The position numbers were made by a program, and so were the translations under genes. Positions 1 through 64,000 of a stretch of 64,000 nucleotides of DNA are shown here, in pieces. This DNA comes from an uncultured Planctomycetaceae bacterium (GTDB taxonomy: Bacteria; Planctomycetota; Planctomycetia; Isosphaerales; Isosphaeraceae): positions 4,960,001-5,024,000 of the forward strand of contig CAWIAD010000002.1 in NCBI GenBank assembly GCA_963833985.1, given 5' to 3'. Below the pieces are notes generated by a model that saw only the letters and a list, made by a program, of their open reading frames with translations, had not been told where the DNA came from and did not search any database. How positions within the stretch are numbered: the first letter of the stretch is position 1; each line of letters opens with the position of its first letter.

Positions 1-59
1 AGTGACGGAATCGAAGGAACTCGGCGCGGCAGGTGGCATGACCACAAGGAACGACCAGG

Positions 60-959
60 ATGGCCAGCTCACCCAGAAAACCCCGGGCCCGGAAAACACA
101 GTCGTGCAAGTTCGGTGCCCACATGTCGATTGCCGGCGGCTGTGAACGGGCGGTCGCCGCGGCGCACGAGGTCGGTTGCGAGGCTTTGCAGATCTTCACC
201 AAGAACAGCAACCAGTGGAAGGCGACGCCGCTGACGGCCGACCAGGCAGCCGCGTTCCGTCTGGCCATCCAGCAAACCGGGATCGGGCATACCGTGGCGC
301 ACACCTCGTACCTGATCAACCTGGCCAGCCCGGACGATGCACTCTGGAAGCGGTCGATCGAGGCCCTGGTCGTCGAGGTCGGACGGTGCCACGACCTGGG
401 CATTCCGGATCTCGTGGTGCACCCCGGTGCTCACATGGGTAGTGGCGAGGACGCCGGGCTGCGGAGGATCGCCATGGCGATCGACGAGCTGCACCGCCAG
501 GTCGAGGATCCCGGCGTGCTCCTGGACCTGGAAACGACCGCGGGGCAGGGGACTTCCCTGGGCTGCCGGTTCGAGCACTTGCAGGCCATCCTCGAGCTCG
601 TGGAGCACCCGGACCGCCTGGGTGTTTGCGTGGACACCTGCCACATTTTCGCGGCAGGCTATTCTCTGGATGGCCAGGAAGAGTACGATGAAACGATCCG
701 GCAACTGGACGGGATCATCGGCATCAACCGGTTGCGCGTCTTGCATTTGAACGATAGCAGCCGTGAGCGCGGCAGCCGCGTGGACCGGCACGCCGGGATC
801 GGGGCCGGCAAGATCGGCCTGGACGCCTTCCGGCGGATCGTCAACGACCTGCGGTTCCGCCACCTGCCGATGATCCTGGAAACGCCCAAGGGAATCGAGA
901 ACGGCGAGGATCTGGACACCCGCAACCTGAAGACCCTCAGGCAGCTCGTGGTCGCGTGA
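60..959 (+). CDS. nfo: Endonuclease IV (AP endonuclease family 2)
   Basis: Motifs GAHMSIAGG, QIFTKN, HTSYLINLAS, VHPG, ETTAGQG, DTCH, HLNDS, DRH and ETP. Confidence 0.95.
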   Translation: MASSPRKPRARKTQSCKFGAHMSIAGGCERAVAAAHEVGCEALQIFTKNSNQWKATPLTADQAAAFRLAIQQTGIGHTVAHTSYLINLASPDDALWKRSIEALVVEVGRCHDLGIPDLVVHPGAHMGSGEDAGLRRIAMAIDELHRQVEDPGVLLDLETTAGQGTSLGCRFEHLQAILELVEHPDRLGVCVDTCHIFAAGYSLDGQEEYDETIRQLDGIIGINRLRVLHLNDSSRERGSRVDRHAGIGAGKIGLDAFRRIVNDLRFRHLPMILETPKGIENGEDLDTRNLKTLRQLVVA

Positions 960-1120
960 GTGGCCCGGACCGATCCGAACCCAATCGGTCCGATTTGGTC
1001 CGCTCCAGCTCGCCGCGCCCCCCTCTTTCCCGCCAGGCATTCCGCGCGTCGCGTCCTGATGCTCGTGTTCAGGGCGATCGCGCTTGCAAAGACCTCAAGG
1101 TCCTGTTGGGGATTGATGTC

Positions 1121-3301
1121 GTGGCCACAACGTACAGTCAACTCAATGGCCCGCCAGCCGTCTCCATGCCCCCGGCGCCGCCCCATGATCCGACGCTCTT
1201 CTTCAACCGCGAGCTGAGCTGGCTCGACTTCAATGAGCGGGTGCTCGAGGAAGCACGCGACCCGTCCAACCCGCTGCTCGACCGGCTCAAGTTCGTGGCG
1301 ATCTGCGCGTCGAACCTCGACGAATTCTTCGAGGTCCGCGTGGCCGGCTTGCAGGCGCAGCTCTACGAGAACCTCGAGCCCCAGGACATGCCTCCCGACG
1401 GCCTGGGACCGCTGGCCCAGTTGCTGGAGATCGCCCGCCGCGCCCATGACTTCGTGGCCCGGCTCTACGAGACCTGGATCCAGCAGATCCACCCGCAGCT
1501 CCGCGAGCACGGCATCCGGATCTGCTCGCCCGGCGACCTCACGCCGTCGCAGAACGCTTTCCTCGACGACTACTTCGACAGCCAGGTCTACCCGGTCCTC
1601 ACGCCACTGGCCATCGATCCGGCCCATCCCTTCCCACACGTCCACAACAAGAGCCTGAACCTGCTCTTGCGCATCGAATCGCTGACCCAGCACGGCCGCC
1701 TGCTGTACGCCGTGCTCCAGGTGCCCTCGGTGATCAACCGGCTGGTTCCGCTGCCCGACGAGGGAGACGCCCAGCGCCGGTTCCTGCTGCTGGAGGACGT
1801 GATCGGCCCGCGGCTCGACGCACTCTTCGGCGGTTACCGCGTGATCGAGCGCGTGGCCTTCCGCGCCACCCGCAACAGCGACCTGTCAATCCAGGAAAAC
1901 GAGGTCAAGAGCAGCCTCCTGTCCACGATCGAGGAGACCTTGCGGCAGCGCAAATGGGGCGCGCCGGTCCGGCTCGAGATCTCCGAACGCGCTGACGACG
2001 GGTTGCTGGCCCAGCTCCTTTCGGCCTCGGCGCTGGAGCTGGAGGAACGCGACGTCTACAAGGTGCCCGGCCCCGTCGATCTGACCGCCCTGGCGTCGCT
2101 CTACCGGCTCGATGGCTACCGCGAGCTCAAGGAGCCGCCCTTCGAGCCGCAGATGCCCGCGGCCATGGCCACGCGCAAGAATGTCTTCGCCGCCATCCGC
2201 GACGGCGACATCCTCGTCCATCACCCTTACGAATCGTTCGGCACGGTCGTGCAGTTCATCGAGCAGGCCAGCGAGGATCCCCAGGTCCTGGCCATCAAGA
2301 TGACCCTGTATCGCACCGCTGACGCCAACCCCATCATCAACGCCCTGGCGCGCGCCGCGGAGATCGGCAAGCAGGTCACCGCGCTGGTGGAGCTCCAGGC
2401 CCGGCTCGACGAGGAGAACAATATCGACAAGGCCAGGATGCTTCAGAAGGCCGGAGTGCACGTCGTCTACGGCATCGTCGGCCTGAAGACGCATTGCAAG
2501 GCAGCGCTCGTGGTCCGCCGCGAGCACGATGGCATCCACCGCTACGTGCACCTGGGCACCGGCAACTACAACCCCACCACCGGCCGCCTCTACACGGACC
2601 TGTCGTACTTCACCTGCCGTCCCGCCTACGGCGAGGACGCCAGCGCCCTGTTCAACCTGCTGACGGGCTACTCGCAGGGCGGGCAGATGAACAAGCTGGT
2701 CGTCGCGCCCATGCACCTCGCCGGCACGCTCACCTCGCTCATCGAGCGCGAGGCCGCCCATGCCAGGGCGGGCCGGCCGGCGCGGATCATCGCGAAGATG
2801 AACTCGCTGGTGGACCCCGGCATCATCGAGACCCTCTACACGGCTTCGAGCGCCGGGGTCAAGATCGACCTCATCATCCGTGGCATCTGCTGCCTGCGAC
2901 CCGGCGTGCCCAGCGTCTCCCAGAACATCCGCGTCGTGAGCATCCTCGACAAGTATCTCGAACACTCTCGGATCAGCTACTTCATGAACGACGGCCAGTC
3001 CGAGGTGTTCCTCTCCTCGGCCGACTGGATGCCCCGCAACTTCCGACGCAGGGTTGAGTTGATGTTCCCCGTCGAGGACCCTGCCCTGCGGACGCGGATC
3101 GTCGATCGCATCCTCGCCATCGTGCTCTCCGATAACCTCAAGGCGCGCGAGCTCCTGTCCGACGGCACCTACCGAAGAGTCAAGCCGCAGCCCGGAGAGC
3201 CGATCATCCGTTCCCAGGTCGAGTTTCAGAACATCGCCCGCGAGAACGCCGAGGACGCCTCCATCCACCCGGCCGTGCCGGCTATTGCGGGACCGGGGTG
3301 A
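1121..3301 (+). CDS. ppk1: Polyphosphate kinase 1
   Basis: Motifs FFNRELSWLDFNERVL, SNLDEFFEVRVAG, HHPYESF, KTHCK, GTGNYN, LEHSR and SADWMPRN. Start uncertain (956, 1121 or 1166). Confidence 0.95.
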   Translation: MATTYSQLNGPPAVSMPPAPPHDPTLFFNRELSWLDFNERVLEEARDPSNPLLDRLKFVAICASNLDEFFEVRVAGLQAQLYENLEPQDMPPDGLGPLAQLLEIARRAHDFVARLYETWIQQIHPQLREHGIRICSPGDLTPSQNAFLDDYFDSQVYPVLTPLAIDPAHPFPHVHNKSLNLLLRIESLTQHGRLLYAVLQVPSVINRLVPLPDEGDAQRRFLLLEDVIGPRLDALFGGYRVIERVAFRATRNSDLSIQENEVKSSLLSTIEETLRQRKWGAPVRLEISERADDGLLAQLLSASALELEERDVYKVPGPVDLTALASLYRLDGYRELKEPPFEPQMPAAMATRKNVFAAIRDGDILVHHPYESFGTVVQFIEQASEDPQVLAIKMTLYRTADANPIINALARAAEIGKQVTALVELQARLDEENNIDKARMLQKAGVHVVYGIVGLKTHCKAALVVRREHDGIHRYVHLGTGNYNPTTGRLYTDLSYFTCRPAYGEDASALFNLLTGYSQGGQMNKLVVAPMHLAGTLTSLIEREAAHARAGRPARIIAKMNSLVDPGIIETLYTASSAGVKIDLIIRGICCLRPGVPSVSQNIRVVSILDKYLEHSRISYFMNDGQSEVFLSSADWMPRNFRRRVELMFPVEDPALRTRIVDRILAIVLSDNLKARELLSDGTYRRVKPQPGEPIIRSQVEFQNIARENAEDASIHPAVPAIAGPG

Positions 3302-3338
3302 ACGCAAACGCCACTCCAGACATGACGGACCCTCAGGC

Positions 3339-3875
3339 TCAGAACGCGTACCGCACCTCGACGGCCCGCGGCTCCAGCGGAGGGATCGCCAGCGGCTCGA
3401 CCGCCGACGCTCCGCGCACCACGCAGCTCTCCCAGCGTGGGATCGCCCCCGTGCGGTAGAAGGTTTCGACATACTTCCAGTCGGTCTCCGCGGAATCAGC
3501 GTACCAGCCGTCGAGATGGCGGATGCCCGCTTCATGCAGGAGCTGCAAGCCGAACCGCGCGGCGTTGCGCTCGTAGCGCTCTAGGGCCTGGAGGTAGACC
3601 TCCAGGTCGTGGTCCGCGACGCCTTCGATCTCGGGCCGGTACGAAGGCGCGACCCATTGCACCGAATGGCCGAAGAGGTGCAGCACCAGGAAGCACTGCA
3701 TCTCGAAATCGACCTCCGGGTCGATCGTGATCCTCAACCCGTCGAAGATCCCCAGCTTGGGGCGCTCGAGCGTGCCAAATTCCAGGGCGAGATGATAGCT
3801 CACGACCCGGGACGAGATCCCGGTCCAGAGCCCGACCAGCGTCGCGGCGTCGAGCTCTCCCACGGAGGCGGGCAT
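3339..3875 (-). CDS. Hypothetical protein with an HxxxH (zincin-like) motif
   Basis: 178-aa ORF with protein-like composition, a purine-rich RBS and LHLFGHSVQW followed by a downstream Glu (YERNA). Confidence 0.7.
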   Translation of the reverse strand: MPASVGELDAATLVGLWTGISSRVVSYHLALEFGTLERPKLGIFDGLRITIDPEVDFEMQCFLVLHLFGHSVQWVAPSYRPEIEGVADHDLEVYLQALERYERNAARFGLQLLHEAGIRHLDGWYADSAETDWKYVETFYRTGAIPRWESCVVRGASAVEPLAIPPLEPRAVEVRYAF

Positions 3876-4540
3876 TTCTGGTTCCCCCTGGCCTTGCCAG
3901 GAAAACGGTCACTGCCTTCCCGCGGCAGCCGGCGCCGGTCTGCCGCAACGCCATATCGGTCACCTACAGAAACGTTCGCGTTCCTGGAAGGCTTCTTTGC
4001 ACCGTCGGGCTTCTCTCCCAGAGACGCAGTCGGAGCAGGCGGACCTGCCAGCCTTACGGCGGCACGCGAAGACTACCAGGCATGAGACCGCGCCCGCCGG
4101 CGAAGACTCGCCCGAAATGGCTTCGTTCCGTCCATCCGGCATCGAAGCCATCGGTCGCTAACCATTTGCCTGATTGAAGTTAAACATCCTTTTTCGATTG
4201 GCTTCGATTTTCGCATTTCTTTCTCGGGATGTCCTGAGGCGGGCCAGAAATCTCTTGGGCCAGCGCGACGCCTGGCGGCGGAGGCGCCGCGCTGGTTTGA
4301 ACTATCGACCGAATTGTCAAAGAGTCTCGGCACAGTGCCGTCTCATTCAGTCTACGATCGGAACGGCGGGCGTTTGCGAGATTCCCCGCGGTCCGCTCTT
4401 CTTGTGCCGGCGCGGTCGGATCCTTTCACATCAGGTGTCCCATGCGTCTGCTCTTCTCCTCGATCCACTGTTATTTCGACGCCTCCGGCATCGCATCGCC
4501 GTGCACCCGCGAGGTGCTCGAGCTGCCGGCGGCACGGAGG

Positions 4541-4563
4541 CCTCGGGCGGAAGCCCGACCCGC
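4541..4563 (-). repeat. REP-like hairpin, class B, copy 1
   Basis: Minus strand reads GCGG-GTCGGGC-TTCC-GCCCGAG; near-identical to the copy at 4820-4843. Confidence 0.7.
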
Positions 4564-4616
4564 ACGTCGTCGCATCGCACGCAAGGCCCCGGCGCCGGTC
4601 CGCCGGTCCCGGCTTT

Positions 4617-4800
4617 CGTGGCGCATGCCCACGTGCGCCAGCGCCCTGAGAGTCCGCGGCACATGGCCACGTGCGCCAACGGCCTGGCCTCCGTGGCACA
4701 TGCCCACGTGCGCGAGCGCCCTGGCGTCCGCGGCGCATGGCCACGTGCGTCAGCGCCATGGACTCTGCGGCGCACGGCCACGTGCGTGAGCACGTGGTTT
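4617..4800 (+). repeat. Five tandem 37-38 bp units, each with a REP-like hairpin (class A)
   Basis: Units start at 4617, 4655, 4692, 4729 and 4766. Core is G(T/C)GG-C(A/G)CA(T/C)G-(C/G)CCA-CGTGCG. Confidence 0.9.
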
Positions 4801-4819
4801 TCACGGGCGCAGCCCCCAA

Positions 4820-4843
4820 CCTCGGGCGTGAGCCCGACCTGCA
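4820..4843 (-). repeat. REP-like hairpin, class B, copy 2
   Basis: Minus strand reads GCAG-GTCGGGC-TCAC-GCCCGAG. Confidence 0.7.
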
Positions 4844-4885
4844 TCTCGGGCACCGCGCCGCATCACGCGTATCACCGCCTCGTCG

Positions 4886-5938
4886 TCACCTCACCGCGCA
4901 CCCGCCCAGGTTCGCCAGGTGATGCCGGCCCAGGCGCCCGGCCACGTCCCGCAGCCGTTCCCGGCTTGCCGCGAAGAACCGCCCCAGCAGCCGGCCCCCG
5001 GCCAGCTTCAGCAGCCGCGCTTGCCAGCTCTCGGCATTGCTCCCCAGCCGTTCCAGGATCCCCGCCAGTTCCGCCGAGATCGCCGCCTTCCCCTCGCGAT
5101 ACAGCCGCCCGGTGTACTCTACCAGCAGCAGATAGCTGCCCAGCGAGAACCCCTCGACCATCCCTTCGCGACCGCGACCGGAGTCCGAGTCCGAGTCAAG
5201 CCCCCGTCGGTCCTCGATCGGGCACAGCCACAGCCCCTCCTCCAGCCCCTCCGCCGCCTGCGACCCCGCCACGCTGCCGGCCTCGGCGGCCTTCAGGTCC
5301 TCGGCTCGCCCCTGCTCCTGGACGTGCTCGACCCGCTGCTTGATCGACGTGTGGGCACTCGCCTCGGGCACCTCGGCGATGCCCGCGGCCACCGGGTTCA
5401 GATCGATGTAAGTGCAAGTGGCCAGCAACGATTCCTCATCGAGGATCGCCACGCTCTGGAACCGCCCCTCGAAGAACGCCCCGCGGGTGTTCTCCTCGCG
5501 GTTGGCCATCCGCGACAGCGGCTCCTTGAGGCACTTCATGAACCAGCTCAGGCTTTGCAGCCGCTGGCGTGCCATCACCACCCACTTCACGTCTTTCAGC
5601 CGTTCCTTGACCCACGCCTCCGAGATCGCAACCGCCCGCCGCGTCTTGTCGCGCGGTGGAAACAGCCTCCCCCAGCGCCGCACGACCTCTTCATCCGCCC
5701 ACCCCGCAGCCACATCCGGGTCGAGCCGCACCAGCAGATGCAGATGGTTATCGAGGATGGCGAACCCTCCCACGGCCACCGAGAAGATCTCCGCAAGTTC
5801 CCGCAACCGCCGTTCGATCCATTCTTTACGGTCGAGATGCCCCTCGCCCAGTAGGAACGCCCGCCGCACACAGCGGCTAATGCAGTGATACCAGCGGGTG
5901 ACCGACGGATCCACCAGATGCGCACGGGCAATCGTCAT
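4886..5938 (-). mobile_element. REP-associated tyrosine (HUH/Y1) transposase, RAYT/TnpA-REP-like, 350 aa
   Basis: YHCISRCVRRAFL N-terminus, HUH motif NHLH, FFEGRFQS and catalytic Tyr in YIDLNP. GGAGG RBS precedes the ATG at 5938; REP array lies downstream. Confidence 0.9.
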
Positions 5939-5965
5939 GCACGGACCTCCCAGCAAGATCCGCAC

Positions 5966-5994
5966 AAGCTACCCAATTCCACCGCCCGAGTCAA
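5966..5994 (-). promoter_or_regulatory. Putative sigma70 promoter of the transposase
   Basis: TTGACT (5989-5994), 17-nt spacer, TAGCTT (5966-5971) on the minus strand. Confidence 0.6.
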
Positions 5995-6044
5995 GGCTGC
6001 GTTGCATGTCCTTTTTTTCTTTTTTCTTCCTTTTTTTCTTTTCC
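5993..6044 (+). repeat. Element-end motif AAGGCTGCGTTGCATGTCC plus 33-nt pure pyrimidine tract
   Basis: 17/19 identical to 63813-63831; the tract at 6012-6044 contains only C and T. Confidence 0.75.
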
Positions 6045-6236
6045 GACCGGCGCATGGCGTTTGACCGACTCGCCTCTTCGGCAAGAACTTCCATCAGCCT
6101 CTAGGATCGATCTGCGTGGTTTTATAGAATGCATCGTGGTCCTCTCAAGGATTCGGTCCTTGATCTCGGGTTCGTGAATCAGCGACGTGCACTCCGCGCG
6201 GCGGTTGCCGGCGGGCGTGCCGCGATGGGGCTGCGC

Positions 6237-7067
6237 ATGCTGGCCAAGCGGATCATCCCTTGCCTTGACGTGAACCACGGTCGAGTGGTCAAGGGCACCA
6301 ATTTTTTGAATCTCCGCGATGCCGGCGACCCGGTAGAAGTGGCGGCCCGGTACGACGCGGAGGGGGCCGACGAGCTCGTTTTCCTGGATATCACCGCCAG
6401 CCACGAGGAGCGGGCGATCCTCTGGGACGTGGTCCGGCGCACGGCCGAGGTTTGCTTCATGCCGCTGACGGTGGGTGGAGGAATTCGCAGCCTGGACGAC
6501 ATCCGGGCACTTTTGAAAGCGGGCGCCGACAAGGTGTCAATCAACTCCGCCGCCGTTCGCGACCCGGAACTCGTGCACCGCGCCGCGCGCAGGTTCGGCA
6601 GCCAGTGCATTGTGGTGAACATTGACCCCAAGCGCGTGCTGCGCGACGGCCGGGAGGTCTGGGAGGTGCACATCAACGGCGGCCGTGTGCCGACGGGCCG
6701 GGAAGCCGTGGCCTGGGCTCGCGACGTGGAGCAACTGGGAGCCGGGGAGATCGTACTCACGAGCATGGACGCCGACGGCACGAAGAACGGTTACGATCTG
6801 GCAATGACACGCGCCGTGGTCGATGCGGTGGAAGTGCCGGTGGTGGCCTCCGGCGGGGCCGGCCAGCCCGAGCATCTCCGCGCTGCGCTGGTCGAGGGGG
6901 GGGCGAGTGCGGCCCTGGCGGCCAGCATCTTCCACTATCGCGAGTACTCCATCGCTGCCACCAAGGATTACCTGGCCCGTCACGGTGTGCCGGTGCGCCA
7001 GGTTTTTCCCGCTGACGGCGGCTCGACCCCGCCGGGCGGCAAGCTCTCGACCGCCCGGACCGGGTGA
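6237..7067 (+). CDS. hisF: Imidazole glycerol phosphate synthase cyclase subunit
   Basis: [52 protein letters not shown] and ASGGAG. Confidence 0.97.
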
Positions 7068-7175
7068 TGGATGATCCCACGGACTCTCGACCAGGAACGC
7101 CGATCCACGAACCGTAGCGAGCTGCCCGCAACCCTCATTGAATTTCATCCGCCATTCGTTCCAGGAGTGCAGACC

Positions 7176-8327
7176 ATGTCCACCGCGATCGAGGCTCCGA
7201 TCGAGAGCATTGCCAACGAGCCCGAGGCCAACAAGCTGTTCCGGATGGTGATGAAGTACAAGGGGTCGGACCTGCACCTGAAGGTCGGCTTCCCGCCGTC
7301 CATGCGGCTGGCCGGGGTCTTGCGGCAGATGCAGCTTCCGAACCTCACCACGGCCGACATGGAGCGGCTGATGTACCCGCTGCTCTCGCCACGCCAGCGC
7401 GGGATTCTTGACGAGGAAGGCGGTGTCGACTTCGCGCACATCGTTTACGACGGCGAGCTGGAGACCCGGTTCCGCGTCAACCTGTTCAAGCAGCGCGGGC
7501 GGTTGAGCCTGGTGGCCCGCCGTGTGAACAACCAGATTCCCAGCTTCGAGGACCTGCACCTGCCGGCCGTGCTCGCCGAGATCACCCAGTACGACCAGGG
7601 GATCATCATCCTCGCGGGCGTGACCGGGTCCGGCAAGAGCACGACGATCGCCTCGATGCTCCAGTACATGAACGAGCGCGAGCGGCTCCATATCGTGACC
7701 ATCGAGGACCCGATCGAGTACACCTTCAAGGACGACAAGTCGATCATCAACCAGCGCGAGGTGGGCATCGACGTCATCGACTGGGACGTGGCGCTCAAGC
7801 ACGCGGTGCGGCAAGACCCGGACGTGATCCTGGTGGGTGAGATGCGCGACCGCGAGACCTTCAGCGCGGCCATGCACGCCGCCGAGACCGGCCACCTGGT
7901 CTTCGGCACCATCCATGCTGGCACGGCCCCGTCGACCATCGGCCGGTTGCTTGACCTCTTCCCGCGTGATATGCACTCGTCGCTGCGGCAGTCGCTGGCG
8001 TTCAACCTCAAGGCCATCATCGCCCAGAAGCTGCTCCCGACCACCAAGGAGCTGGCCGCCAAGGGGACGACGCGTGTGCCGACCAACGAGATCATGCGTG
8101 TCAACCCGACGGTCAAGAAGCTGATCCTCAACGAGGAGGACAACAAGCTGGGCGACGCCATCCGGATCGGCAAGGAAGAAGGCATGATGGACTTCACCGA
8201 GAGCTTGCGGCAGCTCGTGGTCGCCGAGAAAATCGAGCGTGGAGTCGCCTTCGAGGTCGCTCCCAGCCCCGAGTCTTTGAAAATGGCGCTGAAGGGGATT
8301 ACGATCGCTCAACCGGGTATTCTGTAA
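7176..8327 (+). CDS. pilT: PilT/PilU-family type IV pilus ATPase
   Basis: SDLHLK, RFRVN, Walker A GVTGSGKST, TIEDPIE, RQDPDVILVGEMRD and AETGHLVFGTIH. AGGAG RBS. Confidence 0.88.
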   Translation: MSTAIEAPIESIANEPEANKLFRMVMKYKGSDLHLKVGFPPSMRLAGVLRQMQLPNLTTADMERLMYPLLSPRQRGILDEEGGVDFAHIVYDGELETRFRVNLFKQRGRLSLVARRVNNQIPSFEDLHLPAVLAEITQYDQGIIILAGVTGSGKSTTIASMLQYMNERERLHIVTIEDPIEYTFKDDKSIINQREVGIDVIDWDVALKHAVRQDPDVILVGEMRDRETFSAAMHAAETGHLVFGTIHAGTAPSTIGRLLDLFPRDMHSSLRQSLAFNLKAIIAQKLLPTTKELAAKGTTRVPTNEIMRVNPTVKKLILNEEDNKLGDAIRIGKEEGMMDFTESLRQLVVAEKIERGVAFEVAPSPESLKMALKGITIAQPGIL

Positions 8328-8460
8328 GATCAGGTTTCGAAGGAGCAAGGCGAGGCCCCGGCGACGCCAGGCCGGCGGATTTTGCTGGTGCGTTCTTGCC
8401 GTCGCCTGCGCTTGCCGACGAACTGGGCCAGAGACCGAGAGTTCCAAGAAAGGTTGGCTG

Positions 8461-10208
8461 ATGACTCGCCCGCTCGTGGTGCTCGCGACATTTTTTCTCG
8501 TGACCCTGGGCGCCGCCGCCGGCGCCGAAGCCGCGGAATGGCTTGCCCCGGTGCTGGCCCAGGCGCCCTCGATCGTGCGCGGACCTGGCTTTTATCTGAA
8601 CATTTACAAGCTGGCGCCGGTCCTGATCATCTTCCTGCTCTGGACCTGGACCACGGACTGGGTCGAGCATGACACCAAGGAGCTGAACAATGTCAGGTTC
8701 GCCCTCTGGAACAGCGTGGTCTTCTTCTCGGGCGTTCTGGGACTGGTGCTCATCTTCGCCATTCCCATCTACCCGCTGAGCCTGGTCCTGCTCTTGCTGG
8801 CCTACTTCGTGCCGATTCTCACGTACTCCTATGTCCGGAACCAGACGGTTCCCGACGAGCAAAAGGTGCTCACTCCGTATCACCTGGGTGAGGTGGTCAA
8901 CAGCATCTTGCTGTCGCTGGGCATCCGGCCCATGTTCAACAAGAACGTGAGCATGGTCGATCGGGCCGGTCCGCCGATCACGTTCGTGGGCAAGAGCGCC
9001 GGCATGGTCAAGGAAGATCCCAACCGCGTGCACCAGGCCGAGGAATCGCGATCCTTCATGGCGGCCAAGGAGCTGGTCTACGACGCGGTCCTCCGCCGCG
9101 CGACGGATATCCACCTGGAGCCGACCACCGAGCAGCTCTCGGTGCGGTACCGCATCGACGGCATTTTGCACGCCGCCGAGCCCTTCGACCGGCCCACGGG
9201 CGACGCGGTGATCAACGTCTTCAAGGTGCTCTCGGCGATGGACATCTCCGAGAAGCGAAAGCCGCAAGACGGCTCCTTCGGCGCCAAGCTTCAGGCCCGC
9301 GATCTCGATTTCCGCGTGGCCACATCGGGATCCAAGGCCGGGGAAAAGCTGGTGATGCGTATCCTCGACAACTCGGGGTCCATCACCAAGCTGGAAGACC
9401 TGGGCATGCGCCCAAGTTCATCGAACAGGTGCGCGGGATGGTCACGCAGCCGCATGGCATGTTCCTCTGCTGCGGGCCCACGGGGTCAGGCAAATCCACC
9501 ACCCTGTACGCGTCGCTCCGGGAAATCGACCGCTACCAGCGCAACATCATCACGGTCGAGGACCCCATCGAATACCACCTCGACAACATCACCCAGATGG
9601 AGGTCAACACCAAGGCGGGCCAGACCTTCGCCACGTCGCTGCGGTCGATCCTGCGGCAAGACCCCGACGTGATCATGATTGGTGAGATCCGCGACCAGGA
9701 GACCGCGACCATTGCCTGCCAGGCCGCCAACACCGGGCACATGGTCTTCTCCACGGTCCACTCCAACGACGCCGTGACGGCCCTGTTCCGGCTGCTTGAT
9801 CTGGGGGTGGAACCCTTCATGATCTCGTCGGCTCTTTCCGCGGTGCTCGGCCAGCGGCTGGTACGCTTGCTCTGCGAGGCCTGCAAGGAGCCGTACAAGC
9901 CCAAGCCTGAATTCCTCAAGAAGGCCAACCTGCCGGTGGAGAAAGTCGACGTCTTCTACCGCCGGCCCGAGAACCCCGAACAGGTCTGCCAGCAATGCGG
10001 AGGAACGGGCTACTTCGGACGCACCGGCATCTATGAACTGCTCGTGATCACCGAGCCCTTGCGCGAGATGCTCCGCGAGAACCCTTCGATCAACAAGATC
10101 AAGGCGGAAGCCCGCAAGAATGGGATGATCTATCTTCAGGAGGACGGTCTGCGCCAGGTGATCCAGGGGCGCACGTCCATCGAAGAATTGCTCCGCGTCG
10201 TGAAATGA
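8461..10208 (+). CDS. GspE/PilB-family ATPase with an N-terminal transmembrane region (one frameshift near 9410)
   Basis: ORF 8461-9672 has TM helices, TDIHLEP, RYRIDG and PQDG. ORF 9429-10208 has GPTGSGKSTT, VEDPIE, LRQDPD, two CxxC motifs and GRTGIYE. Adding one base at ATGCGCCC(.)AAG joins them. Confidence 0.9.
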
Positions 10209-10280
10209 GCCAGCCGGACGGACGAGGAGCCTCACGCAGCAGGCGGCGACATCCTTTTCAACATCAAAGAGAGCCGATTC

Positions 10281-11015
10281 ATGGCCGTACCAAAAGTTGT
10301 CATCGACCTGGTCATCAGCTTCCTGATCCTGCTCATGACCTACGCTCTTGCCAGCGAGGGGCTCTGGGGCGCTGCGCTCATGTTCTTCAACGTCGTCTTC
10401 GCCGGCCTGATCGCGTTCAACTGCTACGAGCCGCTGGCGAAGCTCATCGACAGCACGGGCATTGGCTGGGGATTCTCCGACACCCTCTCCATGATGGCCA
10501 TCTTCTGCGTCACGGTGATGCTCCTGCGCATGACCACCGAGAGCCTGGCCCCCGCCATGGTGCGGTTCCCCACTCCCATCTATCACGCCGGACGGCTGTT
10601 CTTCGCACTGGCCACCTCGCTGGTCACCATGTCCATCCTGATCCTGGCATTCCACGCCGCGCCGGTGCACAAGCGAATCTTCGGGGCCATCGATTACAAG
10701 TACAACCCGCCGTTCGGCATGGGCTTGGATCACAAGTGGCTGGGCTTCTTTCAGTACACCTCCGGCCAGATCTTCGCGCGGTACGGATCGGGAAGCCGCG
10801 ATCCCTACGGCGAATATGGCCGCAGTGGTACCCAGCGAATCCCCGTCCGCGTGTTCGATCCGCGCGCGACCTGGCTGCTCAATCACCAGGAGGTCCGGCC
10901 CTACGGAGAGGGCCCGATCATGAGCGAATCGGGCGGCGAAAGCGGTGAGGCGGCCGGATCCACGAGCGCCTCCGGGAGCTCAGGCGGGCGCGCCGGTCCG
11001 CGCAGACCCGGGTAA
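10281..11015 (+). CDS. CvpA (colicin V production) family membrane protein
   Basis: Four hydrophobic helices; EGLWGAA and AFNCYEPLA pattern of the CvpA-like family. Confidence 0.65.
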   Translation: MAVPKVVIDLVISFLILLMTYALASEGLWGAALMFFNVVFAGLIAFNCYEPLAKLIDSTGIGWGFSDTLSMMAIFCVTVMLLRMTTESLAPAMVRFPTPIYHAGRLFFALATSLVTMSILILAFHAAPVHKRIFGAIDYKYNPPFGMGLDHKWLGFFQYTSGQIFARYGSGSRDPYGEYGRSGTQRIPVRVFDPRATWLLNHQEVRPYGEGPIMSESGGESGEAAGSTSASGSSGGRAGPRRPG

Positions 11016-11061
11016 GCAAGCCTGCCCACCCAGGGCCGCCAGGCCAGCCTCCCGGCTCGTT

Positions 11062-11616
11062 TCATCTCAGCGGATGCTGGGCGGCAGCCGTGCTCTGGGC
11101 TAGCGATCGCGATTCCACCAGCTCCAGCCGCGTGCTGGCTACCGTGCCGATCGACTGCTGGAGGATCCGGTAAATGACAAGCTGGCTGGTCGAGGTCTCG
11201 AACACGTAGAGCGGCGCCCAGCCCGCACTGTAGGCACCGAGCGCACCGGTCGACATCAAGAAATGAGGCTTCGGTCCGTTATCCAGATCGAGCTTGAAGT
11301 CAGCGGCCAGGTCGCGCTCGGCGAATGTGCCCAGGTATCGCGAGGTTCCCACCGTGCCGTGCAGCGAAGGGATCGTCCCGAGCAGCCGTCCGGCCTTATA
11401 ATCGAGGATGTAGATGGCCTCGAGGGGAATCTGCACCTTGCTCCCCTGATCGTAATGGATCATCACCGGTCCCGTGACCACGATCGACTCACCGGAACGG
11501 TCGCCACCGCCAGCCAGGATGGGCGCCGGGCGGACGCTTGCGGCCGCCCAACCGAATGCCACGCCCAGGCCAAGCAGTGCCACGCCCGGGATGCCACGAA
11601 GATGCGACAGCACCAT
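11062..11616 (-). CDS. Hypothetical exported protein
   Basis: 184-aa ORF with an N-terminal hydrophobic signal and a beta-rich body. Confidence 0.7.
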   Translation of the reverse strand: MVLSHLRGIPGVALLGLGVAFGWAAASVRPAPILAGGGDRSGESIVVTGPVMIHYDQGSKVQIPLEAIYILDYKAGRLLGTIPSLHGTVGTSRYLGTFAERDLAADFKLDLDNGPKPHFLMSTGALGAYSAGWAPLYVFETSTSQLVIYRILQQSIGTVASTRLELVESRSLAQSTAAAQHPLR

Positions 11617-11741
11617 GAATCACCAGGTCCTTTCACTCGCCTCTCGGAACACAGCCCGAGCAGTCCGCCTGATCGCGGAGGGCATTGTGCGGCGGATCGC
11701 CTCTGGAGTCCAGACCAAGCACGCCATGCGAGGATGATTCC

Positions 11742-13304
11742 ATGCAAGTCTTCACCTGGACCGTCGGCATTTGCTTGCTGGCTCAGATTCCTCCCCCGGA
11801 TACAGGTCCGGGTGTCGCGGTCACGCTGAAGCACGCCCAGCGCGTCATCGAGGAGCGAGAAGCCAGTTCCCTGCGGAAGCTTGCGGATTCTCTGACCGGG
11901 AAAGACGCGGCCCAGGCACGCCTGGAGATCCAGCGACTGCTGCCGAGACCGCGGCAGGAAAACGGGCCCGACCGGATCATGCCCTTGCCTGAGGTGGTGG
12001 CCCGTACTTCCCGAAGCGGGCTGGCCAGTGTCTCTCCCAGGACGGGTAATCCCGCCGCAAGAGGCTCGGGAGATGCCTGGCGCGCGGAACTGGAGCGGAT
12101 CCGATCCAGGGCCGCGTCCGAGCTGTTCGAGGTGGCCAACCGAGCCGCCACAAGCCGACCGCCCGAATATGCCCGGGCCGCGTTCTGCCTCCGCGCGGTG
12201 CTGGACCGGCAGCCGGATCATGCCGCCGCGCGCAGGCTGCTGGGCTATATCCCCCACGATGGCGGCTGGGCGCGGCCGTTCGCCGCCCGCCAGCTCAAGG
12301 AAGGCAACGTGAATCACCTCGTTTTCGGCTGGGTGCCGAAAGACTGGGGCGAGCATCTGGACCGGGGCGAGCTGCCGTACATGACCGCCCGTGGTCAGAA
12401 GCCGCGCTGGCTGCCCGCGGAGGAGGCCGACCGGCTCCGCGCGAACTGGAAGAACCCCTGGCAGATCTCCACGGAGCACTTCGAGATCCAGACCGATGTT
12501 CCGCTCAGCGAAGGGATCGAGTTCGCCCGCAGGCTGGAGGCCTTCTACGACGTGTTCTTCACGCAGCTTGCCGACCTCGTGGGCGAGAACCTGCCCCTGG
12601 CCCGCCGCTTCCGCTCACCCACGACGAGCGCTGAGGCGACCTACCGTCCGCATCGAGTGCTCTATTTTGGGACGAGGGACGAATACCTGGAGCATCTCCA
12701 GCCCCTGACGACGGACGACATCACGGAAAGCCTGGGGTACTACTCGCCGGCGAAAGCGGGCAAGGGAAACCGGGCGGCCACCTACTTCTTCCGCGACGCC
12801 GGCGGCCAGCTCCCGGTCACCGCAACGCTCTACCATGAAGTCTCGCACCAGCTTCTGTTCGAGACGGCCGGCCCCAACGCCTTCACCAGGAACTACAGCG
12901 GCTACTGGGTCTTCGAGGGGCTGGGAACCTACTTCGAAACGGCCACGCCCCAGTCCGACGGCTCTCTGGAAATCGGCGGCTTCGTGGGCGAGCGGCTGGC
13001 CGCGGCCCAGCAGTCGCTCGCCGCAGGCCGTTTCTTGCCCCTGGACCCATTCCTGCGCCTTGACAAGCCTGGGTTCGAGTCCCGCGAGCGGATCCACACG
13101 AACTACCAGCAGGCCATGGCGCTCGCGGTCTTCCTGATGCAGTGGCACGACGCGGTCTACCGAGAGCCGTTCCTGGACTTCGTGCACGACGCCTACCGCG
13201 GCCGGATCAAGCGGACGACCGGGCGCTCGCTGGAAGACCGGATCGGCGAACCCGTCCCGGCCCTGGACGCACGCTTCCGCGCGTTCGTCGCCCGCGGCGG
13301 ATAA
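11742..13304 (+). CDS. DUF1570-like zinc peptidase domain protein
   Basis: Signal peptide, TEHFEIQTD, HExxH motif (YHEVSHQL) and WVFEGLGTYFE. Confidence 0.8.
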   Translation: MQVFTWTVGICLLAQIPPPDTGPGVAVTLKHAQRVIEEREASSLRKLADSLTGKDAAQARLEIQRLLPRPRQENGPDRIMPLPEVVARTSRSGLASVSPRTGNPAARGSGDAWRAELERIRSRAASELFEVANRAATSRPPEYARAAFCLRAVLDRQPDHAAARRLLGYIPHDGGWARPFAARQLKEGNVNHLVFGWVPKDWGEHLDRGELPYMTARGQKPRWLPAEEADRLRANWKNPWQISTEHFEIQTDVPLSEGIEFARRLEAFYDVFFTQLADLVGENLPLARRFRSPTTSAEATYRPHRVLYFGTRDEYLEHLQPLTTDDITESLGYYSPAKAGKGNRAATYFFRDAGGQLPVTATLYHEVSHQLLFETAGPNAFTRNYSGYWVFEGLGTYFETATPQSDGSLEIGGFVGERLAAAQQSLAAGRFLPLDPFLRLDKPGFESRERIHTNYQQAMALAVFLMQWHDAVYREPFLDFVHDAYRGRIKRTTGRSLEDRIGEPVPALDARFRAFVARGG

Positions 13305-13329
13305 GGTTCGACTGCCGCGGGCTGCGCGA

Positions 13330-13572
13330 CTATTCGCCGACGTAAGGCAGGAGAGCCATGAACCGGGCGCGCTTCACCGCGGCACTCGAGGCGCGCTGAA
13401 ACGCCGCGCAGTTTCCGCTCCGCTTGCGGGAGAACATCTTGCTCTGGTTGGTGCACAGCTTCTTCAGCAGACCGATGTCCTTGTAGTCAACATAGGCAGG
13501 CCGCGGACACCCTTCACGCGTGCAGAACCGGCATCGATTCTTGCGGTTGCGACCAAACTTCTTGCGAGGCAT
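13330..13572 (-). CDS. rpsR: 30S ribosomal protein S18 (Cys-containing, zinc-binding type)
   Basis: CRFC, VDYKD, RKRSGNCA and QR...AVKRARFMALLPY. Confidence 0.97.
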   Translation of the reverse strand: MPRKKFGRNRKNRCRFCTREGCPRPAYVDYKDIGLLKKLCTNQSKMFSRKRSGNCAAFQRASSAAVKRARFMALLPYVGE

Positions 13573-13971
13573 AAACCCGTTGTCCTCAAGTCATTTCCGA
13601 AACAGTCCAGTCGCGGGCGGAACCAGTTGCCGCCCTGCGGCTGGAGGAAAACCAATTCAGGGGGAATCTCACAAGATATTCTGAGCGGCGTTCCCAGTCA
13701 AGTTGTTGCAAGCGTCTCCGCTTGAAACCAGCCCTGCCGAAGACGGCCCTTCGACGTCGCCCGGCTGGAACGTAAAACCCATCCTGAAGTGACTCTTCAG
13801 CTTTCACGTTGCACTGGCCGGGGCCGCATGCCTGGGAGGCCATCACCGCGCAGGCGCAAGGCCGCCAGGTGGCACGACGCCGAAATCAGCGTCGGCAACG
13901 CCCTGACGGCCTGTTTACCCGCAAGGGAATCCGCGACCAGACTCAGCTGATGCAGGCGTCACCGGCGGCGT

Positions 13972-15030
13972 TCACTCGCCGGCACGCTTGCGATAGAACG
14001 CCAGCCAGTCCTTGCCGGTCTCGGGGGTCAGGTCGGTGAAGGCGGCGTCGATCTGGGCCTTGTCGGGCTTGCCGTCCTTCTCGCGGTCAACTCCTTCCTT
14101 GACGAACTGCTCGGTCTCGCCTTTCCAGTCGCGGGTGGCCAGACCACGCGACAGGGCCGCGTAATACCAGACCCGCGCGTCGCCCGGATGCGCCTTGGTC
14201 AGGTTGCTGAAGAATTCATTGGCCTGGTTGTAGTTCTTCTTGTGGAAGAGCTTGATACCCGCTTCCAGCGATGGCTGCACCAGAGCCTCGATATCGCCGG
14301 GCGTCTCGCTGGTACTCGTGCCCGCGGCGCGCTTTGCCTTTTCGGCCACTTCCTCGTTGCTCGGCACCTTCTCCTCGCGGTTCGCGGGTTTGTCGGCCAC
14401 CGGGGGTGGTTGCGCCGCGATGGGGGCTGGTTTCCCGATGGCCGCCGTGGGCTTCTCGGGATTGCCGCTGGAGTCGCTGTGAACGCTATTGCGCAGCGAG
14501 GCGACCTCGGTCTTCACACCTTCCACGTCGGCCGCCAGGGTGGTGATCTGGCGGCTGTCCTGGTCGACCTTCGCGGGCAACGAGTTGACCCGAGCGCTCA
14601 GGGCGTCTACCTTTCGGGACACATCTTCGAGGACGGCGATCTTCTCCTTGATCGGCTCGATGTCCTGTGGCGAAACCGCCTTCGGAAGCCGGTCCACGCG
14701 CCCTTGCAGCTCGTCAAGCTTGCCGCCAAACTCGTTCAGCCGGTCGGATGTCGCGGGGGCCGTGGCGCCAGACTTGCCCGCGTCCGCCTCGTTTTCCGCG
14801 GCGTGGTGCTTGCCGAGCATTGGCGCCAGGTATTCCACGTAAGCCCAGGCTCCCGCGGCGCCCATGAACAGCGAGAGGATGCACGACGTGAGCACGGTTC
14901 CGGCCCCTCCTCCCGGGGAGGCCGTGGGTTCGACCCGCCGGATCGTCGGCGGTTCCGTGCGGCTGGTCGGCTGCACGTTCACCTGCTCGGTTCGCTCACC
15001 CTGGAACGTTGGGTTGGGATCGCTCGTCAT
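13972..15030 (-). CDS. Hypothetical membrane-anchored coiled-coil/TPR protein
   Basis: GGAGG RBS before the ATG at 15030, one TM helix, heptad repeats and a TPR-like C-terminus (DARVWYYAAL). Confidence 0.75.
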   Translation of the reverse strand: MTSDPNPTFQGERTEQVNVQPTSRTEPPTIRRVEPTASPGGGAGTVLTSCILSLFMGAAGAWAYVEYLAPMLGKHHAAENEADAGKSGATAPATSDRLNEFGGKLDELQGRVDRLPKAVSPQDIEPIKEKIAVLEDVSRKVDALSARVNSLPAKVDQDSRQITTLAADVEGVKTEVASLRNSVHSDSSGNPEKPTAAIGKPAPIAAQPPPVADKPANREEKVPSNEEVAEKAKRAAGTSTSETPGDIEALVQPSLEAGIKLFHKKNYNQANEFFSNLTKAHPGDARVWYYAALSRGLATRDWKGETEQFVKEGVDREKDGKPDKAQIDAAFTDLTPETGKDWLAFYRKRAGE

Positions 15031-15137
15031 CGCAGTGCCTCCAAAGAGAAAGACTCCAGTCGCGGCAACGAACCTTCGGAATGATCGTTCGCTCAAGGGA
15101 GATGTTGTGGTGAAGGCCTGGCAGTGACACGCCCGCG

Positions 15138-15860
15138 CTAGCGGTCCGGGTTCGTCTTTTCGGCACCCGTGGTCTGGTGATTCTGGGGCGGGGTGTCCGG
15201 GCCGCCGACCGGCCGCATGACTCTCACCCGGCTTGCTCGGTTTTCTTTCCCTTCGTGCTGATATTCCACGTCCACCCAGAGACCGGGCTTCAACTCCATG
15301 GGCTCGAGGGTTCGGGCCTTGCGCGCCGGCCTGTTATCACCGGCGCGGGCCTGCTCCCCGGTGGTGCTCGCCTTGCTCTGGGCGTCGGTGGCCTCCTCAG
15401 CTTTCGCGGCGCCTTGCGCGGTGGCGGCTCCCTCGCTGATCTCGTCGGTGGAGGAGCGATAGCGCATCAGGATCTCGGTCTTCGGGTCGACCTCCAGGGT
15501 GACCATGAGCTCGCCATCACGCGGATGCCCCTCGGTGGCAACCGACTTCTTCCCCTTCGACGCCGCCTTCGCCGTGCCGGTACGCGCGGCCTGGGACGCC
15601 GCGACAGCCTGGTCGCGCACGAAGTCCCGCCAGACCACGTCCGTGTTGATCGTGAGTCTCCAGGAGCCTCGTTGCGCGGGCTCTCCCTGCTGCGAGCGTT
15701 CAATCTTGACGATCACTCCCGATGTCTTCTCGTTGCGAACCGGCTTGCGCTCCTGGGCACCAGCAGGCCGCGCATCCAACGAAGCCAGTGCCATGATACC
15801 CATCGTGCTTCCGAGTATGATGAATTGCCGGGGCGTCCTGAATTCTCTGTGTGCCGCCAT
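15138..15860 (-). CDS. Hypothetical exported protein
   Basis: AAGGAG RBS before the ATG at 15860, signal-like segment ending AGA-Q and OB-fold-like LKPGLWVDVEY. Confidence 0.65.
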   Translation of the reverse strand: MAAHREFRTPRQFIILGSTMGIMALASLDARPAGAQERKPVRNEKTSGVIVKIERSQQGEPAQRGSWRLTINTDVVWRDFVRDQAVAASQAARTGTAKAASKGKKSVATEGHPRDGELMVTLEVDPKTEILMRYRSSTDEISEGAATAQGAAKAEEATDAQSKASTTGEQARAGDNRPARKARTLEPMELKPGLWVDVEYQHEGKENRASRVRVMRPVGGPDTPPQNHQTTGAEKTNPDR

Positions 15861-16095
15861 CTGAGATTCTCCTTCGTCATCGCAGGCTGGACCGAGCGCG
15901 AACGCTCGGCCAGTTCCACCCGGTGCCGTGACATGGTATCGTTGCATCCACCGAGCAATTCCAGTGCCAGCCACGATCGAACGGTTGTCTGTCCAGAACC
16001 GCGATTCTGCCTGCGCGGCACCGTGCTTGGCCGGATGAACATGAGAGCTCTGTGAGTCATGTCCCGGGTCTTCCACCGGTCGAGGCAAGACGCTC

Positions 16096-17099
16096 ATGAA
16101 TGTCGCCGCGCGGCTCGGTGCCGGCCTCTTTCCGACGTTCTTCGATGAGCCGGCCGTCGTGCTCATCCTGGCCCTGCTGGCGCTCGGACTGGCCGCCACT
16201 CCGCCGCTTCTGCTGGCTCTCGAGCGTGCCGGGCGGCTGTCACCCGAGCTCAAGGCGGAACTGTGGCAGCGTTATCGCGCCTGGCTCGCAACGGTTCCGG
16301 CCATCGTGGTTCCCGTGATGCTGGGACCGTTGTGGACCATTGCGGGTGCCTGCGTGCTGAGTCTCTTCTGCTTCCGCGAGTTCGCCCGCGTGACGGGTTT
16401 CTTCCGCGAGCGGCTCATGAACGTGCTGGTGGTGCTGGGCATCATCGCCATGAGTCTGGCCAGTGCGGACCGGTGGTACCGCCTCTTCGTGGCGCTGACG
16501 CCCATTCTGATCGTGCTGATCACAGCCGTTGCCACGTCGCTCGACCGGCCCAGAGGGTACATCCAGCGCGTGGGCATGGCGTGCCTGAGCTTCTTGCTCT
16601 TTGGCACCTGCATGGGGCACATCGGCTACATGGCCAACACGGCCGGGTATCGCTCATTGATCCTGCTGCTGGCCTTCAGCGTGCAGGTGAACGACGTGAT
16701 CGGCTACCTGGTGGGGAAGCTGGCCGGCGGCCCCAGGCTGCGCCCCGAACCTCTGCCAGCAGGACGATCGCTGGCTCCCTCGTGGCGACCGTGCTGACGA
16801 CTCTGCTGGTCTATGGCACAGGTGCGCTGCTCTTCCGGCAGGGACCGCTCAGCCATGGCGGTTTGCGGCTGGTGCTGGGCTTGCTGATCAGCGTCGCGGG
16901 CCAGCTCGGCGATCTCACGGTCACGGCCATCAAGCAGGACGCCGGAGTGAAGAGCACGGGTACCTGGATCCCCGGGCCGGAAGGCGTGCTCGAGCGCGCC
17001 AACAGCCTTTTGGTATCGGCCCCTGCCATGTTTCATTTCCTGAATTATTTTCAGGTGGTTTCCACCGATGATGCGCTTCGCGGCTTCGCGTCGGTGTGA
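16096..17099 (+). CDS. Phosphatidate cytidylyltransferase family protein (frameshift near 16742)
   Basis: Multi-TM; NDVIGYLVGKL in frame 1, then GQLGDL..AIKQDAGVK..G..GVLERANS in frame 2. Confidence 0.85.
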
Positions 17100-17110
17100 G
17101 GACTGTTGTC

Positions 17111-17837
17111 ATGAAGTCCTGGAATTATGTGCCCGCGCAGGACATCGAGCTGAAACCCGTGGATCGGGCGCGTAGCCTGAAGCGGGAGCCCGGTATCTGG
17201 TCGTGGTGCGGGCACCTGGCGTGGACCGGCCTGGTGAAGTCTTACACGAGGCTGTATCACCGCCTGGAGGTGGCTGGCAGGGAGCACCTGCCGCAGTCTC
17301 CTCCGTTCGTGATGATCGCCAATCACACCAGCCACCTCGACGCCATGGTCCTGGCCTCGGCGATTCCCCTGCGCCACTGCGGGTGCGTCTTTCCTGTGGC
17401 GGCCGGCGACGTCTTCTTCGAGGATCCGGCCCGCTCGCTGTTCTCGGCCCAGTTCATCAACGCCCTGCCGATGTGGCGGAAGAACTGCGGCCCGCACGCC
17501 CTGGGAGAGCTTCGGAATCGGCTGATCCACCAGCCCTGTGCCTACATCCTCTTTCCGGAAGGCGCGGCGCAGCCGCAACGGTTCGCTCCTGCCCTTCAAG
17601 GCAGGCCTCGGCATGATCATCGCCGGCACTCCCGTCCCCGTAATCCCGTGTGCCATCGCCGGAGCGGGCCGGGCCTGGCCCGCGGATTCGTGGTGGCCGC
17701 GCCCGCGTAAGGTGCGGCTGACGATCGGCCCGCCTCTGAACTTCGAATCGCAGCCCAACAACCGGGCAGGGTGGGAGCAGATCGCACGCGACATGGAAGA
17801 GGCGGTGCGAAGCCTGACGCAAGGGCCTGCCCAGTGA
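17111..17837 (+). CDS. PlsC-family lysophospholipid acyltransferase (frameshift near 17567)
   Basis: NHTSHLD motif and FPEG, then RSRNG..PFKAG and PVIP in the second frame. Confidence 0.88.
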
Positions 17838-18001
17838 GTGAGGGGCAAGCACCTGTCTCCACACCGGGAGGCCGCAGCCGTACCGGTCCTTGTCCGTCCG
17901 CAACAGGAAAGGTTGGAGCGGAGGGCTCATTCTGCGAAGATGCGATGGCTGCCGGATTCTCCAGGGGGGGCCCTGTCGAGGGGAGCAGATCGGGGACAAT
18001 C

Positions 18002-19741
18002 ATGAGCCTGCGCCGCGGTGTGACAACATTACTTCTCGGGTGCTCGATGGGACTGCTGTTCTCGCCGATCGCGCGGGCCGATGATCGGTTCGCGAGGCAC
18101 GTCGTCGCGGCTCAGGAAAGCCATGCGGCACAGGTCGGCCGCGACATCCTGCGGCGCGGAGGTAACGCGATGGACGCGGCCATCGCCACGGCATTCGCCC
18201 TGGCCGTCACCGTGCCGGAGGCCGGCAACCTGGGAGGCGGCGGGTTCATCGTCGCCCATTTGGCCGATCGCCACGAGGTTGTGACCGTCGATTTCCGGGA
18301 GACCGCGCCCCATTCGGCCACGCCTCGCATGTACCTGGACGACTCGGGCAAGCCGCGGCCGCATCACCGCGCGGGGGCATGGGCCGCGGGCGTGCCCGGA
18401 ACCGTGCGCGGGCTTGGACTGGCGCATGCGCGCTGGGGCAAGCTCTCCTGGGCCGAGCTCGTGTCGCCGGCCGCACGGCTGGCACGAGAGGGCTTCCCCA
18501 TCTCGCCGGACCTCGCCGGCTCGCTCAACAGCCAGCTCCGCGCGTTGAAAGAGCCAGACAGCCAGCGTCCGCACCAGCGCGACCGGCTGGCCGACTTCGC
18601 TTCGTCGGTCGCGGCCTTCGGCCGGGCGGATCATGCCACCTGGAACTGCGGGGACCGCCTGGTCCAGCCTGATCTGGCCGCGACTCTCGACCGCATCGCA
18701 CTCAACGGCCCCGACGAGTTCTATGCCGGCAAGACGGCTCGCCTCGTCGTCCAGTACATGAAAGCGAACGACGGACGGATCACGGCCGAGGATCTCTCGG
18801 GCTACCAGGCAAGGATCCGCCCACCAGTGCATACGACGTTCCGCGGCTCGGACGTCTGGAGCATGGGACCTCCCTCCTCGGGCGGCATCGTGCTCTGCCA
18901 GATTCTCAACATCCTCGAGCGCTTCGACCTGAAGGCCGACGGCGCCCATTCCACGCGGACCGTTCACCGCGTCACCGAGGCCATGCGGAGGGCGTTCTGT
19001 ACCCGGGCCATGCAACTGGGCGACGCCGATTTCGTGACCGTGCCAGTGAGCGATTTGCTCTCCAGGCCGGCGGCCGATGCGCTGGCACGCACGATCAGCG
19101 CACGCGCCACCCCCAGCGCGTCGCTGGCCCCGCTGACCATCCTGCCGCCGGAATCCGACCATACGACCCATCTCTCCACGCTGGACGCCGCCGGCAACGC
19201 GGTCGCGCTCACCTACACCCTGGAGGACAGCTACGGGGCGAAGGCCGTCGTCGCCGGTGCGGGTTTCTTGCTGAACAACGAGATGGGAGACTTCAACCTG
19301 GTTCCCGGACGCACCGACAGCGCGGGGCGGATTGGCACGCCTGCGAACCTCATCGCCCCCGGTAAGCGGATGCTCAGTTCGATGACGCCCACCATCGTCA
19401 CCCGGAACGGCAAGGTCCATGTGGTGACGGGCTCGCCGGGCGGCCGAACCATACCCAACACCACGCTCTGGGTGGTGCTGGGCGTGCTGGAGTTCGGCCT
19501 CGAGCCGCGCGCCGCGGTGGACGCACCGCGCACGCACCACCAGTGGTTCCCGGACGTCCTGCTTCTGGAAGGGCCCTCCTGGACCGATGCGGATCGCGCC
19601 GGGCTGGCGGCCCTGGGACATCGTGTGCAATCCGTCGCACACCTGGGAATTGCAAACTCCATCATGGTCGATCCGGCCACCGGCCAGATCCACGGGATTG
19701 CCGACCATCGCCGCCCCACCTCGCAAGCCGCGGGCGATTGA
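18002..19741 (+). CDS. ggt: Gamma-glutamyltransferase
   Basis: GGNAMDAAIA, GGGGF, DFRETAP, TTHLS nucleophile, LNNEMGDF, PGKRMLSSMTP and GSPGG. Confidence 0.95.
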   Translation: MSLRRGVTTLLLGCSMGLLFSPIARADDRFARHVVAAQESHAAQVGRDILRRGGNAMDAAIATAFALAVTVPEAGNLGGGGFIVAHLADRHEVVTVDFRETAPHSATPRMYLDDSGKPRPHHRAGAWAAGVPGTVRGLGLAHARWGKLSWAELVSPAARLAREGFPISPDLAGSLNSQLRALKEPDSQRPHQRDRLADFASSVAAFGRADHATWNCGDRLVQPDLAATLDRIALNGPDEFYAGKTARLVVQYMKANDGRITAEDLSGYQARIRPPVHTTFRGSDVWSMGPPSSGGIVLCQILNILERFDLKADGAHSTRTVHRVTEAMRRAFCTRAMQLGDADFVTVPVSDLLSRPAADALARTISARATPSASLAPLTILPPESDHTTHLSTLDAAGNAVALTYTLEDSYGAKAVVAGAGFLLNNEMGDFNLVPGRTDSAGRIGTPANLIAPGKRMLSSMTPTIVTRNGKVHVVTGSPGGRTIPNTTLWVVLGVLEFGLEPRAAVDAPRTHHQWFPDVLLLEGPSWTDADRAGLAALGHRVQSVAHLGIANSIMVDPATGQIHGIADHRRPTSQAAGD

Positions 19742-19899
19742 GCCCGCCCGGGTGGCCAGTGACCCTTCCCATCCGATCGGCGGTCCATCGAGCGTGGAAT
19801 TCGAGCCACTCGCCGTGGCGTCCGGGAGACAAGTTCGGCCCATCGGGCCACAAAAGGCGTTCGTGACCCGTATCTCTGGCGAGCAGACGGAAACACCCC

Positions 19900-20133
19900 A
19901 TGCCGGAGCCGAGCTTCATGACGCGAGCGCATCAACCTTATTCATCGAGTCCAGTTGTGTTGCTGCGAATCAGCGATGGTTCGGCTCTGATCCATCGCGC
20001 GTTCAGCGATTTCGGGCAGGCGGTCCACTCGGCCGAGGAGTACGCCATGGCCGGCTGCTGGGTGGTCATGATCTCCGCGACCGGACGATTTCTCATGCAT
20101 TTCGCGCCTGCCTGGCAGAAAATTGCCGTCTGA
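19900..20133 (+). CDS. Small hypothetical protein
   Basis: 77-aa ORF filling an intergenic gap; no family recognised. Confidence 0.4.
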   Translation: MPEPSFMTRAHQPYSSSPVVLLRISDGSALIHRAFSDFGQAVHSAEEYAMAGCWVVMISATGRFLMHFAPAWQKIAV

Positions 20134-20373
20134 CCGCGTGGATGACTCTGCGGGAAATCCCGGAAAAAACGGGGCAAAACCTGGCTCAAAGCTCGAAAAT
20201 CCAGGAATTTCTCAGAAAATTGAGCCTTTTCCCCGAATTTCTCTGGATGTTTTCGGCATAATCGTCGAAAACGAACGCCAGGAGCCTCGGTGATCACCCC
20301 TCAACGGAGAGGGAACGACCGCTCGCTCGCCCCAAGATACGGCAGAGATCCAAGACAGGAGGGAGAACCGTCC

Positions 20374-20745
20374 ATGGCCAAGAAAGCCGCACCCAAAGCC
20401 GCTGAGCCGAAAGCGCCAGCAGCCAGTGCCGACAAGGCGGCCACGAAGCCCGCGACCAAGACCGAGTTCTACGCCACCCTGGCGGAGAAGACGGGCTTGA
20501 GCAAGAAGCAGGTTGCCTCGGTGTTCGAGGCCTTCCATGAGTTGCATGGCAAGGAACTGGGCAAGAAGGGCCCCGGAATTCTCACGGTTCCCGGCCTGTA
20601 CAAGATCAAGGTGGTGCACAAGCCGGCCACCAAGGCGCGCCCGGGCTTCAACCCGGCCACCAAGCAGCCGATCACCATCAAGGCCAAGCCGGCCCGCAAG
20701 GTCATCAAGGTCATGCCGCTGAAGGCCCTCAAGGACATGATCTGA
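20374..20745 (+). CDS. HU-family histone-like DNA-binding protein with a Lys/Ala-rich N-terminal tail
   Basis: AGGAGG RBS, LAEKTGLSKKQV and ARPGFNPATKQPITIKAKPARKV. Confidence 0.92.
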   Translation: MAKKAAPKAAEPKAPAASADKAATKPATKTEFYATLAEKTGLSKKQVASVFEAFHELHGKELGKKGPGILTVPGLYKIKVVHKPATKARPGFNPATKQPITIKAKPARKVIKVMPLKALKDMI

Positions 20746-20903
20746 CGCCCGGGCGCTTCATTCCGCCCCGAGCCGAGCGCTAACGAACGCACCGCCAGCC
20801 CCAAACGACGTGAGGGCTGAGACGGTGCGTTTCTTTTCAGACGGCCATGAGCTGGCGGCGGCCATGAGTTTCGCGGAGTGGCCGGCCACCAGGCCCGTTG
20901 GGC

Positions 20904-23827
20904 TCACTCGGCCACGAGCTCCCAGTGGAACGCGGCCGTCTTGCCGTCGATCGTCAGCGCAGCGCCGGCGTTCTCGGGCAGGACCTCCACCTTGGCGGGC
21001 CCGATGCGCTCGCCCGCGTTGTTCAGCACACGCCCCGAGATCTTCCCCGCGTGCCGCCAGATCACCCTGGCCGTCACCGGCTCCTGGAGGAATGGCGGCC
21101 GGCCTGGGTCGGCCAGGTCCCGCCTGAAGCGGTCCACCCAGCGGAACCCGGTGGGCTGCACGCGCCCCAGGACCGTCACGAGCAGGCGCTTCGCCGTGGC
21201 GATCGGTTCGGGGCCGGCGGAGCTGGCAACGACGACGGCGTAGGGGTTGTCCGAGGACACCTCCACACTGGCCAGCGTGACCGGCTCGCCGCCGAACCAG
21301 CCGGCCATGCCCTGCGTGTAGGGCGTGTCGATCACCAGCCGCCCGCGGGAGGGATCCCAGCCAGGGATCCCGGCGGTGGTCCGGCCGCGCCTGCGCCAGG
21401 GGCGCCGGATCGGCCTGAGTGTTCGGCCTCGCCACGATGCCCTTCGCGATCATTCTGCACCTTGCCTCCGGCAGCCGGGTCCTGACCACGCAGCAGGATC
21501 GAGGCAACATGCGGCCAGAGGGCGTAGACGTGAGGGCAGCCGTTGGTCACCTCGGGAATCTGGAAGATGTCCTCCACGCCGTTGGTGCCCACGGGTCCGC
21601 GGCCCCAGAGCACGGGATAGAGGAAGATCCCACGCCGGACCAGGGCGTCCCACTCTTCGTGCGCGGCGGTCTGGGCAGCCAGCAGCACGTCGGCCGCCTC
21701 GTAGGGCAAGGCCCAGGCACCCTGGGTCTGCGGGCACCACTGGCCGGCGGCGTAGGCCACGCCCGCGTGCCGCTTGCGCGGCCGCGGTGCTCAGCGAACC
21801 CTCGCGGCTCCAGAGCTGCGACTTCATGTCCGGAGCGACGAACGTGGACGGGGCCCAGTAGAGGCGGTCATCCACCAGCTCCAGCGGCGGGCCTGCCTGG
21901 GCGGCCGCGAACTCCGGCTCGCGCCGCCAGTGCGAGCAGCCGGCGATGGGCACCCGGAGCTTCTCCTTGCGGAGGGCTTCCACCATCTCCTTGTAGTGCG
22001 CCATCTCGACCGACTGCCAGAAACGCCGGCCCGTGCCGCTGGCATTGGTGGTGCGCTGGCCGATCGTCCGCAGGTCCTGGGCGTACTCGCCGGGTAGAGC
22101 GTCGGGGTGGTCGATGAGATCGAACAGCGAGACCTCTCCCAGCAGCGTCACCCAGGCCAGCGCCGGGTCGTCCTTGAGCGCAAGGCCCGTCTCATCGTTG
22201 ACTCTTCCCAGCAGCGACCGGGCCGCTTGCAGCCCGAGCTGAGTGATGGTGGGGTCAAACAGGGCAGCGGGTCCGCCACCGGCGGGAAGCAGGCCCGGAA
22301 TGGCCACGCCGTCCTGGTCACGGAATCGGCGGCTGCTCTGGAGCTCGAGCGCCACGTAGATGCCGCGCGCCTTGAGGGCCGCGACCAGGTGATCAAGCCG
22401 CTTCAGGGCGTTGGGGTCGAAGGCCTTGGTGTCGTCGCGGCTGTCGTCGAAGAGGCTGCGGTCCGGGCCGATCGCCGTATCCAGGTCACCCAGGCGCACC
22501 AGGTTGATTCCCGAGCGCGCCAGCCGGTCGGCCAGCTCATCCGCGCGTGCAGGCTCGAGAAACGCCGTGGGGGCGATCAGGCTCACCCCGTGAAACCGCG
22601 CCCGGCCCCCCTTTTCAAAGGTGAGCCGGCCGTCCTTGGCCTTGACGAACCCTTTCATGCCCGCCGGCGCGGGCACCAGGAACGAGAAGTCGAGCGCTGA
22701 TCGGGCGGCGATCGCTGGCGAGGGGGGCACGGCCAGCCAGTTGTCGGTGTCTTCCTCGCTGTGGAAGGGCGCCCAGGATCCCACCTCGGCATTGGGAGAG
22801 GCGGTGATCACCACGTCGTCAATCTCGATCTTACCGATGGGATCACCCTTCTCGAACTGGATCACGGCGCGGGTGGCGCCGGCCGGGACGACGATCTCGT
22901 TCACGTCCCTGCGCCAGTCGAAGCTGCCGCCCCACTGGAACGCCGGCAACCCGGTCTCGGTCCCCGGAATCGGCCTGCCGGAGTTATCGACGAAGAAGAA
23001 GATCGCCGCGGCCCCTCCCCCTCCGCGCAGGCCCGTGGCGCGGGCGTAGACCGAGATTGCCAGGGCCCCGAGCCCTTCGACCGGCAGCGCCAGGCCCGTC
23101 AGGACCCGCGCGCGGTGTGCGCCAGCTCAACGGCCGCGGCGGACTGGTGGCCGGGGAACACGCGCTCGGCGTCGTTGTTGACATACCAGTACGAAGGCGC
23201 GGGATCGCCGAGCTCGAAGTCGCCGTTGACCACCAGGTTCGTCGTGGGTGCCTCGCCAACCGGCACCAGATCCACCGTCAGCCCGTCGATGTCGAGAACG
23301 CCCTTGGCCCCCATGAGCCCGACCGACATGATGGCGTCGCGCGTGCCGGGCGGGACGGGAATGCGCTTCACCACGCGGGTCCAGCGCGGGCCGACGGTAT
23401 GCGTCCAGGGACCGAACGTGCCGCGTGAGAGGTGCCGCAGCGAGTCGCCCAGGAAATCAATGAGCATGCTCGGTTCCTCGCCGGAACGTTCGCCGTACTG
23501 GATATTCTCCAGCTTGATCCAGAGCCCCAGGATCACGGCTTCGGTCTGGCGGCCGTCGATGCCGAACGCCCGGCTGAGGCGCGCCGGCCGGCCGCGCTGG
23601 GTGGCGGCGATGCGGACGAAGTGCGGCCCGACGATCCCTCCGCGCGACTGGTAGACGGCGTCGCGGGCGTTGTACCAGCCGTCGGGCACGCCGTCCTTGT
23701 TCGTGTCGTGCTCCAGGTTATCCAGGGCCGGCGGGCCGGGCCGCTCGATCTCGGGTTCCTGAGCGATGCACGGGCACGACGGGGCCAGCAGACCCAGGAA
23801 CAGCGCGGTCAGGGCGTATCGCATCAT
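20904..23827 (-). CDS. Secreted protein with CBM-like modules and a GH5-like glycoside hydrolase domain (frameshifts near 23110, 21775 and 21390)
   Basis: Signal peptide; GVPDGW and NLVVNGDFE CBM-type motifs; RFHGVSL..ADRLARSGINLVRL, LDHLVAALKARGIYV and DDPALAWV GH-A type motifs; ends LVIDTPYTQG. Spread over four ORF pieces. Confidence 0.7.
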
Positions 23828-24657
23828 CCGTCGGAACTCCTGCTCTTGCCGCTATCAGACCTGCGCCGGCGGCGGGGCGGGTTGTCGTCGTCGGCCGGCG
23901 CCGCCGGAGCAGGCTCGGCCTTCTCCTTGAGCGCCTTGCCGGTCATGGGCACGAAGAGCGTGGGCTTGAGCTCCTTGTCATAGAGCTTGCCGTCCTTCTT
24001 GATGACCAGATGCACGATTTGCGTGAACCGGTCGCCCAGCGGGATGACCATCCGCCCCCCCTCCTTGAGCTGCTCGATGAGCGGGCCGGGAATCCGGTGC
24101 GGGGCGCAGGTGACGATGATCGCGTCGAACGGCGCCGCGCTCGGCCAGCCCTCGTAGCCGTCTCCGATGCGCGTGTGGATGTTGGTGTAGCCGAGCTCCT
24201 TGTGCACCGCGGTGGCGCGCTGAGACAGCGGGGGATGGATCTCGACCGAGTAGACCTCCTTGACCAGCCGCGAGAGGATGGCCGACTGGTAGCCCGAGCC
24301 CGTGCCCACCTCGTAAACCTTGTCGGTCGGCTTCGGATCGAGCACCTCGGTCATGAAGGCCACATCGTAGGGCGGCGTGATTGTCTGGCCCTCGCCGATC
24401 GGGATCGACTCGTCGTCGTAGGCCTGCCGCCTGGTGCCAGGGGGCAAGAACTTATGCCGGGGCACCGTGCGAAAGGCCTCGAGGACCCTTGGATTCTTGA
24501 TCCCATGCTCGGCCAGGTGCCTCTGCACCATCCGGTTCCGCGCCGCGGCCGTGGGATCGGCCGGCTCTTCCGTTTTCTGGTCCTGGGCGCTGGACCGCTC
24601 CGCGATTCCGATCGCGCAGATCAAGACCAGAATCAGCGCGAGAGATTGCCTCATCAT
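23824..24657 (-). CDS. pcm: Protein-L-isoaspartate O-methyltransferase with an N-terminal signal peptide
   Basis: VPRHKF, PIGEGQTI, EVGTGSGYQSA, GDGYEGWPSAAPFDAIIVT and QLKEGGRMVIPLG. Confidence 0.93.
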   Translation of the reverse strand: MMRQSLALILVLICAIGIAERSSAQDQKTEEPADPTAAARNRMVQRHLAEHGIKNPRVLEAFRTVPRHKFLPPGTRRQAYDDESIPIGEGQTITPPYDVAFMTEVLDPKPTDKVYEVGTGSGYQSAILSRLVKEVYSVEIHPPLSQRATAVHKELGYTNIHTRIGDGYEGWPSAAPFDAIIVTCAPHRIPGPLIEQLKEGGRMVIPLGDRFTQIVHLVIKKDGKLYDKELKPTLFVPMTGKALKEKAEPAPAAPADDDNPPRRRRRSDSGKSRSSDG

Positions 24658-24689
24658 GATTCCGCTCCCCGGGGCATCGGTCGGTCGTG

Positions 24690-27600
24690 TCAGTGCCTTT
24701 CCATCATATCCTGCGACAAGGCTTTTTCATCAGGTTGGCCGGAAGCCAGCTCTTCCCTGGGCATGGAGGCAAAGTGCTCCAGCAGCATCCGGTGGATGAA
24801 GATGTACCCGCCGCCAACCTTTTGAAGGAAGTTCAACTCGTTCGCGGCATAGTCCAGAAACCGGACGAGGTTCAGCGGCGCTCGCCCTCGCACGTAAAGA
24901 AACAGCCGGAGCAGGTAGTGCAGCAGGACGTCCAGGCCGCCAAACCACGAGCCGGCGAAACATGCGATGGCCAGGCCGATGGCGACACCGTTCCAGCACG
25001 CGGGCATCACGTCCGTCCAGGCAGAAACGGTTGGAGGCGATGGATGGTACAGGTATGAGAACAGGCTGACGAACAAGGCCGGTACGATGGACACGATGAG
25101 TGCGCCCGTGATCGCCCAGCGGATCGACAGCCGGATCCCCTGGTTCGGGGACGACTTCATCTCGGTCACGCCGGCAGACCACCCCGCGAGAAAGCCGTAG
25201 AGGAGGGCCAGGACCATGGTCAAGAACAGCAGGAAGCCGGCGAAACTCGTGTTTACGAAGAAAACCAGCAGGCTGAGCAACAGCGCGGATCCACAACCCA
25301 GCTTCCATCCCCGCACTGCCCGACTCCACGACCAGCTCAACGTCTCCACGGGCTCGATGTCGCTGCCGGGTCGCTGCCGGGCGCGCCTCATGCTCCAGAT
25401 CAAGATGAAGAGCGGCAGCAAGGTGAGAAAGGAAACCGCGAGCGGGCCGTAGAGCTCATCCTTCTTGTCGGAATCCGAGTTCGGCGGCGAAGCGGCGACG
25501 AGCAGCAAGAATCCGAAGAACCACGTCAGAAAGATCACTCCAGCGAGCACAAGAGCATAAATGAGATGGAGCCGGGGCGCGGGTGTCCCGGGCGTGGCCG
25601 CTTGTGGAACCGTCCCTTGCCGCAGGTCCACCAATCCAGCGCCCAGGCCCACGCAGAATCCGAAGAGTGCGTGAACCGCCAGTGCAATCGGCGCCGCCTG
25701 GAACCAGATGGAGACCCCTCCCAGCACCAGGCCATAGAAAAGACCGACGAGGATCCGGGTGCCAAGCGTGAAAGCAGCCCGCTCCCAGGTCGATTGCAAC
25801 CAGCTTGGCTGAAGCTGTTCCAGCATGAAAACCGTTTGCCCGTGCTGCTGCATTCCCCGCGCCAGCCAGGACAGCCAGGCCTTCGTTTTCGCTTCCGTGT
25901 AGGGAAGATGGGTGTTTCCGGCCCTTTCACCCACGGCGTCCTCCCTGCGACGCGATGCGGAACTGGCGCTCGACATAGGCATTCATGAGTTCGCGCTTGC
26001 GTTGCTCGAGAGACGTGAAACCTTGCTTCTCGAGCGCGCCGGGGGACAGGTCCTCGTAGGTGCGGATCATCATGCTCAGCATGAAAGGGGTCTGGGCCAG
26101 AACCCGCAGGGACGAATCCATCTGGAGTAGATGCCGCAGTGATTCGACCCGGCTGCCGGCTCGATCCAGGTGCGCCGCGATCTGCTCGCGCGTCAGCGAT
26201 CGGAGCCGGACGGCCCCATTCAGAGCCAGGCGCGAGGGAAGCTCGATATACTCATTGAAACGGCAGCACACGACGACACCGGTCAGGCTGGACTGCGTGA
26301 ACTTATTGATGGCCTGCACACAGGCGGCCCGATGTTCGGCGCTGACCTCGTCGAGACCGTCCAGGAAGACACGAAGCCGGTTTTGCTCGATCCAGGTCTG
26401 AGCGGCTGCCCTGGGGATGGAATACTTCGTTCCCAGCTCCTCGGTCAGCCAGTTTTCCAGAGCGCCACGCCGGTCGGCCCACGACGTGAGGTTGAACACG
26501 ACGGGAACCGGCAAGCCGGGGTCCCGCGCGACCCGATCGACCCACTCGCGGACCAGCGACAGCATGACGGTGGTCTTCCCCGCGCCGGGCACGCCCAGGA
26601 TGAGAAACGAGCCGCCGAGTTGATCGCACAGACTCGCGATCGGCTGCCTGGTGTCCAGCGGCATCTTGCCCCAGGGGCTGTCAACCATTTCGGGAAGCGT
26701 ATCCACTTCCAGCAAGATAAGGCCGGAACGGCCCAGCGAGCCGTCCAGAACGTCTTCCACCCAGAACTTCTGCACCTTGCGAAGCAGGATTGGCAGGCCG
26801 CTCGGTTCCGGAGCCGAGGAGGCCGACGGGACTGGGGGCACCGAGAGGAGCGGTACCGGAGCATGTACCACCGTGGAGGCTGAGGGTACCGGATTCTCCG
26901 GGAAGAGTGCGCCGCTGGCGTCAATGTCGAACAACTGGCCGTCGACCGAGCGCATGTGAAGCACCGGGGTGCCCCATTCCATGGTATCGACCATCGCCAT
27001 GCTGATGGCGATGCGCGCTTCGGTGACCGCCTCGTCCACCGCCAATCCTTCCGCCAGGGCATCGTAGAACATGCGCGAGAACTCCAGGGCGGCCCGGTCC
27101 GTGATCATATCCTGCATCGATACGACGGCCGGGATACCCCGCCGCGCGATCACCGCGCCGGTGCTCGAAAGCAGGTCCGTTTCGCTCGAGCGGGCGCCCT
27201 CGCATGAGTTCAGGACCACGAGCTTCAACGATTCATGATTGGCCAGCAATCGCCCGAGCTGGTTAGCCATCAGAAGGTGGCTCTTCCCCTGCTCGTCCTC
27301 CAGCGCGATCTGACCCTCCTGCACCGTGGCGTCGAAGTCGCCATGACCGATGAAATGAAAAACATTCCAGGGGCTGCCCCGCATGGCCTTCTGCAAGTCG
27401 CGCCAGGTTGAGCCATCCAGCCAGGTCAGCGACACCTGACCTCGCTCTAGCAGATGCTTGATGGCCTCGGCCATGTGCTCTTTCTCTTTCTCCACATCGA
27501 GTCGAGGTAGGTCCAGCGGGCTGGCCACCATGCCGAGAATACGCAAGGGAGGGCTGATGGTCAGGGGAGGCGCCGGCCGAGGCATCTCCAGGTAACGGAT

Positions 27601-28062
27601 CAGCGGCGTTTCCTTCGCGAGGCACAGGTACTCATTCTCCGCTTCGTCAAACAGGTATTCCCACGGGAGCGCGGCGAGTTGCGGCGACTCGATCCGGAGG
27701 CGGACGCGCAGGCCCTTGCCTTGCGAGCGCGCTGCGATCAGGCTGCTGCGATAACAACTGCGGATCTCCGATGGAAGCAGGGATTCGAAGAGGCTGTGCC
27801 CGAGGTTTCGCACGCTCTCGCCCGGCCCCGTCTGGCCCACCGGGACAGCGAGCAATTCGCGCCGGGGATCACTGACCTGGCGCGTCGTCGCCCCGAAGCC
27901 GTGCGCGGCCCTGAGCGTCAGAAGATGGGTCTTAACGTCCCGCTCGTCCGGAGGATGGAAGCTCGTGGCCGAGGCTTCACCGGCGGGAGCACGAACCACC
28001 GCGATGGCATGAGCCCCGCCCGCGTCCTGGCTCATCCTCACTTCAAAGTCGAGGAATTCCAT
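24690..28062 (-). CDS. CHAT (caspase-like) protease + NACHT NTPase + multipass membrane domain; split near 25950
   Basis: CHAT motifs LPWEYL, FHFIGHG and LVVLNSCEG; NACHT motifs GVPGAGKTT, FLDGLDE and CCR; WLSWLA; several TM helices; C-terminal LQKVGGGYIFIHRMLLEHFA. Removing base 25950 fuses the two ORFs. Confidence 0.85.
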
Positions 28063-28477
28063 GAATGCCGCCGGCTTGCACCCCGCGCATGAGCTTGTCG
28101 CTTCTGCTTCACCCTGAGAGACCGCATTGAATAGCGGTTCGAACACGTGTCGAGGCAAAGATACAGTGGCACGCTTCCTCGATCAATGCAATGCGTCGGC
28201 GCAAAGTTTCCGCCCGGGCCCCTGCGGCAAACTCTTCTTGCGGCGCGGCCAGGTCGAGGACCGGGACGGCGTCGCGGCAGAGGACTGTAACCTCCGCGAA
28301 ACCTGGTATGATGGAGGTTGGATATCCGACGAAGCCTGGTCGGGTCTGAGCGAGGCAAGAGTCACCGGTCCCGACGCAACCTCCGCCGGCTGTCTGACCG
28401 CGGTAGCGATCCGCGGTCTTCAGCCTCGAGTCACCATCCCAGCTAGGGGTGGACCATCGTCTCGGAAGGAGGACGCC

Positions 28478-29206
28478 ATGTACCAGAAAACCGCAGCCGA
28501 GCACTTTACCGAGGCCATCACCCGGTTGAGCAGGCAGCCTCATCCGTTCGCGCCGGCCGGCGAGCAGCCCCACGCCGATCCGCCTGAAACCGGCGCGCGG
28601 ACTGCCTTCTCAGTCTCGATCAGCCGCGAGGCCGGTTCGGGCGGCATCAGCGTGGCACGCGAGGCCGGCCGGCGCCTCGGGTGGCCGGTGTTCGAACACG
28701 AGATCCTGGAAAACCTGGCCAGGGAACTGGGGACCGACGCCACGTTCCTGGAGGACTACGACGAGCGCCGGGGTAGTTTCCTGGTGGACACGATCAAGGC
28801 CTTCTCGGCGCAGGCCAGCGTTTCCGAGATCGCCTACTTCCGCCGGCTCGTCCGCATGCTGCACGCCCTGGGCACGCAGGGGGAATGCGTGATCGTGGGC
28901 CGGGGCTCGTCGTTCGTGCTGCCGCTCGAGACAACTCTGAGGGTGAGGATCATCGCCGCACGCGACGATCGCGTCGCGTACCTGGTCCAGGAACGGAAGA
29001 TCACTCCGGCCGAGGCCGCACGGTTCGTGGACACCAGGGACCGGGACCGGCAGAAGTTCATCAAGGACCATTTCCACAAGGACCCGGCCGACCCCTTGAA
29101 CTATGACCTGATCCTGAACCGTTCCCGGTTCAGCGTCGACGAGACCGCCGAGCTGGTCATCGAGAGCCTTCAGCGCATGCAGGCACGCAAGACGCTCAAA
29201 CCGTAG
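28478..29206 (+). CDS. Cytidylate kinase-like family protein
   Basis: GGAGG RBS, ISREAGSGG, CVIVGRG and D..R..F...F..DP.DP..YDL.LN. Confidence 0.85.
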   Translation: MYQKTAAEHFTEAITRLSRQPHPFAPAGEQPHADPPETGARTAFSVSISREAGSGGISVAREAGRRLGWPVFEHEILENLARELGTDATFLEDYDERRGSFLVDTIKAFSAQASVSEIAYFRRLVRMLHALGTQGECVIVGRGSSFVLPLETTLRVRIIAARDDRVAYLVQERKITPAEAARFVDTRDRDRQKFIKDHFHKDPADPLNYDLILNRSRFSVDETAELVIESLQRMQARKTLKP

Positions 29207-29315
29207 AGCGGAATGCATTCCGTGCAGCGAAAGACCTGAGCACGCGGGAATGCCCCTGTGCCATTGACACAAAACGACTACCGGGAGCCTTCCTCTTGAA
29301 GAACGTCGGAATGAA

Positions 29316-29344
29316 TTGACAAACTTTGCCAGGTCATCCACGAT
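29316..29344 (+). promoter_or_regulatory. Putative promoter/operator of the antitoxin gene
   Basis: TTGACA, 17-nt spacer, CACGAT. The imperfect palindrome TGACAAA-C-TTTGCCA overlaps the -35 element. Confidence 0.5.
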
Positions 29345-29364
29345 GGCTCTCAGGCGGTGCTCTC

Positions 29365-29640
29365 ATGGCGACCATGAATATTTCCATTCCTGACGAGATG
29401 AAGGCGTTCGTCGAAGAACAGGCCGCAAGGGAAGGGTTCGGGACAGTCAGCGAGTACATGCGCAGCTTGATTCGCGGACTCCAGTTGAAGCAGGCGCAAC
29501 GTCAGCGTGTCGATGGCATGCTGCTCGCTGGGCTGGACTCCGGACCGGCAGCTCCATTAACCCCGGCTGATTGGGAATCGGTCTTGCAAGAAGTCCACAA
29601 GCGTCACAGCGGACGCCAGGATCTACCCCCGGCTCCATGA
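29365..29640 (+). CDS. ParD-like ribbon-helix-helix antitoxin (CC2985 type), orphan
   Basis: MATMNISIPDEMKAFVEEQ..G..TVSEYMRSLIR...LLAGLDSG..P...ADW. Confidence 0.85.
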   Translation: MATMNISIPDEMKAFVEEQAAREGFGTVSEYMRSLIRGLQLKQAQRQRVDGMLLAGLDSGPAAPLTPADWESVLQEVHKRHSGRQDLPPAP

Positions 29641-29664
29641 TGAAGTTCCCTTGGAACAGGCCCC

Positions 29665-30786
29665 TCAGTACGTCCGCCCCAGTTGCTTGACGATCGTCCG
29701 CTTGACCTCGAGCGGGTCGATCGCCCCGACCTTGCGGTAGACCACCTTTCCGTCAGGCGCGAGGATGACCGTGTACGGAACGGGTCCCGGCCACTCCCTG
29801 TCAAGTGCCTCGGCGAAGGCGTCGCGGTTGCTGGAATTGAAGATGAAGTTCGCGGCCGCGACGTGGTTCTCCTTGAGGACCTTGAGCGCATCGTCCTGCT
29901 TCTGAACGTCGTCCAGGCTGATGGTCACCAGCCGGAACCGCCGGCCACGGTACATCCGGTTCATCGTCACGAACTCGGGCAACTCGGCCACGCACGGGCC
30001 GCACCAGGTGGCCCAGACGTTGATGACGGTGAGCTTCGAACCGGGCTCATGCACCAGCTTGCTCACGGCAGCCGCGTCGATCGGTTCCAGGCTCACCGGC
30101 TCGGCATCCCACTTCGCCAGCGACTTGCGGGCATCGGCCTGTTTCTCGGCCCACTTGGTGGAGCAGCCGAAAACGCGCGTCTTCTCGACCGGCACAGGCT
30201 TGCCCGCCAGGAGCGCCTCGACGGCATTGCGGGCGTCATGCGACTTCACGGTCTTCACCTCGGCGTCGTCGAACCGGCCCACGTAGCGCAGCGCGCGATC
30301 CGCGTCAAAGATATAGACGTGCGGCGTGGCGAGCACGCCGTAGGCCTTGGCCACCGACTGCGTCTCACCGTCGTAGAGATAGGGATAAGTAAACCTATGG
30401 TCGTGCGCACGCATCTTCATTTCTTCGAAGGAATCTCCCAGGTCGGTGTAGCCCAGCTCGTCCAGCCGCAACGCTGCGGGGTCGTTGGGAGAGATCGCCA
30501 CCAGGGCCATCCCCTTGTCCTTGAAGTCGCGGTGCAGGTCGGCGATCCGTTGCTCGTAGGCCTGCGCGGTGGGGCAGTGGTTGCAGGTGAAGATGACGAC
30601 CAGCACCTTCGCGCCGGCGAAGTCCTGTAACGTGTAGGTCTTGCCGTCGACGCCCGGCAGCCGGAAGTCGGGCGCCTTCGCGCCGATCGGCAGCGTCGTC
30701 AAGCCGGGCGGATCCGCAGTCGCGGTAGCGGCCCAGAGACCCAGTGCAAGAACAGCCATTGCAAGTTTCACGGCGGCGCGGTTCAT
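29665..30786 (-). CDS. Exported redoxin with two thioredoxin-like domains
   Basis: Signal peptide, APDFRLPGVDG, CNHCP, GCSTKW and WATWCGPC. Confidence 0.9.
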   Translation of the reverse strand: MNRAAVKLAMAVLALGLWAATATADPPGLTTLPIGAKAPDFRLPGVDGKTYTLQDFAGAKVLVVIFTCNHCPTAQAYEQRIADLHRDFKDKGMALVAISPNDPAALRLDELGYTDLGDSFEEMKMRAHDHRFTYPYLYDGETQSVAKAYGVLATPHVYIFDADRALRYVGRFDDAEVKTVKSHDARNAVEALLAGKPVPVEKTRVFGCSTKWAEKQADARKSLAKWDAEPVSLEPIDAAAVSKLVHEPGSKLTVINVWATWCGPCVAELPEFVTMNRMYRGRRFRLVTISLDDVQKQDDALKVLKENHVAAANFIFNSSNRDAFAEALDREWPGPVPYTVILAPDGKVVYRKVGAIDPLEVKRTIVKQLGRTY

Positions 30787-30941
30787 GGTTCCGGCCCTCG
30801 AGGGGGATTCGTGTCGGGTACGATCGTGTAGTCTGATCGCCCGGCGGCAGACGGGCAAGTCCCTTGAGCACACCGGCCGCTTCCGCGATGATCGGGCTCA
30901 TCCACAGGACGGAAACCACACCGAGGCCCGAGGCGATCACG

Positions 30942-32008
30942 ATGAACCTCTCCATGAACCGGCGATCGTGGCTGCAACACGTCGCAGGCGCATCCGCAGC
31001 CTTGGCGTCTGGCCGGACGCGAGCTCTTGCCCGGGCGCCAGACCTCTCACGACTGGCCAGCGAAACGCTCGACTTCATCGTCCGCTGCGCCCGTGATGAC
31101 GGCGGCTACGCACCCTCGCCCGACCCAGCTTACACCGGCAACTCCGACACGAAGTTCAGCGACCTGGCCGCCGTCACCTACGCCGCCGTGCTCGCCCGGA
31201 CCATGGGCTGGGAGCTGCCGCACAAGGATCGCTCGATCGCGTTCCTGCTCCAGCATCAGCGGCCCGATGGCCACTTCGTGAACCTGGCCGGCAAGCATGA
31301 CCCGAAGAGCGACCTGGGAGTTCTCTACAATACCACGCAGGGCGTTGTTGCCCTGCGCGCCCTGGACGCAACACCCGCGCTCGACCCCCTGCCCCGCATC
31401 GCTCCCCTGCTCGCCGGCAACGCCTACAAGAAGCTTCCCTGGTACACGACGAGCTTTTTTCCCCTCCTGTGTGCGGCCCTGAACCGGCCGTTCCCGCGCG
31501 ACTGGCGCGACAAGCTGGCGCACTTCATGGAGGAGAACCAGGCCTCCGACGGATACCTGGGCGACCACGTCGCCGCCAGCTTCCACATGGCGCACTTCTT
31601 CCGGCTTGTGGGTGAGTCCACTCCGCATGCCGAAGCGATGGTGGCCCGCGTGCTGCGAGAGCAGAAACCGGACGGCGGCTGGAACATCAAGGAGCCCGAC
31701 TGGGACGTTCATTCCTGCTTCGACGCGGTATTTGTGCTTCGCCAGCTTGGCGGCGATGGGCCGAAGATCAAGCAGGCGATCGCCCGTGGCGCGGCCTGGT
31801 CGCTCGGCTGCCGCAACCCCGATGGCGGCTTCGGCCACTTCCCCGGCCGTCCCTCCGACATGGACGCGGTCTACTTTCAGTTCGGTACCTTGATCCAGGC
31901 GGGAATCATCCCCGGCGGCGCGGCGACCTGCCCGACGCCCAGACCCTGGGCTGGGGACACGCGATGCAGCCGGGGAAGCTCTACGGCACTGGCTCCGTCA
32001 CGCGCTGA
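30942..32008 (+). CDS. Prenyltransferase/squalene-oxidase-repeat protein with Tat-like signal (frameshift near 31918)
   Basis: NRRSWL Tat-like motif and repeated Q.xDGG(W/F/Y) motifs; C-terminus DLPDAQTLGWGHAM is in a shifted frame. Confidence 0.75.
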
Positions 32009-32025
32009 GCGCAATCGCTTGCCGT

Positions 32026-32823
32026 TCACTGGATCGGCGGGAAGTGGACGCCCATGGGGTGCACTCGCATCACAATCAGAGCCACCGGAATGGCGCAGGC
32101 GATGGGCAAGATCAACGCCAGCAAGTAATGCCAGGCGCGCGGCCGGCCTGCTTCGGGCCGTTTCGGCAAGGCGCAGGCCGGCAGCCAGACCATCAGTCCG
32201 TAGACCCAGACCCAGAAGCCGGCCATGGCGAGATTCTGGACGCCGAAGGTACCGGTCTCGGCGAGCGTACCGGTCAGGCCGAAGAGCAGGAAGACCTCGC
32301 CAGGCTGGAAATCATGACGCGACAGCATCCACGCCCAGGCGGCGAACATGGGCACGAAGACGATCACGCTGTGCCCCAGGACGACATCGAGGTAGTTCGC
32401 CGAGGCCGTGATATACGCCTCGCCCACAGCCGCGCCGAGAACGGGAGCGAGGTTCGTCATGGTGGTGGTGACGGCCTCCTCCAGCAGGGCCATGGCGGTC
32501 GCGAAGCACACGAATGTGACCGGCCACGGCACAGGCAACCTGCGGACCAGCACGCCGGCTCGGTCGCGTACGAGATAAGACAGAGTGCCACCGATGACGA
32601 TCCAGAACAGCGCCAGGCCGTCGGCCATCAGCATCAACGCGCGGTGCCGATGCACCTGCCAGTTGGCGATGGTTGCCAGCACCAGAACGGTCAGCCCCCA
32701 GACGGCGAAGATCACGGCCAGACCGATCGTCAACCTCCGCCATCCACGTCCGCCTTTCGCCTCCCGGGGGAGCTCGCAGGTCTCCAACCCCACGGATGTC
32801 CCGGCAACGTCCGATCCCGACAT
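32026..32823 (-). CDS. Hypothetical multipass membrane protein
   Basis: About seven hydrophobic helices and a LLEEA motif; GAGG RBS. Confidence 0.75.
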   Translation of the reverse strand: MSGSDVAGTSVGLETCELPREAKGGRGWRRLTIGLAVIFAVWGLTVLVLATIANWQVHRHRALMLMADGLALFWIVIGGTLSYLVRDRAGVLVRRLPVPWPVTFVCFATAMALLEEAVTTTMTNLAPVLGAAVGEAYITASANYLDVVLGHSVIVFVPMFAAWAWMLSRHDFQPGEVFLLFGLTGTLAETGTFGVQNLAMAGFWVWVYGLMVWLPACALPKRPEAGRPRAWHYLLALILPIACAIPVALIVMRVHPMGVHFPPIQ

Positions 32824-33236
32824 GACTTACCCTCGCACAGGCGCACTGGGTCCTCACCGCAACGTCAAGGTGAGCGGCGCAACGCACCCAGTTTGATACC
32901 TCCATGACCCGGCCCAGGTTTCGGAACCTCCGTCCAATCGGTACGTGGCCCCCAGGGGCACCGTGGAGCCGAGGCGTTACTGACAACACAGTTTGACAGA
33001 CGGCTTCCATGTCGACCTCCTTGACCACCGCCCGATTGCGAGCGGGAAGAAGCGGGTTGCGACCCCGGTCCGCTGGGCCGGCCAGAGAGAAGTCGCCAGT
33101 GGCCCAGCGCTCCGCTGCATCGGCGATCCGTGCTCGGTAGGTTAGAGTAGAGCCGGGATGTGCCATGGCCCGAGCAGACTCGTTGCTCGTAGGTCCAGCG
33201 AGTCGCGTGTTGGCCTCGTAGCTCGAGGAGATTGAC

Positions 33237-35752
33237 ATGCCAGTTTTTTCTCTTCTCACAGCCCTGGTGATGAGCGGATTGATCGGAACGGAAGATCCGC
33301 CACCGGCCTGGTCAACCCGCGCATCCCAGTGATGTCGCCAGGTCGCACGTCGAGGACATCAAGGCCGGGCCGCACCGTTACACCATCACCCAGGGCGGCA
33401 CGATGGATGGCCGGAACTGCCGCTCGCCCATGGGGTGCGGCATCGCACGCGAGGGGGCCCTGCTCCAGACCTGGGAGTCGAACCGGTCGGTGCGGATGGA
33501 GAATGTGGGCGAGACCGACGTGATCAACCCCTGGCTGTCGAACGGCCGCAACCACTTTCGCAACGCCGAGGAGATCGTTGCCTCGGCGCTGGTTCCCGGC
33601 ATGACCGAAGCGGAGAAGGCCTTCGCTCTCTGGTTCCAGGAGATCCAGTACCGCCATCATTCGCCCGGCGACAACAACGAGCTGCTCGACCCGGTGAAGG
33701 TGTTCAATATTTATGGCTATAACACCTGCGGGAACGATTCGATCAGCCTCGCCTCCCTCTGGCGGCAGGCCGGGCTCAAGGCGGCACCGGCGCGGGCGCT
33801 GGGGCACTGCATCTCGCAGGCATATCACGATGGCGGCTGGCACTTCTATGACGGCGACATGCACTCGGTCTATCTGCTGCGCGATAACGCCACGGTGGCC
33901 GGCGAGCAGGACCTTGTCCATGACCACGATCTGATCAAGCGCACGCATTCCAAGGGGATCCTCTTGCGCGACACCTGGTGGGACGGCCAGGGCATGTGCG
34001 CCATGTACTCTTACCAGGGAGCGGTCACCGGCCAGCGCGGGGGCAAGGTCGACACCACCATGAACATGGTCCTGCGTCCCGGCGAGGCCATCGAATGGCG
34101 CTGGGGGCATGGCGAACGGCTGAAACACCATGGCGCCCTTTACACCATGCCCGCCTATCCGGAGCTGATTGACAACGGATCATGGGAATACCGCCCCGAC
34201 CTGTCGCGTGAATCATGGCGCCCGGGCGCGGCGACGGTGGAGAACATTCGCTCCGGCGACGATGGGCTCTCCGCGGCGGACGGACGGCGGGGCCAGATCG
34301 TCTGGAACATGAAGAGCCCCTACGTCTTCGTCGGCGGACGGATCGAGGCGGAGGGAGCAGGCGCCCGGTTCTTCATCTCCGTCGACGGCAAGAGCTGGCA
34401 AGCGGTGAAGGACGGCAGCCTCGACAGGGCCTTCCCCGAAGTTGGCCCAGCGCGGTACGCGTACCAGCTCAAGTGTCTGCTGGAGGGCCCCGCCCGGCTG
34501 CGCCGGCTGGCGATTTTCAATGACGTGCAGATGGCGCCGCTGGCTCTGCCCGAGATGACCGTCGGCACCAATGCGTTCACCTACACCGATGAATCGACCG
34601 GCGAGCGGAAGGTCCGCATCACGCACCGCTGGGTCGAGCGCTCGGCCACTCGGCCCCCGCTGGCACCAGCGCGGCCCGTTTTTCCGGAGGATGCCGGGGA
34701 AGCCGACGGGACGGACGTCGTCTTTCGCTGGACTCCGGCCATCGATCCGGACGGTGACGCGATCGCCGATTACCAGTTCGAGCTCTCCAGCCGCCCGGAC
34801 ATGGCCTTCCCGCTCTCCATGTGCTTCTACAAGCTCATCTCGCGCACCGGCGACGTGACCAGGGAGAACGTTCCCGAGGCCCGCTACACGCTGCTTCAGC
34901 CCGGTCTGCTCTCGCCGGATCGGCGCTACTCCTGGCACGTGCGGGCCAGGGACCGCAACGGCGTGTGGGGACCCTGGAGCAAGACGTGGAGCTTCACCCC
35001 GCGGGCCCGCTCATCCGCTCGATCTGACCGTGGCGTATGACCAGGCCGCCGGCTCGGGCACCCTGCGCTGGAAGCCCAACCCGGTCGGCCGCCGGCCCGT
35101 CAGGTACCGCGTTTACGGCAGCGATGAGAAGGGCTTCACCATCGCCGACCAGCCTTTCCAGGGGACGGTTGGCGTCACGAAGGACGAGATGGCGTCCTGG
35201 AACCCCTGGTTCCCGGCGAACTTCATCGCCGAGACGACGGCCACGGAGCTGAAGGTGCTCGGACGCGACGTCACCTTGCCCGCAGCCAACAAGGCGTTCT
35301 ATCGCGTGGTCGCGGTGGATGAGCACGGCAAGCGAAGCGGACCCTCCGATTACGCCTCTGCGCCGCGGCCCATCATCTACAGCCGCCCCGTCGAGACGGC
35401 CAGGCCTGGTGCGCCCTACCGCTACCAGGTCGCCGCCACGCGCTCGCTGGGCGACCTGAGTGCGCGGATGAAGGGGAATGACCAGGTGAGCGGCTACTTC
35501 GACGTCGAGCGGCCACGGTTCACGCTGGAGCGTGCGCCGGGCTGGCTGAAGGTCGACGAGGCGACCGGCCTGCTTTCCGGGACCCCGGATGCCGCAGGAA
35601 ATGACGCGGTGGTGGTCGGCGTCACTCTCGAACACGACCAGCGCACACTCGACCCGACGGCACTCGTCTGGGGCGTGGAAAAGGTGCTCTCCACGGCCAC
35701 CATGAAGACCGGAACCGCGCGCCAGCGGTTCGTGATCGACGTGCGGCCGTGA
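33237..35752 (+). CDS. Secreted transglutaminase-like protein with FN3/Ig domains (frameshifts near 33320 and 35005)
   Basis: GGAG RBS and signal MPVFSLLTALVMSG at 33237; Cys-His-Asp triad pattern GYNTCG..GHCISQAY..WHFYDGD; FN3 motif YSWHVRARD..WGPWS; Ig motif WLKVDEATGLLSGTP. Confidence 0.7.
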
Positions 35753-35797
35753 GCCGGGGCATACGGTGCCGGCCGCGGCGCGATCCACAGGCCGGCA

Positions 35798-36691
35798 TCA
35801 GGGCGCCGCTTGCAGAGTGCCCACGCGCGAGGCGTACCGGCCTCCGCTCTCGCGGGCGATGCGCACCAGGTGATCGCCGGCCTGGCCGCCGGTCATGTCG
35901 ATGCAGTGGATGGGCACCTTGCGCGGGTTCAACTTTGCCACGCGTTCCACGGTGCGTTCGGGGAACTCGCCATCGGAGAGCAGGAACACGGCGTCGGGCT
36001 GAAGCGCCAGTGCCTGGGTGATGGCGGGCCGCGGGTCGGTGCCGCCGTCCGGGCCAATCACGTGCAGCCACGACGTGAGCTGGTTCTTGCTCTTCAGGTC
36101 GGCCGGGCGAGGCTGAGGTCCTCCGGGCATCGGCGTGGCTTCCTCGTTATAGAAAATGACCTCGAACCGCTGGGGCGGCTGAAGGCTGTAAACAGTGCGT
36201 AGCAGCTCGATCTTGGCACGGGTGAGGCGGTCGTCGTCGATCATGCTGCCCGACTGGTCCACCACGAAGACGAAGAACTGGCCGCGGGCGCGGACGCCGA
36301 AGAACGAAGTCTGCCGCCAGGTGGGAATCTCGCTCCAGTCGGTCTCTTCCAGGTTGTACCGGTCCTGCACCGAGCCCCCCGCGCCCGTGGCCGGCATCAG
36401 GAATGGCGAGCGCGGGCGCTTCGCGTCGGCCGCGGCCTTCGACATCACCCTGGGCGGAAGGTCATCAGCGAGACGCGCCGATGGGCGAGTCTTCCCCGCG
36501 TGCTTCTCGCCTGGCGCGGCCGGCCTTGTTCGTTTCGCGGCATTCCTGGCCTTGACGCTGGTGGTCTCCGGCGGAGTTGTGGGGGCCGGCTGATCCTGGG
36601 CATTCGAAGGGATGGAATCGCAGAGACCGACACCGAGCGCAAGGGCGATCGCGATCGCCCGGAAGGTGGACCGGAATCCGCAAACGTCCAT
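35798..36691 (-). CDS. von Willebrand factor A domain protein, exported
   Basis: Signal peptide, MIDAS motif VVDQSGSM, GGTDP and FLLSDG. Confidence 0.85.
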   Translation of the reverse strand: MDVCGFRSTFRAIAIALALGVGLCDSIPSNAQDQPAPTTPPETTSVKARNAAKRTRPAAPGEKHAGKTRPSARLADDLPPRVMSKAAADAKRPRSPFLMPATGAGGSVQDRYNLEETDWSEIPTWRQTSFFGVRARGQFFVFVVDQSGSMIDDDRLTRAKIELLRTVYSLQPPQRFEVIFYNEEATPMPGGPQPRPADLKSKNQLTSWLHVIGPDGGTDPRPAITQALALQPDAVFLLSDGEFPERTVERVAKLNPRKVPIHCIDMTGGQAGDHLVRIARESGGRYASRVGTLQAAP

Positions 36692-36902
36692 GGATCTGCG
36701 CTCCTGCTCGGTCCCGGGGTACCATTCCCCGGAACAGGTCGAGCTGCCTTCACCAGGCTACCGAAAAGGGTGAATCGAAGCACGGCCACGTTCCGGGTTT
36801 TCTCCGTCCCGATCCGTTCCCTCGGGACCGGGAGAATGTTCCCTTCTGCGTTTTTCCGCTCCATGGTTCTCCATGGCCTGCTCAGCTCGCAAGGTCGCAC
36901 TG

Positions 36903-38390
36903 TCACGCGACGAACTCCCAGTTCACGTAAGTGCCGAGCAGGACAAACTGGGCAAACAGGCAGCCACTCACGGTGATTGCGAAGAGAGATCGATTCGAAG
37001 CGATCTCGGCGGCGTCCAGGAAGCCGGGGAAGGCAGATAGAACAACCCTGATCATGCTCAGATGCGTTCCAGAGGCAAGGACCTGGAGCACGGGAACCAC
37101 CACCAGGCAACCCCAGAGAGGTCCTCTGACCCAGAAGGCGTGGAGTCCGAGGCCCAGGAAAAAGACTGTGGCCAAAAGGTTCTTGCCGTAGATGACGCTC
37201 TCCACTGCGGGAAGAAGATCCTCAAACGACTCCGCCGCGCAAAGCACGACAAAGCCAATGCCAGCGAGCAGCATTGCCCAGCAAGCGGTACTCCAGGCGG
37301 GATGTCTGTTTGGAATGAGCTTCAGACCATCCCTTGCCGGGCGCGCGGCACGCCGACGCAACAACGGCCCCGCCAGCCGAAGGAAGGCCAAACCTAATGG
37401 CTTCTGGCACAGCCAGGTGAGGAGCAGCACGAGCACAAGAGCGAAGCTCGACGACCTCTTGACCATGAATGCCGACAATTGGACCGTCGACCAGATCGTT
37501 CTCAGAAGCTGCGCGGCACTGGGTGACTTGCGCTGCCAGGCGCCGTGGGCCTTGAAGTGGAGGAACGGATCGCGAAACCGGAGCGCGAGGTAGCCAAAGA
37601 AGATGGCAGTACCGAGAGCCCCCGCGCTTGCGACGAACCACGCCGCATTGCGGGCAGTCCGTCCCCGGATCACGTTGAGCATCCATTCCAGCACTAGGCC
37701 GACGGACATCGACAATGCGGTGAGTCGCGCGGTCGCCGCCGTCGCCAGCGACGCCGCTGCCACCGCGGGATGATAGCTCTGCCAGGCCAGGAGTGCACCG
37801 GCCGTGAACATCAGCCCCAGCGACTCCTGATACGGGGCCGAGAAGTAGAAGGAGCTGGGAAATGCGGCCAGCAAGATACAGGCACGCCACGTCGTCGCCG
37901 CGCTCTGGGTCATGCCTCGTACAACGCGGCCAAAGAAAACCAGTCCAGCAACGAACGCGAGATTCGGGATGAGCAGGCCCAACCAGTACCGATCGAGTCC
38001 CAGTGTCGTGCCGGTCTTGATGAGCAATGGCAAAAGCGGCATGAAGGCCACGCTGCTCTGGGCGCCGGGGCGGTAGGAATAGCCGCGCTGGCCGATGTCC
38101 AGGTACCACATCGCGTCCCACCGGTACCAAGGCATGATCAAGCGTCGACTTCCGACCGAAAGCGCCGCAAGATGTCGTTCGTTGATCCGGTCATTCGTCC
38201 GGGAGTCGACCACCATCCTCGAGAACGAGTCCTCAGGCATGGCAAGGAGACAACCGAAAAGAACGACGACCAGACGGGTGGCAAGACCAAAACCGGCCAG
38301 CGCAAGCCATGTGGGTTGAAGCCCGGATGCGGTGCTGTGAACGGGGCAAGTCACATCTGGGATCACATCGCTCTTATTATCGCAACTCAT
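36903..38390 (-). CDS. GT-C fold membrane mannosyltransferase (PIG-V/GT76-like)
   Basis: RWDAMWYLDI..GY, AFMPLLP and FPSSFYFSAPYQESL with many TM helices. Start uncertain. Confidence 0.8.
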   Translation of the reverse strand: MSCDNKSDVIPDVTCPVHSTASGLQPTWLALAGFGLATRLVVVLFGCLLAMPEDSFSRMVVDSRTNDRINERHLAALSVGSRRLIMPWYRWDAMWYLDIGQRGYSYRPGAQSSVAFMPLLPLLIKTGTTLGLDRYWLGLLIPNLAFVAGLVFFGRVVRGMTQSAATTWRACILLAAFPSSFYFSAPYQESLGLMFTAGALLAWQSYHPAVAAASLATAATARLTALSMSVGLVLEWMLNVIRGRTARNAAWFVASAGALGTAIFFGYLALRFRDPFLHFKAHGAWQRKSPSAAQLLRTIWSTVQLSAFMVKRSSSFALVLVLLLTWLCQKPLGLAFLRLAGPLLRRRAARPARDGLKLIPNRHPAWSTACWAMLLAGIGFVVLCAAESFEDLLPAVESVIYGKNLLATVFFLGLGLHAFWVRGPLWGCLVVVPVLQVLASGTHLSMIRVVLSAFPGFLDAAEIASNRSLFAITVSGCLFAQFVLLGTYVNWEFVA

Positions 38391-38720
38391 TGTTCTGTAA
38401 CGGTTAACGAACTGACGTGCTGACCTGGAAGGTGTGCGCCAGCAGCAGCTTGTTTTTCCAGCAAGTCCCAACGCACTCAAGTAGTCTAGAACCCGAATGT
38501 CCATGCACGACGGGGCTGCAATGACGGCAAGCTGGTGACACAAATCAACGCAATTCTGACGAGCGGGGATCCTGGTGATGAGCGGTCGGAAGTCCATCCC
38601 CGACGACGCACCGTCAGAATGCCGCAGCACGGAGCTCAGCGGGCGTGATCTCTCGCTCGAGGTCCACGGTCCCCATCTGACCGCCCCGTTCCGGAGCGAC
38701 CGTCCGGGACGTGACTGCGC

Positions 38721-41700
38721 TCACTTCCTCTTCCAGAAACTCTTCCGGGGACCAGTTTCCTTGGCGAGGAACTGGCGCAGGGCCTGGGCCAGCGCGCCGG
38801 GTGTCGCATGGCGATCTTCGGGCTTCCGCGCCATGGCCTTGAGGCAAATCGCTTCGAGTTCTTTGGGAATGGAACGGTTCATGGTCCGGGGTGGTCGGGG
38901 CGCGTCCTTCATGATGCGCTGCAATACCGTCGGCCCGCCCCCAGCAAACGGCAGTGTTCCGGTCAGCAACCTGTACAGCACGATCCCCAGGCTGTACACC
39001 AGGCATCGAGGGTCTCCCCACAAGGCCTGTCCGCCGATCAGCTCAGGGGGCAGCGACGCGGGATTGCCGTACGCGAAATCGAGTTCGGTGCTGCGGAGCC
39101 ACTGCATTGGGCCTCCCAGAACGGCCCTTCCATCCGGGCCGATCTCGACCTCGGTCCAGAGCAGGTCGTGACGACGGAACCCTTGCTCGAAAGCATACTG
39201 GACGGCCTCAGCAATCTCGGCAACCCACCGTGCCGATTCTTCCGGGGCCGGCGGCCGATCCGGCAGAACGCGGTACCTTCCGTCACCTGCACGATCGGAC
39301 GGAGTCACCAGGAAGAGCCCGTCGCGCCATCGGCCGGCGTCGCTGGGTATGACCAGCGAGGGATGGCTCAATGCCATCAGCTTGCGGGCCTCCCCGACCA
39401 GCAGTTCGACCCGATTGGCAGCAACTGTGACCAGCCTGATGCAGACCTTACGCTGAAGGTCGCGATCAAAGGCTCCAAATACCATCCCCTGTCCGCCCCG
39501 GTCAACTTGCTCACGAAGCTCGTACCGCGCCGGGAGACCGGTCGGCTCACTGGCCATACAGAGCGTCTCGGGCTCGTCCGTGCTCGGTGGCGGCGGAGGC
39601 GGAGGAGCGGCTGCTCGCCGGGTCGTAATCGCGTGACGGATGGCCTTGCTGCGTCGGCCACCGGCCGCAAGGCTCGGCGGATCGGCCGTCAGCCTCATAA
39701 GTGCCAAGCCAGAATCCATGGTGGCAAGATCGTCCAGGCTCGCGCAGCCCTGCATCAGGCTGCTGTCAAGGGCGGTCAGATAGGCATGTTGAGCCCCATC
39801 CCACCCCTGCGGCATCTCCACCGGCTGAGTGATCCGGTGCACCTTCCCGCCCCGGTTGGCGATCTCGGAACGATCGATGGCGACGTAAGCCGTGAACCGG
39901 CTGAGGACCTGGTAGCGCAGCGACACGGCCAGGATGTGGCGTTCCAGCGCCTCCAGATCAGAGTTTCCCACGACGTAGTGGTCTTCCAGCCGGCGGATCT
40001 GGCCTCTGGCCCAGGCCGTGGCGATGGCCGGGTTGTCACGCCATCGGGCGTCCAGCGACTGACACCATTCCTGCCCCTGCATGTCGCGTGACTTCACGAG
40101 CATCCTGCCCGCGGGTTGTCCCTGGTAGCGGCCCAGCACCAGCACCGGAGCGCCTGGGAACAGGTCGGGAAGACGTTCAGGGACCAGCGAGTCGGGCTCG
40201 ATGGCGAACCCTTCTGGCTCCAGGGCCAGGTCGGTGAGCAGGGGCGTGGCGATCTGGCGATGCATCGAAACCATGACCGCGTCGAGCCGGTCTTCCGATT
40301 CAACCAGTTCGCACCGGCCATGGCCGAGGTCGGCCAGGCGTGCCAGAAATGCCGCGTTCACCGCCCGGTCGATCCCCAGCGCGAAGACGCGGATACCCGC
40401 CAGCGCGGGTGCCAGGGCTTCGAGGATCTGGTCCTCATTTCCAACCTGGCCGTCGGTCACCAGGACAATAATGGCGTCCCGCGTGTTGCTGGTTTGCGCC
40501 GGCTTCTTCCAGTGCGCGCGGTCTGGGCCGCTCAGACACTCCGCCGCCATCCGGAGTGGTGCTGCCATCTCGGTGCCGCCCCGGGCCTCCATTTTCGTCA
40601 GGAAGCCAAGCGCAGTGAATCGGTTCCGGTCAGATGCGGCGACAAGCTCCTGGCTCAGTCCCGGCGGAGTCTCGACGGAATTGTCAAACGCGAGCACGGC
40701 AAACCGGTCCCTCGCGCCCAGCGTGTCAATCATACGCCCCAGCGCCCTGCGGGCCGCCACGATCTTCCAGCCGCTCATGCTCCCGGAGCGGTCGAGCACG
40801 AAAACGACGTCGCGCGGGCGGCGGGCCGTCTCATCGTCATTGTCATCGCTCGGAGGAATCAGCGTCAGCACGAATGTCCCGGACTGGCCCCCGCTCTCGC
40901 TGTCGGGGTGGACCGTGAAGCTTGACTGGATCGGGTTTTCGGGATCGCGGCCAGCCAGCCGGAATCGGAGGATGAAATCGCGATCCAGGCGTTCGCCTGG
41001 CTGAAGCTGGATGCGCCTGTAGCCGTCGTTCGCTTCGGCCACCACCGCGTGCAGGCTTGACCGGACGCCATCGCGGGCCACGCAGCCGTGGTCCTCGTGC
41101 AGGTCGATCGCCAGCGAAAGGCGAACCGGGTGAGGAAAGCCCGGCAAGATCACCGGAGGCGAGATACGCGACGCGTCGGGTACCGCGTCGGTGTCCACGC
41201 TCGTACCATCGCCGACGGATGGCCCCGGCAGCGGCGTGCCCGGAATGTACCGGGGCGCCACCACGAGCGGAAAGCGGAATGTCACCTCGCCTTCGGCGTA
41301 GGGTAACACGCCGGTCATCTCGAAATGGACGGTGGCCGCCTCACCGGGGAGGATGTTGCCAACCCGCAGCGAGAACACGCCGGGACGCTCCTCCTCCGCG
41401 ATGGCCGCGCGCTGCCCGGCCACCAGCGCCTGCTGATAGCTTTGCCTGGCCTGCGCCCGTTCCTCGAGCGTCCCCTCGACCGTTCGCCCGCCAACTTCCA
41501 TCCGGAACGCATGAACCCCGGCACGGTCGGGCAGCGGGAAGATGTAGGTCGCCTCGACCGGCTCATCAAACGGGTTGACGAAGGTCTGGCGTACCGTCAC
41601 CTGCGACAGCAGGCCGTCGATCCGCCCCTGAATATCCATCGCCCTCAAAGGGAGGTTTCCCCGGGCGGTGCCCAGCGCACCGAAGCCCGCCTCCTCGTCG

Positions 41701-41756
41701 CACATCGTCCGGGGTTGCTCGCTTTCACTCATCTGCGGAAGCGGAATGGGCATCAC
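38721..41756 (-). CDS. VIT + vWA + degenerate Ser/Thr-kinase-like fusion protein
   Basis: VIT motif EATYIFPLP; vWA motifs DRSGSM, GGT and TDG; Pro-rich linker; kinase-like C-terminus (YELREQVDRGGQGMVF, YSLGIVLYRLLTGTLPF, LEAICLKAMARKPEDR). Confidence 0.88.
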   Translation of the reverse strand: MMPIPLPQMSESEQPRTMCDEEAGFGALGTARGNLPLRAMDIQGRIDGLLSQVTVRQTFVNPFDEPVEATYIFPLPDRAGVHAFRMEVGGRTVEGTLEERAQARQSYQQALVAGQRAAIAEEERPGVFSLRVGNILPGEAATVHFEMTGVLPYAEGEVTFRFPLVVAPRYIPGTPLPGPSVGDGTSVDTDAVPDASRISPPVILPGFPHPVRLSLAIDLHEDHGCVARDGVRSSLHAVVAEANDGYRRIQLQPGERLDRDFILRFRLAGRDPENPIQSSFTVHPDSESGGQSGTFVLTLIPPSDDNDDETARRPRDVVFVLDRSGSMSGWKIVAARRALGRMIDTLGARDRFAVLAFDNSVETPPGLSQELVAASDRNRFTALGFLTKMEARGGTEMAAPLRMAAECLSGPDRAHWKKPAQTSNTRDAIIVLVTDGQVGNEDQILEALAPALAGIRVFALGIDRAVNAAFLARLADLGHGRCELVESEDRLDAVMVSMHRQIATPLLTDLALEPEGFAIEPDSLVPERLPDLFPGAPVLVLGRYQGQPAGRMLVKSRDMQGQEWCQSLDARWRDNPAIATAWARGQIRRLEDHYVVGNSDLEALERHILAVSLRYQVLSRFTAYVAIDRSEIANRGGKVHRITQPVEMPQGWDGAQHAYLTALDSSLMQGCASLDDLATMDSGLALMRLTADPPSLAAGGRRSKAIRHAITTRRAAAPPPPPPPSTDEPETLCMASEPTGLPARYELREQVDRGGQGMVFGAFDRDLQRKVCIRLVTVAANRVELLVGEARKLMALSHPSLVIPSDAGRWRDGLFLVTPSDRAGDGRYRVLPDRPPAPEESARWVAEIAEAVQYAFEQGFRRHDLLWTEVEIGPDGRAVLGGPMQWLRSTELDFAYGNPASLPPELIGGQALWGDPRCLVYSLGIVLYRLLTGTLPFAGGGPTVLQRIMKDAPRPPRTMNRSIPKELEAICLKAMARKPEDRHATPGALAQALRQFLAKETGPRKSFWKRK

Positions 41757-42428
41757 CTTCCCCTTTCAGGGGTGATTGAATCATCTGATGCTGGGCGAGG
41801 TAACGAATCAAGGGTGCAGCCGCCTGGCGTAGCGCGGGAGCTCTTGCCGATCGATGGAGCGCGCCGGGTCCAGCAGCAGGAAGACCCGGTCTGCCAGAGC
41901 GATGGCCTGAAACGACGCCATCTCTTCGAACGCGTGACCTCCCCTTGACCTTTCCGCATCGAGGGGCGGCTGCTCGCCGGACTGGTCGAAGCTTGCGGGC
42001 TGAGCCGATGCGGGCGCCGGGCGTGATTTCCAGAAGGGACGTTGACCGTCCGCGGATTCGTTGCGCGGCGAGCCAGTCGGAATCAGGTCGGGCTCGGGCA
42101 CATGGGGCCAACCCGCGAGCTGCCTGAGCGTTGCGTCGGTGGCACCGGCGAGCCGCTGCTGCACCTGCACGAGGCTCAGCCCGTTTGCCTGAAGCTTCTT
42201 GATGGCCAAAAGTTGCAGCAGATGCCGCTGCCCGTAAAGAGCCGTCCTGCCGCGGAAATCGCACGGCCGGTCCAGTAATCCCGCCGTCGTGTAGTAACGC
42301 ACAGTCCGCAGGTTGGGAATGTCTCGCACCTGGCCGTTGGGAGACCCTTCGTAACCGACCGCCAGCCCCTGCTCGACTGCGGCGCACAGCTCCTGAATCG
42401 TCCAGAGTCTGAGCGACTCGTCTTTCAT
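41725..42428 (-). CDS. MerR-family HTH transcriptional regulator (frameshift near 41835)
   Basis: RTVRYYTTAGLLDRP..GRTALYG.RHLLQLLAIKKLQ..GLSL; C-terminus ALRQAAAPL is in a shifted frame. Confidence 0.85.
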
Positions 42429-42464
42429 GACAGTGTTATATCCAGCCAGATGTAACACTGTCAA
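42428..42464 (-). promoter_or_regulatory. Sigma70 promoter with a palindromic operator, probably leaderless
   Basis: TTGACA (42459-42464), 18-nt spacer, TATAAC (42435-42440), 6 nt, ATG. Perfect 11-bp inverted repeat at 42428-42438 and 42453-42463. Confidence 0.8.
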
Positions 42465-42610
42465 ATACAAACTTCAAGGATTTCCTCCCGGCAGCAAGAT
42501 TGCCTGACTGTCCGCGTGCACGGGCGGACGGGATGCCCCGGGCCGGCGCAGGAGAGTGGCTGGTGGTTCAGCGCGCCTCGGACGCCACCTGGTGCGTGCC
42601 GATCGGATCC

Positions 42611-43447
42611 TCAGTTCATGCTTTGCGACAGGAGCACGTCGCGCAGCTTCTGAATGACCCGAGATTTTTCGTTGCTGATGGTCTTGGGAGCCACGCCCCA
42701 GTGATGTGCGATCTCGGCGGGGGTCTTGCCCATGAGGGTGTCGGTGATCAGGCTTGCCTCGCGGGGGCTGAGCGAGTGGGCGATGGCCTCGCGGAGGGCG
42801 TCGCTGCGGGCGCTCGTCTCCGCGCTGCCGTTCGAGGCGGGAACATCCACGGCGTCGAGCGACAGGTAGGCGCGCTCGCGTTGCGCGCGCTTCTTCACCA
42901 TGTCGACCGCGCGGAAGAAGTCGAGTCCCTCGTTGGTCTCGCGGCTGAACACGTCGCGGATGCCGTGCTGTCCGACGTCGCTGATCATGGCGTCGAAGCG
43001 AGCGCGGCCAACTTGCTGGAGCATCGTCGTGTAAACGGCCTGCGAGCAGTCCTCATGCATCTGCACGGGGATTCCGGCCCGGTACCAGGCGCGGTTCAGG
43101 TACTTGTCGAGCTGGGCCAGCCCCGATTGCAGCGCGGCCGGGTCACTGGCGGTCCCGGTCCCGGTCCCGGCGGGGCTGGAGAGAACTGTGGGAGCTGACC
43201 CGGGGAACAGGTCACCGAGGTGCGTCTGGAACAGAGCCGCGTCCCAGGTGTCGCTCGAGATGGCCGGGAGGACCGGGACCTGTGAGGAAGTGCCACTGAG
43301 CGGCTCGTTCAGAAGGTTGTGCTGGGCCGCGAGTGCAGGCAAGGCCGAGGTGGCGGCTCCGCCGGAAAGCAGCCGAAGCGCTTCCATGGCCTCCACCACG
43401 GGGCGGTACGATCGTCGCGCCCGCCTTTTTTCCTCGCCACCAGCCAA
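42611..43447 (-). CDS. Sigma70/ECF-like protein with a C-terminal HTH and a planctomycete-type N-terminal motif
   Basis: C-terminal LSPREASLI..GKTPAEIAHHWGVAPKTISN, region-2-like HEDCSQ and N-terminal RRSYRPVVEAMEALRLLS. Confidence 0.7.
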   Translation of the reverse strand: MAGGEEKRRARRSYRPVVEAMEALRLLSGGAATSALPALAAQHNLLNEPLSGTSSQVPVLPAISSDTWDAALFQTHLGDLFPGSAPTVLSSPAGTGTGTASDPAALQSGLAQLDKYLNRAWYRAGIPVQMHEDCSQAVYTTMLQQVGRARFDAMISDVGQHGIRDVFSRETNEGLDFFRAVDMVKKRAQRERAYLSLDAVDVPASNGSAETSARSDALREAIAHSLSPREASLITDTLMGKTPAEIAHHWGVAPKTISNEKSRVIQKLRDVLLSQSMN

Positions 43448-43904
43448 AACTTTACCCCCCAGGTACGTTCGCTACCAACCAGGTTGCCGATGCGTTGGGT
43501 GCGTGTCACCCGCAGTCTTGCGCTGATCAACGATCAGTGGCTGCACTCACCCAACAGATCGCAGGCCGACCGGAAGTGTGACCCGGCCTCCGTTTCCCAT
43601 GAACCCGACCTTCGCAAACCCGTTTGTCTCGATCATAGGACATGGCCGTCAAGACCAAGAAGGCCGGTCAACTTAATCGAATCTGATCCTTGGTTCGAGA
43701 GCAAATCACCACGACACTCCTATAGTACAATGCATGCACTCCGACGTCCAGTCCACGGGCCGGCTGGCACGCTTTCGGCCAGCGGAACTGCTCCACCGGT
43801 TCGCTCCAGCAGGCCGTCAATGGGAAATCGCTTTTTCTCCGCCAAGCCTGCAATTATTCCGCCGAGTTTCGAAACCTGCGCTCCTTCCGAGCATTCACGA
43901 GCGC

Positions 43905-45602
43905 TCATCGTGCCACGGAGTTGTCGCGGACCGACACGCCCTCGCAGTGCGTGCTCCGGACCGGCTCGGGTGGGTCCGAGGCGGGGTTCGGGCTGGATGC
44001 GGACCAAGTCAGAGCGCGCACCGGCGCTGGCGTGATCGCATTGCCGGCGACGAGCCCGCCTCGGGTGGAGGTGATCTCGATGGCCGGCCAGGGACCAGCG
44101 CTGAGCGTATTGCCAAGGATGCTGATATCACGGTGAGCACCCGCTGGGGCAAGCTCGCCGGGCCCGCCGCGGGCGACAACGCGGATCGCCGTCTCGCGGC
44201 AGTCGCGGATCGTGTTGCCGCGAATCGTCACGTGGCACGAGCTGCCCGATTCCAGCCACCAGTACTCCGGCGCCACCAGCACCGCGGCCATCCAGTTTGC
44301 GGTGAGTGTGTTGCCCACGACCGCGCCGTCGCTCGCCTTGATGAGGATGCCCCGCGAGCGGTTGAACCCGAAGTCGCAGCCCTTGACCACGAAGCCGTTG
44401 CCCATGCGCCGCGTCGAGGACAGAAGCGAGCCGCGAGGCAGATCGACGTCGCGATCGAGCGTCAGCATGAAGGCGTTTGGCGTCCAGCGCGTCCGCAGAC
44501 CCTGGTCCATCTTCTGCCGGCTCAGAAAGGCCCGCTCGTCCGCGGTGATCTTGCCTGCGGGCTCAACCCGTTGCACGCACGCGTCGGGCAGCCTCCGGCC
44601 TTCGTAGGACAGGAGCTCGACTCCCTCGCCAGCCTGCGGCACCTTGCCGTTGGCCAGGACTCGCAGAACGTTGCGCCGGGCCTCGGTGATCATGTGGTAG
44701 TTGCCGTGGATATTCACGGCGTCATCACCCATGAACCGGGCCGTGCAGCCAATGTACGCCGGCCCCCTGGCCGCGCCCTTGCTATGAAACGCGTCGGCGT
44801 TCAGCGAGCGGATGCGCGGCTCGGCTCGGTGAGCAATGTCGGTCGCGGCCGCCCGCCGGTCGATCCGGCAGCGGACATAGACTGAGCCGTCGCAGTCTTC
44901 TTCCAGGAAGCCAAAGCAATTGGAGGCATACAGGTCGATATCCTCCAGCCGTAGCCCCGAGCAGTGCTCGGCGAAGACCGCGTGGGGAATGCTTCCCGCC
45001 GGTGCGTCCTCCGCGCCGATGACGATGAGATCGCCCACTTGCTCCGGATCGGATGCGCTGGCGTGACTCTTCCGCACGCGGATATGCCTCGCATCGAGCT
45101 TCTGCACCATGTAGTCGTAGTCAGCACAGCGCAGGGTGCGGGTATCGGGCCGGAAGATCTCATACTTGAAGGCAACGACTGCTTTTGAGCCCGGATAGCC
45201 ATCGAGTAATTCGATGTCATGACTCGTCCTGTCGGCCGAGACCGCCGTGATGCGCCCCTGCGAAAAGGGCAGCGGATCATGGTCGATCTTCAGCCCGCGG
45301 ATGCTCACGTTCCGGCAGCCGGAGAGGGTGACCGCACGTGTGGTCTGCGTGCAGATCATCTCGACGCCATCCGCGATGATCTCCGTGTCGTGCAGCTCAC
45401 TGAGCACCAGGTGCTGCCGGTGACTGGGCAGCACCCGGTATGTCCCGGGCGGAACGACGATCCGCCGGTCGCCCGATTGCACAGCCCTGTCGATGTAGCC
45501 TTGCAGGTCGAAGGGCTTGGGCTCGCCGGCCCGGTTCTCCCCGGCCGCCAGGCAGCAGCCCATGGCCGCCGTGAAAAGCACGACCCGTCGATGTTTCATC
45601 AT
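43905..45602 (-). CDS. Secreted right-handed beta-helix protein (GH110 alpha-galactosidase-like)
   Basis: Signal peptide, PFSQGRI, NADAFH, MGDDAVNIHG and NRSRGILIK; parallel beta-helix repeats. Confidence 0.75.
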   Translation of the reverse strand: MMKHRRVVLFTAAMGCCLAAGENRAGEPKPFDLQGYIDRAVQSGDRRIVVPPGTYRVLPSHRQHLVLSELHDTEIIADGVEMICTQTTRAVTLSGCRNVSIRGLKIDHDPLPFSQGRITAVSADRTSHDIELLDGYPGSKAVVAFKYEIFRPDTRTLRCADYDYMVQKLDARHIRVRKSHASASDPEQVGDLIVIGAEDAPAGSIPHAVFAEHCSGLRLEDIDLYASNCFGFLEEDCDGSVYVRCRIDRRAAATDIAHRAEPRIRSLNADAFHSKGAARGPAYIGCTARFMGDDAVNIHGNYHMITEARRNVLRVLANGKVPQAGEGVELLSYEGRRLPDACVQRVEPAGKITADERAFLSRQKMDQGLRTRWTPNAFMLTLDRDVDLPRGSLLSSTRRMGNGFVVKGCDFGFNRSRGILIKASDGAVVGNTLTANWMAAVLVAPEYWWLESGSSCHVTIRGNTIRDCRETAIRVVARGGPGELAPAGAHRDISILGNTLSAGPWPAIEITSTRGGLVAGNAITPAPVRALTWSASSPNPASDPPEPVRSTHCEGVSVRDNSVAR

Positions 45603-46013
45603 CGTTCTTGCCCCGGACGATGCCTGGCCGCCTGCGCCGCGACCTGGTCCCACCTCGTACTCCAAGATTATCAAGCATCAGGAAGCGATTCACAAGCGAC
45701 TGCCTTCGCGCCATGAACCTCACGCACGAGCTCCCTGCCGGCACCGGAGAGAGGCTGCGACCGCAATGGTGCTTGCCGGCAACCCGGCGCGGCCTGGTGC
45801 GCCGCGGGTCCCAGCCAACATCCGCCCTGGGCTGTGCCAGCGCAGCCGAGCTCGCATTCCCGGATCTGTCACCGCTTCGGGAGAGCGATCCACCGGGGCG
45901 ACCCGACCGGCGGTTTGCATCCGACGGCCGGGCCGCTCATCATACTTGAGCAAACCGGAACGGCCGGGTCGCCGGAACGGAAGGGGCAATCCGCATGGAT
46001 CGGAGGTGGCGCA

Positions 46014-47915
46014 GTGCGTGTGCGTGCAAGGTTCGCGTGGACCGCTGGGGCTTTGCTGGTGCTCGGCTCAAGTTTTCACTCGCACGCCAGGGCTCAACCG
46101 CAGGTCAGCCGGCGGCCTGCCGAGTATGGAGTGGTCGTGGAGCGTGAGGTGATGGTCTCCGTTCGCGATGGCACCCGCTTGGCCCTGGACCTGTATCGCC
46201 CGGCACGGCAGGGTCAGCCCATCCCGGGCCGTTTCCCCACACTGCTCACGCGCACGCCTTACGACAGGCGCGGGGCGGCCGCCGAGGGGAACTACTACGC
46301 GGAGCGCGGCTATGTCGTGGCCGCCAACGACACGCGCGGCCGTTACGCCAGCGAGGGAACCTGGCACGGTGTCAGCGACGATCCGGCAGACGGCTTTGAC
46401 GTGGTCGAGTGGATCGCCGCCCAGTCCTGGTCGGATGGGAAGATCGGCACGTTCGGCACAAGCTACCCGGGAGGCACCCAGCACGCACTGGCGGAGATGA
46501 ACCCGCCTCATTTGAAGACGATGATCCCCATCGACGCGCTCTCCAATTGCGGTGTCAACGGCATGCGGCACGGTGGGGCGTTCGAGCTCCGGTTCATGAA
46601 CTGGATCTTCCAGACCGGCGCACCCAACAGCAAGGCCGCGCTGGCCAACCCCGCACTGCGGCGCGCTCTGGTGGCCAGCGGCCTGCGCATCCGCGTGCAC
46701 GCCGACAGCCTGCCGGTCCGCCCCGGCACGACACCGTTGCGGGTCGTGCCCGAGTACGAGTCGTGGCTGGTGGAGGCGATGCGCAGCGGTCCGGAGGCGC
46801 CCTTCTGGCACGCGAAGGGGATGTCGGTGGTCGATCACGTGAAGGATTATGCCGATGTCCCCGTCCTGCATGTCACCGGCTGGTATGACTCCTGGACGCG
46901 GCAGGTGACGATGAACTACGAGGCCCTCTCGAAAGCCAAGAAGGCACCGCAGCGCCTGGTGATCGGCCCCTGGACGCACGGCAGCCAGGGCTCGAGCCTC
47001 GCTGGCGAGGTCGAATTCACAGCCGATGCCGCCGTGGATCTGCTGGCATGGCGGCTGCGGTGGTACGACCACTGGCTGCGCGGGGTCGCGAACGGGCTCG
47101 AGGACGATTCTCCCGTGCTGCTCTATGTCATGGGCAGCGGTGACGACCGGCGATCGGCCGCCGGACGGCTGAAGCACGGCGGGCTCTGGCGGGCCGAACT
47201 CCAGTGGCCGCTGGCCCGCGCCCGGTCCACCACGTATTTCCTGCATGGCGACGGGACGCTCGCGCCCGAGCCATCCGATCGACCGCCGGTGCAGACCACC
47301 TTCACGTTCGACCCGATGCATCCGGTGCCGACGATCGGCGGTAACATCTCATCAAACCAGGGACTGATGACGGCCGGCGGCTTCGACCAGAGACCACGCG
47401 ACGAGACCCACGCCGCCGGCAATCGCCTGCCGCTCTCGGAGCGGCGTGACGTCCTGGTGTTTCGAACCGCACCCCTGGCGAACGACATGGAGGTGACAGG
47501 CACGGTCGAGGTGAAGCTCTTCGTCCGCTCGACGGCTCCGGACACCGACTTCACGGCCAAACTGATCGACGAGGTTCCCCCCAATGCCGACTACCCGCTG
47601 GGTTTCGACCTGAACCTCGGCGATTCGATCCTGCGGACCCGGTATCGGGAAGGTCTCGATCATCAGGCTGCGCCATTGCGGCCCGAGCAGATTGTACCGG
47701 TCACGATCACGCTCTACCCGACATCGAACGTGTTCAAGAAAGGGCACCGCATCCGGCTCGACGTCTCGAGCAGCAACTACCCGCGTTTCGACGTGAATCC
47801 CAATACGGGTGATCCGCTGGGCGACTATCGCCGGGTGGTTCCCGCGGACAACACGGTCTGCCACGACCCCGCGCATCCCTCGCAACTGGTCCTGCCCGTG
47901 ATCCCGGCCGGCTGA
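46014..47915 (+). CDS. CocE/NonD family serine hydrolase
   Basis: RDGTRLALDLYRP, RTPY, DTRGRYASEG, GTSYPG, GWYD, IGPWTH and SSNYPRFD. GGAGG precedes the GTG at 46014. Confidence 0.92.
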   Translation: MRVRARFAWTAGALLVLGSSFHSHARAQPQVSRRPAEYGVVVEREVMVSVRDGTRLALDLYRPARQGQPIPGRFPTLLTRTPYDRRGAAAEGNYYAERGYVVAANDTRGRYASEGTWHGVSDDPADGFDVVEWIAAQSWSDGKIGTFGTSYPGGTQHALAEMNPPHLKTMIPIDALSNCGVNGMRHGGAFELRFMNWIFQTGAPNSKAALANPALRRALVASGLRIRVHADSLPVRPGTTPLRVVPEYESWLVEAMRSGPEAPFWHAKGMSVVDHVKDYADVPVLHVTGWYDSWTRQVTMNYEALSKAKKAPQRLVIGPWTHGSQGSSLAGEVEFTADAAVDLLAWRLRWYDHWLRGVANGLEDDSPVLLYVMGSGDDRRSAAGRLKHGGLWRAELQWPLARARSTTYFLHGDGTLAPEPSDRPPVQTTFTFDPMHPVPTIGGNISSNQGLMTAGGFDQRPRDETHAAGNRLPLSERRDVLVFRTAPLANDMEVTGTVEVKLFVRSTAPDTDFTAKLIDEVPPNADYPLGFDLNLGDSILRTRYREGLDHQAAPLRPEQIVPVTITLYPTSNVFKKGHRIRLDVSSSNYPRFDVNPNTGDPLGDYRRVVPADNTVCHDPAHPSQLVLPVIPAG

Positions 47916-47939
47916 CGCTGGCGGGCTGAAAAAATGGGC

Positions 47940-48734
47940 TCAGGAGTCTTGCCCCAGAAAACGGCCGCCGTCGACACGGAAGCAGGCACCGGTGACGAAG
48001 TTGGTTTCCTCGATCAGGTAGAGGATGAGGCGGTTGACGTCCGCCGGCGTACCGAGCCGGTGCAAGGGCGTCTGGGCGATGACCGCCGCGGTCTCCTCGG
48101 GGGTGAAATCAGCGGGCGGGTCGACCATCGCGGGCTGGATCATGGCCACCGGCACGTGGGGCGCCAGCTCCTTGGCCAGGGCAAGGGTCATCGTGGTAAG
48201 CCCCCCCTTGGCCACCAGGTAAGGAAGATAGTCCTTGTAGGGCCGCTCGGTGGCCCAGTCTCCGATGTTGATGATCTTACCCTTGATGCCGTCTTCGCCG
48301 GGCTGGGCGACCATCTGCCGGGCCGTAGCGACCGCCGCGTGGTAGGGAGCGGCCAGGTTGGCGGCGATGAGCTCGTCGAAGTCACGCGGTTGCAGTGTGG
48401 CGAAGGGCGTGCGACGGTAGACGCTGGCCATGTTCACCAGGACGTCGATCCGGCCGAACCGCTCGACGACCTGGGTGATGGCGCGATCAGCGGCCAGGGC
48501 GTCGGAGAGATCGGCAGCGACGGCCAGACCCTCGGTTCCGGCAGCCTCCATTTCCTGCATGACGCGTTCGATCGCCGCGCGGCTGGTGTGGTAGGTCATG
48601 GCGAGCCGGGCGCCGCGCGGGGCAAGCATGTACGCCAGGGCCGAGCCGACGCGTCGGCCGCCGGTGATGAGAATCACCTTGCCCCGCAGTTTGCCCGCGC
48701 CAGGCATGGACCCTGCCATCGCTTGCAAGCTCAA
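47940..48734 (-). CDS. SDR oxidoreductase (pteridine reductase/FolM-like)
   Basis: ITGGRRVG, LVNMAS, YxxxK (YLVAK) and VDGG. Confidence 0.85.
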   Translation of the reverse strand: MSLQAMAGSMPGAGKLRGKVILITGGRRVGSALAYMLAPRGARLAMTYHTSRAAIERVMQEMEAAGTEGLAVAADLSDALAADRAITQVVERFGRIDVLVNMASVYRRTPFATLQPRDFDELIAANLAAPYHAAVATARQMVAQPGEDGIKGKIINIGDWATERPYKDYLPYLVAKGGLTTMTLALAKELAPHVPVAMIQPAMVDPPADFTPEETAAVIAQTPLHRLGTPADVNRLILYLIEETNFVTGACFRVDGGRFLGQDS

Positions 48735-49279
48735 AGTCCTTTCCAGGGGATGTCCGAGACGCCGGCGCGTGCGTTCTCGGCCCGGGCCATGACGAACAGC
48801 AGGTCGCTGAGCCGGTTGAGGTAGACGATCAGCGCGGTGGGCACGTCGCCTCCAGGCTGGCGGGCCAGCCTTACGACCAGCCGCTCGGCGCGGCGGCAGA
48901 CGGTGCGGGCCAGATGCATTCCGGCCGCGGCGACGCTGCCTCCCGGCAGGATGAAGCAGGTGAGCGGCTTGAGTTCCGCCTCGAGGGCGTCGATGATTCC
49001 TTCCAGCCGTGTGGCATGCTCGAGGCGAATGGAGTTGTGATATCGGCCCGCCGGGTCGGGGTCGGCCAGCGCGGAGCCCACGGCAAAAAGCTCATCCTGG
49101 AGCTGGGCGACAATCTGATCGTTCGACCTCTCCAGGCCGTGCGCGCGGGCGAGCCCCAGCACCGCGTTCAGCTCATCCACCGTGCCGTAGACTTCAATAC
49201 GCAGGTCGTCCTTGGGAACTCTTCGGTTTCCCAGCAGTCCGGTGATCCCGTTGTCCCCGGTCTTCGTGTAGATCTTCAC
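48731..49279 (-). CDS. PduO-type ATP:cob(I)alamin adenosyltransferase
   Basis: KIYTKTGDNG, YGTVDELN, FILPGG, RTVCRRAER and YLNRLSDLLF. Confidence 0.95.
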   Translation of the reverse strand: MKIYTKTGDNGITGLLGNRRVPKDDLRIEVYGTVDELNAVLGLARAHGLERSNDQIVAQLQDELFAVGSALADPDPAGRYHNSIRLEHATRLEGIIDALEAELKPLTCFILPGGSVAAAGMHLARTVCRRAERLVVRLARQPGGDVPTALIVYLNRLSDLLFVMARAENARAGVSDIPWKGL

Positions 49280-49500
49280 CGTCGTGTCGCGCTCCGCGCC
49301 GGACCGTTGTCAGGGTTCGGCGATCCTGGTGTCAAGCATGCCTGCGGCTGACTCGCCCGGCCGGCCTCGGCCATTGGCGGTGTTCCGCTCAAGACCTATA
49401 CTAGGCGGGTCGTTTGCCCCGGGAAAGACTTTCGAACCGGCGCTGGCCATGGCATCCGGCCCGCCCTCGCCCGTAGAGACCCCAGAGCGGAGTGAGCTTG

Positions 49501-50570
49501 ATGTCCCTGCCCGTGTTGTCGACAGCCCTGTTATTGATCACCAGCGCGCTGGGCCAGCAGTCGCCCGGACGCCCGCTCTCCGCCGAGGAGGTCGCGCGCC
49601 TGGAATCAAAGCACCTTCAAAACGTTCGCCAGGTCACTTTCGGCTTCTTCCGCGCCGGCGAAGGGTACTTCCGTCCCGACGGCAAGGGCGTCATCTTCCA
49701 GGCCGTGCCCACTCTGCCCACCACGGTGTTCCTGAAAGCCAGGCCCAACCAGTACGAGTATCAGATCTTCACGGCCGAACTCGCCGCGGACGCCAGGCCC
49801 CGGCTCGTGAGCACCGGCGAGGGTGCGTGCACCTGCGCTACTTCCATCCCGACGGCAAGTCGCTGCTCTTCGGATCGACCCACCTGAACCCCAGCCCTTC
49901 GGCACCGCAGACCGCCTATTCGCGGTCGGGAAGCCGCTACCGCTGGAGCTTTCCCGAGGGCATGGAGATCTTCAAGGCGGACCTTGACGGCAAGAACCTC
50001 GTCCGCTTGACAGACTCCAACGGCTACGATGCCGAGGCAAGCTATAGCCCCGATGGCACTCAGATCATCTTCACCTCGTTCCGCGACGGCGACGCCGACA
50101 TCTACATCATGAACGCCAACGGCAAGAACGTCCGTCGCGTGGTCCAGGCGAAGGGCTACGACGGCGGCCCGTTCTTCTCGCCCGATGGAAAGCGGATCAT
50201 CTACCGCAGCGACCGCAAGGGAAACGACCTGCTCCAGATCTACGTGAACAACACCGCGGGAACCGCCGAGCGGGCGCTCACGAACAACGACTTCGTGAAC
50301 TGGGGGCCGTTCTGGCATCCCGACAGTACACACATTGTTTACTCGACCAGCCGCCACGGCCACTCGAACTACGAGATCTATCTGATGAACGTGGACACGG
50401 GCGCCGAGGAGCGGATCACCTACCACGACGGCTTCGACGGCCTGCCGGTCTTCAGTCCGGACGGCAAGCAGGTCATGTGGACGTCGAACAGCCGGGCCAC
50501 CGATCGCAACAGCCAGCTCTTCATCGCCGACTTCAGCCTGGCACCCGTGGCCGAGACCGCCGCACACTAG
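49501..50570 (+). CDS. TolB-like PD40 beta-propeller protein (frameshift near 49837)
   Basis: Signal peptide, AGEGYF.PDG and repeated GYD.....SPDG..I motifs. Confidence 0.85.
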
Positions 50571-50626
50571 CCCCCAGATTGTCTTTCCCTGTCCCTTCTA
50601 CCGCTTTCACGAGAAAGGAGTTCACG

Positions 50627-51115
50627 ATGGGCCCCAAAGATGCCATCAAGACGAACATTGACATGAGCGATATGATCATCAACGCATATATAGGTGACCT
50701 GGGCGACGCGGACATCATGATCCGCCCGGTTCCCGGCATGAACCACATCGCCTGGCAGCTTGGCCACCTGATCTCATCCGAGCGCCGGATGATGGAGACC
50801 GTGCAACCCGGCTCCTGCCCCGAGCTTCCCGCCGGCTTCGATGAGGCCCACGGCAAGGAAACCGCGGCGCTCGACGACCCGGCGAAATTCCAGTCGCTCG
50901 AGGTCTACAAGAACCTCTGGAAGGCCCAGCGGGCCGCGACGCTTTCCTTGCTCGCGAGCGTTCCCGAGTCTGATCTGGACAGGAGCGATCCCAAGTATCC
51001 CCAGTACGCACCGACCATTGCCGCACTGCTGGGGATGACGGCCATTCACGCGCTGATGCACTGCGGCCAGTTCGTGGCCGTCCGCCGCCAGCTCGGCAAG
51101 CCTGTGACGATTTGA
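50627..51115 (+). CDS. DinB family protein
   Basis: AAGGAG RBS, NHIAWQLGHL and H..MH.GQ. Confidence 0.85.
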   Translation: MGPKDAIKTNIDMSDMIINAYIGDLGDADIMIRPVPGMNHIAWQLGHLISSERRMMETVQPGSCPELPAGFDEAHGKETAALDDPAKFQSLEVYKNLWKAQRAATLSLLASVPESDLDRSDPKYPQYAPTIAALLGMTAIHALMHCGQFVAVRRQLGKPVTI

Positions 51116-51170
51116 ACCCGAATGACGGAAACGCGGCGCGGCATGGCGCCTCGCCTGCCGCGCCCCACCT

Positions 51171-51929
51171 TCACTCCTCGGCGGCCTCACGCGCCTCTTT
51201 TTGTTTCTGGATGTGCAGATTCCCTACCAGGAACGCCACGAACGTGGCCAGAAAGACCTGCCCGAGAAGCGCCTCCACCATCACCAGAACCCGGGCCAGC
51301 GGAGCGACGGGAACGATATCGCCAAAGCCCACGGTGGTGAGTGTCATGAAGCTGAAATAGGTCAGTTCGGGACGGCGCCCCAGGAGATGACTGACGTTCG
51401 GAGGAATCCTCAGGGGCTGATCCCGTTCCAGGTAGGACCCCGGGTGGATCACTTCCATCATGCTGCCGAGATAGGCGAAGGTCTCGCCGATCAGCAGGTA
51501 CACGCAGATCCCTCCCAGAATCGTGTCCAGGGAAACACGTTCGATACCCACGATGCGGTACAGGATGGCGATCGCGGTGAAGCCCAGAAGTGCGGACTGA
51601 AACGCCGCCCCCGCCAGTGACAGGCCGTCGCCGGCTCCCATGGTGATGATCCACAGGTCGATCCCAAGGACCGGCGCGACCAGGCCAAGGTAGATGCGCC
51701 GCAGCAGCCTCGTGTCGCTCGCGGCGCTGGCCGCGGCATAGCTCACCGAGACGATGAGCACTCCGAACAGGAGCGTCCCATAGCCGGCCTGGCGCAGTGG
51801 CATCTCGAGCATGATCGAGCTGGCCAGCAATGCGCACAACCGCCCGTAGTGCCACTTCATCGAGGAAGTGCGCGCCAGGCGCCACGCTCGTAGCGGCAGG
51901 CGAATCCGGCGATCGATCAAGGTCGTCAA
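51171..51929 (-). CDS. Potassium channel family (Ion_trans_2) membrane protein
   Basis: Pore motif YFSFMTLTTVGFGDIVP and several TM helices. Confidence 0.88.
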   Translation of the reverse strand: MTTLIDRRIRLPLRAWRLARTSSMKWHYGRLCALLASSIMLEMPLRQAGYGTLLFGVLIVSVSYAAASAASDTRLLRRIYLGLVAPVLGIDLWIITMGAGDGLSLAGAAFQSALLGFTAIAILYRIVGIERVSLDTILGGICVYLLIGETFAYLGSMMEVIHPGSYLERDQPLRIPPNVSHLLGRRPELTYFSFMTLTTVGFGDIVPVAPLARVLVMVEALLGQVFLATFVAFLVGNLHIQKQKEAREAAEE

Positions 51930-52026
51930 GCTTTTCGTTCCGCTGATGAATAGGAAAAACCGATCACCAGCCTCCGCACACCCATTCTGAACGAATCACA
52001 CATCAATATGCGAAATGAATGAACGT

Positions 52027-52318
52027 TCAATGGTTCTCGGCGGCCAGCAGCCGTTTCAGCAGCCCCGGGTTCACAACACCTCGAAACCGCACCTTGCCGT
52101 TGACCGCGACCACCGGAACCTCGTGTCCATACCGGGCCGCCAGATCCGGATCGGCGTCGACGTCGACCTGTGTGATCTGAAACCCCTGGTCCCGCCGATG
52201 GTCCCTGAGCAGGTCGATCGCCTTGTGGCAACAGCAGCATTCGGCCCGCGTGTAAACGGTGAACATCAGGTGCGCAGCGCCCGCGGGGACGCAGAATCCG
52301 AGCAAGCAGTGATGTCAT
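52027..52318 (-). CDS. Glutaredoxin-like (DUF836-type) protein (frameshift near 52282)
   Basis: YTRAECCCCH..DVDADPDL..RYG..VPVV..NGK.RFRG; GGAG RBS before the ATG at 52318. Confidence 0.8.
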
Positions 52319-52364
52319 GGCAAGCTCCATGCCCCTCCGGCTAATGAGCGGAACCGGGACTGTT

Positions 52365-54457
52365 TCAGCCGTTGTCGCTTCTGGAATACGGGCGGACATT
52401 CACCAGGTTATCAAAAAACGTGGCCCCTCCGCCCATGTCCGTCAGTGCCGAGGAGGTCGTGCTGTTCACGTTCGACCCACCCGGCGACAGCTTGTTCCAG
52501 TAGATTCCGGTTGCGACCGCAACCCCGGGGCGGACATTCCCGGTCAGCGCGACCCTGGCCTGGAACGACCCGCGGTCATTGAAGACCAGGGCCCACTGGC
52601 CGTCGCTCAGGCCGCGGGCCTGTGCATCATGCGCGGAGAGCTCGACGGTGGGCTCGCCGGCGGCCGCACGATGAGTGGGGCTGCTGGCGAAGGTCGAGTT
52701 GAGGAACTGCGGCCGGGGCGGGCTGAGCAGTTGCAGGGGCAGCCGCGCCGCGAGGTCGGGCCGGCCTTGCGGGTCCTCGAGCGGAGGAATGTACGTGGGC
52801 AACGGGTCCAGCCCGTCCGCCTTCATCCGCTCCGAGTAAAGCTCGCATTTGCCCGACGGCGTGGGGAAGACGCCACTGGCGAAAGGAGTGAAGTCCGCAG
52901 GGACGTTCAGCCGCACGGAACCCTCGTCCTGCAAGCGCTCGAGGGTGATTCCCGCCAGCGTCGGCCCGCCTTCGAGCACCTCTCGCATCAGCGTCTCGTC
53001 ATCCGGGAAGAGCTCCGGCTCGAAGTTCAGCCGCGCCGCCAGGGCGCGGAAGACGTCGTTGTTCGAGCGGCACTCGCCGCGCGCGGCGATGGCGCAGGGG
53101 TTGTACATCACCTCGTGGTGCCCGTACGAGCCGTGCAGATCAACGTGCTCGAGCTGCGACGTGGCCGGCAGCACGATGTCCGCGAGATCGACGGTATCCG
53201 TGGGAAACAGCTCATGGACGACCGTGAACAGGTCATCCCGGCGCAGCCCTTTCAGCACCTTCTGCTGGTTCGGCGAGACCGCGGCCGGGTTGCTGTCGTA
53301 GACGTAGAGAGCGTGCACCGGAGGGCCTGGCAATTCGCCGCAGAGCGCCTCGCCCAGCTCGTTCATGTTGATGGTGCGGGTTCCCGGCGGCGAGAGGTCG
53401 AGACGGGTGAGACTGTCCATGGCAAAGTCGTACGCGCCGCTGGTCGAGAGCAAGGCGCCGCCGCCGGGATGACGCCAGGAACCGATGATCGCCGGCAGGC
53501 AGGCGATGGTCCGCACCGCCATCCCTCCACCGCGATGGCGCTGCATGCCGTAGTTCAGGCGAATCAGCGAGGGCTGCTCGCGCGCAGCCGGCGCGCGAAG
53601 GTTTCCATGCTGCCCACGTCGACGCCCGTGATCGCAGCGACCTTTTCCGGCGGAAACTCCTCGAGCACGCGCTGGCGCAGCAGGTCCGCCCCGATGGCCG
53701 CCCGCGCGAGGTAATCGTCGTCTTGCAGTCCCTCGCGCCAGATCACGTGCATCACCCCCAGCGCCAGTGCCGCATCGGTGCCGGGACGGATCGCGATGTG
53801 CCAGTCCGAACGGCTGGCCGTCGGGCTGCGGTAGGGGTCCACCGTCACGATCGTTGCCCCGTGACGCTTGCGCGCCTCGATCATCAGGCTCCAGAGATGG
53901 CTGTTGGTGTTCGCCGTGTTCGAGCCCCAGTTGACGATGAACTTGCACCGGGGCACCGCCAGGGGATCCGCGCCCAGGCGGCCCGTTCCGACTGTGTATT
54001 CATACCCCAGCGACCCGGCCGAGGCGCAGATGGTCCGGTCCAGCTTCGAGGCGCCCAGCCGGTGGAAGAACCGGCGGTCCAGGCTGCTCGATTGCAGCTT
54101 GCCCATCGTGCCGTAATAGCTGTGCGGCAAGATCGCCTGCGGACCCTCCGCCGAAGCCGCGATGGCCGCGAACCGCCCGGCGATCGTGTCCAGCGCCTCA
54201 TCCCATGAGATCCGCTCGAACCGACCTTTCCCCCTGGCTCCCGCCCGCTTCACGGGATACAGAAGCCGGTCAGGACTGTAGACCCGCTCCAGGTAGCGCG
54301 TCATCTTGCGGCAGAGAAAACCGCGCGTGAACGGGTGGCCGGCGTCCCCCTTCAACTCCACGGCCACGCCATCCCGGACCGTGACCTTCATGCTGCACGT
54401 ATCAGGGCAGTCGAGCGGGCAGACGTTCTTGAATACGGTCAGTTCGGAGCTGGCCAA
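52365..54457 (-). CDS. Molybdopterin-dependent oxidoreductase (frameshift near 53583)
   Basis: Fe-S motif CPLDCPDTC..C, RISWDEAL, PGTDAALALG, TDT...ADIVLPA and FLNST; C-terminal molybdopterin-dinucleotide-binding domain. Confidence 0.9.
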
Positions 54458-54809
54458 GGGAAGCGGCCTCCAGTTCAGGGACTCTCTTGGCGACCGATCT
54501 GATTATAGGCGACGAGCCGTTGGCTTCCCACCGCGAAGCCTCGCCCTTGCGGCCGCATCGGGTTCGAGCATTCCCGGTAAACCGCGGCTCGTACGTCATC
54601 CTCAGGTCCGCCGCACGCGTATGGCACGAGCGATTGACCTCATCGTGGCGGATGGCCGGAGCTGGATGGTCGTGTTCCGGCGCATGGGTCAGCGCTTCCC
54701 GTGGTCAAGATGAGTGGGAGAGGCTTTCCCGCCAGGTGGACATGGGAGCCCGGGCGCGGCATCCTGAATTCACGACAGGCCCCGAAGGCAATTACCTGAG
54801 AGGACTCTC

Positions 54810-57274
54810 ATGCCTGAGAAACCGCCAGGGCCGGAGAAACCGCCGGCAAGCGACCGCATTCGTGATGAACTGAGCAAGGCGCTCGACCAGATCGACCGGC
54901 CCGGCACGTTCTGCACGAGCGGTACGCTGCCGGTCGTGCTGCCGGGGCTGGAGGTCAAGGGAATGGGAGCTCTCGGACTGCCGCTCGCGCGCACAGGCCG
55001 AGGAGCTCAAGGCGATGTGCGAGCAAGCACCGTACGGCAAGGGCGAGAAAACCCTGGTGGATACCAGCGTGCGCAGGGTCTGGCGGTTGAGTCCAGGCCG
55101 GTTTTCGCTGACCAACCCCGACTGGCAGCGCCTGCTTGATGAGACGTTGAAGACAGTTCAGATAAACCTGGGACTGGAGCGCCAGAAGCTGGAGGGCCAG
55201 CTTCATGAGCTGTTGCTCTACGAGCAAGGAAGTTTCTTCCTGCCGCACCGCGATGGCGAAAAGCTCGATCGCATGGTCGCGACGCTGGTCGTCATTCTTC
55301 CCTCGGTCTACGAAGGCGGGGAGCTCATCGTCCGGCACGAGGGCCAGGTGGCCACGGTCGACTTCTCGGACGTGAACGACCGCGCCTTCCGGACTCACTT
55401 TGCGGCCTTCTACGCCGATTGCGAGCACGAGATCCGCCCGCTGATGAGGGGGTACCGCCTCTGCCTGGTGTACAACCTCACGCTGGCCAGGTCGAAAAAA
55501 CCGATCAGCGCGCCGCGACCGGCAGAACACATCGAGCGCATCGTACCCTTGCTCCGTGAGTGGTCCCGACACGATGAGGCCCGCAAGCTGGTGGTCACGC
55601 TTGATCACGAGTACACGAAGGATGGTCTGACGTGGGACAAGCTCAAGGGCGTCGATCGGGCCAAGGCCCATGTGCTCGGCGCAGCGGCGCGGCAGTCGGA
55701 TTGCAAGGCATACCTCGCACTGCTGACCCTGTGGGAATCTGGCTCGGCAGTTGACGACGGCTACGAATACGGATATCGCAGCCGTCGTCGCTGGCAATAC
55801 GACGAGGATGAGGATGAGGACGCTGGCGGAGGCACACACGAGATGGACGAGGTCTTCGAATCGAGCCTCACCGCCAAGCAGTGGAACGACATGGAAGGCC
55901 GGCCCATACCGATCCCGTCGCTCCGCATCGACGAGGACGAACTCCTGGACCCGAGCGCCGTCAGGGACGTGGAGCCGGAAGAGCAGTTCGAGGGTTACAC
56001 GGGCAACGCGGGGATGACGCTCGAGCGCTGGTATCGCCATGCAGCGGTCATCCTCTGGCCGGAGCGCAAACACTTTGAAGTCCTTTGTGATGGCAATGGA
56101 CGGCAGGTAGTACCCCTGCTCAAGCAGATGGTGGACCAATGGAAGAAAGCCGGCCCGAGGAATGCACCCGCACAGAAGGAGCAATGTCTCGCGCTGGCCA
56201 GCGCAATCCTCAAGACCTGGCCAGAGAGCCTTGACCGATACACACACGGATACGGTGACCATTCCAGGCCTGAGCAGGAAAGTGACAACCTGCTGCGCCT
56301 GCTCGAGATCCTTGGCGATGAGCAACTCATCGCCCGCTATGTCACCGATGTCCTGAGCAAGGATCCCGCGGCCGACCCAGGGAAGTCGCTGGTGAGCGTG
56401 TGCGCAAAACATGGCTGGGAAGGCTTCCGGCCACAGCTCGAAGCGCTCCTTCAAAGCACGAGCGCCGGCACGGTGGAAAGGAACGTCGGATTGCTCGAGG
56501 AGATTTGCCAATCCAAGGAGCGCAAGAAGGGAGCGCCGGCCGAGTTCTGCGTATCAGCATCGAGCGCGCTGGTCTCCGCTCTGGAAACGATCGACCAGGG
56601 TAAACCCGCTCATGACTGGCGCCTGACGCACATCGACCGGGCGAAGCTCCTCACCGGACTGGTCCGGGCCCTGGTGGTGACCGGACAGTTCGAGCTGCTG
56701 GAACGCGTGCTTGCGCAGCGCGCTGGGCCTGCCGCAGAAGTACCCGCTCAAGACCGCTCATCTTCCCGCACTCATCAGCCTGGGGCCGTGGCTGAAGCAG
56801 CATCTCCAGCACCCGCCCGTGGCATTGACACGCTGGATTGCCGCCTGCCGCGGGCAGCTCCAGGATCTGACCGCGGAGGCACCGCGGGAGCCCAGCGACT
56901 TTCGCCGCACCGCCACGATCAAATGCAAGTGCGGGGACTGCACCGAACTGAAGCGTTTCCTGGAGGATCCAGACGCCCCGGCGTACCGCTTCAGCATGCG
57001 GGAAGAACGTCGTCGCCACCTCCAGGCCGAGATCTCCGAGTATCAGGCCGACCTGCATATGACCACCGATCGCAGCCGATCGCCCCACACGCTTGTCTGC
57101 ACCAAGACCACAGCGTCGTACCAGGCGGAGCGACGGACCAACGAGCAGGACCTCGAATCACTCGCGGCAGTGCGGGCCATCGAGGACAGCCTGGGGGATG
57201 CAACAACGGCAGCCACGGAGCCGGTGAAAAGGCGGCGCAAGAGTCGGCCATCGGCACCATCAGGGTCCGCATGA
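54810..57274 (+). CDS. Large 2OG-Fe(II) oxygenase domain protein (frameshifts near 54990 and 56718)
   Basis: APYGKG..TLVD..VR, HxD (PHRDGEK), HEIRPL..GYRLCLVYNL, YTGNAG and C-terminal CxCxxC. Confidence 0.8.
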
Positions 57275-57275
57275 A

Positions 57276-58541
57276 TCAGGAGAGCAGCTCCCGGATCGGC
57301 TTCCCTGCGCTCAGCTTCACCGGCCGGCCGGTGAGCGGAGCGATGTTTTCCTTGACGGGGTCGATGCCCAGGGCCTTCAGCACGGTGGCGTGAACATCCT
57401 CGACGGTCGTGGGCGAGGTGGGGGTCTTCGAGCCCTCGGGATCGGTGGCTCCCACGACGTGACCGCCCCGCAGACCGCCGCCGGCCAGAGCGAGGCTGAA
57501 CCCGGTGGGCCAGTGGTCGCGGCCGGCGAAGGGGTTGATCTTCGGCGTGCGGCCGAACTCGCCGCAGCAGAGCACCACCGTCCGCTCCAGCAACCGCCGG
57601 CGCTTCAGGTCGGCCAGGAGCGCGGCGAACGCCGGATCAAGCTGCTTGATGAGCTTGCGATGCTGCTCGTGGTTGTTGACGTGCGTATCCCAGCCGTCGA
57701 GCGTCACCTCGACGCAGCGCACGCCGGCCTCGATCAGTCGGCGGGCGGCCAGACAGCCGCGGCCAAAGGGGCTATCACCGTACTCCGCCAGCACGCCGGC
57801 CGGCTCCTGCGCCACGTCGAACGCCTTGAGCTGCTCGGACGTCATCATCACACGCGCCCGGGCCACGGTCTCGCGATGCAGGGTGGTCGACACCCGCCTG
57901 GAGCGGGTCCGGGAGAAGGCACGCTCGACGACGTCCAGGTCCTGCACACGGGCCAGCTCACGCGCGCCTTTGATGGGCGAGAGCACGTCGGGCAGGGTCT
58001 CCTTCGGATCGCCAACCAGGAATGCGTCGTATTCGCCGCCGAGGTAGCCGCCCCGGCTGGGCCAGCGGCCGGCGAGGATGGAGATGTGTCGCGGGATGTC
58101 GGTCCGGCCCACGGGCAGCTCATGGCAGCACACGGCCCCGATGGAGGGGTGGACGACCGTGGGATCGGGCCGGTAGCCCGTCTTCATCATGTAGGTCCCG
58201 CGCTCGTGGTCCCCCTCCTTGCTGACCATCGAACGGACCAGCGTGAGCGAGGCCATCTGTTCGGCCAGCCGCTCGCAGCCCTCGGCCAGTTGAATGCCCT
58301 GCACCGCCGTGGCGATCGCCTTCGTGCCGCCGGCGATGACCGTGCCGGGATGGGGATCGAAGGTCTCGAGCTGGCTCGGCCCGCCCCCCATCCACAGCAG
58401 GATCAAGGACCGGGCCGGTGCGCGGGACTGCTCGGCGTCGCGCGCCAGCAACTGCCCCAGAGGTGTCAGCCAGCTCAGACCCGCAAGGGTCAGGAAACGA
58501 CGGCGATCGAAGGCCGGAACGGATGACATTCCCATTGCCAT
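57276..58541 (-). CDS. DUF1501 domain protein (Tat signal)
   Basis: DRRRFL, WMGGGPSQLETFDP, GWDTH, EFGRTP and GRDHW. Confidence 0.92.
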   Translation of the reverse strand: MAMGMSSVPAFDRRRFLTLAGLSWLTPLGQLLARDAEQSRAPARSLILLWMGGGPSQLETFDPHPGTVIAGGTKAIATAVQGIQLAEGCERLAEQMASLTLVRSMVSKEGDHERGTYMMKTGYRPDPTVVHPSIGAVCCHELPVGRTDIPRHISILAGRWPSRGGYLGGEYDAFLVGDPKETLPDVLSPIKGARELARVQDLDVVERAFSRTRSRRVSTTLHRETVARARVMMTSEQLKAFDVAQEPAGVLAEYGDSPFGRGCLAARRLIEAGVRCVEVTLDGWDTHVNNHEQHRKLIKQLDPAFAALLADLKRRRLLERTVVLCCGEFGRTPKINPFAGRDHWPTGFSLALAGGGLRGGHVVGATDPEGSKTPTSPTTVEDVHATVLKALGIDPVKENIAPLTGRPVKLSAGKPIRELLS

Positions 58542-58572
58542 GGAGAGGTCCTCGGAGTGACTCCGGCGCGGC

Positions 58573-60183
58573 TCAGTGGTTCCAGGAAAACTCGGTCGAA
58601 TTGATCAGCGTCCAGAACAGGTCCGTCAAACGCTCTTTCCGCTCCTGGCTCTTGGTGCCGGCGAGCCGGCCCTCGAAGTGCGATCGCTCGTCGGGCGTGG
58701 GCCGGCGGGTGAGGACGGTCAGATACGCCACTTCCACGGCCTTCTGGTCGTCGGGCGCCTGCTCGGCGATCCGCCGCGAGGCATTGAAGAAGTCGTCCTT
58801 GGTCTTGTCGCGCACGAGCTGGCCGTTCATGAGCAAGAGGCGTTGCGGGATCGTGCCGCCGGCGGGGGCAAACTCGTCCTCACCCGCATCGCCGTAGCGG
58901 CGCACGAAGTCATTGCGGCCCGTGTAGGCGGCGAAACGGACGATCCAGGGCGATTGCGGGCCCAGCGTGGGGAGCGAGCCGGCCTGGAAGATCGACCCGG
59001 CCACCTGCTCGGGACGCAGCCGCGTGAGGGGAAAGCTGTCCCAGGTGTCTTCGGACTGAGCGTCGGCCTCCGACTGAGCGGTGTCGGCACTATCGAGGTG
59101 GAACAGCTCGGTCGCGGCCATGATCCGGATGAGACGGTGCAGGTCAAAGTGGTGCGCGGTGAAATCGGCCGCGAGCGTCTCGAGCACCGGCGGCAACTCG
59201 CCGGCCACGGGTATGTCGTCAATCGGGTCGACCAGGGGCCGGCCAAATACGATTGCCCAGAGCCGGTTGACCGTGGCGCGGGCCAGGTTCGGGTTGGCCG
59301 GGTCGGTGATCCAGGCGGCGAGCCGCCGGCGCGGGTTCTCGCCGCCAGGCAACAGCTCGGGACGGAACGGCACGCGCGGCTCGACCGTCGTCGCCTCCTT
59401 CGTCTTGCGGTCGAGCGGATGATAGGCGCTCTCGCCGTCGCGGACCCCGCGCAAGTTGGAGTGAACGCTGCCGAAGAAGGCGGCCAGACCGCGGAAATCG
59501 GCCTGTTTCCAGGGCTGGAACGGGTGATCGTGGCACTGGGCACAGTCCAGGCGGATGCCGAGAAAGGCGCGCGAGACCCGCGCGGCCAGGCGTTCGGGGT
59601 CGGGCAGCTCGGTCTCCTCGCTGATCGTCACGGAGATGAAGTTCGTGGCCGGATGGTCCGTCCACAATCCCTCGTCGGCCACCAGGTCGCGGACCACCGC
59701 GTCATAAGGCCGATTCTCCAAAATCGCATCGCTCAGCCAGGTGGTGAACCGGCGGCGGCGGAACTTCACGAACGGCCCGTCCTCGACGCCCACAAGCGCC
59801 CGGGCGAACCGCTCGGCCAGGTAATCGGCCGTGCGGCGGTCGCGCAGCAGGACCTCCAGCCAGCCTTCGATGCGGCCCTCCACAGCCAGCGCCTCGAACT
59901 GGCGGATCTCTTCGAGCGCAGGGATCGAGCCCGTGAGAGCCAGCGAAAGCCGGCGCATCAGGGCAAGCTCGGTGGCCGGCGGTGCGGGTCGGACGCCCTT
60001 GTCCACCCAGCGCTGCTCCAGGATCCTGTTCACCTCGACGACGACCGGCAGCCGCTCGGCCAGCGCGCCGGGCCGGCCGGACGCAGGCGGGGGAGCCGGC
60101 ACCGGTGACCGCAAGGCGCCTCGGGCCAGGGCCAGACCACCGCCCAGGACCACGCTGATGAAGATCAGGTCGCGTAATCGCAT
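58573..60183 (-). CDS. DUF1549/DUF1553 planctomycete domain protein
   Basis: RRLSLALTG, FLGIRLDCAQCHDHP, VNRLW..VFGRPL and DLFWTLINSTEF. Confidence 0.92.
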   Translation of the reverse strand: MRLRDLIFISVVLGGGLALARGALRSPVPAPPPASGRPGALAERLPVVVEVNRILEQRWVDKGVRPAPPATELALMRRLSLALTGSIPALEEIRQFEALAVEGRIEGWLEVLLRDRRTADYLAERFARALVGVEDGPFVKFRRRRFTTWLSDAILENRPYDAVVRDLVADEGLWTDHPATNFISVTISEETELPDPERLAARVSRAFLGIRLDCAQCHDHPFQPWKQADFRGLAAFFGSVHSNLRGVRDGESAYHPLDRKTKEATTVEPRVPFRPELLPGGENPRRRLAAWITDPANPNLARATVNRLWAIVFGRPLVDPIDDIPVAGELPPVLETLAADFTAHHFDLHRLIRIMAATELFHLDSADTAQSEADAQSEDTWDSFPLTRLRPEQVAGSIFQAGSLPTLGPQSPWIVRFAAYTGRNDFVRRYGDAGEDEFAPAGGTIPQRLLLMNGQLVRDKTKDDFFNASRRIAEQAPDDQKAVEVAYLTVLTRRPTPDERSHFEGRLAGTKSQERKERLTDLFWTLINSTEFSWNH

Positions 60184-60325
60184 GTCCGCCGCCTCCCCGG
60201 AACAGGTGCATCATAGCAAACTACCCAGGCTTCGTGCCTCGCGTTTCAGGAAACCGCGAAACATGCCACCTGCCCGGGCAAAGCCATCTTGAAACCCGCC
60301 CGCCAACCGGCGAGTAATAAAATGC

Positions 60326-61513
60326 ATGGACGAGACAACGGTCCTCGAACTGGCACCTCCCGAACAAGCCCGTACGGCACCGCCGGAACCGCGGCGGCGC
60401 TGGGCCGCGCGTCTGCGCTTCGACATCGGTCGCCTGGCACGGCGCTTCGGCTCGGGGCTCGAATGGCTCTTCGGGCTGGGCTGGCTGGTGGTGGGGCTCT
60501 CCGTGCTGGCCGCTTTGCCGGTTGCGCAGTTCGTCAGCCTGGGGTATTTCCTCGAATCGTCGGCTCGGGTGGCACGCACCGGCCGGCTGCGCGACGGCGT
60601 CATCGGAGTGCGCCGGGCCGCCAGGGCCGGCGGAGTCGCCCTTGGCATGGTCCTCTCCCTGGTCCCCCTCTTCCTGGTGGGCTCGTACGCGCAGACGGCC
60701 GCGCTCATCGATCCCGGCGGCGCCGTGGCGGGTCGCTGGCGGTGGATCCTTGGCATCGTGGCGGCGCTCACGTTCGTCCAGATCACCACGGCCTGCGCAC
60801 GCGGAGGACGGCTGCGGCATTTCCTCTGGCCACTGGGTATGCCTGGCTGGCTGGTGCGCGGACTGAAACAGGGAGGCCTGTACGCGCAGGCTCGCGACGG
60901 CTTCTGGGACTTCGTCGCCGCGCTGCGCCTGCCCTATTACTTCCGGCTCGGCCTGGTCGGCTTTCTCGGCACCCTGACGTGGCTGGCCCTGCCGGCGGGC
61001 CTGATCGCGGCCAGCCGCGCTTACCCGCTGCTCGGCTTTGTGGGGGCGTTGCTGCTGGCGTTCGTGGCGCCGTCCTTGCCATTTCTCCAGGTCCGCTACG
61101 CGGTCGAGGGCCGCGCCGGGGCCCTCTTTTCCCTGGGCTCGATCCGCGAGCGATTCCGCCGCGCTCCGTGGGCCTTCGCCTTCTCACTCATGGTGCTGCT
61201 ACTGGCATCAGTTCCTCTCTATCTGTTGAAGATCGAGATGATCCCGCGCGAGGCCGCATGGCTGCCGAGCTTGGTCTTCGTGGTCTTCCTGGCACCCGCT
61301 CACGTCCTGGTCGGCTGGGCGTACGCGCGCTCGTGGCGGCGCTACCGGCCGCGCCACTTCCTGGTTCGCGCCCTGGGCCGCCTGGCGATCATCCCCGTCT
61401 CGCTCTTCTACGTGCTGGTCGTCGTTCTGGCCCAGTACACCTCCTGGGGCGGCGTCTGGAGCCTCTTCGAGCAGCACGCCTTCCTGCTGCCGGTGCCGTT
61501 TTTCAGCATGTGA
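60326..61513 (+). CDS. Hypothetical multipass membrane protein
   Basis: 395-aa ORF with many TM helices, divergent from the DUF1549 gene. Confidence 0.8.
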   Translation: MDETTVLELAPPEQARTAPPEPRRRWAARLRFDIGRLARRFGSGLEWLFGLGWLVVGLSVLAALPVAQFVSLGYFLESSARVARTGRLRDGVIGVRRAARAGGVALGMVLSLVPLFLVGSYAQTAALIDPGGAVAGRWRWILGIVAALTFVQITTACARGGRLRHFLWPLGMPGWLVRGLKQGGLYAQARDGFWDFVAALRLPYYFRLGLVGFLGTLTWLALPAGLIAASRAYPLLGFVGALLLAFVAPSLPFLQVRYAVEGRAGALFSLGSIRERFRRAPWAFAFSLMVLLLASVPLYLLKIEMIPREAAWLPSLVFVVFLAPAHVLVGWAYARSWRRYRPRHFLVRALGRLAIIPVSLFYVLVVVLAQYTSWGGVWSLFEQHAFLLPVPFFSM

Positions 61514-61640
61514 TGCGCTGCCGGCCGCGGGCACTGAGTACGGCAGGCCCTTGATCGCCGTTCCCGGTTCATGCAGAATTCTTGCGTTTTCCCGGCAATC
61601 GCACAACCGCTCAACCGCCCCGGCCCAGCGAGACCATCCC

Positions 61641-62252
61641 ATGGCACAGCGCGACGATCGTATCGACGCTTACATCGCCAGGTCCGCCGAGTTCGCCCAG
61701 CCGATTCTCACGCACCTGCGGGCAATCGTCCACGAAGCTTGCCCGGACGTCGAAGAGACAATGAAGTGGAGCTTCCCCCATTTCCAGTACCAGGGAATGA
61801 TGTGCAGCATGGCGGCGTTCAAGGAGCATTGTGCCTTCAACTTCTGGAAAAGCTCACTCATCGTCGAATGGGGCGGGGAACCGGTCGAGAAGGCCATGGG
61901 CCAGTTCGGGCGTGTCACCAGGGTCGCCGACCTGCCGTCCAGGAAGGTCCTCATCAGCTACGTCAAGCAGGCCATGAAGCTCAACGAGGAAGGCGTCAAG
62001 TCTCCGACCCGGACCAAGCCCAGGGACAAGGCGCCCAGGGAAGTGATGGTCCCCGAGGACCTGGCGGCCGCCCTGGCGGCCAGCAGTGCGGCACAGGCCT
62101 CTTTCGAGAAATTCAGCCCCAGCCATCGCCGCGAATACATCGAGTGGATCACCGAGGCGAAGACCGAGGCGACACGAACCCGGCGGATCGCTCAGGCGGT
62201 GGAGTGGATGGCGGAGGGCAAGCCGCGCAACTGGAAGTACATGAACTGCTAG
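61641..62252 (+). CDS. YdeI/OmpD-associated (DUF1801) family protein
   Basis: IDAYI..FAQPIL, EETMKWSFP and FSPSHRREYIEWITEAK..TR..RI. Confidence 0.9.
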   Translation: MAQRDDRIDAYIARSAEFAQPILTHLRAIVHEACPDVEETMKWSFPHFQYQGMMCSMAAFKEHCAFNFWKSSLIVEWGGEPVEKAMGQFGRVTRVADLPSRKVLISYVKQAMKLNEEGVKSPTRTKPRDKAPREVMVPEDLAAALAASSAAQASFEKFSPSHRREYIEWITEAKTEATRTRRIAQAVEWMAEGKPRNWKYMNC

Positions 62253-62370
62253 CGCACGCCGGAAGCGTCCTCCAGACGCCCTCGTACGCAACGTGCACCA
62301 CCCGGCGGGGAGATTTGCTCGTCTTCACTCATGAGCGGTTAATTCTCCCTTCTCCCGGATCCTGGACTCG

Positions 62371-62524
62371 GGTGCGTCGAGCTTGCGACTGTGCGACGAC
62401 GCACCGACTGTGCGGTACTCGGGAAATCGGTGCGTCTTTACGACGCACCCTACATTGCTCATGGGATGGCATCGGTAGGAAGTGAAGCAGGATGCGTCGA
62501 GCCTGGACGACGCACCGACTGTGC
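62371..62524. repeat. Cluster of three REP hairpins (GTAG family)
   Basis: GGTGCGTC(G)...(C)GACGCACC stems at 62371-62405, 62429-62449 (GTAG tag on the minus strand, 62450-62453) and about 62491-62516 (GCAG tag on the plus strand). Confidence 0.8.
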
Positions 62525-62656
62525 AGGCCACGGTCTGTCCTTCCCTTTTCTTTCCCGAGTGTCGGGCCTTGCTAGTCCAATCTTTCGGCCTGATACTAAC
62601 CGAGTTGTCTCTATTCCAGGCTAGTCGGAACAGGGGTCCCCTGAGCGTGAGAGCCT

Positions 62657-63391
62657 ATGATGAAACGCGTGCTTCTGCGAGGACTTTTCGGATGGGTGGT
62701 GGTTGTCGCTCTGGTTGGGGGGTCGCTCTTCGCTCAGGGGATTCAGAGGCAAGGACCGCCCGTTCAAGACGATGAAACATCAGAATCCTTCCGTGAAAAA
62801 GTATGGCTCACGCTTCTAGACAAGGGGCTGATCGGGGGACTAGTGTTGCTCGCCGGGATATTCATTCAACGGGCTCTCGAAAGTTTTAAGAACGACCTGA
62901 ACTTGAAGAACCTCTATTCCAACTGGCGATGGGCCAGGAACGCGGCTCTTCTAGAGAAGATCGGAAACGCTGCGGCTGATCTGACGCAGAAGCTTGCCGC
63001 CGGAGTTCATGCAATGGCATGGTTGACTTGGCAAGCGAAATACAACCCGCATGCATTCTCGCAGGACCTAATCAAGGAATACGACATCGAGATGAAGGCC
63101 CTGCTTCCTTCATTCGTCGCGAGCCGTGTGCTAGTGGCCGTCGTGAGCAAGACAACGAGTAACAGGTTGAAACCACTGGTGGACGACCTCCTGGATTGGG
63201 ACAGGAAGATCGCCATCACTTGCACCAAGTTCAGTGAGTCACCCGAGGTTTGCAAGAAGGAACTAGCAGATTATCATCCGGACATTGTGAAATTTGATGA
63301 TAAGATACTGAGTGAAGTGGCTGACTTGATCGCCACCTGGCCGTCGATCGAGTCCGAGGCGCGAGCCGATGGGATGGCCGTTCGAGGATAG
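62657..63391 (+). CDS. Hypothetical membrane-anchored helical protein, visibly lower GC
   Basis: 244-aa ORF with a signal peptide and a TM helix; A/T-ending codons are much more frequent than in neighbours. Confidence 0.7.
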   Translation: MMKRVLLRGLFGWVVVVALVGGSLFAQGIQRQGPPVQDDETSESFREKVWLTLLDKGLIGGLVLLAGIFIQRALESFKNDLNLKNLYSNWRWARNAALLEKIGNAAADLTQKLAAGVHAMAWLTWQAKYNPHAFSQDLIKEYDIEMKALLPSFVASRVLVAVVSKTTSNRLKPLVDDLLDWDRKIAITCTKFSESPEVCKKELADYHPDIVKFDDKILSEVADLIATWPSIESEARADGMAVRG

Positions 63392-63573
63392 TTCCGAGGA
63401 TAAAAGCGGTTAGGCTGGATAGGACCGTGTCAGAAAGGCCAATACTAGAGTATTAAGTGAACACTCGCACCTCTCCGCTTTGCAAGCGCGCTCCACCGAG
63501 AATGACCGCCAGACAATCTTGCCCACAATCCCCAATATCGCCTTGACCCGACGGAAAAAATGAAAATAACTGT

Positions 63574-63754
63574 CTAAAGTAAGAGTCGCAGGCAGATGAG
63601 CGAGCACGCCAGTGACATCCAGCCGCGCTGGACCTCGGGCAAGCGGTCCCACCTCACCCGGAGGCGACCGTATTGATGGAGCCACGACAGCGTCCGCTCG
63701 ACGTACCAACGGGTCTTCCCCAGGCCGGTACCGTGGGGCGTCCCTCGCTGCGCC
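63574..63754 (-). pseudogene. 3' fragment of an IS5-family transposase
   Basis: RGTPHGTGLGKTRWYVERTLSWLHQYGRLRVRWDR..LACSLIC matches the IS5 C-terminal RWxVERxxxWL motif; the 5' part is absent. Confidence 0.8.
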
Positions 63755-63847
63755 AGGAAAGAAAGAAGAAGAAAGAAGGAAAGAAGGACATGCATTGCTG
63801 CCCATCTGGTGGAAGGCTGCATTGCCTGTCCCTTCCTTTCCCTTCTT
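63755..63847. mobile_element. Non-autonomous mini-element: 46-bp inverted-repeat core with purine/pyrimidine tails
   Basis: Arms at 63786-63802 and 63815-63831 (14/17 complementary) with a 12-nt spacer; purine tract 63755-63785 and pyrimidine tract 63832-63847; 17/19 match to the transposase-upstream motif. Confidence 0.7.
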
Positions 63848-63908
63848 GCTCGAGCATTGAGCCCGCGGACTCGGGACGATCTCTCGACTTGCCCGGCATC
63901 CCAATGCT

Positions 63909-64000
63909 TCACTGGATCGTGATCGCGGTCTTGAATCCCGTGACGCGATTGCCCGAGACGACCACTCCGCCGGCGTTCGGTGCACCGTGGGCGGGGACGA
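63909..64000 (-). CDS. 3' end of a CDS running off the window (beta-helix-like C-terminus)
   Basis: The minus strand reads VPAHGAPNAGGVVVSGNRVTGFKTAITIQ-stop with GC-rich codon usage. Confidence 0.5.
   Translation of the reverse strand, partial: VPAHGAPNAGGVVVSGNRVTGFKTAITIQ

Follow-up and report, generated by a model that had tools for sequence, protein, structure and literature searches.

A planctomycete genome holds short tails made of pyrimidines alone that follow directly on TGTCC, and several of them occur in the 64,000-nt stretch analysed here (the window), one beside a gene for a Y1 HUH transposase. What are these tails, and does the transposase produce them? RAYT-like Y1 genes are present in about a quarter of bacterial species, and the ends examined here bear on how such genes spread and amplify repeats. 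A preliminary description took the tailed sites for DNA-joining ends of an undescribed HUH transposase system, an interpretation that as a whole is partly supported.

Tailed sites in the window

All four sites of the preliminary description are present: TGTCC lies at 6007 (+), 62536 (+), 63827 (+) and 63790 (-), followed by 33, 16, 16 and 31 pyrimidines, respectively. Within the window, 4 of 96 TGTCC pentamers are followed by at least eight pyrimidines and the four sites supply four of the six pyrimidine runs of at least 15 nt, which bears out the rarity claimed for the tails; the 17/19 identity between the 19-mers at 5993 and 63813 was likewise reproduced. Genome-wide, at least 15 pyrimidines follow 17 of 16,592 TGTCC pentamers, with ~1.4 expected from the other 63 NRYYY pentamers (100 of 1,229,521); the rate for TGTTT is similar (7 of 5,027). 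TGTCC opens 11 of the 28 genomic pyrimidine runs of at least 22 nt. A genome scan with the 17-mer proposed earlier returned 11 exact matches, all with at least 20 pyrimidines in the next 30 nt, and 30 matches at one substitution. Read on the reverse strand, TGTCC becomes GGACA(G/T)GCA, the terminal motif of a multicopy element.

The site at 62536 (62536..62556, +) had been counted as a fourth member of the set. TGTCC and a 16-nt tail are there, but the site is single-copy and has GGACAGAC on the minus strand instead of GGACA-N-GC; it is possibly a degenerate end, and its status as an element end is uncertain. It borders a tract of low GC content (0.52-0.60; 62557..63754) with an outward tail on either side. 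The tract contains an orphan gene (62657-63391), for which none of 60 family genomes gave a match, and what is left of the 3' part of a DDE_Tnp_1 transposase gene (63574-63754, minus). This remnant, a truncated gene, is the one whose middle the tail at 63755 had been said to abut, and the tail does adjoin it.

The element and its transposase

The motif belongs to the HUH gene. The gene, P0001 (4886..5938, minus), encodes a 350-aa Y1 HUH transposase (PF01797; H65-L-H67, Y177-IDL-NP), and the left-end motif GGACATGCAACGCAGCC (5995..6011, minus) lies 73 nt upstream of its ATG, directly followed by a TTGAC hexamer (5994-5990). There are 13 near-full genomic copies of P0001 at 87.5-100% identity, plus fragments; in 13 of 14 genomic copies the motif precedes the start by 73-74 nt. 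Of 90 loci, 79 have the motif no more than 200 nt upstream of the gene; of 72 loci, 45 carry it inverted no more than 3 kb downstream, and 17 carry it there in the same orientation. Most relatives have inverted ends and a length of 1.3-1.8 kb; lengths of 1,289-1,767 bp were obtained for 39 of 40 two-ended elements, one artefact having been dropped from that set. Of 79 left ends, 82% have A before GGACA, as do 90% of 50 right ends, and the consensus is GGACA-B-GCA. The left end has no hairpin (DNA fold z = -0.25).

A right end is nearby in just one of the 14 copies in the source genome, and the window copy has no inverted right end 3' of its hairpin pair. That pair (4778..4839, minus), with TCAC loops, is a dispersed repeat with 81 and 56 genomic matches, and it is followed by a 3' passenger tract common to other genomic copies (4081..4777, minus), which ends ~30 nt past two GAAGCCA boxes (about 4205 and 4124) spaced 81 nt apart. 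The window also contains a miniature two-ended derivative of 46 bp (63786..63831), in which two inverted end motifs enclose an 11-nt core (63803-63813) identical to transposase codons 7-10. Outside its left motif, a seed and stacked copies (63755..63785, +) are joined to the truncated DDE transposase gene, and outside its right motif lie a seed and a partial copy (63832..63847, -). With its tails the miniature has a fold z of -4.67. A sister copy is located 7.7 kb further on (C2:5031483-5031528), where the 9-nt seed of the right end is identical and the flank differs. The same anatomy, with other end motifs, was observed in two distant paralogues, and it is present in gammaproteobacterial isolates as well.

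Pfam places Y1_Tnp as the sole domain in P0001, NF047646 scores 40 bits, under its cut-off of 80, and a cluster atlas consulted for family breadth returned Y1_Tnp-type clusters only. Among 120 homologues, the class 2 motifs NHxH and Y-I/V-D/E-LNP occur in 115 and 112, respectively, and the HUH-to-Y distance is 112 in all 107 proteins with both. Thirteen gammaproteobacterial homologue records align at 33-36% identity over 83-87% of the query, and ten of these come from Alteromonadales genera. The predicted fold is poor (mean pLDDT 49, from a 27-sequence alignment that is too uniform); with this model Foldseek gave nothing at E<=0.001, its top rows being HUH proteins (TrwC, IS608 TnpA) at E about 1, and a PDB sequence search with P0001 gave no match. 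Judged on the published description (motifs, spacing and length), P0001 would fit TnpA-Y1 subclass 2.3.

Insertion sites and mobility

The element is mobile. A filled and an empty site compared between icd and ilvI in Pseudoalteromonas show no obvious duplication, and for the planctomycete two-ended elements the longest word common to both flanks follows a random distribution. A blastn search for empty sites of 40 planctomycete two-ended elements found none. With tblastx, one of 42 flank pairs was collinear; there, a miniature element (C2:510432-510484) stands in place of about 505 bp of a transposase copy. Among the matches listed for the 13 genus relatives, hisF does not neighbour the gene that lies beyond the window copy; among six relatives, the gene upstream of hisF varies too.

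Structure of the tails

The tails are stacked, head-to-tail partial copies of the element end, read on the purine strand. At the window copy, the tail (6012..6044, -) parses as a 9-nt seed (about 6012-6020) followed by units running from -9 to +3 and from -9 to -2, and this parse predicts a nick near 6020/6021 on the minus strand. Units have a fixed 5' start, 8-12 nt outside GGACA, and a variable 3' stop, 3 to 557 nt on; the longest, of 557 nt, begins at -12 and agrees with the inner copy at 556 of 557 positions. In 127 units that contain GGACA, the match extends outward by 8-12 nt in 91 (at most 17) and inward by anything from 5 to 96 nt. A free parse placed the start of 119 of the 140 segments that begin outside GGACA at -14..-7, with a mode of -10. 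The other 79 of its 219 segments, which begin inside the element, were set aside as mostly chance fillers of 5-7 nt; a few are pieces of long units broken by mutations. When a strict fixed-start parse was set against a fixed-end parse that allowed free starts, neither clearly prevailed over 34 arrays (10 versus 15, with nine ties). Arrays were parsed at 43 of 158 ends, a total that includes some chance motif matches, with a parser biased towards the modal start.

The outer seed travels with the element end. Near-identical ends at different flanks have 5-12 nt in common outward in 28 of 39 pairs, drawn from few families, and never more than 12; the remaining 11 pairs have only 0-3 nt in common. 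The window copy and C2:6223724 have 99% protein identity, yet 2 nt of seed in common. The sites are indeed joints, as had been proposed, but the joint is not at TGTCC: it is ~8-12 nt beyond it, at the outer limit of the carried seed. The stacked copies also look like the record of repeated events that the tails had been suggested to hold. The notion that C/T-only tails are general did not survive, as the seed purine fraction is 0.91 in the source genome and 0.73 in relatives, and the paralogues with other motifs carry mixed tails. Pure pyrimidine tails are a trait of the source lineage.

Co-occurrence across genomes

Across 31 genomes the motif tracks the enzyme, which answers the earlier call to check their co-occurrence. 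The full motif has 126 matches across about 95 Mb in the 11 genomes that have a close transposase and 13 across about 132 Mb in the 20 that lack one, where a reversed-motif control gave 14 and 26, respectively; the positive side of this count is circular because the motif pattern was drawn from those loci, and the genomes include kin and hence are not independent. The simple pattern of TGTCC and 15 pyrimidines has 105 matches in the 11 genomes with the enzyme versus 34 in the 20 without. Genome G009, with 11 such matches, is an exception. Two stretches of G009 and two of G011 belong to another end family, with a 249-aa Y1 gene located 2.8 kb from one site.

Origin of the stacked units

We consider it probable that these are the ends of a mobile element encoding a Y1 HUH enzyme, whose nick ~10 nt outside GGACA, followed by extension and rejoining, would make the stacks. 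HUH chemistry combines a 5'-phosphotyrosine, a free 3'-OH and transfer to an attacking oligonucleotide (PMC8266576), and a nick-prime-rejoin model has been drawn for BIME amplification, where the figure is not accompanied by a demonstration in vivo (PMC3333891 Fig. 7B). In the reaction proposed here, the protein would nick the purine strand ~10 nt outside GGACA. The 3' end set free would prime synthesis by host polymerase over a variable length, and the 5' end, kept on the enzyme, would be rejoined to the extended 3' end to leave a stacked unit. Transfer of the 5' end onto a 3'-OH elsewhere would produce insertions that lack a target duplication, joints with one end only, deletions, and miniatures such as 63786-63831, and nicks slipping to -2..-4 could replace seeds by flank DNA. 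In this lineage, A/G-rich seeds recopied with G, GG or GGA would give pure pyrimidine tails on the other strand. The nicked strand is probably the purine strand, the nick appears to be set by distance from the motif and not by sequence, and it is likely the protein itself that makes the stacks.

An unlikely alternative keeps this first nick and lets each unit stop, variably, where the enzyme cuts again at loose purine sites, as in the published BIME model (Fig. 7B), or takes the units for excised single-stranded pieces that were re-inserted. Unit ends are biased to A/G, C being under-represented among them (6 vs 18.7 expected; 5 vs 9.7 in a second count), and the dinucleotide at which TnpA-REP cuts is not at a constant distance from its site (PMC8266576; PMC3333891). 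Against this, the stops fall at nearly every offset from -9 to +24, also after T and C, and units of 3-8 nt would be too short for excised circles. Given the avoidance of C and the slightly raised mean overlap at junctions (0.61 vs null 0.44, p = 0.053), 1-nt homology or a second enzyme cut may nonetheless be involved.

The same overlap could be expected if the transposase only breaks or stalls DNA and host repair or replication stacks the units by primer realignment, moving outward on the TGTCC strand to a fixed block ~10 nt out. This would predict the same polarity, and many seeds in the source genome are of low complexity, but the joints are nearly devoid of microhomology: overlap is zero at 58 of 87 (null median 61), which also fits poorly with the slippage suggested in the preliminary description, if driven by microhomology. 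Complex seeds (e.g., L048, L064, L065) stack as well as A-rich ones, and the transfer of the same 5-12 nt to new flanks is left unexplained; we consider host realignment unlikely, slightly more so than a second cut.

The original idea of a cut at TGTCC, with tails built by repeated insertion into pyrimidine-rich targets, is largely refuted and now highly improbable. Tails do begin directly after TGTCC, differ by site and are strongly pyrimidine-rich here, and seeds turn over between copies as close as the window copy and C2:6223724. But the units contain pieces of the end itself, the seeds are common to unrelated flanks and missing from uninterrupted flank copies, the second flank copy at nine readable joints continues with other sequence, and tails in relatives are of mixed composition. 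That terminators or assembly artefacts account for the tails, independently of the enzyme, is scarcely credible. There are weak terminator-like calls at 62523-62538 (+) and 63803-63786 (-) and homopolymer lengths could be sequencing errors, but 5800-6300 has no terminator-like site, the stacks are polar, of mixed sequence up to 557 nt and present also in isolate records, and genomes lacking the enzyme show the motif no more often than background; for the 62536 site alone this explanation may hold.

Beyond the nick, extension and rejoining that we favour for the stacks, a tentative generalization is that the subclass 2.3 Y1 proteins may be uncatalogued IS-type transposases, for which each inverted end is a ruler-set nick site and the 5' end is donated to any 3'-OH. 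If true, one reaction would write dated partial-copy stacks in place, move the element, stitch unrelated DNA and capture passengers, with a nascent strand or a break as the free 3'-OH acceptor. This would be 5'-end-joining transposition without a target sequence, unlike DDE, IS200 or IS91 chemistry.

The element is a widespread but unstudied bacterial jumping gene. Subclass 2.3, described without ends or mobility, appears to behave as an insertion sequence and to leave one-ended joints, deletions and miniature derivatives. The ends look like a base-resolved footprint of a nick-prime-rejoin reaction and indicate the strand, position and substrate on which a simple nicking assay could be built. 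Should the enzyme join its 5' end to any 3'-OH, it would offer a compact DNA-joining tool.

Comparison with known systems

The preliminary description called the system undescribed, which holds for the ends and scars; the protein subclass and Y1 genes flanked by terminal inverted repeats are already published. Our literature search, with subscription journals, ISfinder/TnCentral and supplements outside its scope, brought up no publication that deals with the ends of subclass 2.3 or with the stacks.

Rolling-circle HUH transposons (IS91/ISCR, Helitrons, Replitrons) resemble the element in their fixed 5' end, variable far end, 3' passenger capture and lack of target duplication. They have Rep-type HUH enzymes and non-inverted ends, with distinct ori and ter or direct terminal repeats. 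In the present element, unlike in IS91/ISCR, Helitron and Replitron, the Y1 core is related to that of IS200 and the two ends are inverted with the same polarity; Pfam detects Y1_Tnp only, with no Rep-type enzyme. Replitron-1 carries a fuzzy flank from the parental copy (PMC10288648). The Y1 HUH core and absence of target duplication are common to IS200/IS605 (TnpA-IS200; PMC6006769), whose subterminal hairpins with guide tetranucleotides, lack of inverted ends and 150-aa enzyme are described in the same source; hairpins at both ends, Y---Q and a length of about 150 aa are not features of this element.

The REP/BIME model likewise adds tandem units by a nick, 3'-OH-primed synthesis and rejoining to the 5'-phosphotyrosine strand, and TnpA-REP also cuts at a distance from its recognition site; the REP itself is a hairpin with a GTAG tag, cleavage falling at CT or CA, and the REPtron is immobile as a unit (PMC3333891; PMC8266576). 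Unlike in a REPtron/RAYT, the left end here has neither hairpin nor GTAG, and NF047646 is under its cut-off. Further differences from REPs are a cut that is apparently set by distance, variation among units at the scale of single bases, and movement of the gene along with its ends.

TIRtrons, or TIRYT (Di Nocera et al. 2013, PMC3733652), have a Y1 gene between terminal inverted repeats, as do 45 of the 72 relative loci and one of the 14 source-genome copies, though not the window copy, and their TIR dimers are dispersed in the genome, as here. The core GGACAG resembles the TIRtron GGGGWSAS consensus without conforming to it, the consensus here being A-GGACA-B-GCA, and the text on TIRtrons does not mention a seed, nick site or stacks (PMC3733652). 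Quentin et al. place 20 of 26 TIRYT in subclass 2.1 and none in 2.3 (PMC6006769). Unlike TIRYT of subclass 2.1, with a C-terminal helix-turn-helix, P0001 has Y1_Tnp only and the 2.3 spacing.

A further likeness is to subclass 2.3, prevalent in Alteromonadales and Chromatiales and described by Quentin et al. (2018; bioRxiv 10.1101/279083 = PMC6006769) in an account that gives neither ends nor mobility evidence. Common to both are a long Y1 protein (about 325 aa; 350 aa here), an HUH-to-Y distance near 110 (112 from H65 here), Y---NP, several copies per genome (13 near-full copies here), Alteromonadales relatives and ends without a REP hairpin. To that description (PMC6006769), the present analysis adds the ends, a filled and empty site, miniature derivatives and polar stacks.

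The transposase element and its termini

The TGTCC motif, which reads GGACA(G/T/C)GCA on the gene strand, is the terminus of a transposase element. The gene (window 4886-5938, minus strand) encodes a 350-aa Y1 HUH transposase that matches Pfam Y1_Tnp, and the NCBIfam RAYT model below its cut-off. Its motifs (H65-L-H67 and Y177-IDL-NP) and their spacing, 112 residues in all 107 homologues holding both motifs (120 examined), are marks of TnpA-Y1 subclass 2.3 as defined in the accessible part of Quentin et al. 2018 (bioRxiv 10.1101/279083), and by sequence the protein fits that subclass. Database proteins matching it at E<=1e-10 number at least 2,770 (8,000 candidates scored), and the nearest kin of the element are Isosphaeraceae and other Planctomycetota sequences. 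The window's genome (10.16 Mb, 65% GC) holds 13 near-full copies (87.5-100% identity) and a frameshifted one, besides many fragments; their upstream flanks differ.

The proposed tie between motif and HUH gene is borne out by 13 of these 14 copies, in which the motif precedes the start codon by 73-74 nt. Across the 14 copies and 79 of 80 loci from relatives, the motif occurs within 200 nt upstream of the gene in 79 of the 90 loci with enough flank, and an inverted copy follows within 3 kb downstream in 45 of 72, usually 200-340 nt past the stop codon, against a copy in the same orientation in 17 of 72. Two-ended elements measure 1,289-1,767 bp in 39 of 40 cases. Co-occurrence with the transposase was also recovered: a 21-nt end pattern has 126 matches in 11 genomes with a close transposase versus 13 in 20 without (reversed control, 14 and 26), although the positive side is circular and the fair test is only the background level in negative genomes, because such loci supplied the pattern and related genomes are not independent samples.

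All four tailed sites of the preliminary description are present, with TGTCC at 6007, 62536 and 63827 (plus strand) and 63790 (minus strand) followed by 33, 16, 16 and 31 pyrimidines, respectively. The window has 96 TGTCC in all, and of its six pyrimidine runs of at least 15 nt these sites supply four. Genome-wide, such runs follow 17 of 16,592 TGTCC. The rate among the remaining 63 pentamers of that form predicts about 1.4; TGTTT, with fewer occurrences, has a rate close to that of TGTCC (7 of 5,027). The 17-mer suggested for scanning has 11 exact matches in this genome, each with a pyrimidine-rich tail.

The left end of the window's full copy (motif and tail, 5995-6044) has no hairpin. The insertion spared a conserved block upstream of hisF (6085-6240), as the block starts ~40 nt outside the tail. 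No inverted right end follows this copy, and a nearby right end occurs in only 1 of the genome's 14 copies. Instead, as in most of them, the copy continues into a hairpin pair (4778-4839, minus strand) and a passenger tract common to other copies, to ~4081. The hairpin pair is a dispersed repeat. Of its 55 clusters genome-wide, 19 lie after the 3' end of a transposase, 11 lie before an unnamed multicopy gene (whose N-terminus has 11 genomic matches), and two GAA(G/C)CCA boxes ~81 nt apart come after 15; these boxes occur at only 3 of 79 related loci. The elements of this genome may be fused to this second cassette family (hairpin and boxes) in place of the right end. Three 5'-truncated transposase copies (C1:2927575, C2:495674 and C2:4164400, by contig) are joined to an inverted hairpin unit that in each case carries the same leader of ~30 nt, which hints at a joining end belonging to the hairpin repeat itself.

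At 63786-63831, two inverted ends surround 11 nt that match codons 7-10 of the gene exactly, forming a 46-bp miniature element; its left tail truncates a DDE_Tnp_1 gene, as the abutment noted at 63755 had indicated. Similar doublets occur elsewhere, and one has taken the place of ~505 bp within a transposase copy. The site at 62536 is degenerate, has no second genomic copy and also scores weakly as a terminator; it borders a low-GC tract whose gene is found in 0 of 60 family genomes, and on balance we lean towards a real end. Beside it (62370-62520) is a cluster of GTAG/CGTC-type REP-like hairpins (GGTGCGTC...GACGCACC), also present inside the 3' tract of the copy at C2:4164404.

Tails are stacks of end copies

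Read on the purine strand, tails consist of repeats of the end, arranged head to tail and including a short seed outside GGACA. Among 127 GGACA-containing units, the match to the innermost end extends 5-96 nt inward, while outward it spans 8-12 nt in 91 and never exceeds 17. In a free-start parse, 119 of 140 segments starting outside the motif begin at -14 to -7 (mode -10), excluding 79 other segments that are mostly chance fillers. The longest unit starts at -12 and runs 557 nt into the gene, with 556 of 557 positions identical to the inner copy. Arrays were parsed at 43 of 158 ends, and 111 of their 142 units begin within 2 nt of the modal position, towards which the parser is biased; 24 begin 6-10 nt nearer the motif. 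Joints overlap little: 58 of 87 show no overlap (null median 61), and the mean is 0.61 against 0.44 for the null (p = 0.053). Unit ends avoid C and favour A or G. A strict comparison of fixed-start and fixed-end arrays did not separate the two models.

Seeds are carried with the ends. In 28 of 39 pairs of near-identical ends with different flanks (from few independent families), the shared sequence extends 5-12 nt outward, and in no pair beyond 12; in the other 11 it covers 0-3 nt, so seeds also turn over. The 63827 end and its sister at C2:5031524 have a 9-nt seed in common and unrelated flanks. At nine or more joints, those listed including C2:3032794, 5692263, 1453087, 1522145, 1806798 and four inside transposase copies, second genomic copies of the flanks continue with other sequence and lack the seed. 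The functional joint is therefore placed ~10 nt outside TGTCC, and the tail does not derive from target DNA; neither joining at TGTCC nor growth from pyrimidine-rich targets, as originally proposed, is upheld.

A proposed nick and extension model

In HUH enzymes the 5' end is fixed by a tyrosine bond and the freed 3'-OH can prime synthesis or attack that bond (available text of PMC8266576). The stacks are probably explained by the Y1 protein acting similarly: it would nick the purine strand at about -10, the freed 3' end would be extended by k bases and re-joining would follow. Such a process should leave, on the purine strand, a fixed 5' start and a variable 3' stop, as seen here. The polarity, the carried seeds and the low overlap are direct observations, whereas the nick, the nicked strand, the ruler and the role of the enzyme are inferred. 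If that 5' end were passed to a 3'-OH at another place, carried seeds, one-ended joints, deletions and a lack of target duplication would all be explained. Among 40 two-ended planctomycete elements, no sign of a target duplication was seen.

A version with two cuts, as Ton-Hoang et al. put forward in a nearly identical scheme for BIME amplification (PMC3333891, in the part available), seems unlikely. Host slippage at a block is slightly less plausible again. Accretion of target DNA is very improbable given the seed-free second copies of flanks, and a terminator or artefact is equally so.

Generality of the ends

C/T-only tails hold for the window's genome (seed purine fraction 0.91 in 14 ends) but not generally (0.73 in 116 others). 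Two distant paralogues in the same genome (C2:551466-552900 and C2:2519151-2520700; open frames of 478 and 498 aa, 47-49% identity in matched parts) carry the motif GCCACCCAC with the same end anatomy, mixed tails and large stacks on both sides. Gammaproteobacterial isolates at 33-36% identity have ends of the GACACCCA type. Visual inspection of these loci shows duplicated ends or stacks of short units in L102, L104-L107 and L121-L124, but not clearly in L101 or L103. In two Pseudoalteromonas shioyasakiensis records one such element lies between icd and ilvI, just past the icd terminator (icd-to-gene distance 212 and 385 nt), and is missing there from two other Pseudoalteromonas records; no target duplication is obvious, at ~80% identity and a resolution of several bases.

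Other stacked repeats were also encountered. A second family in the window's genome, GGAGGACAGGCATTCTTGCCTGTC (for example at C1:2608988-2609046, C2:736739-737012 and C2:1151312; dozens of blast matches), has the GGACAGGCA core in common and is palindromic, with purine-rich stacks, among GGCAGT arrays. One copy terminates about 250-330 nt from C2:3199778 in a stacked repeat of another kind, based on CTGACACTGATTT. At C2:5692263-5695837, a GGACAGGC word within the coding sequence of a transposase variant has gained a seed with a stack, as though an internal match had served as an end. At loci L127-L130 of two other genomes, TCAGT(G/A)ATGTCC ends carry a 13-nt pyrimidine seed; L129 shows a partial duplication, and 2.8 kb from the L127 site lies a Y1 gene of 249 aa. 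These ends probably belong to a different Y1 group that likewise stutters.

Comparison with known systems

The system was initially called undescribed. This stands for the ends and stacks, of which we found no description in the literature, though supplements and IS databases may contain one; it does not stand for the protein, which fits a named subclass, or for TIR-flanked Y1 genes, published as TIRtrons by Di Nocera et al. 2013 (PMC3733652, as far as its available text extends). The element shares the TIR-flanked Y1 gene with TIRtrons but, going by the same text, lacks their GGGGWSAS consensus and subclass 2.1 protein. Its one-ended products are like those of rolling-circle transposons, of which it is not a member. 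It would work in the manner of the TnpA-REP amplification model, in so far as the sources at hand describe it, while standing outside that group.
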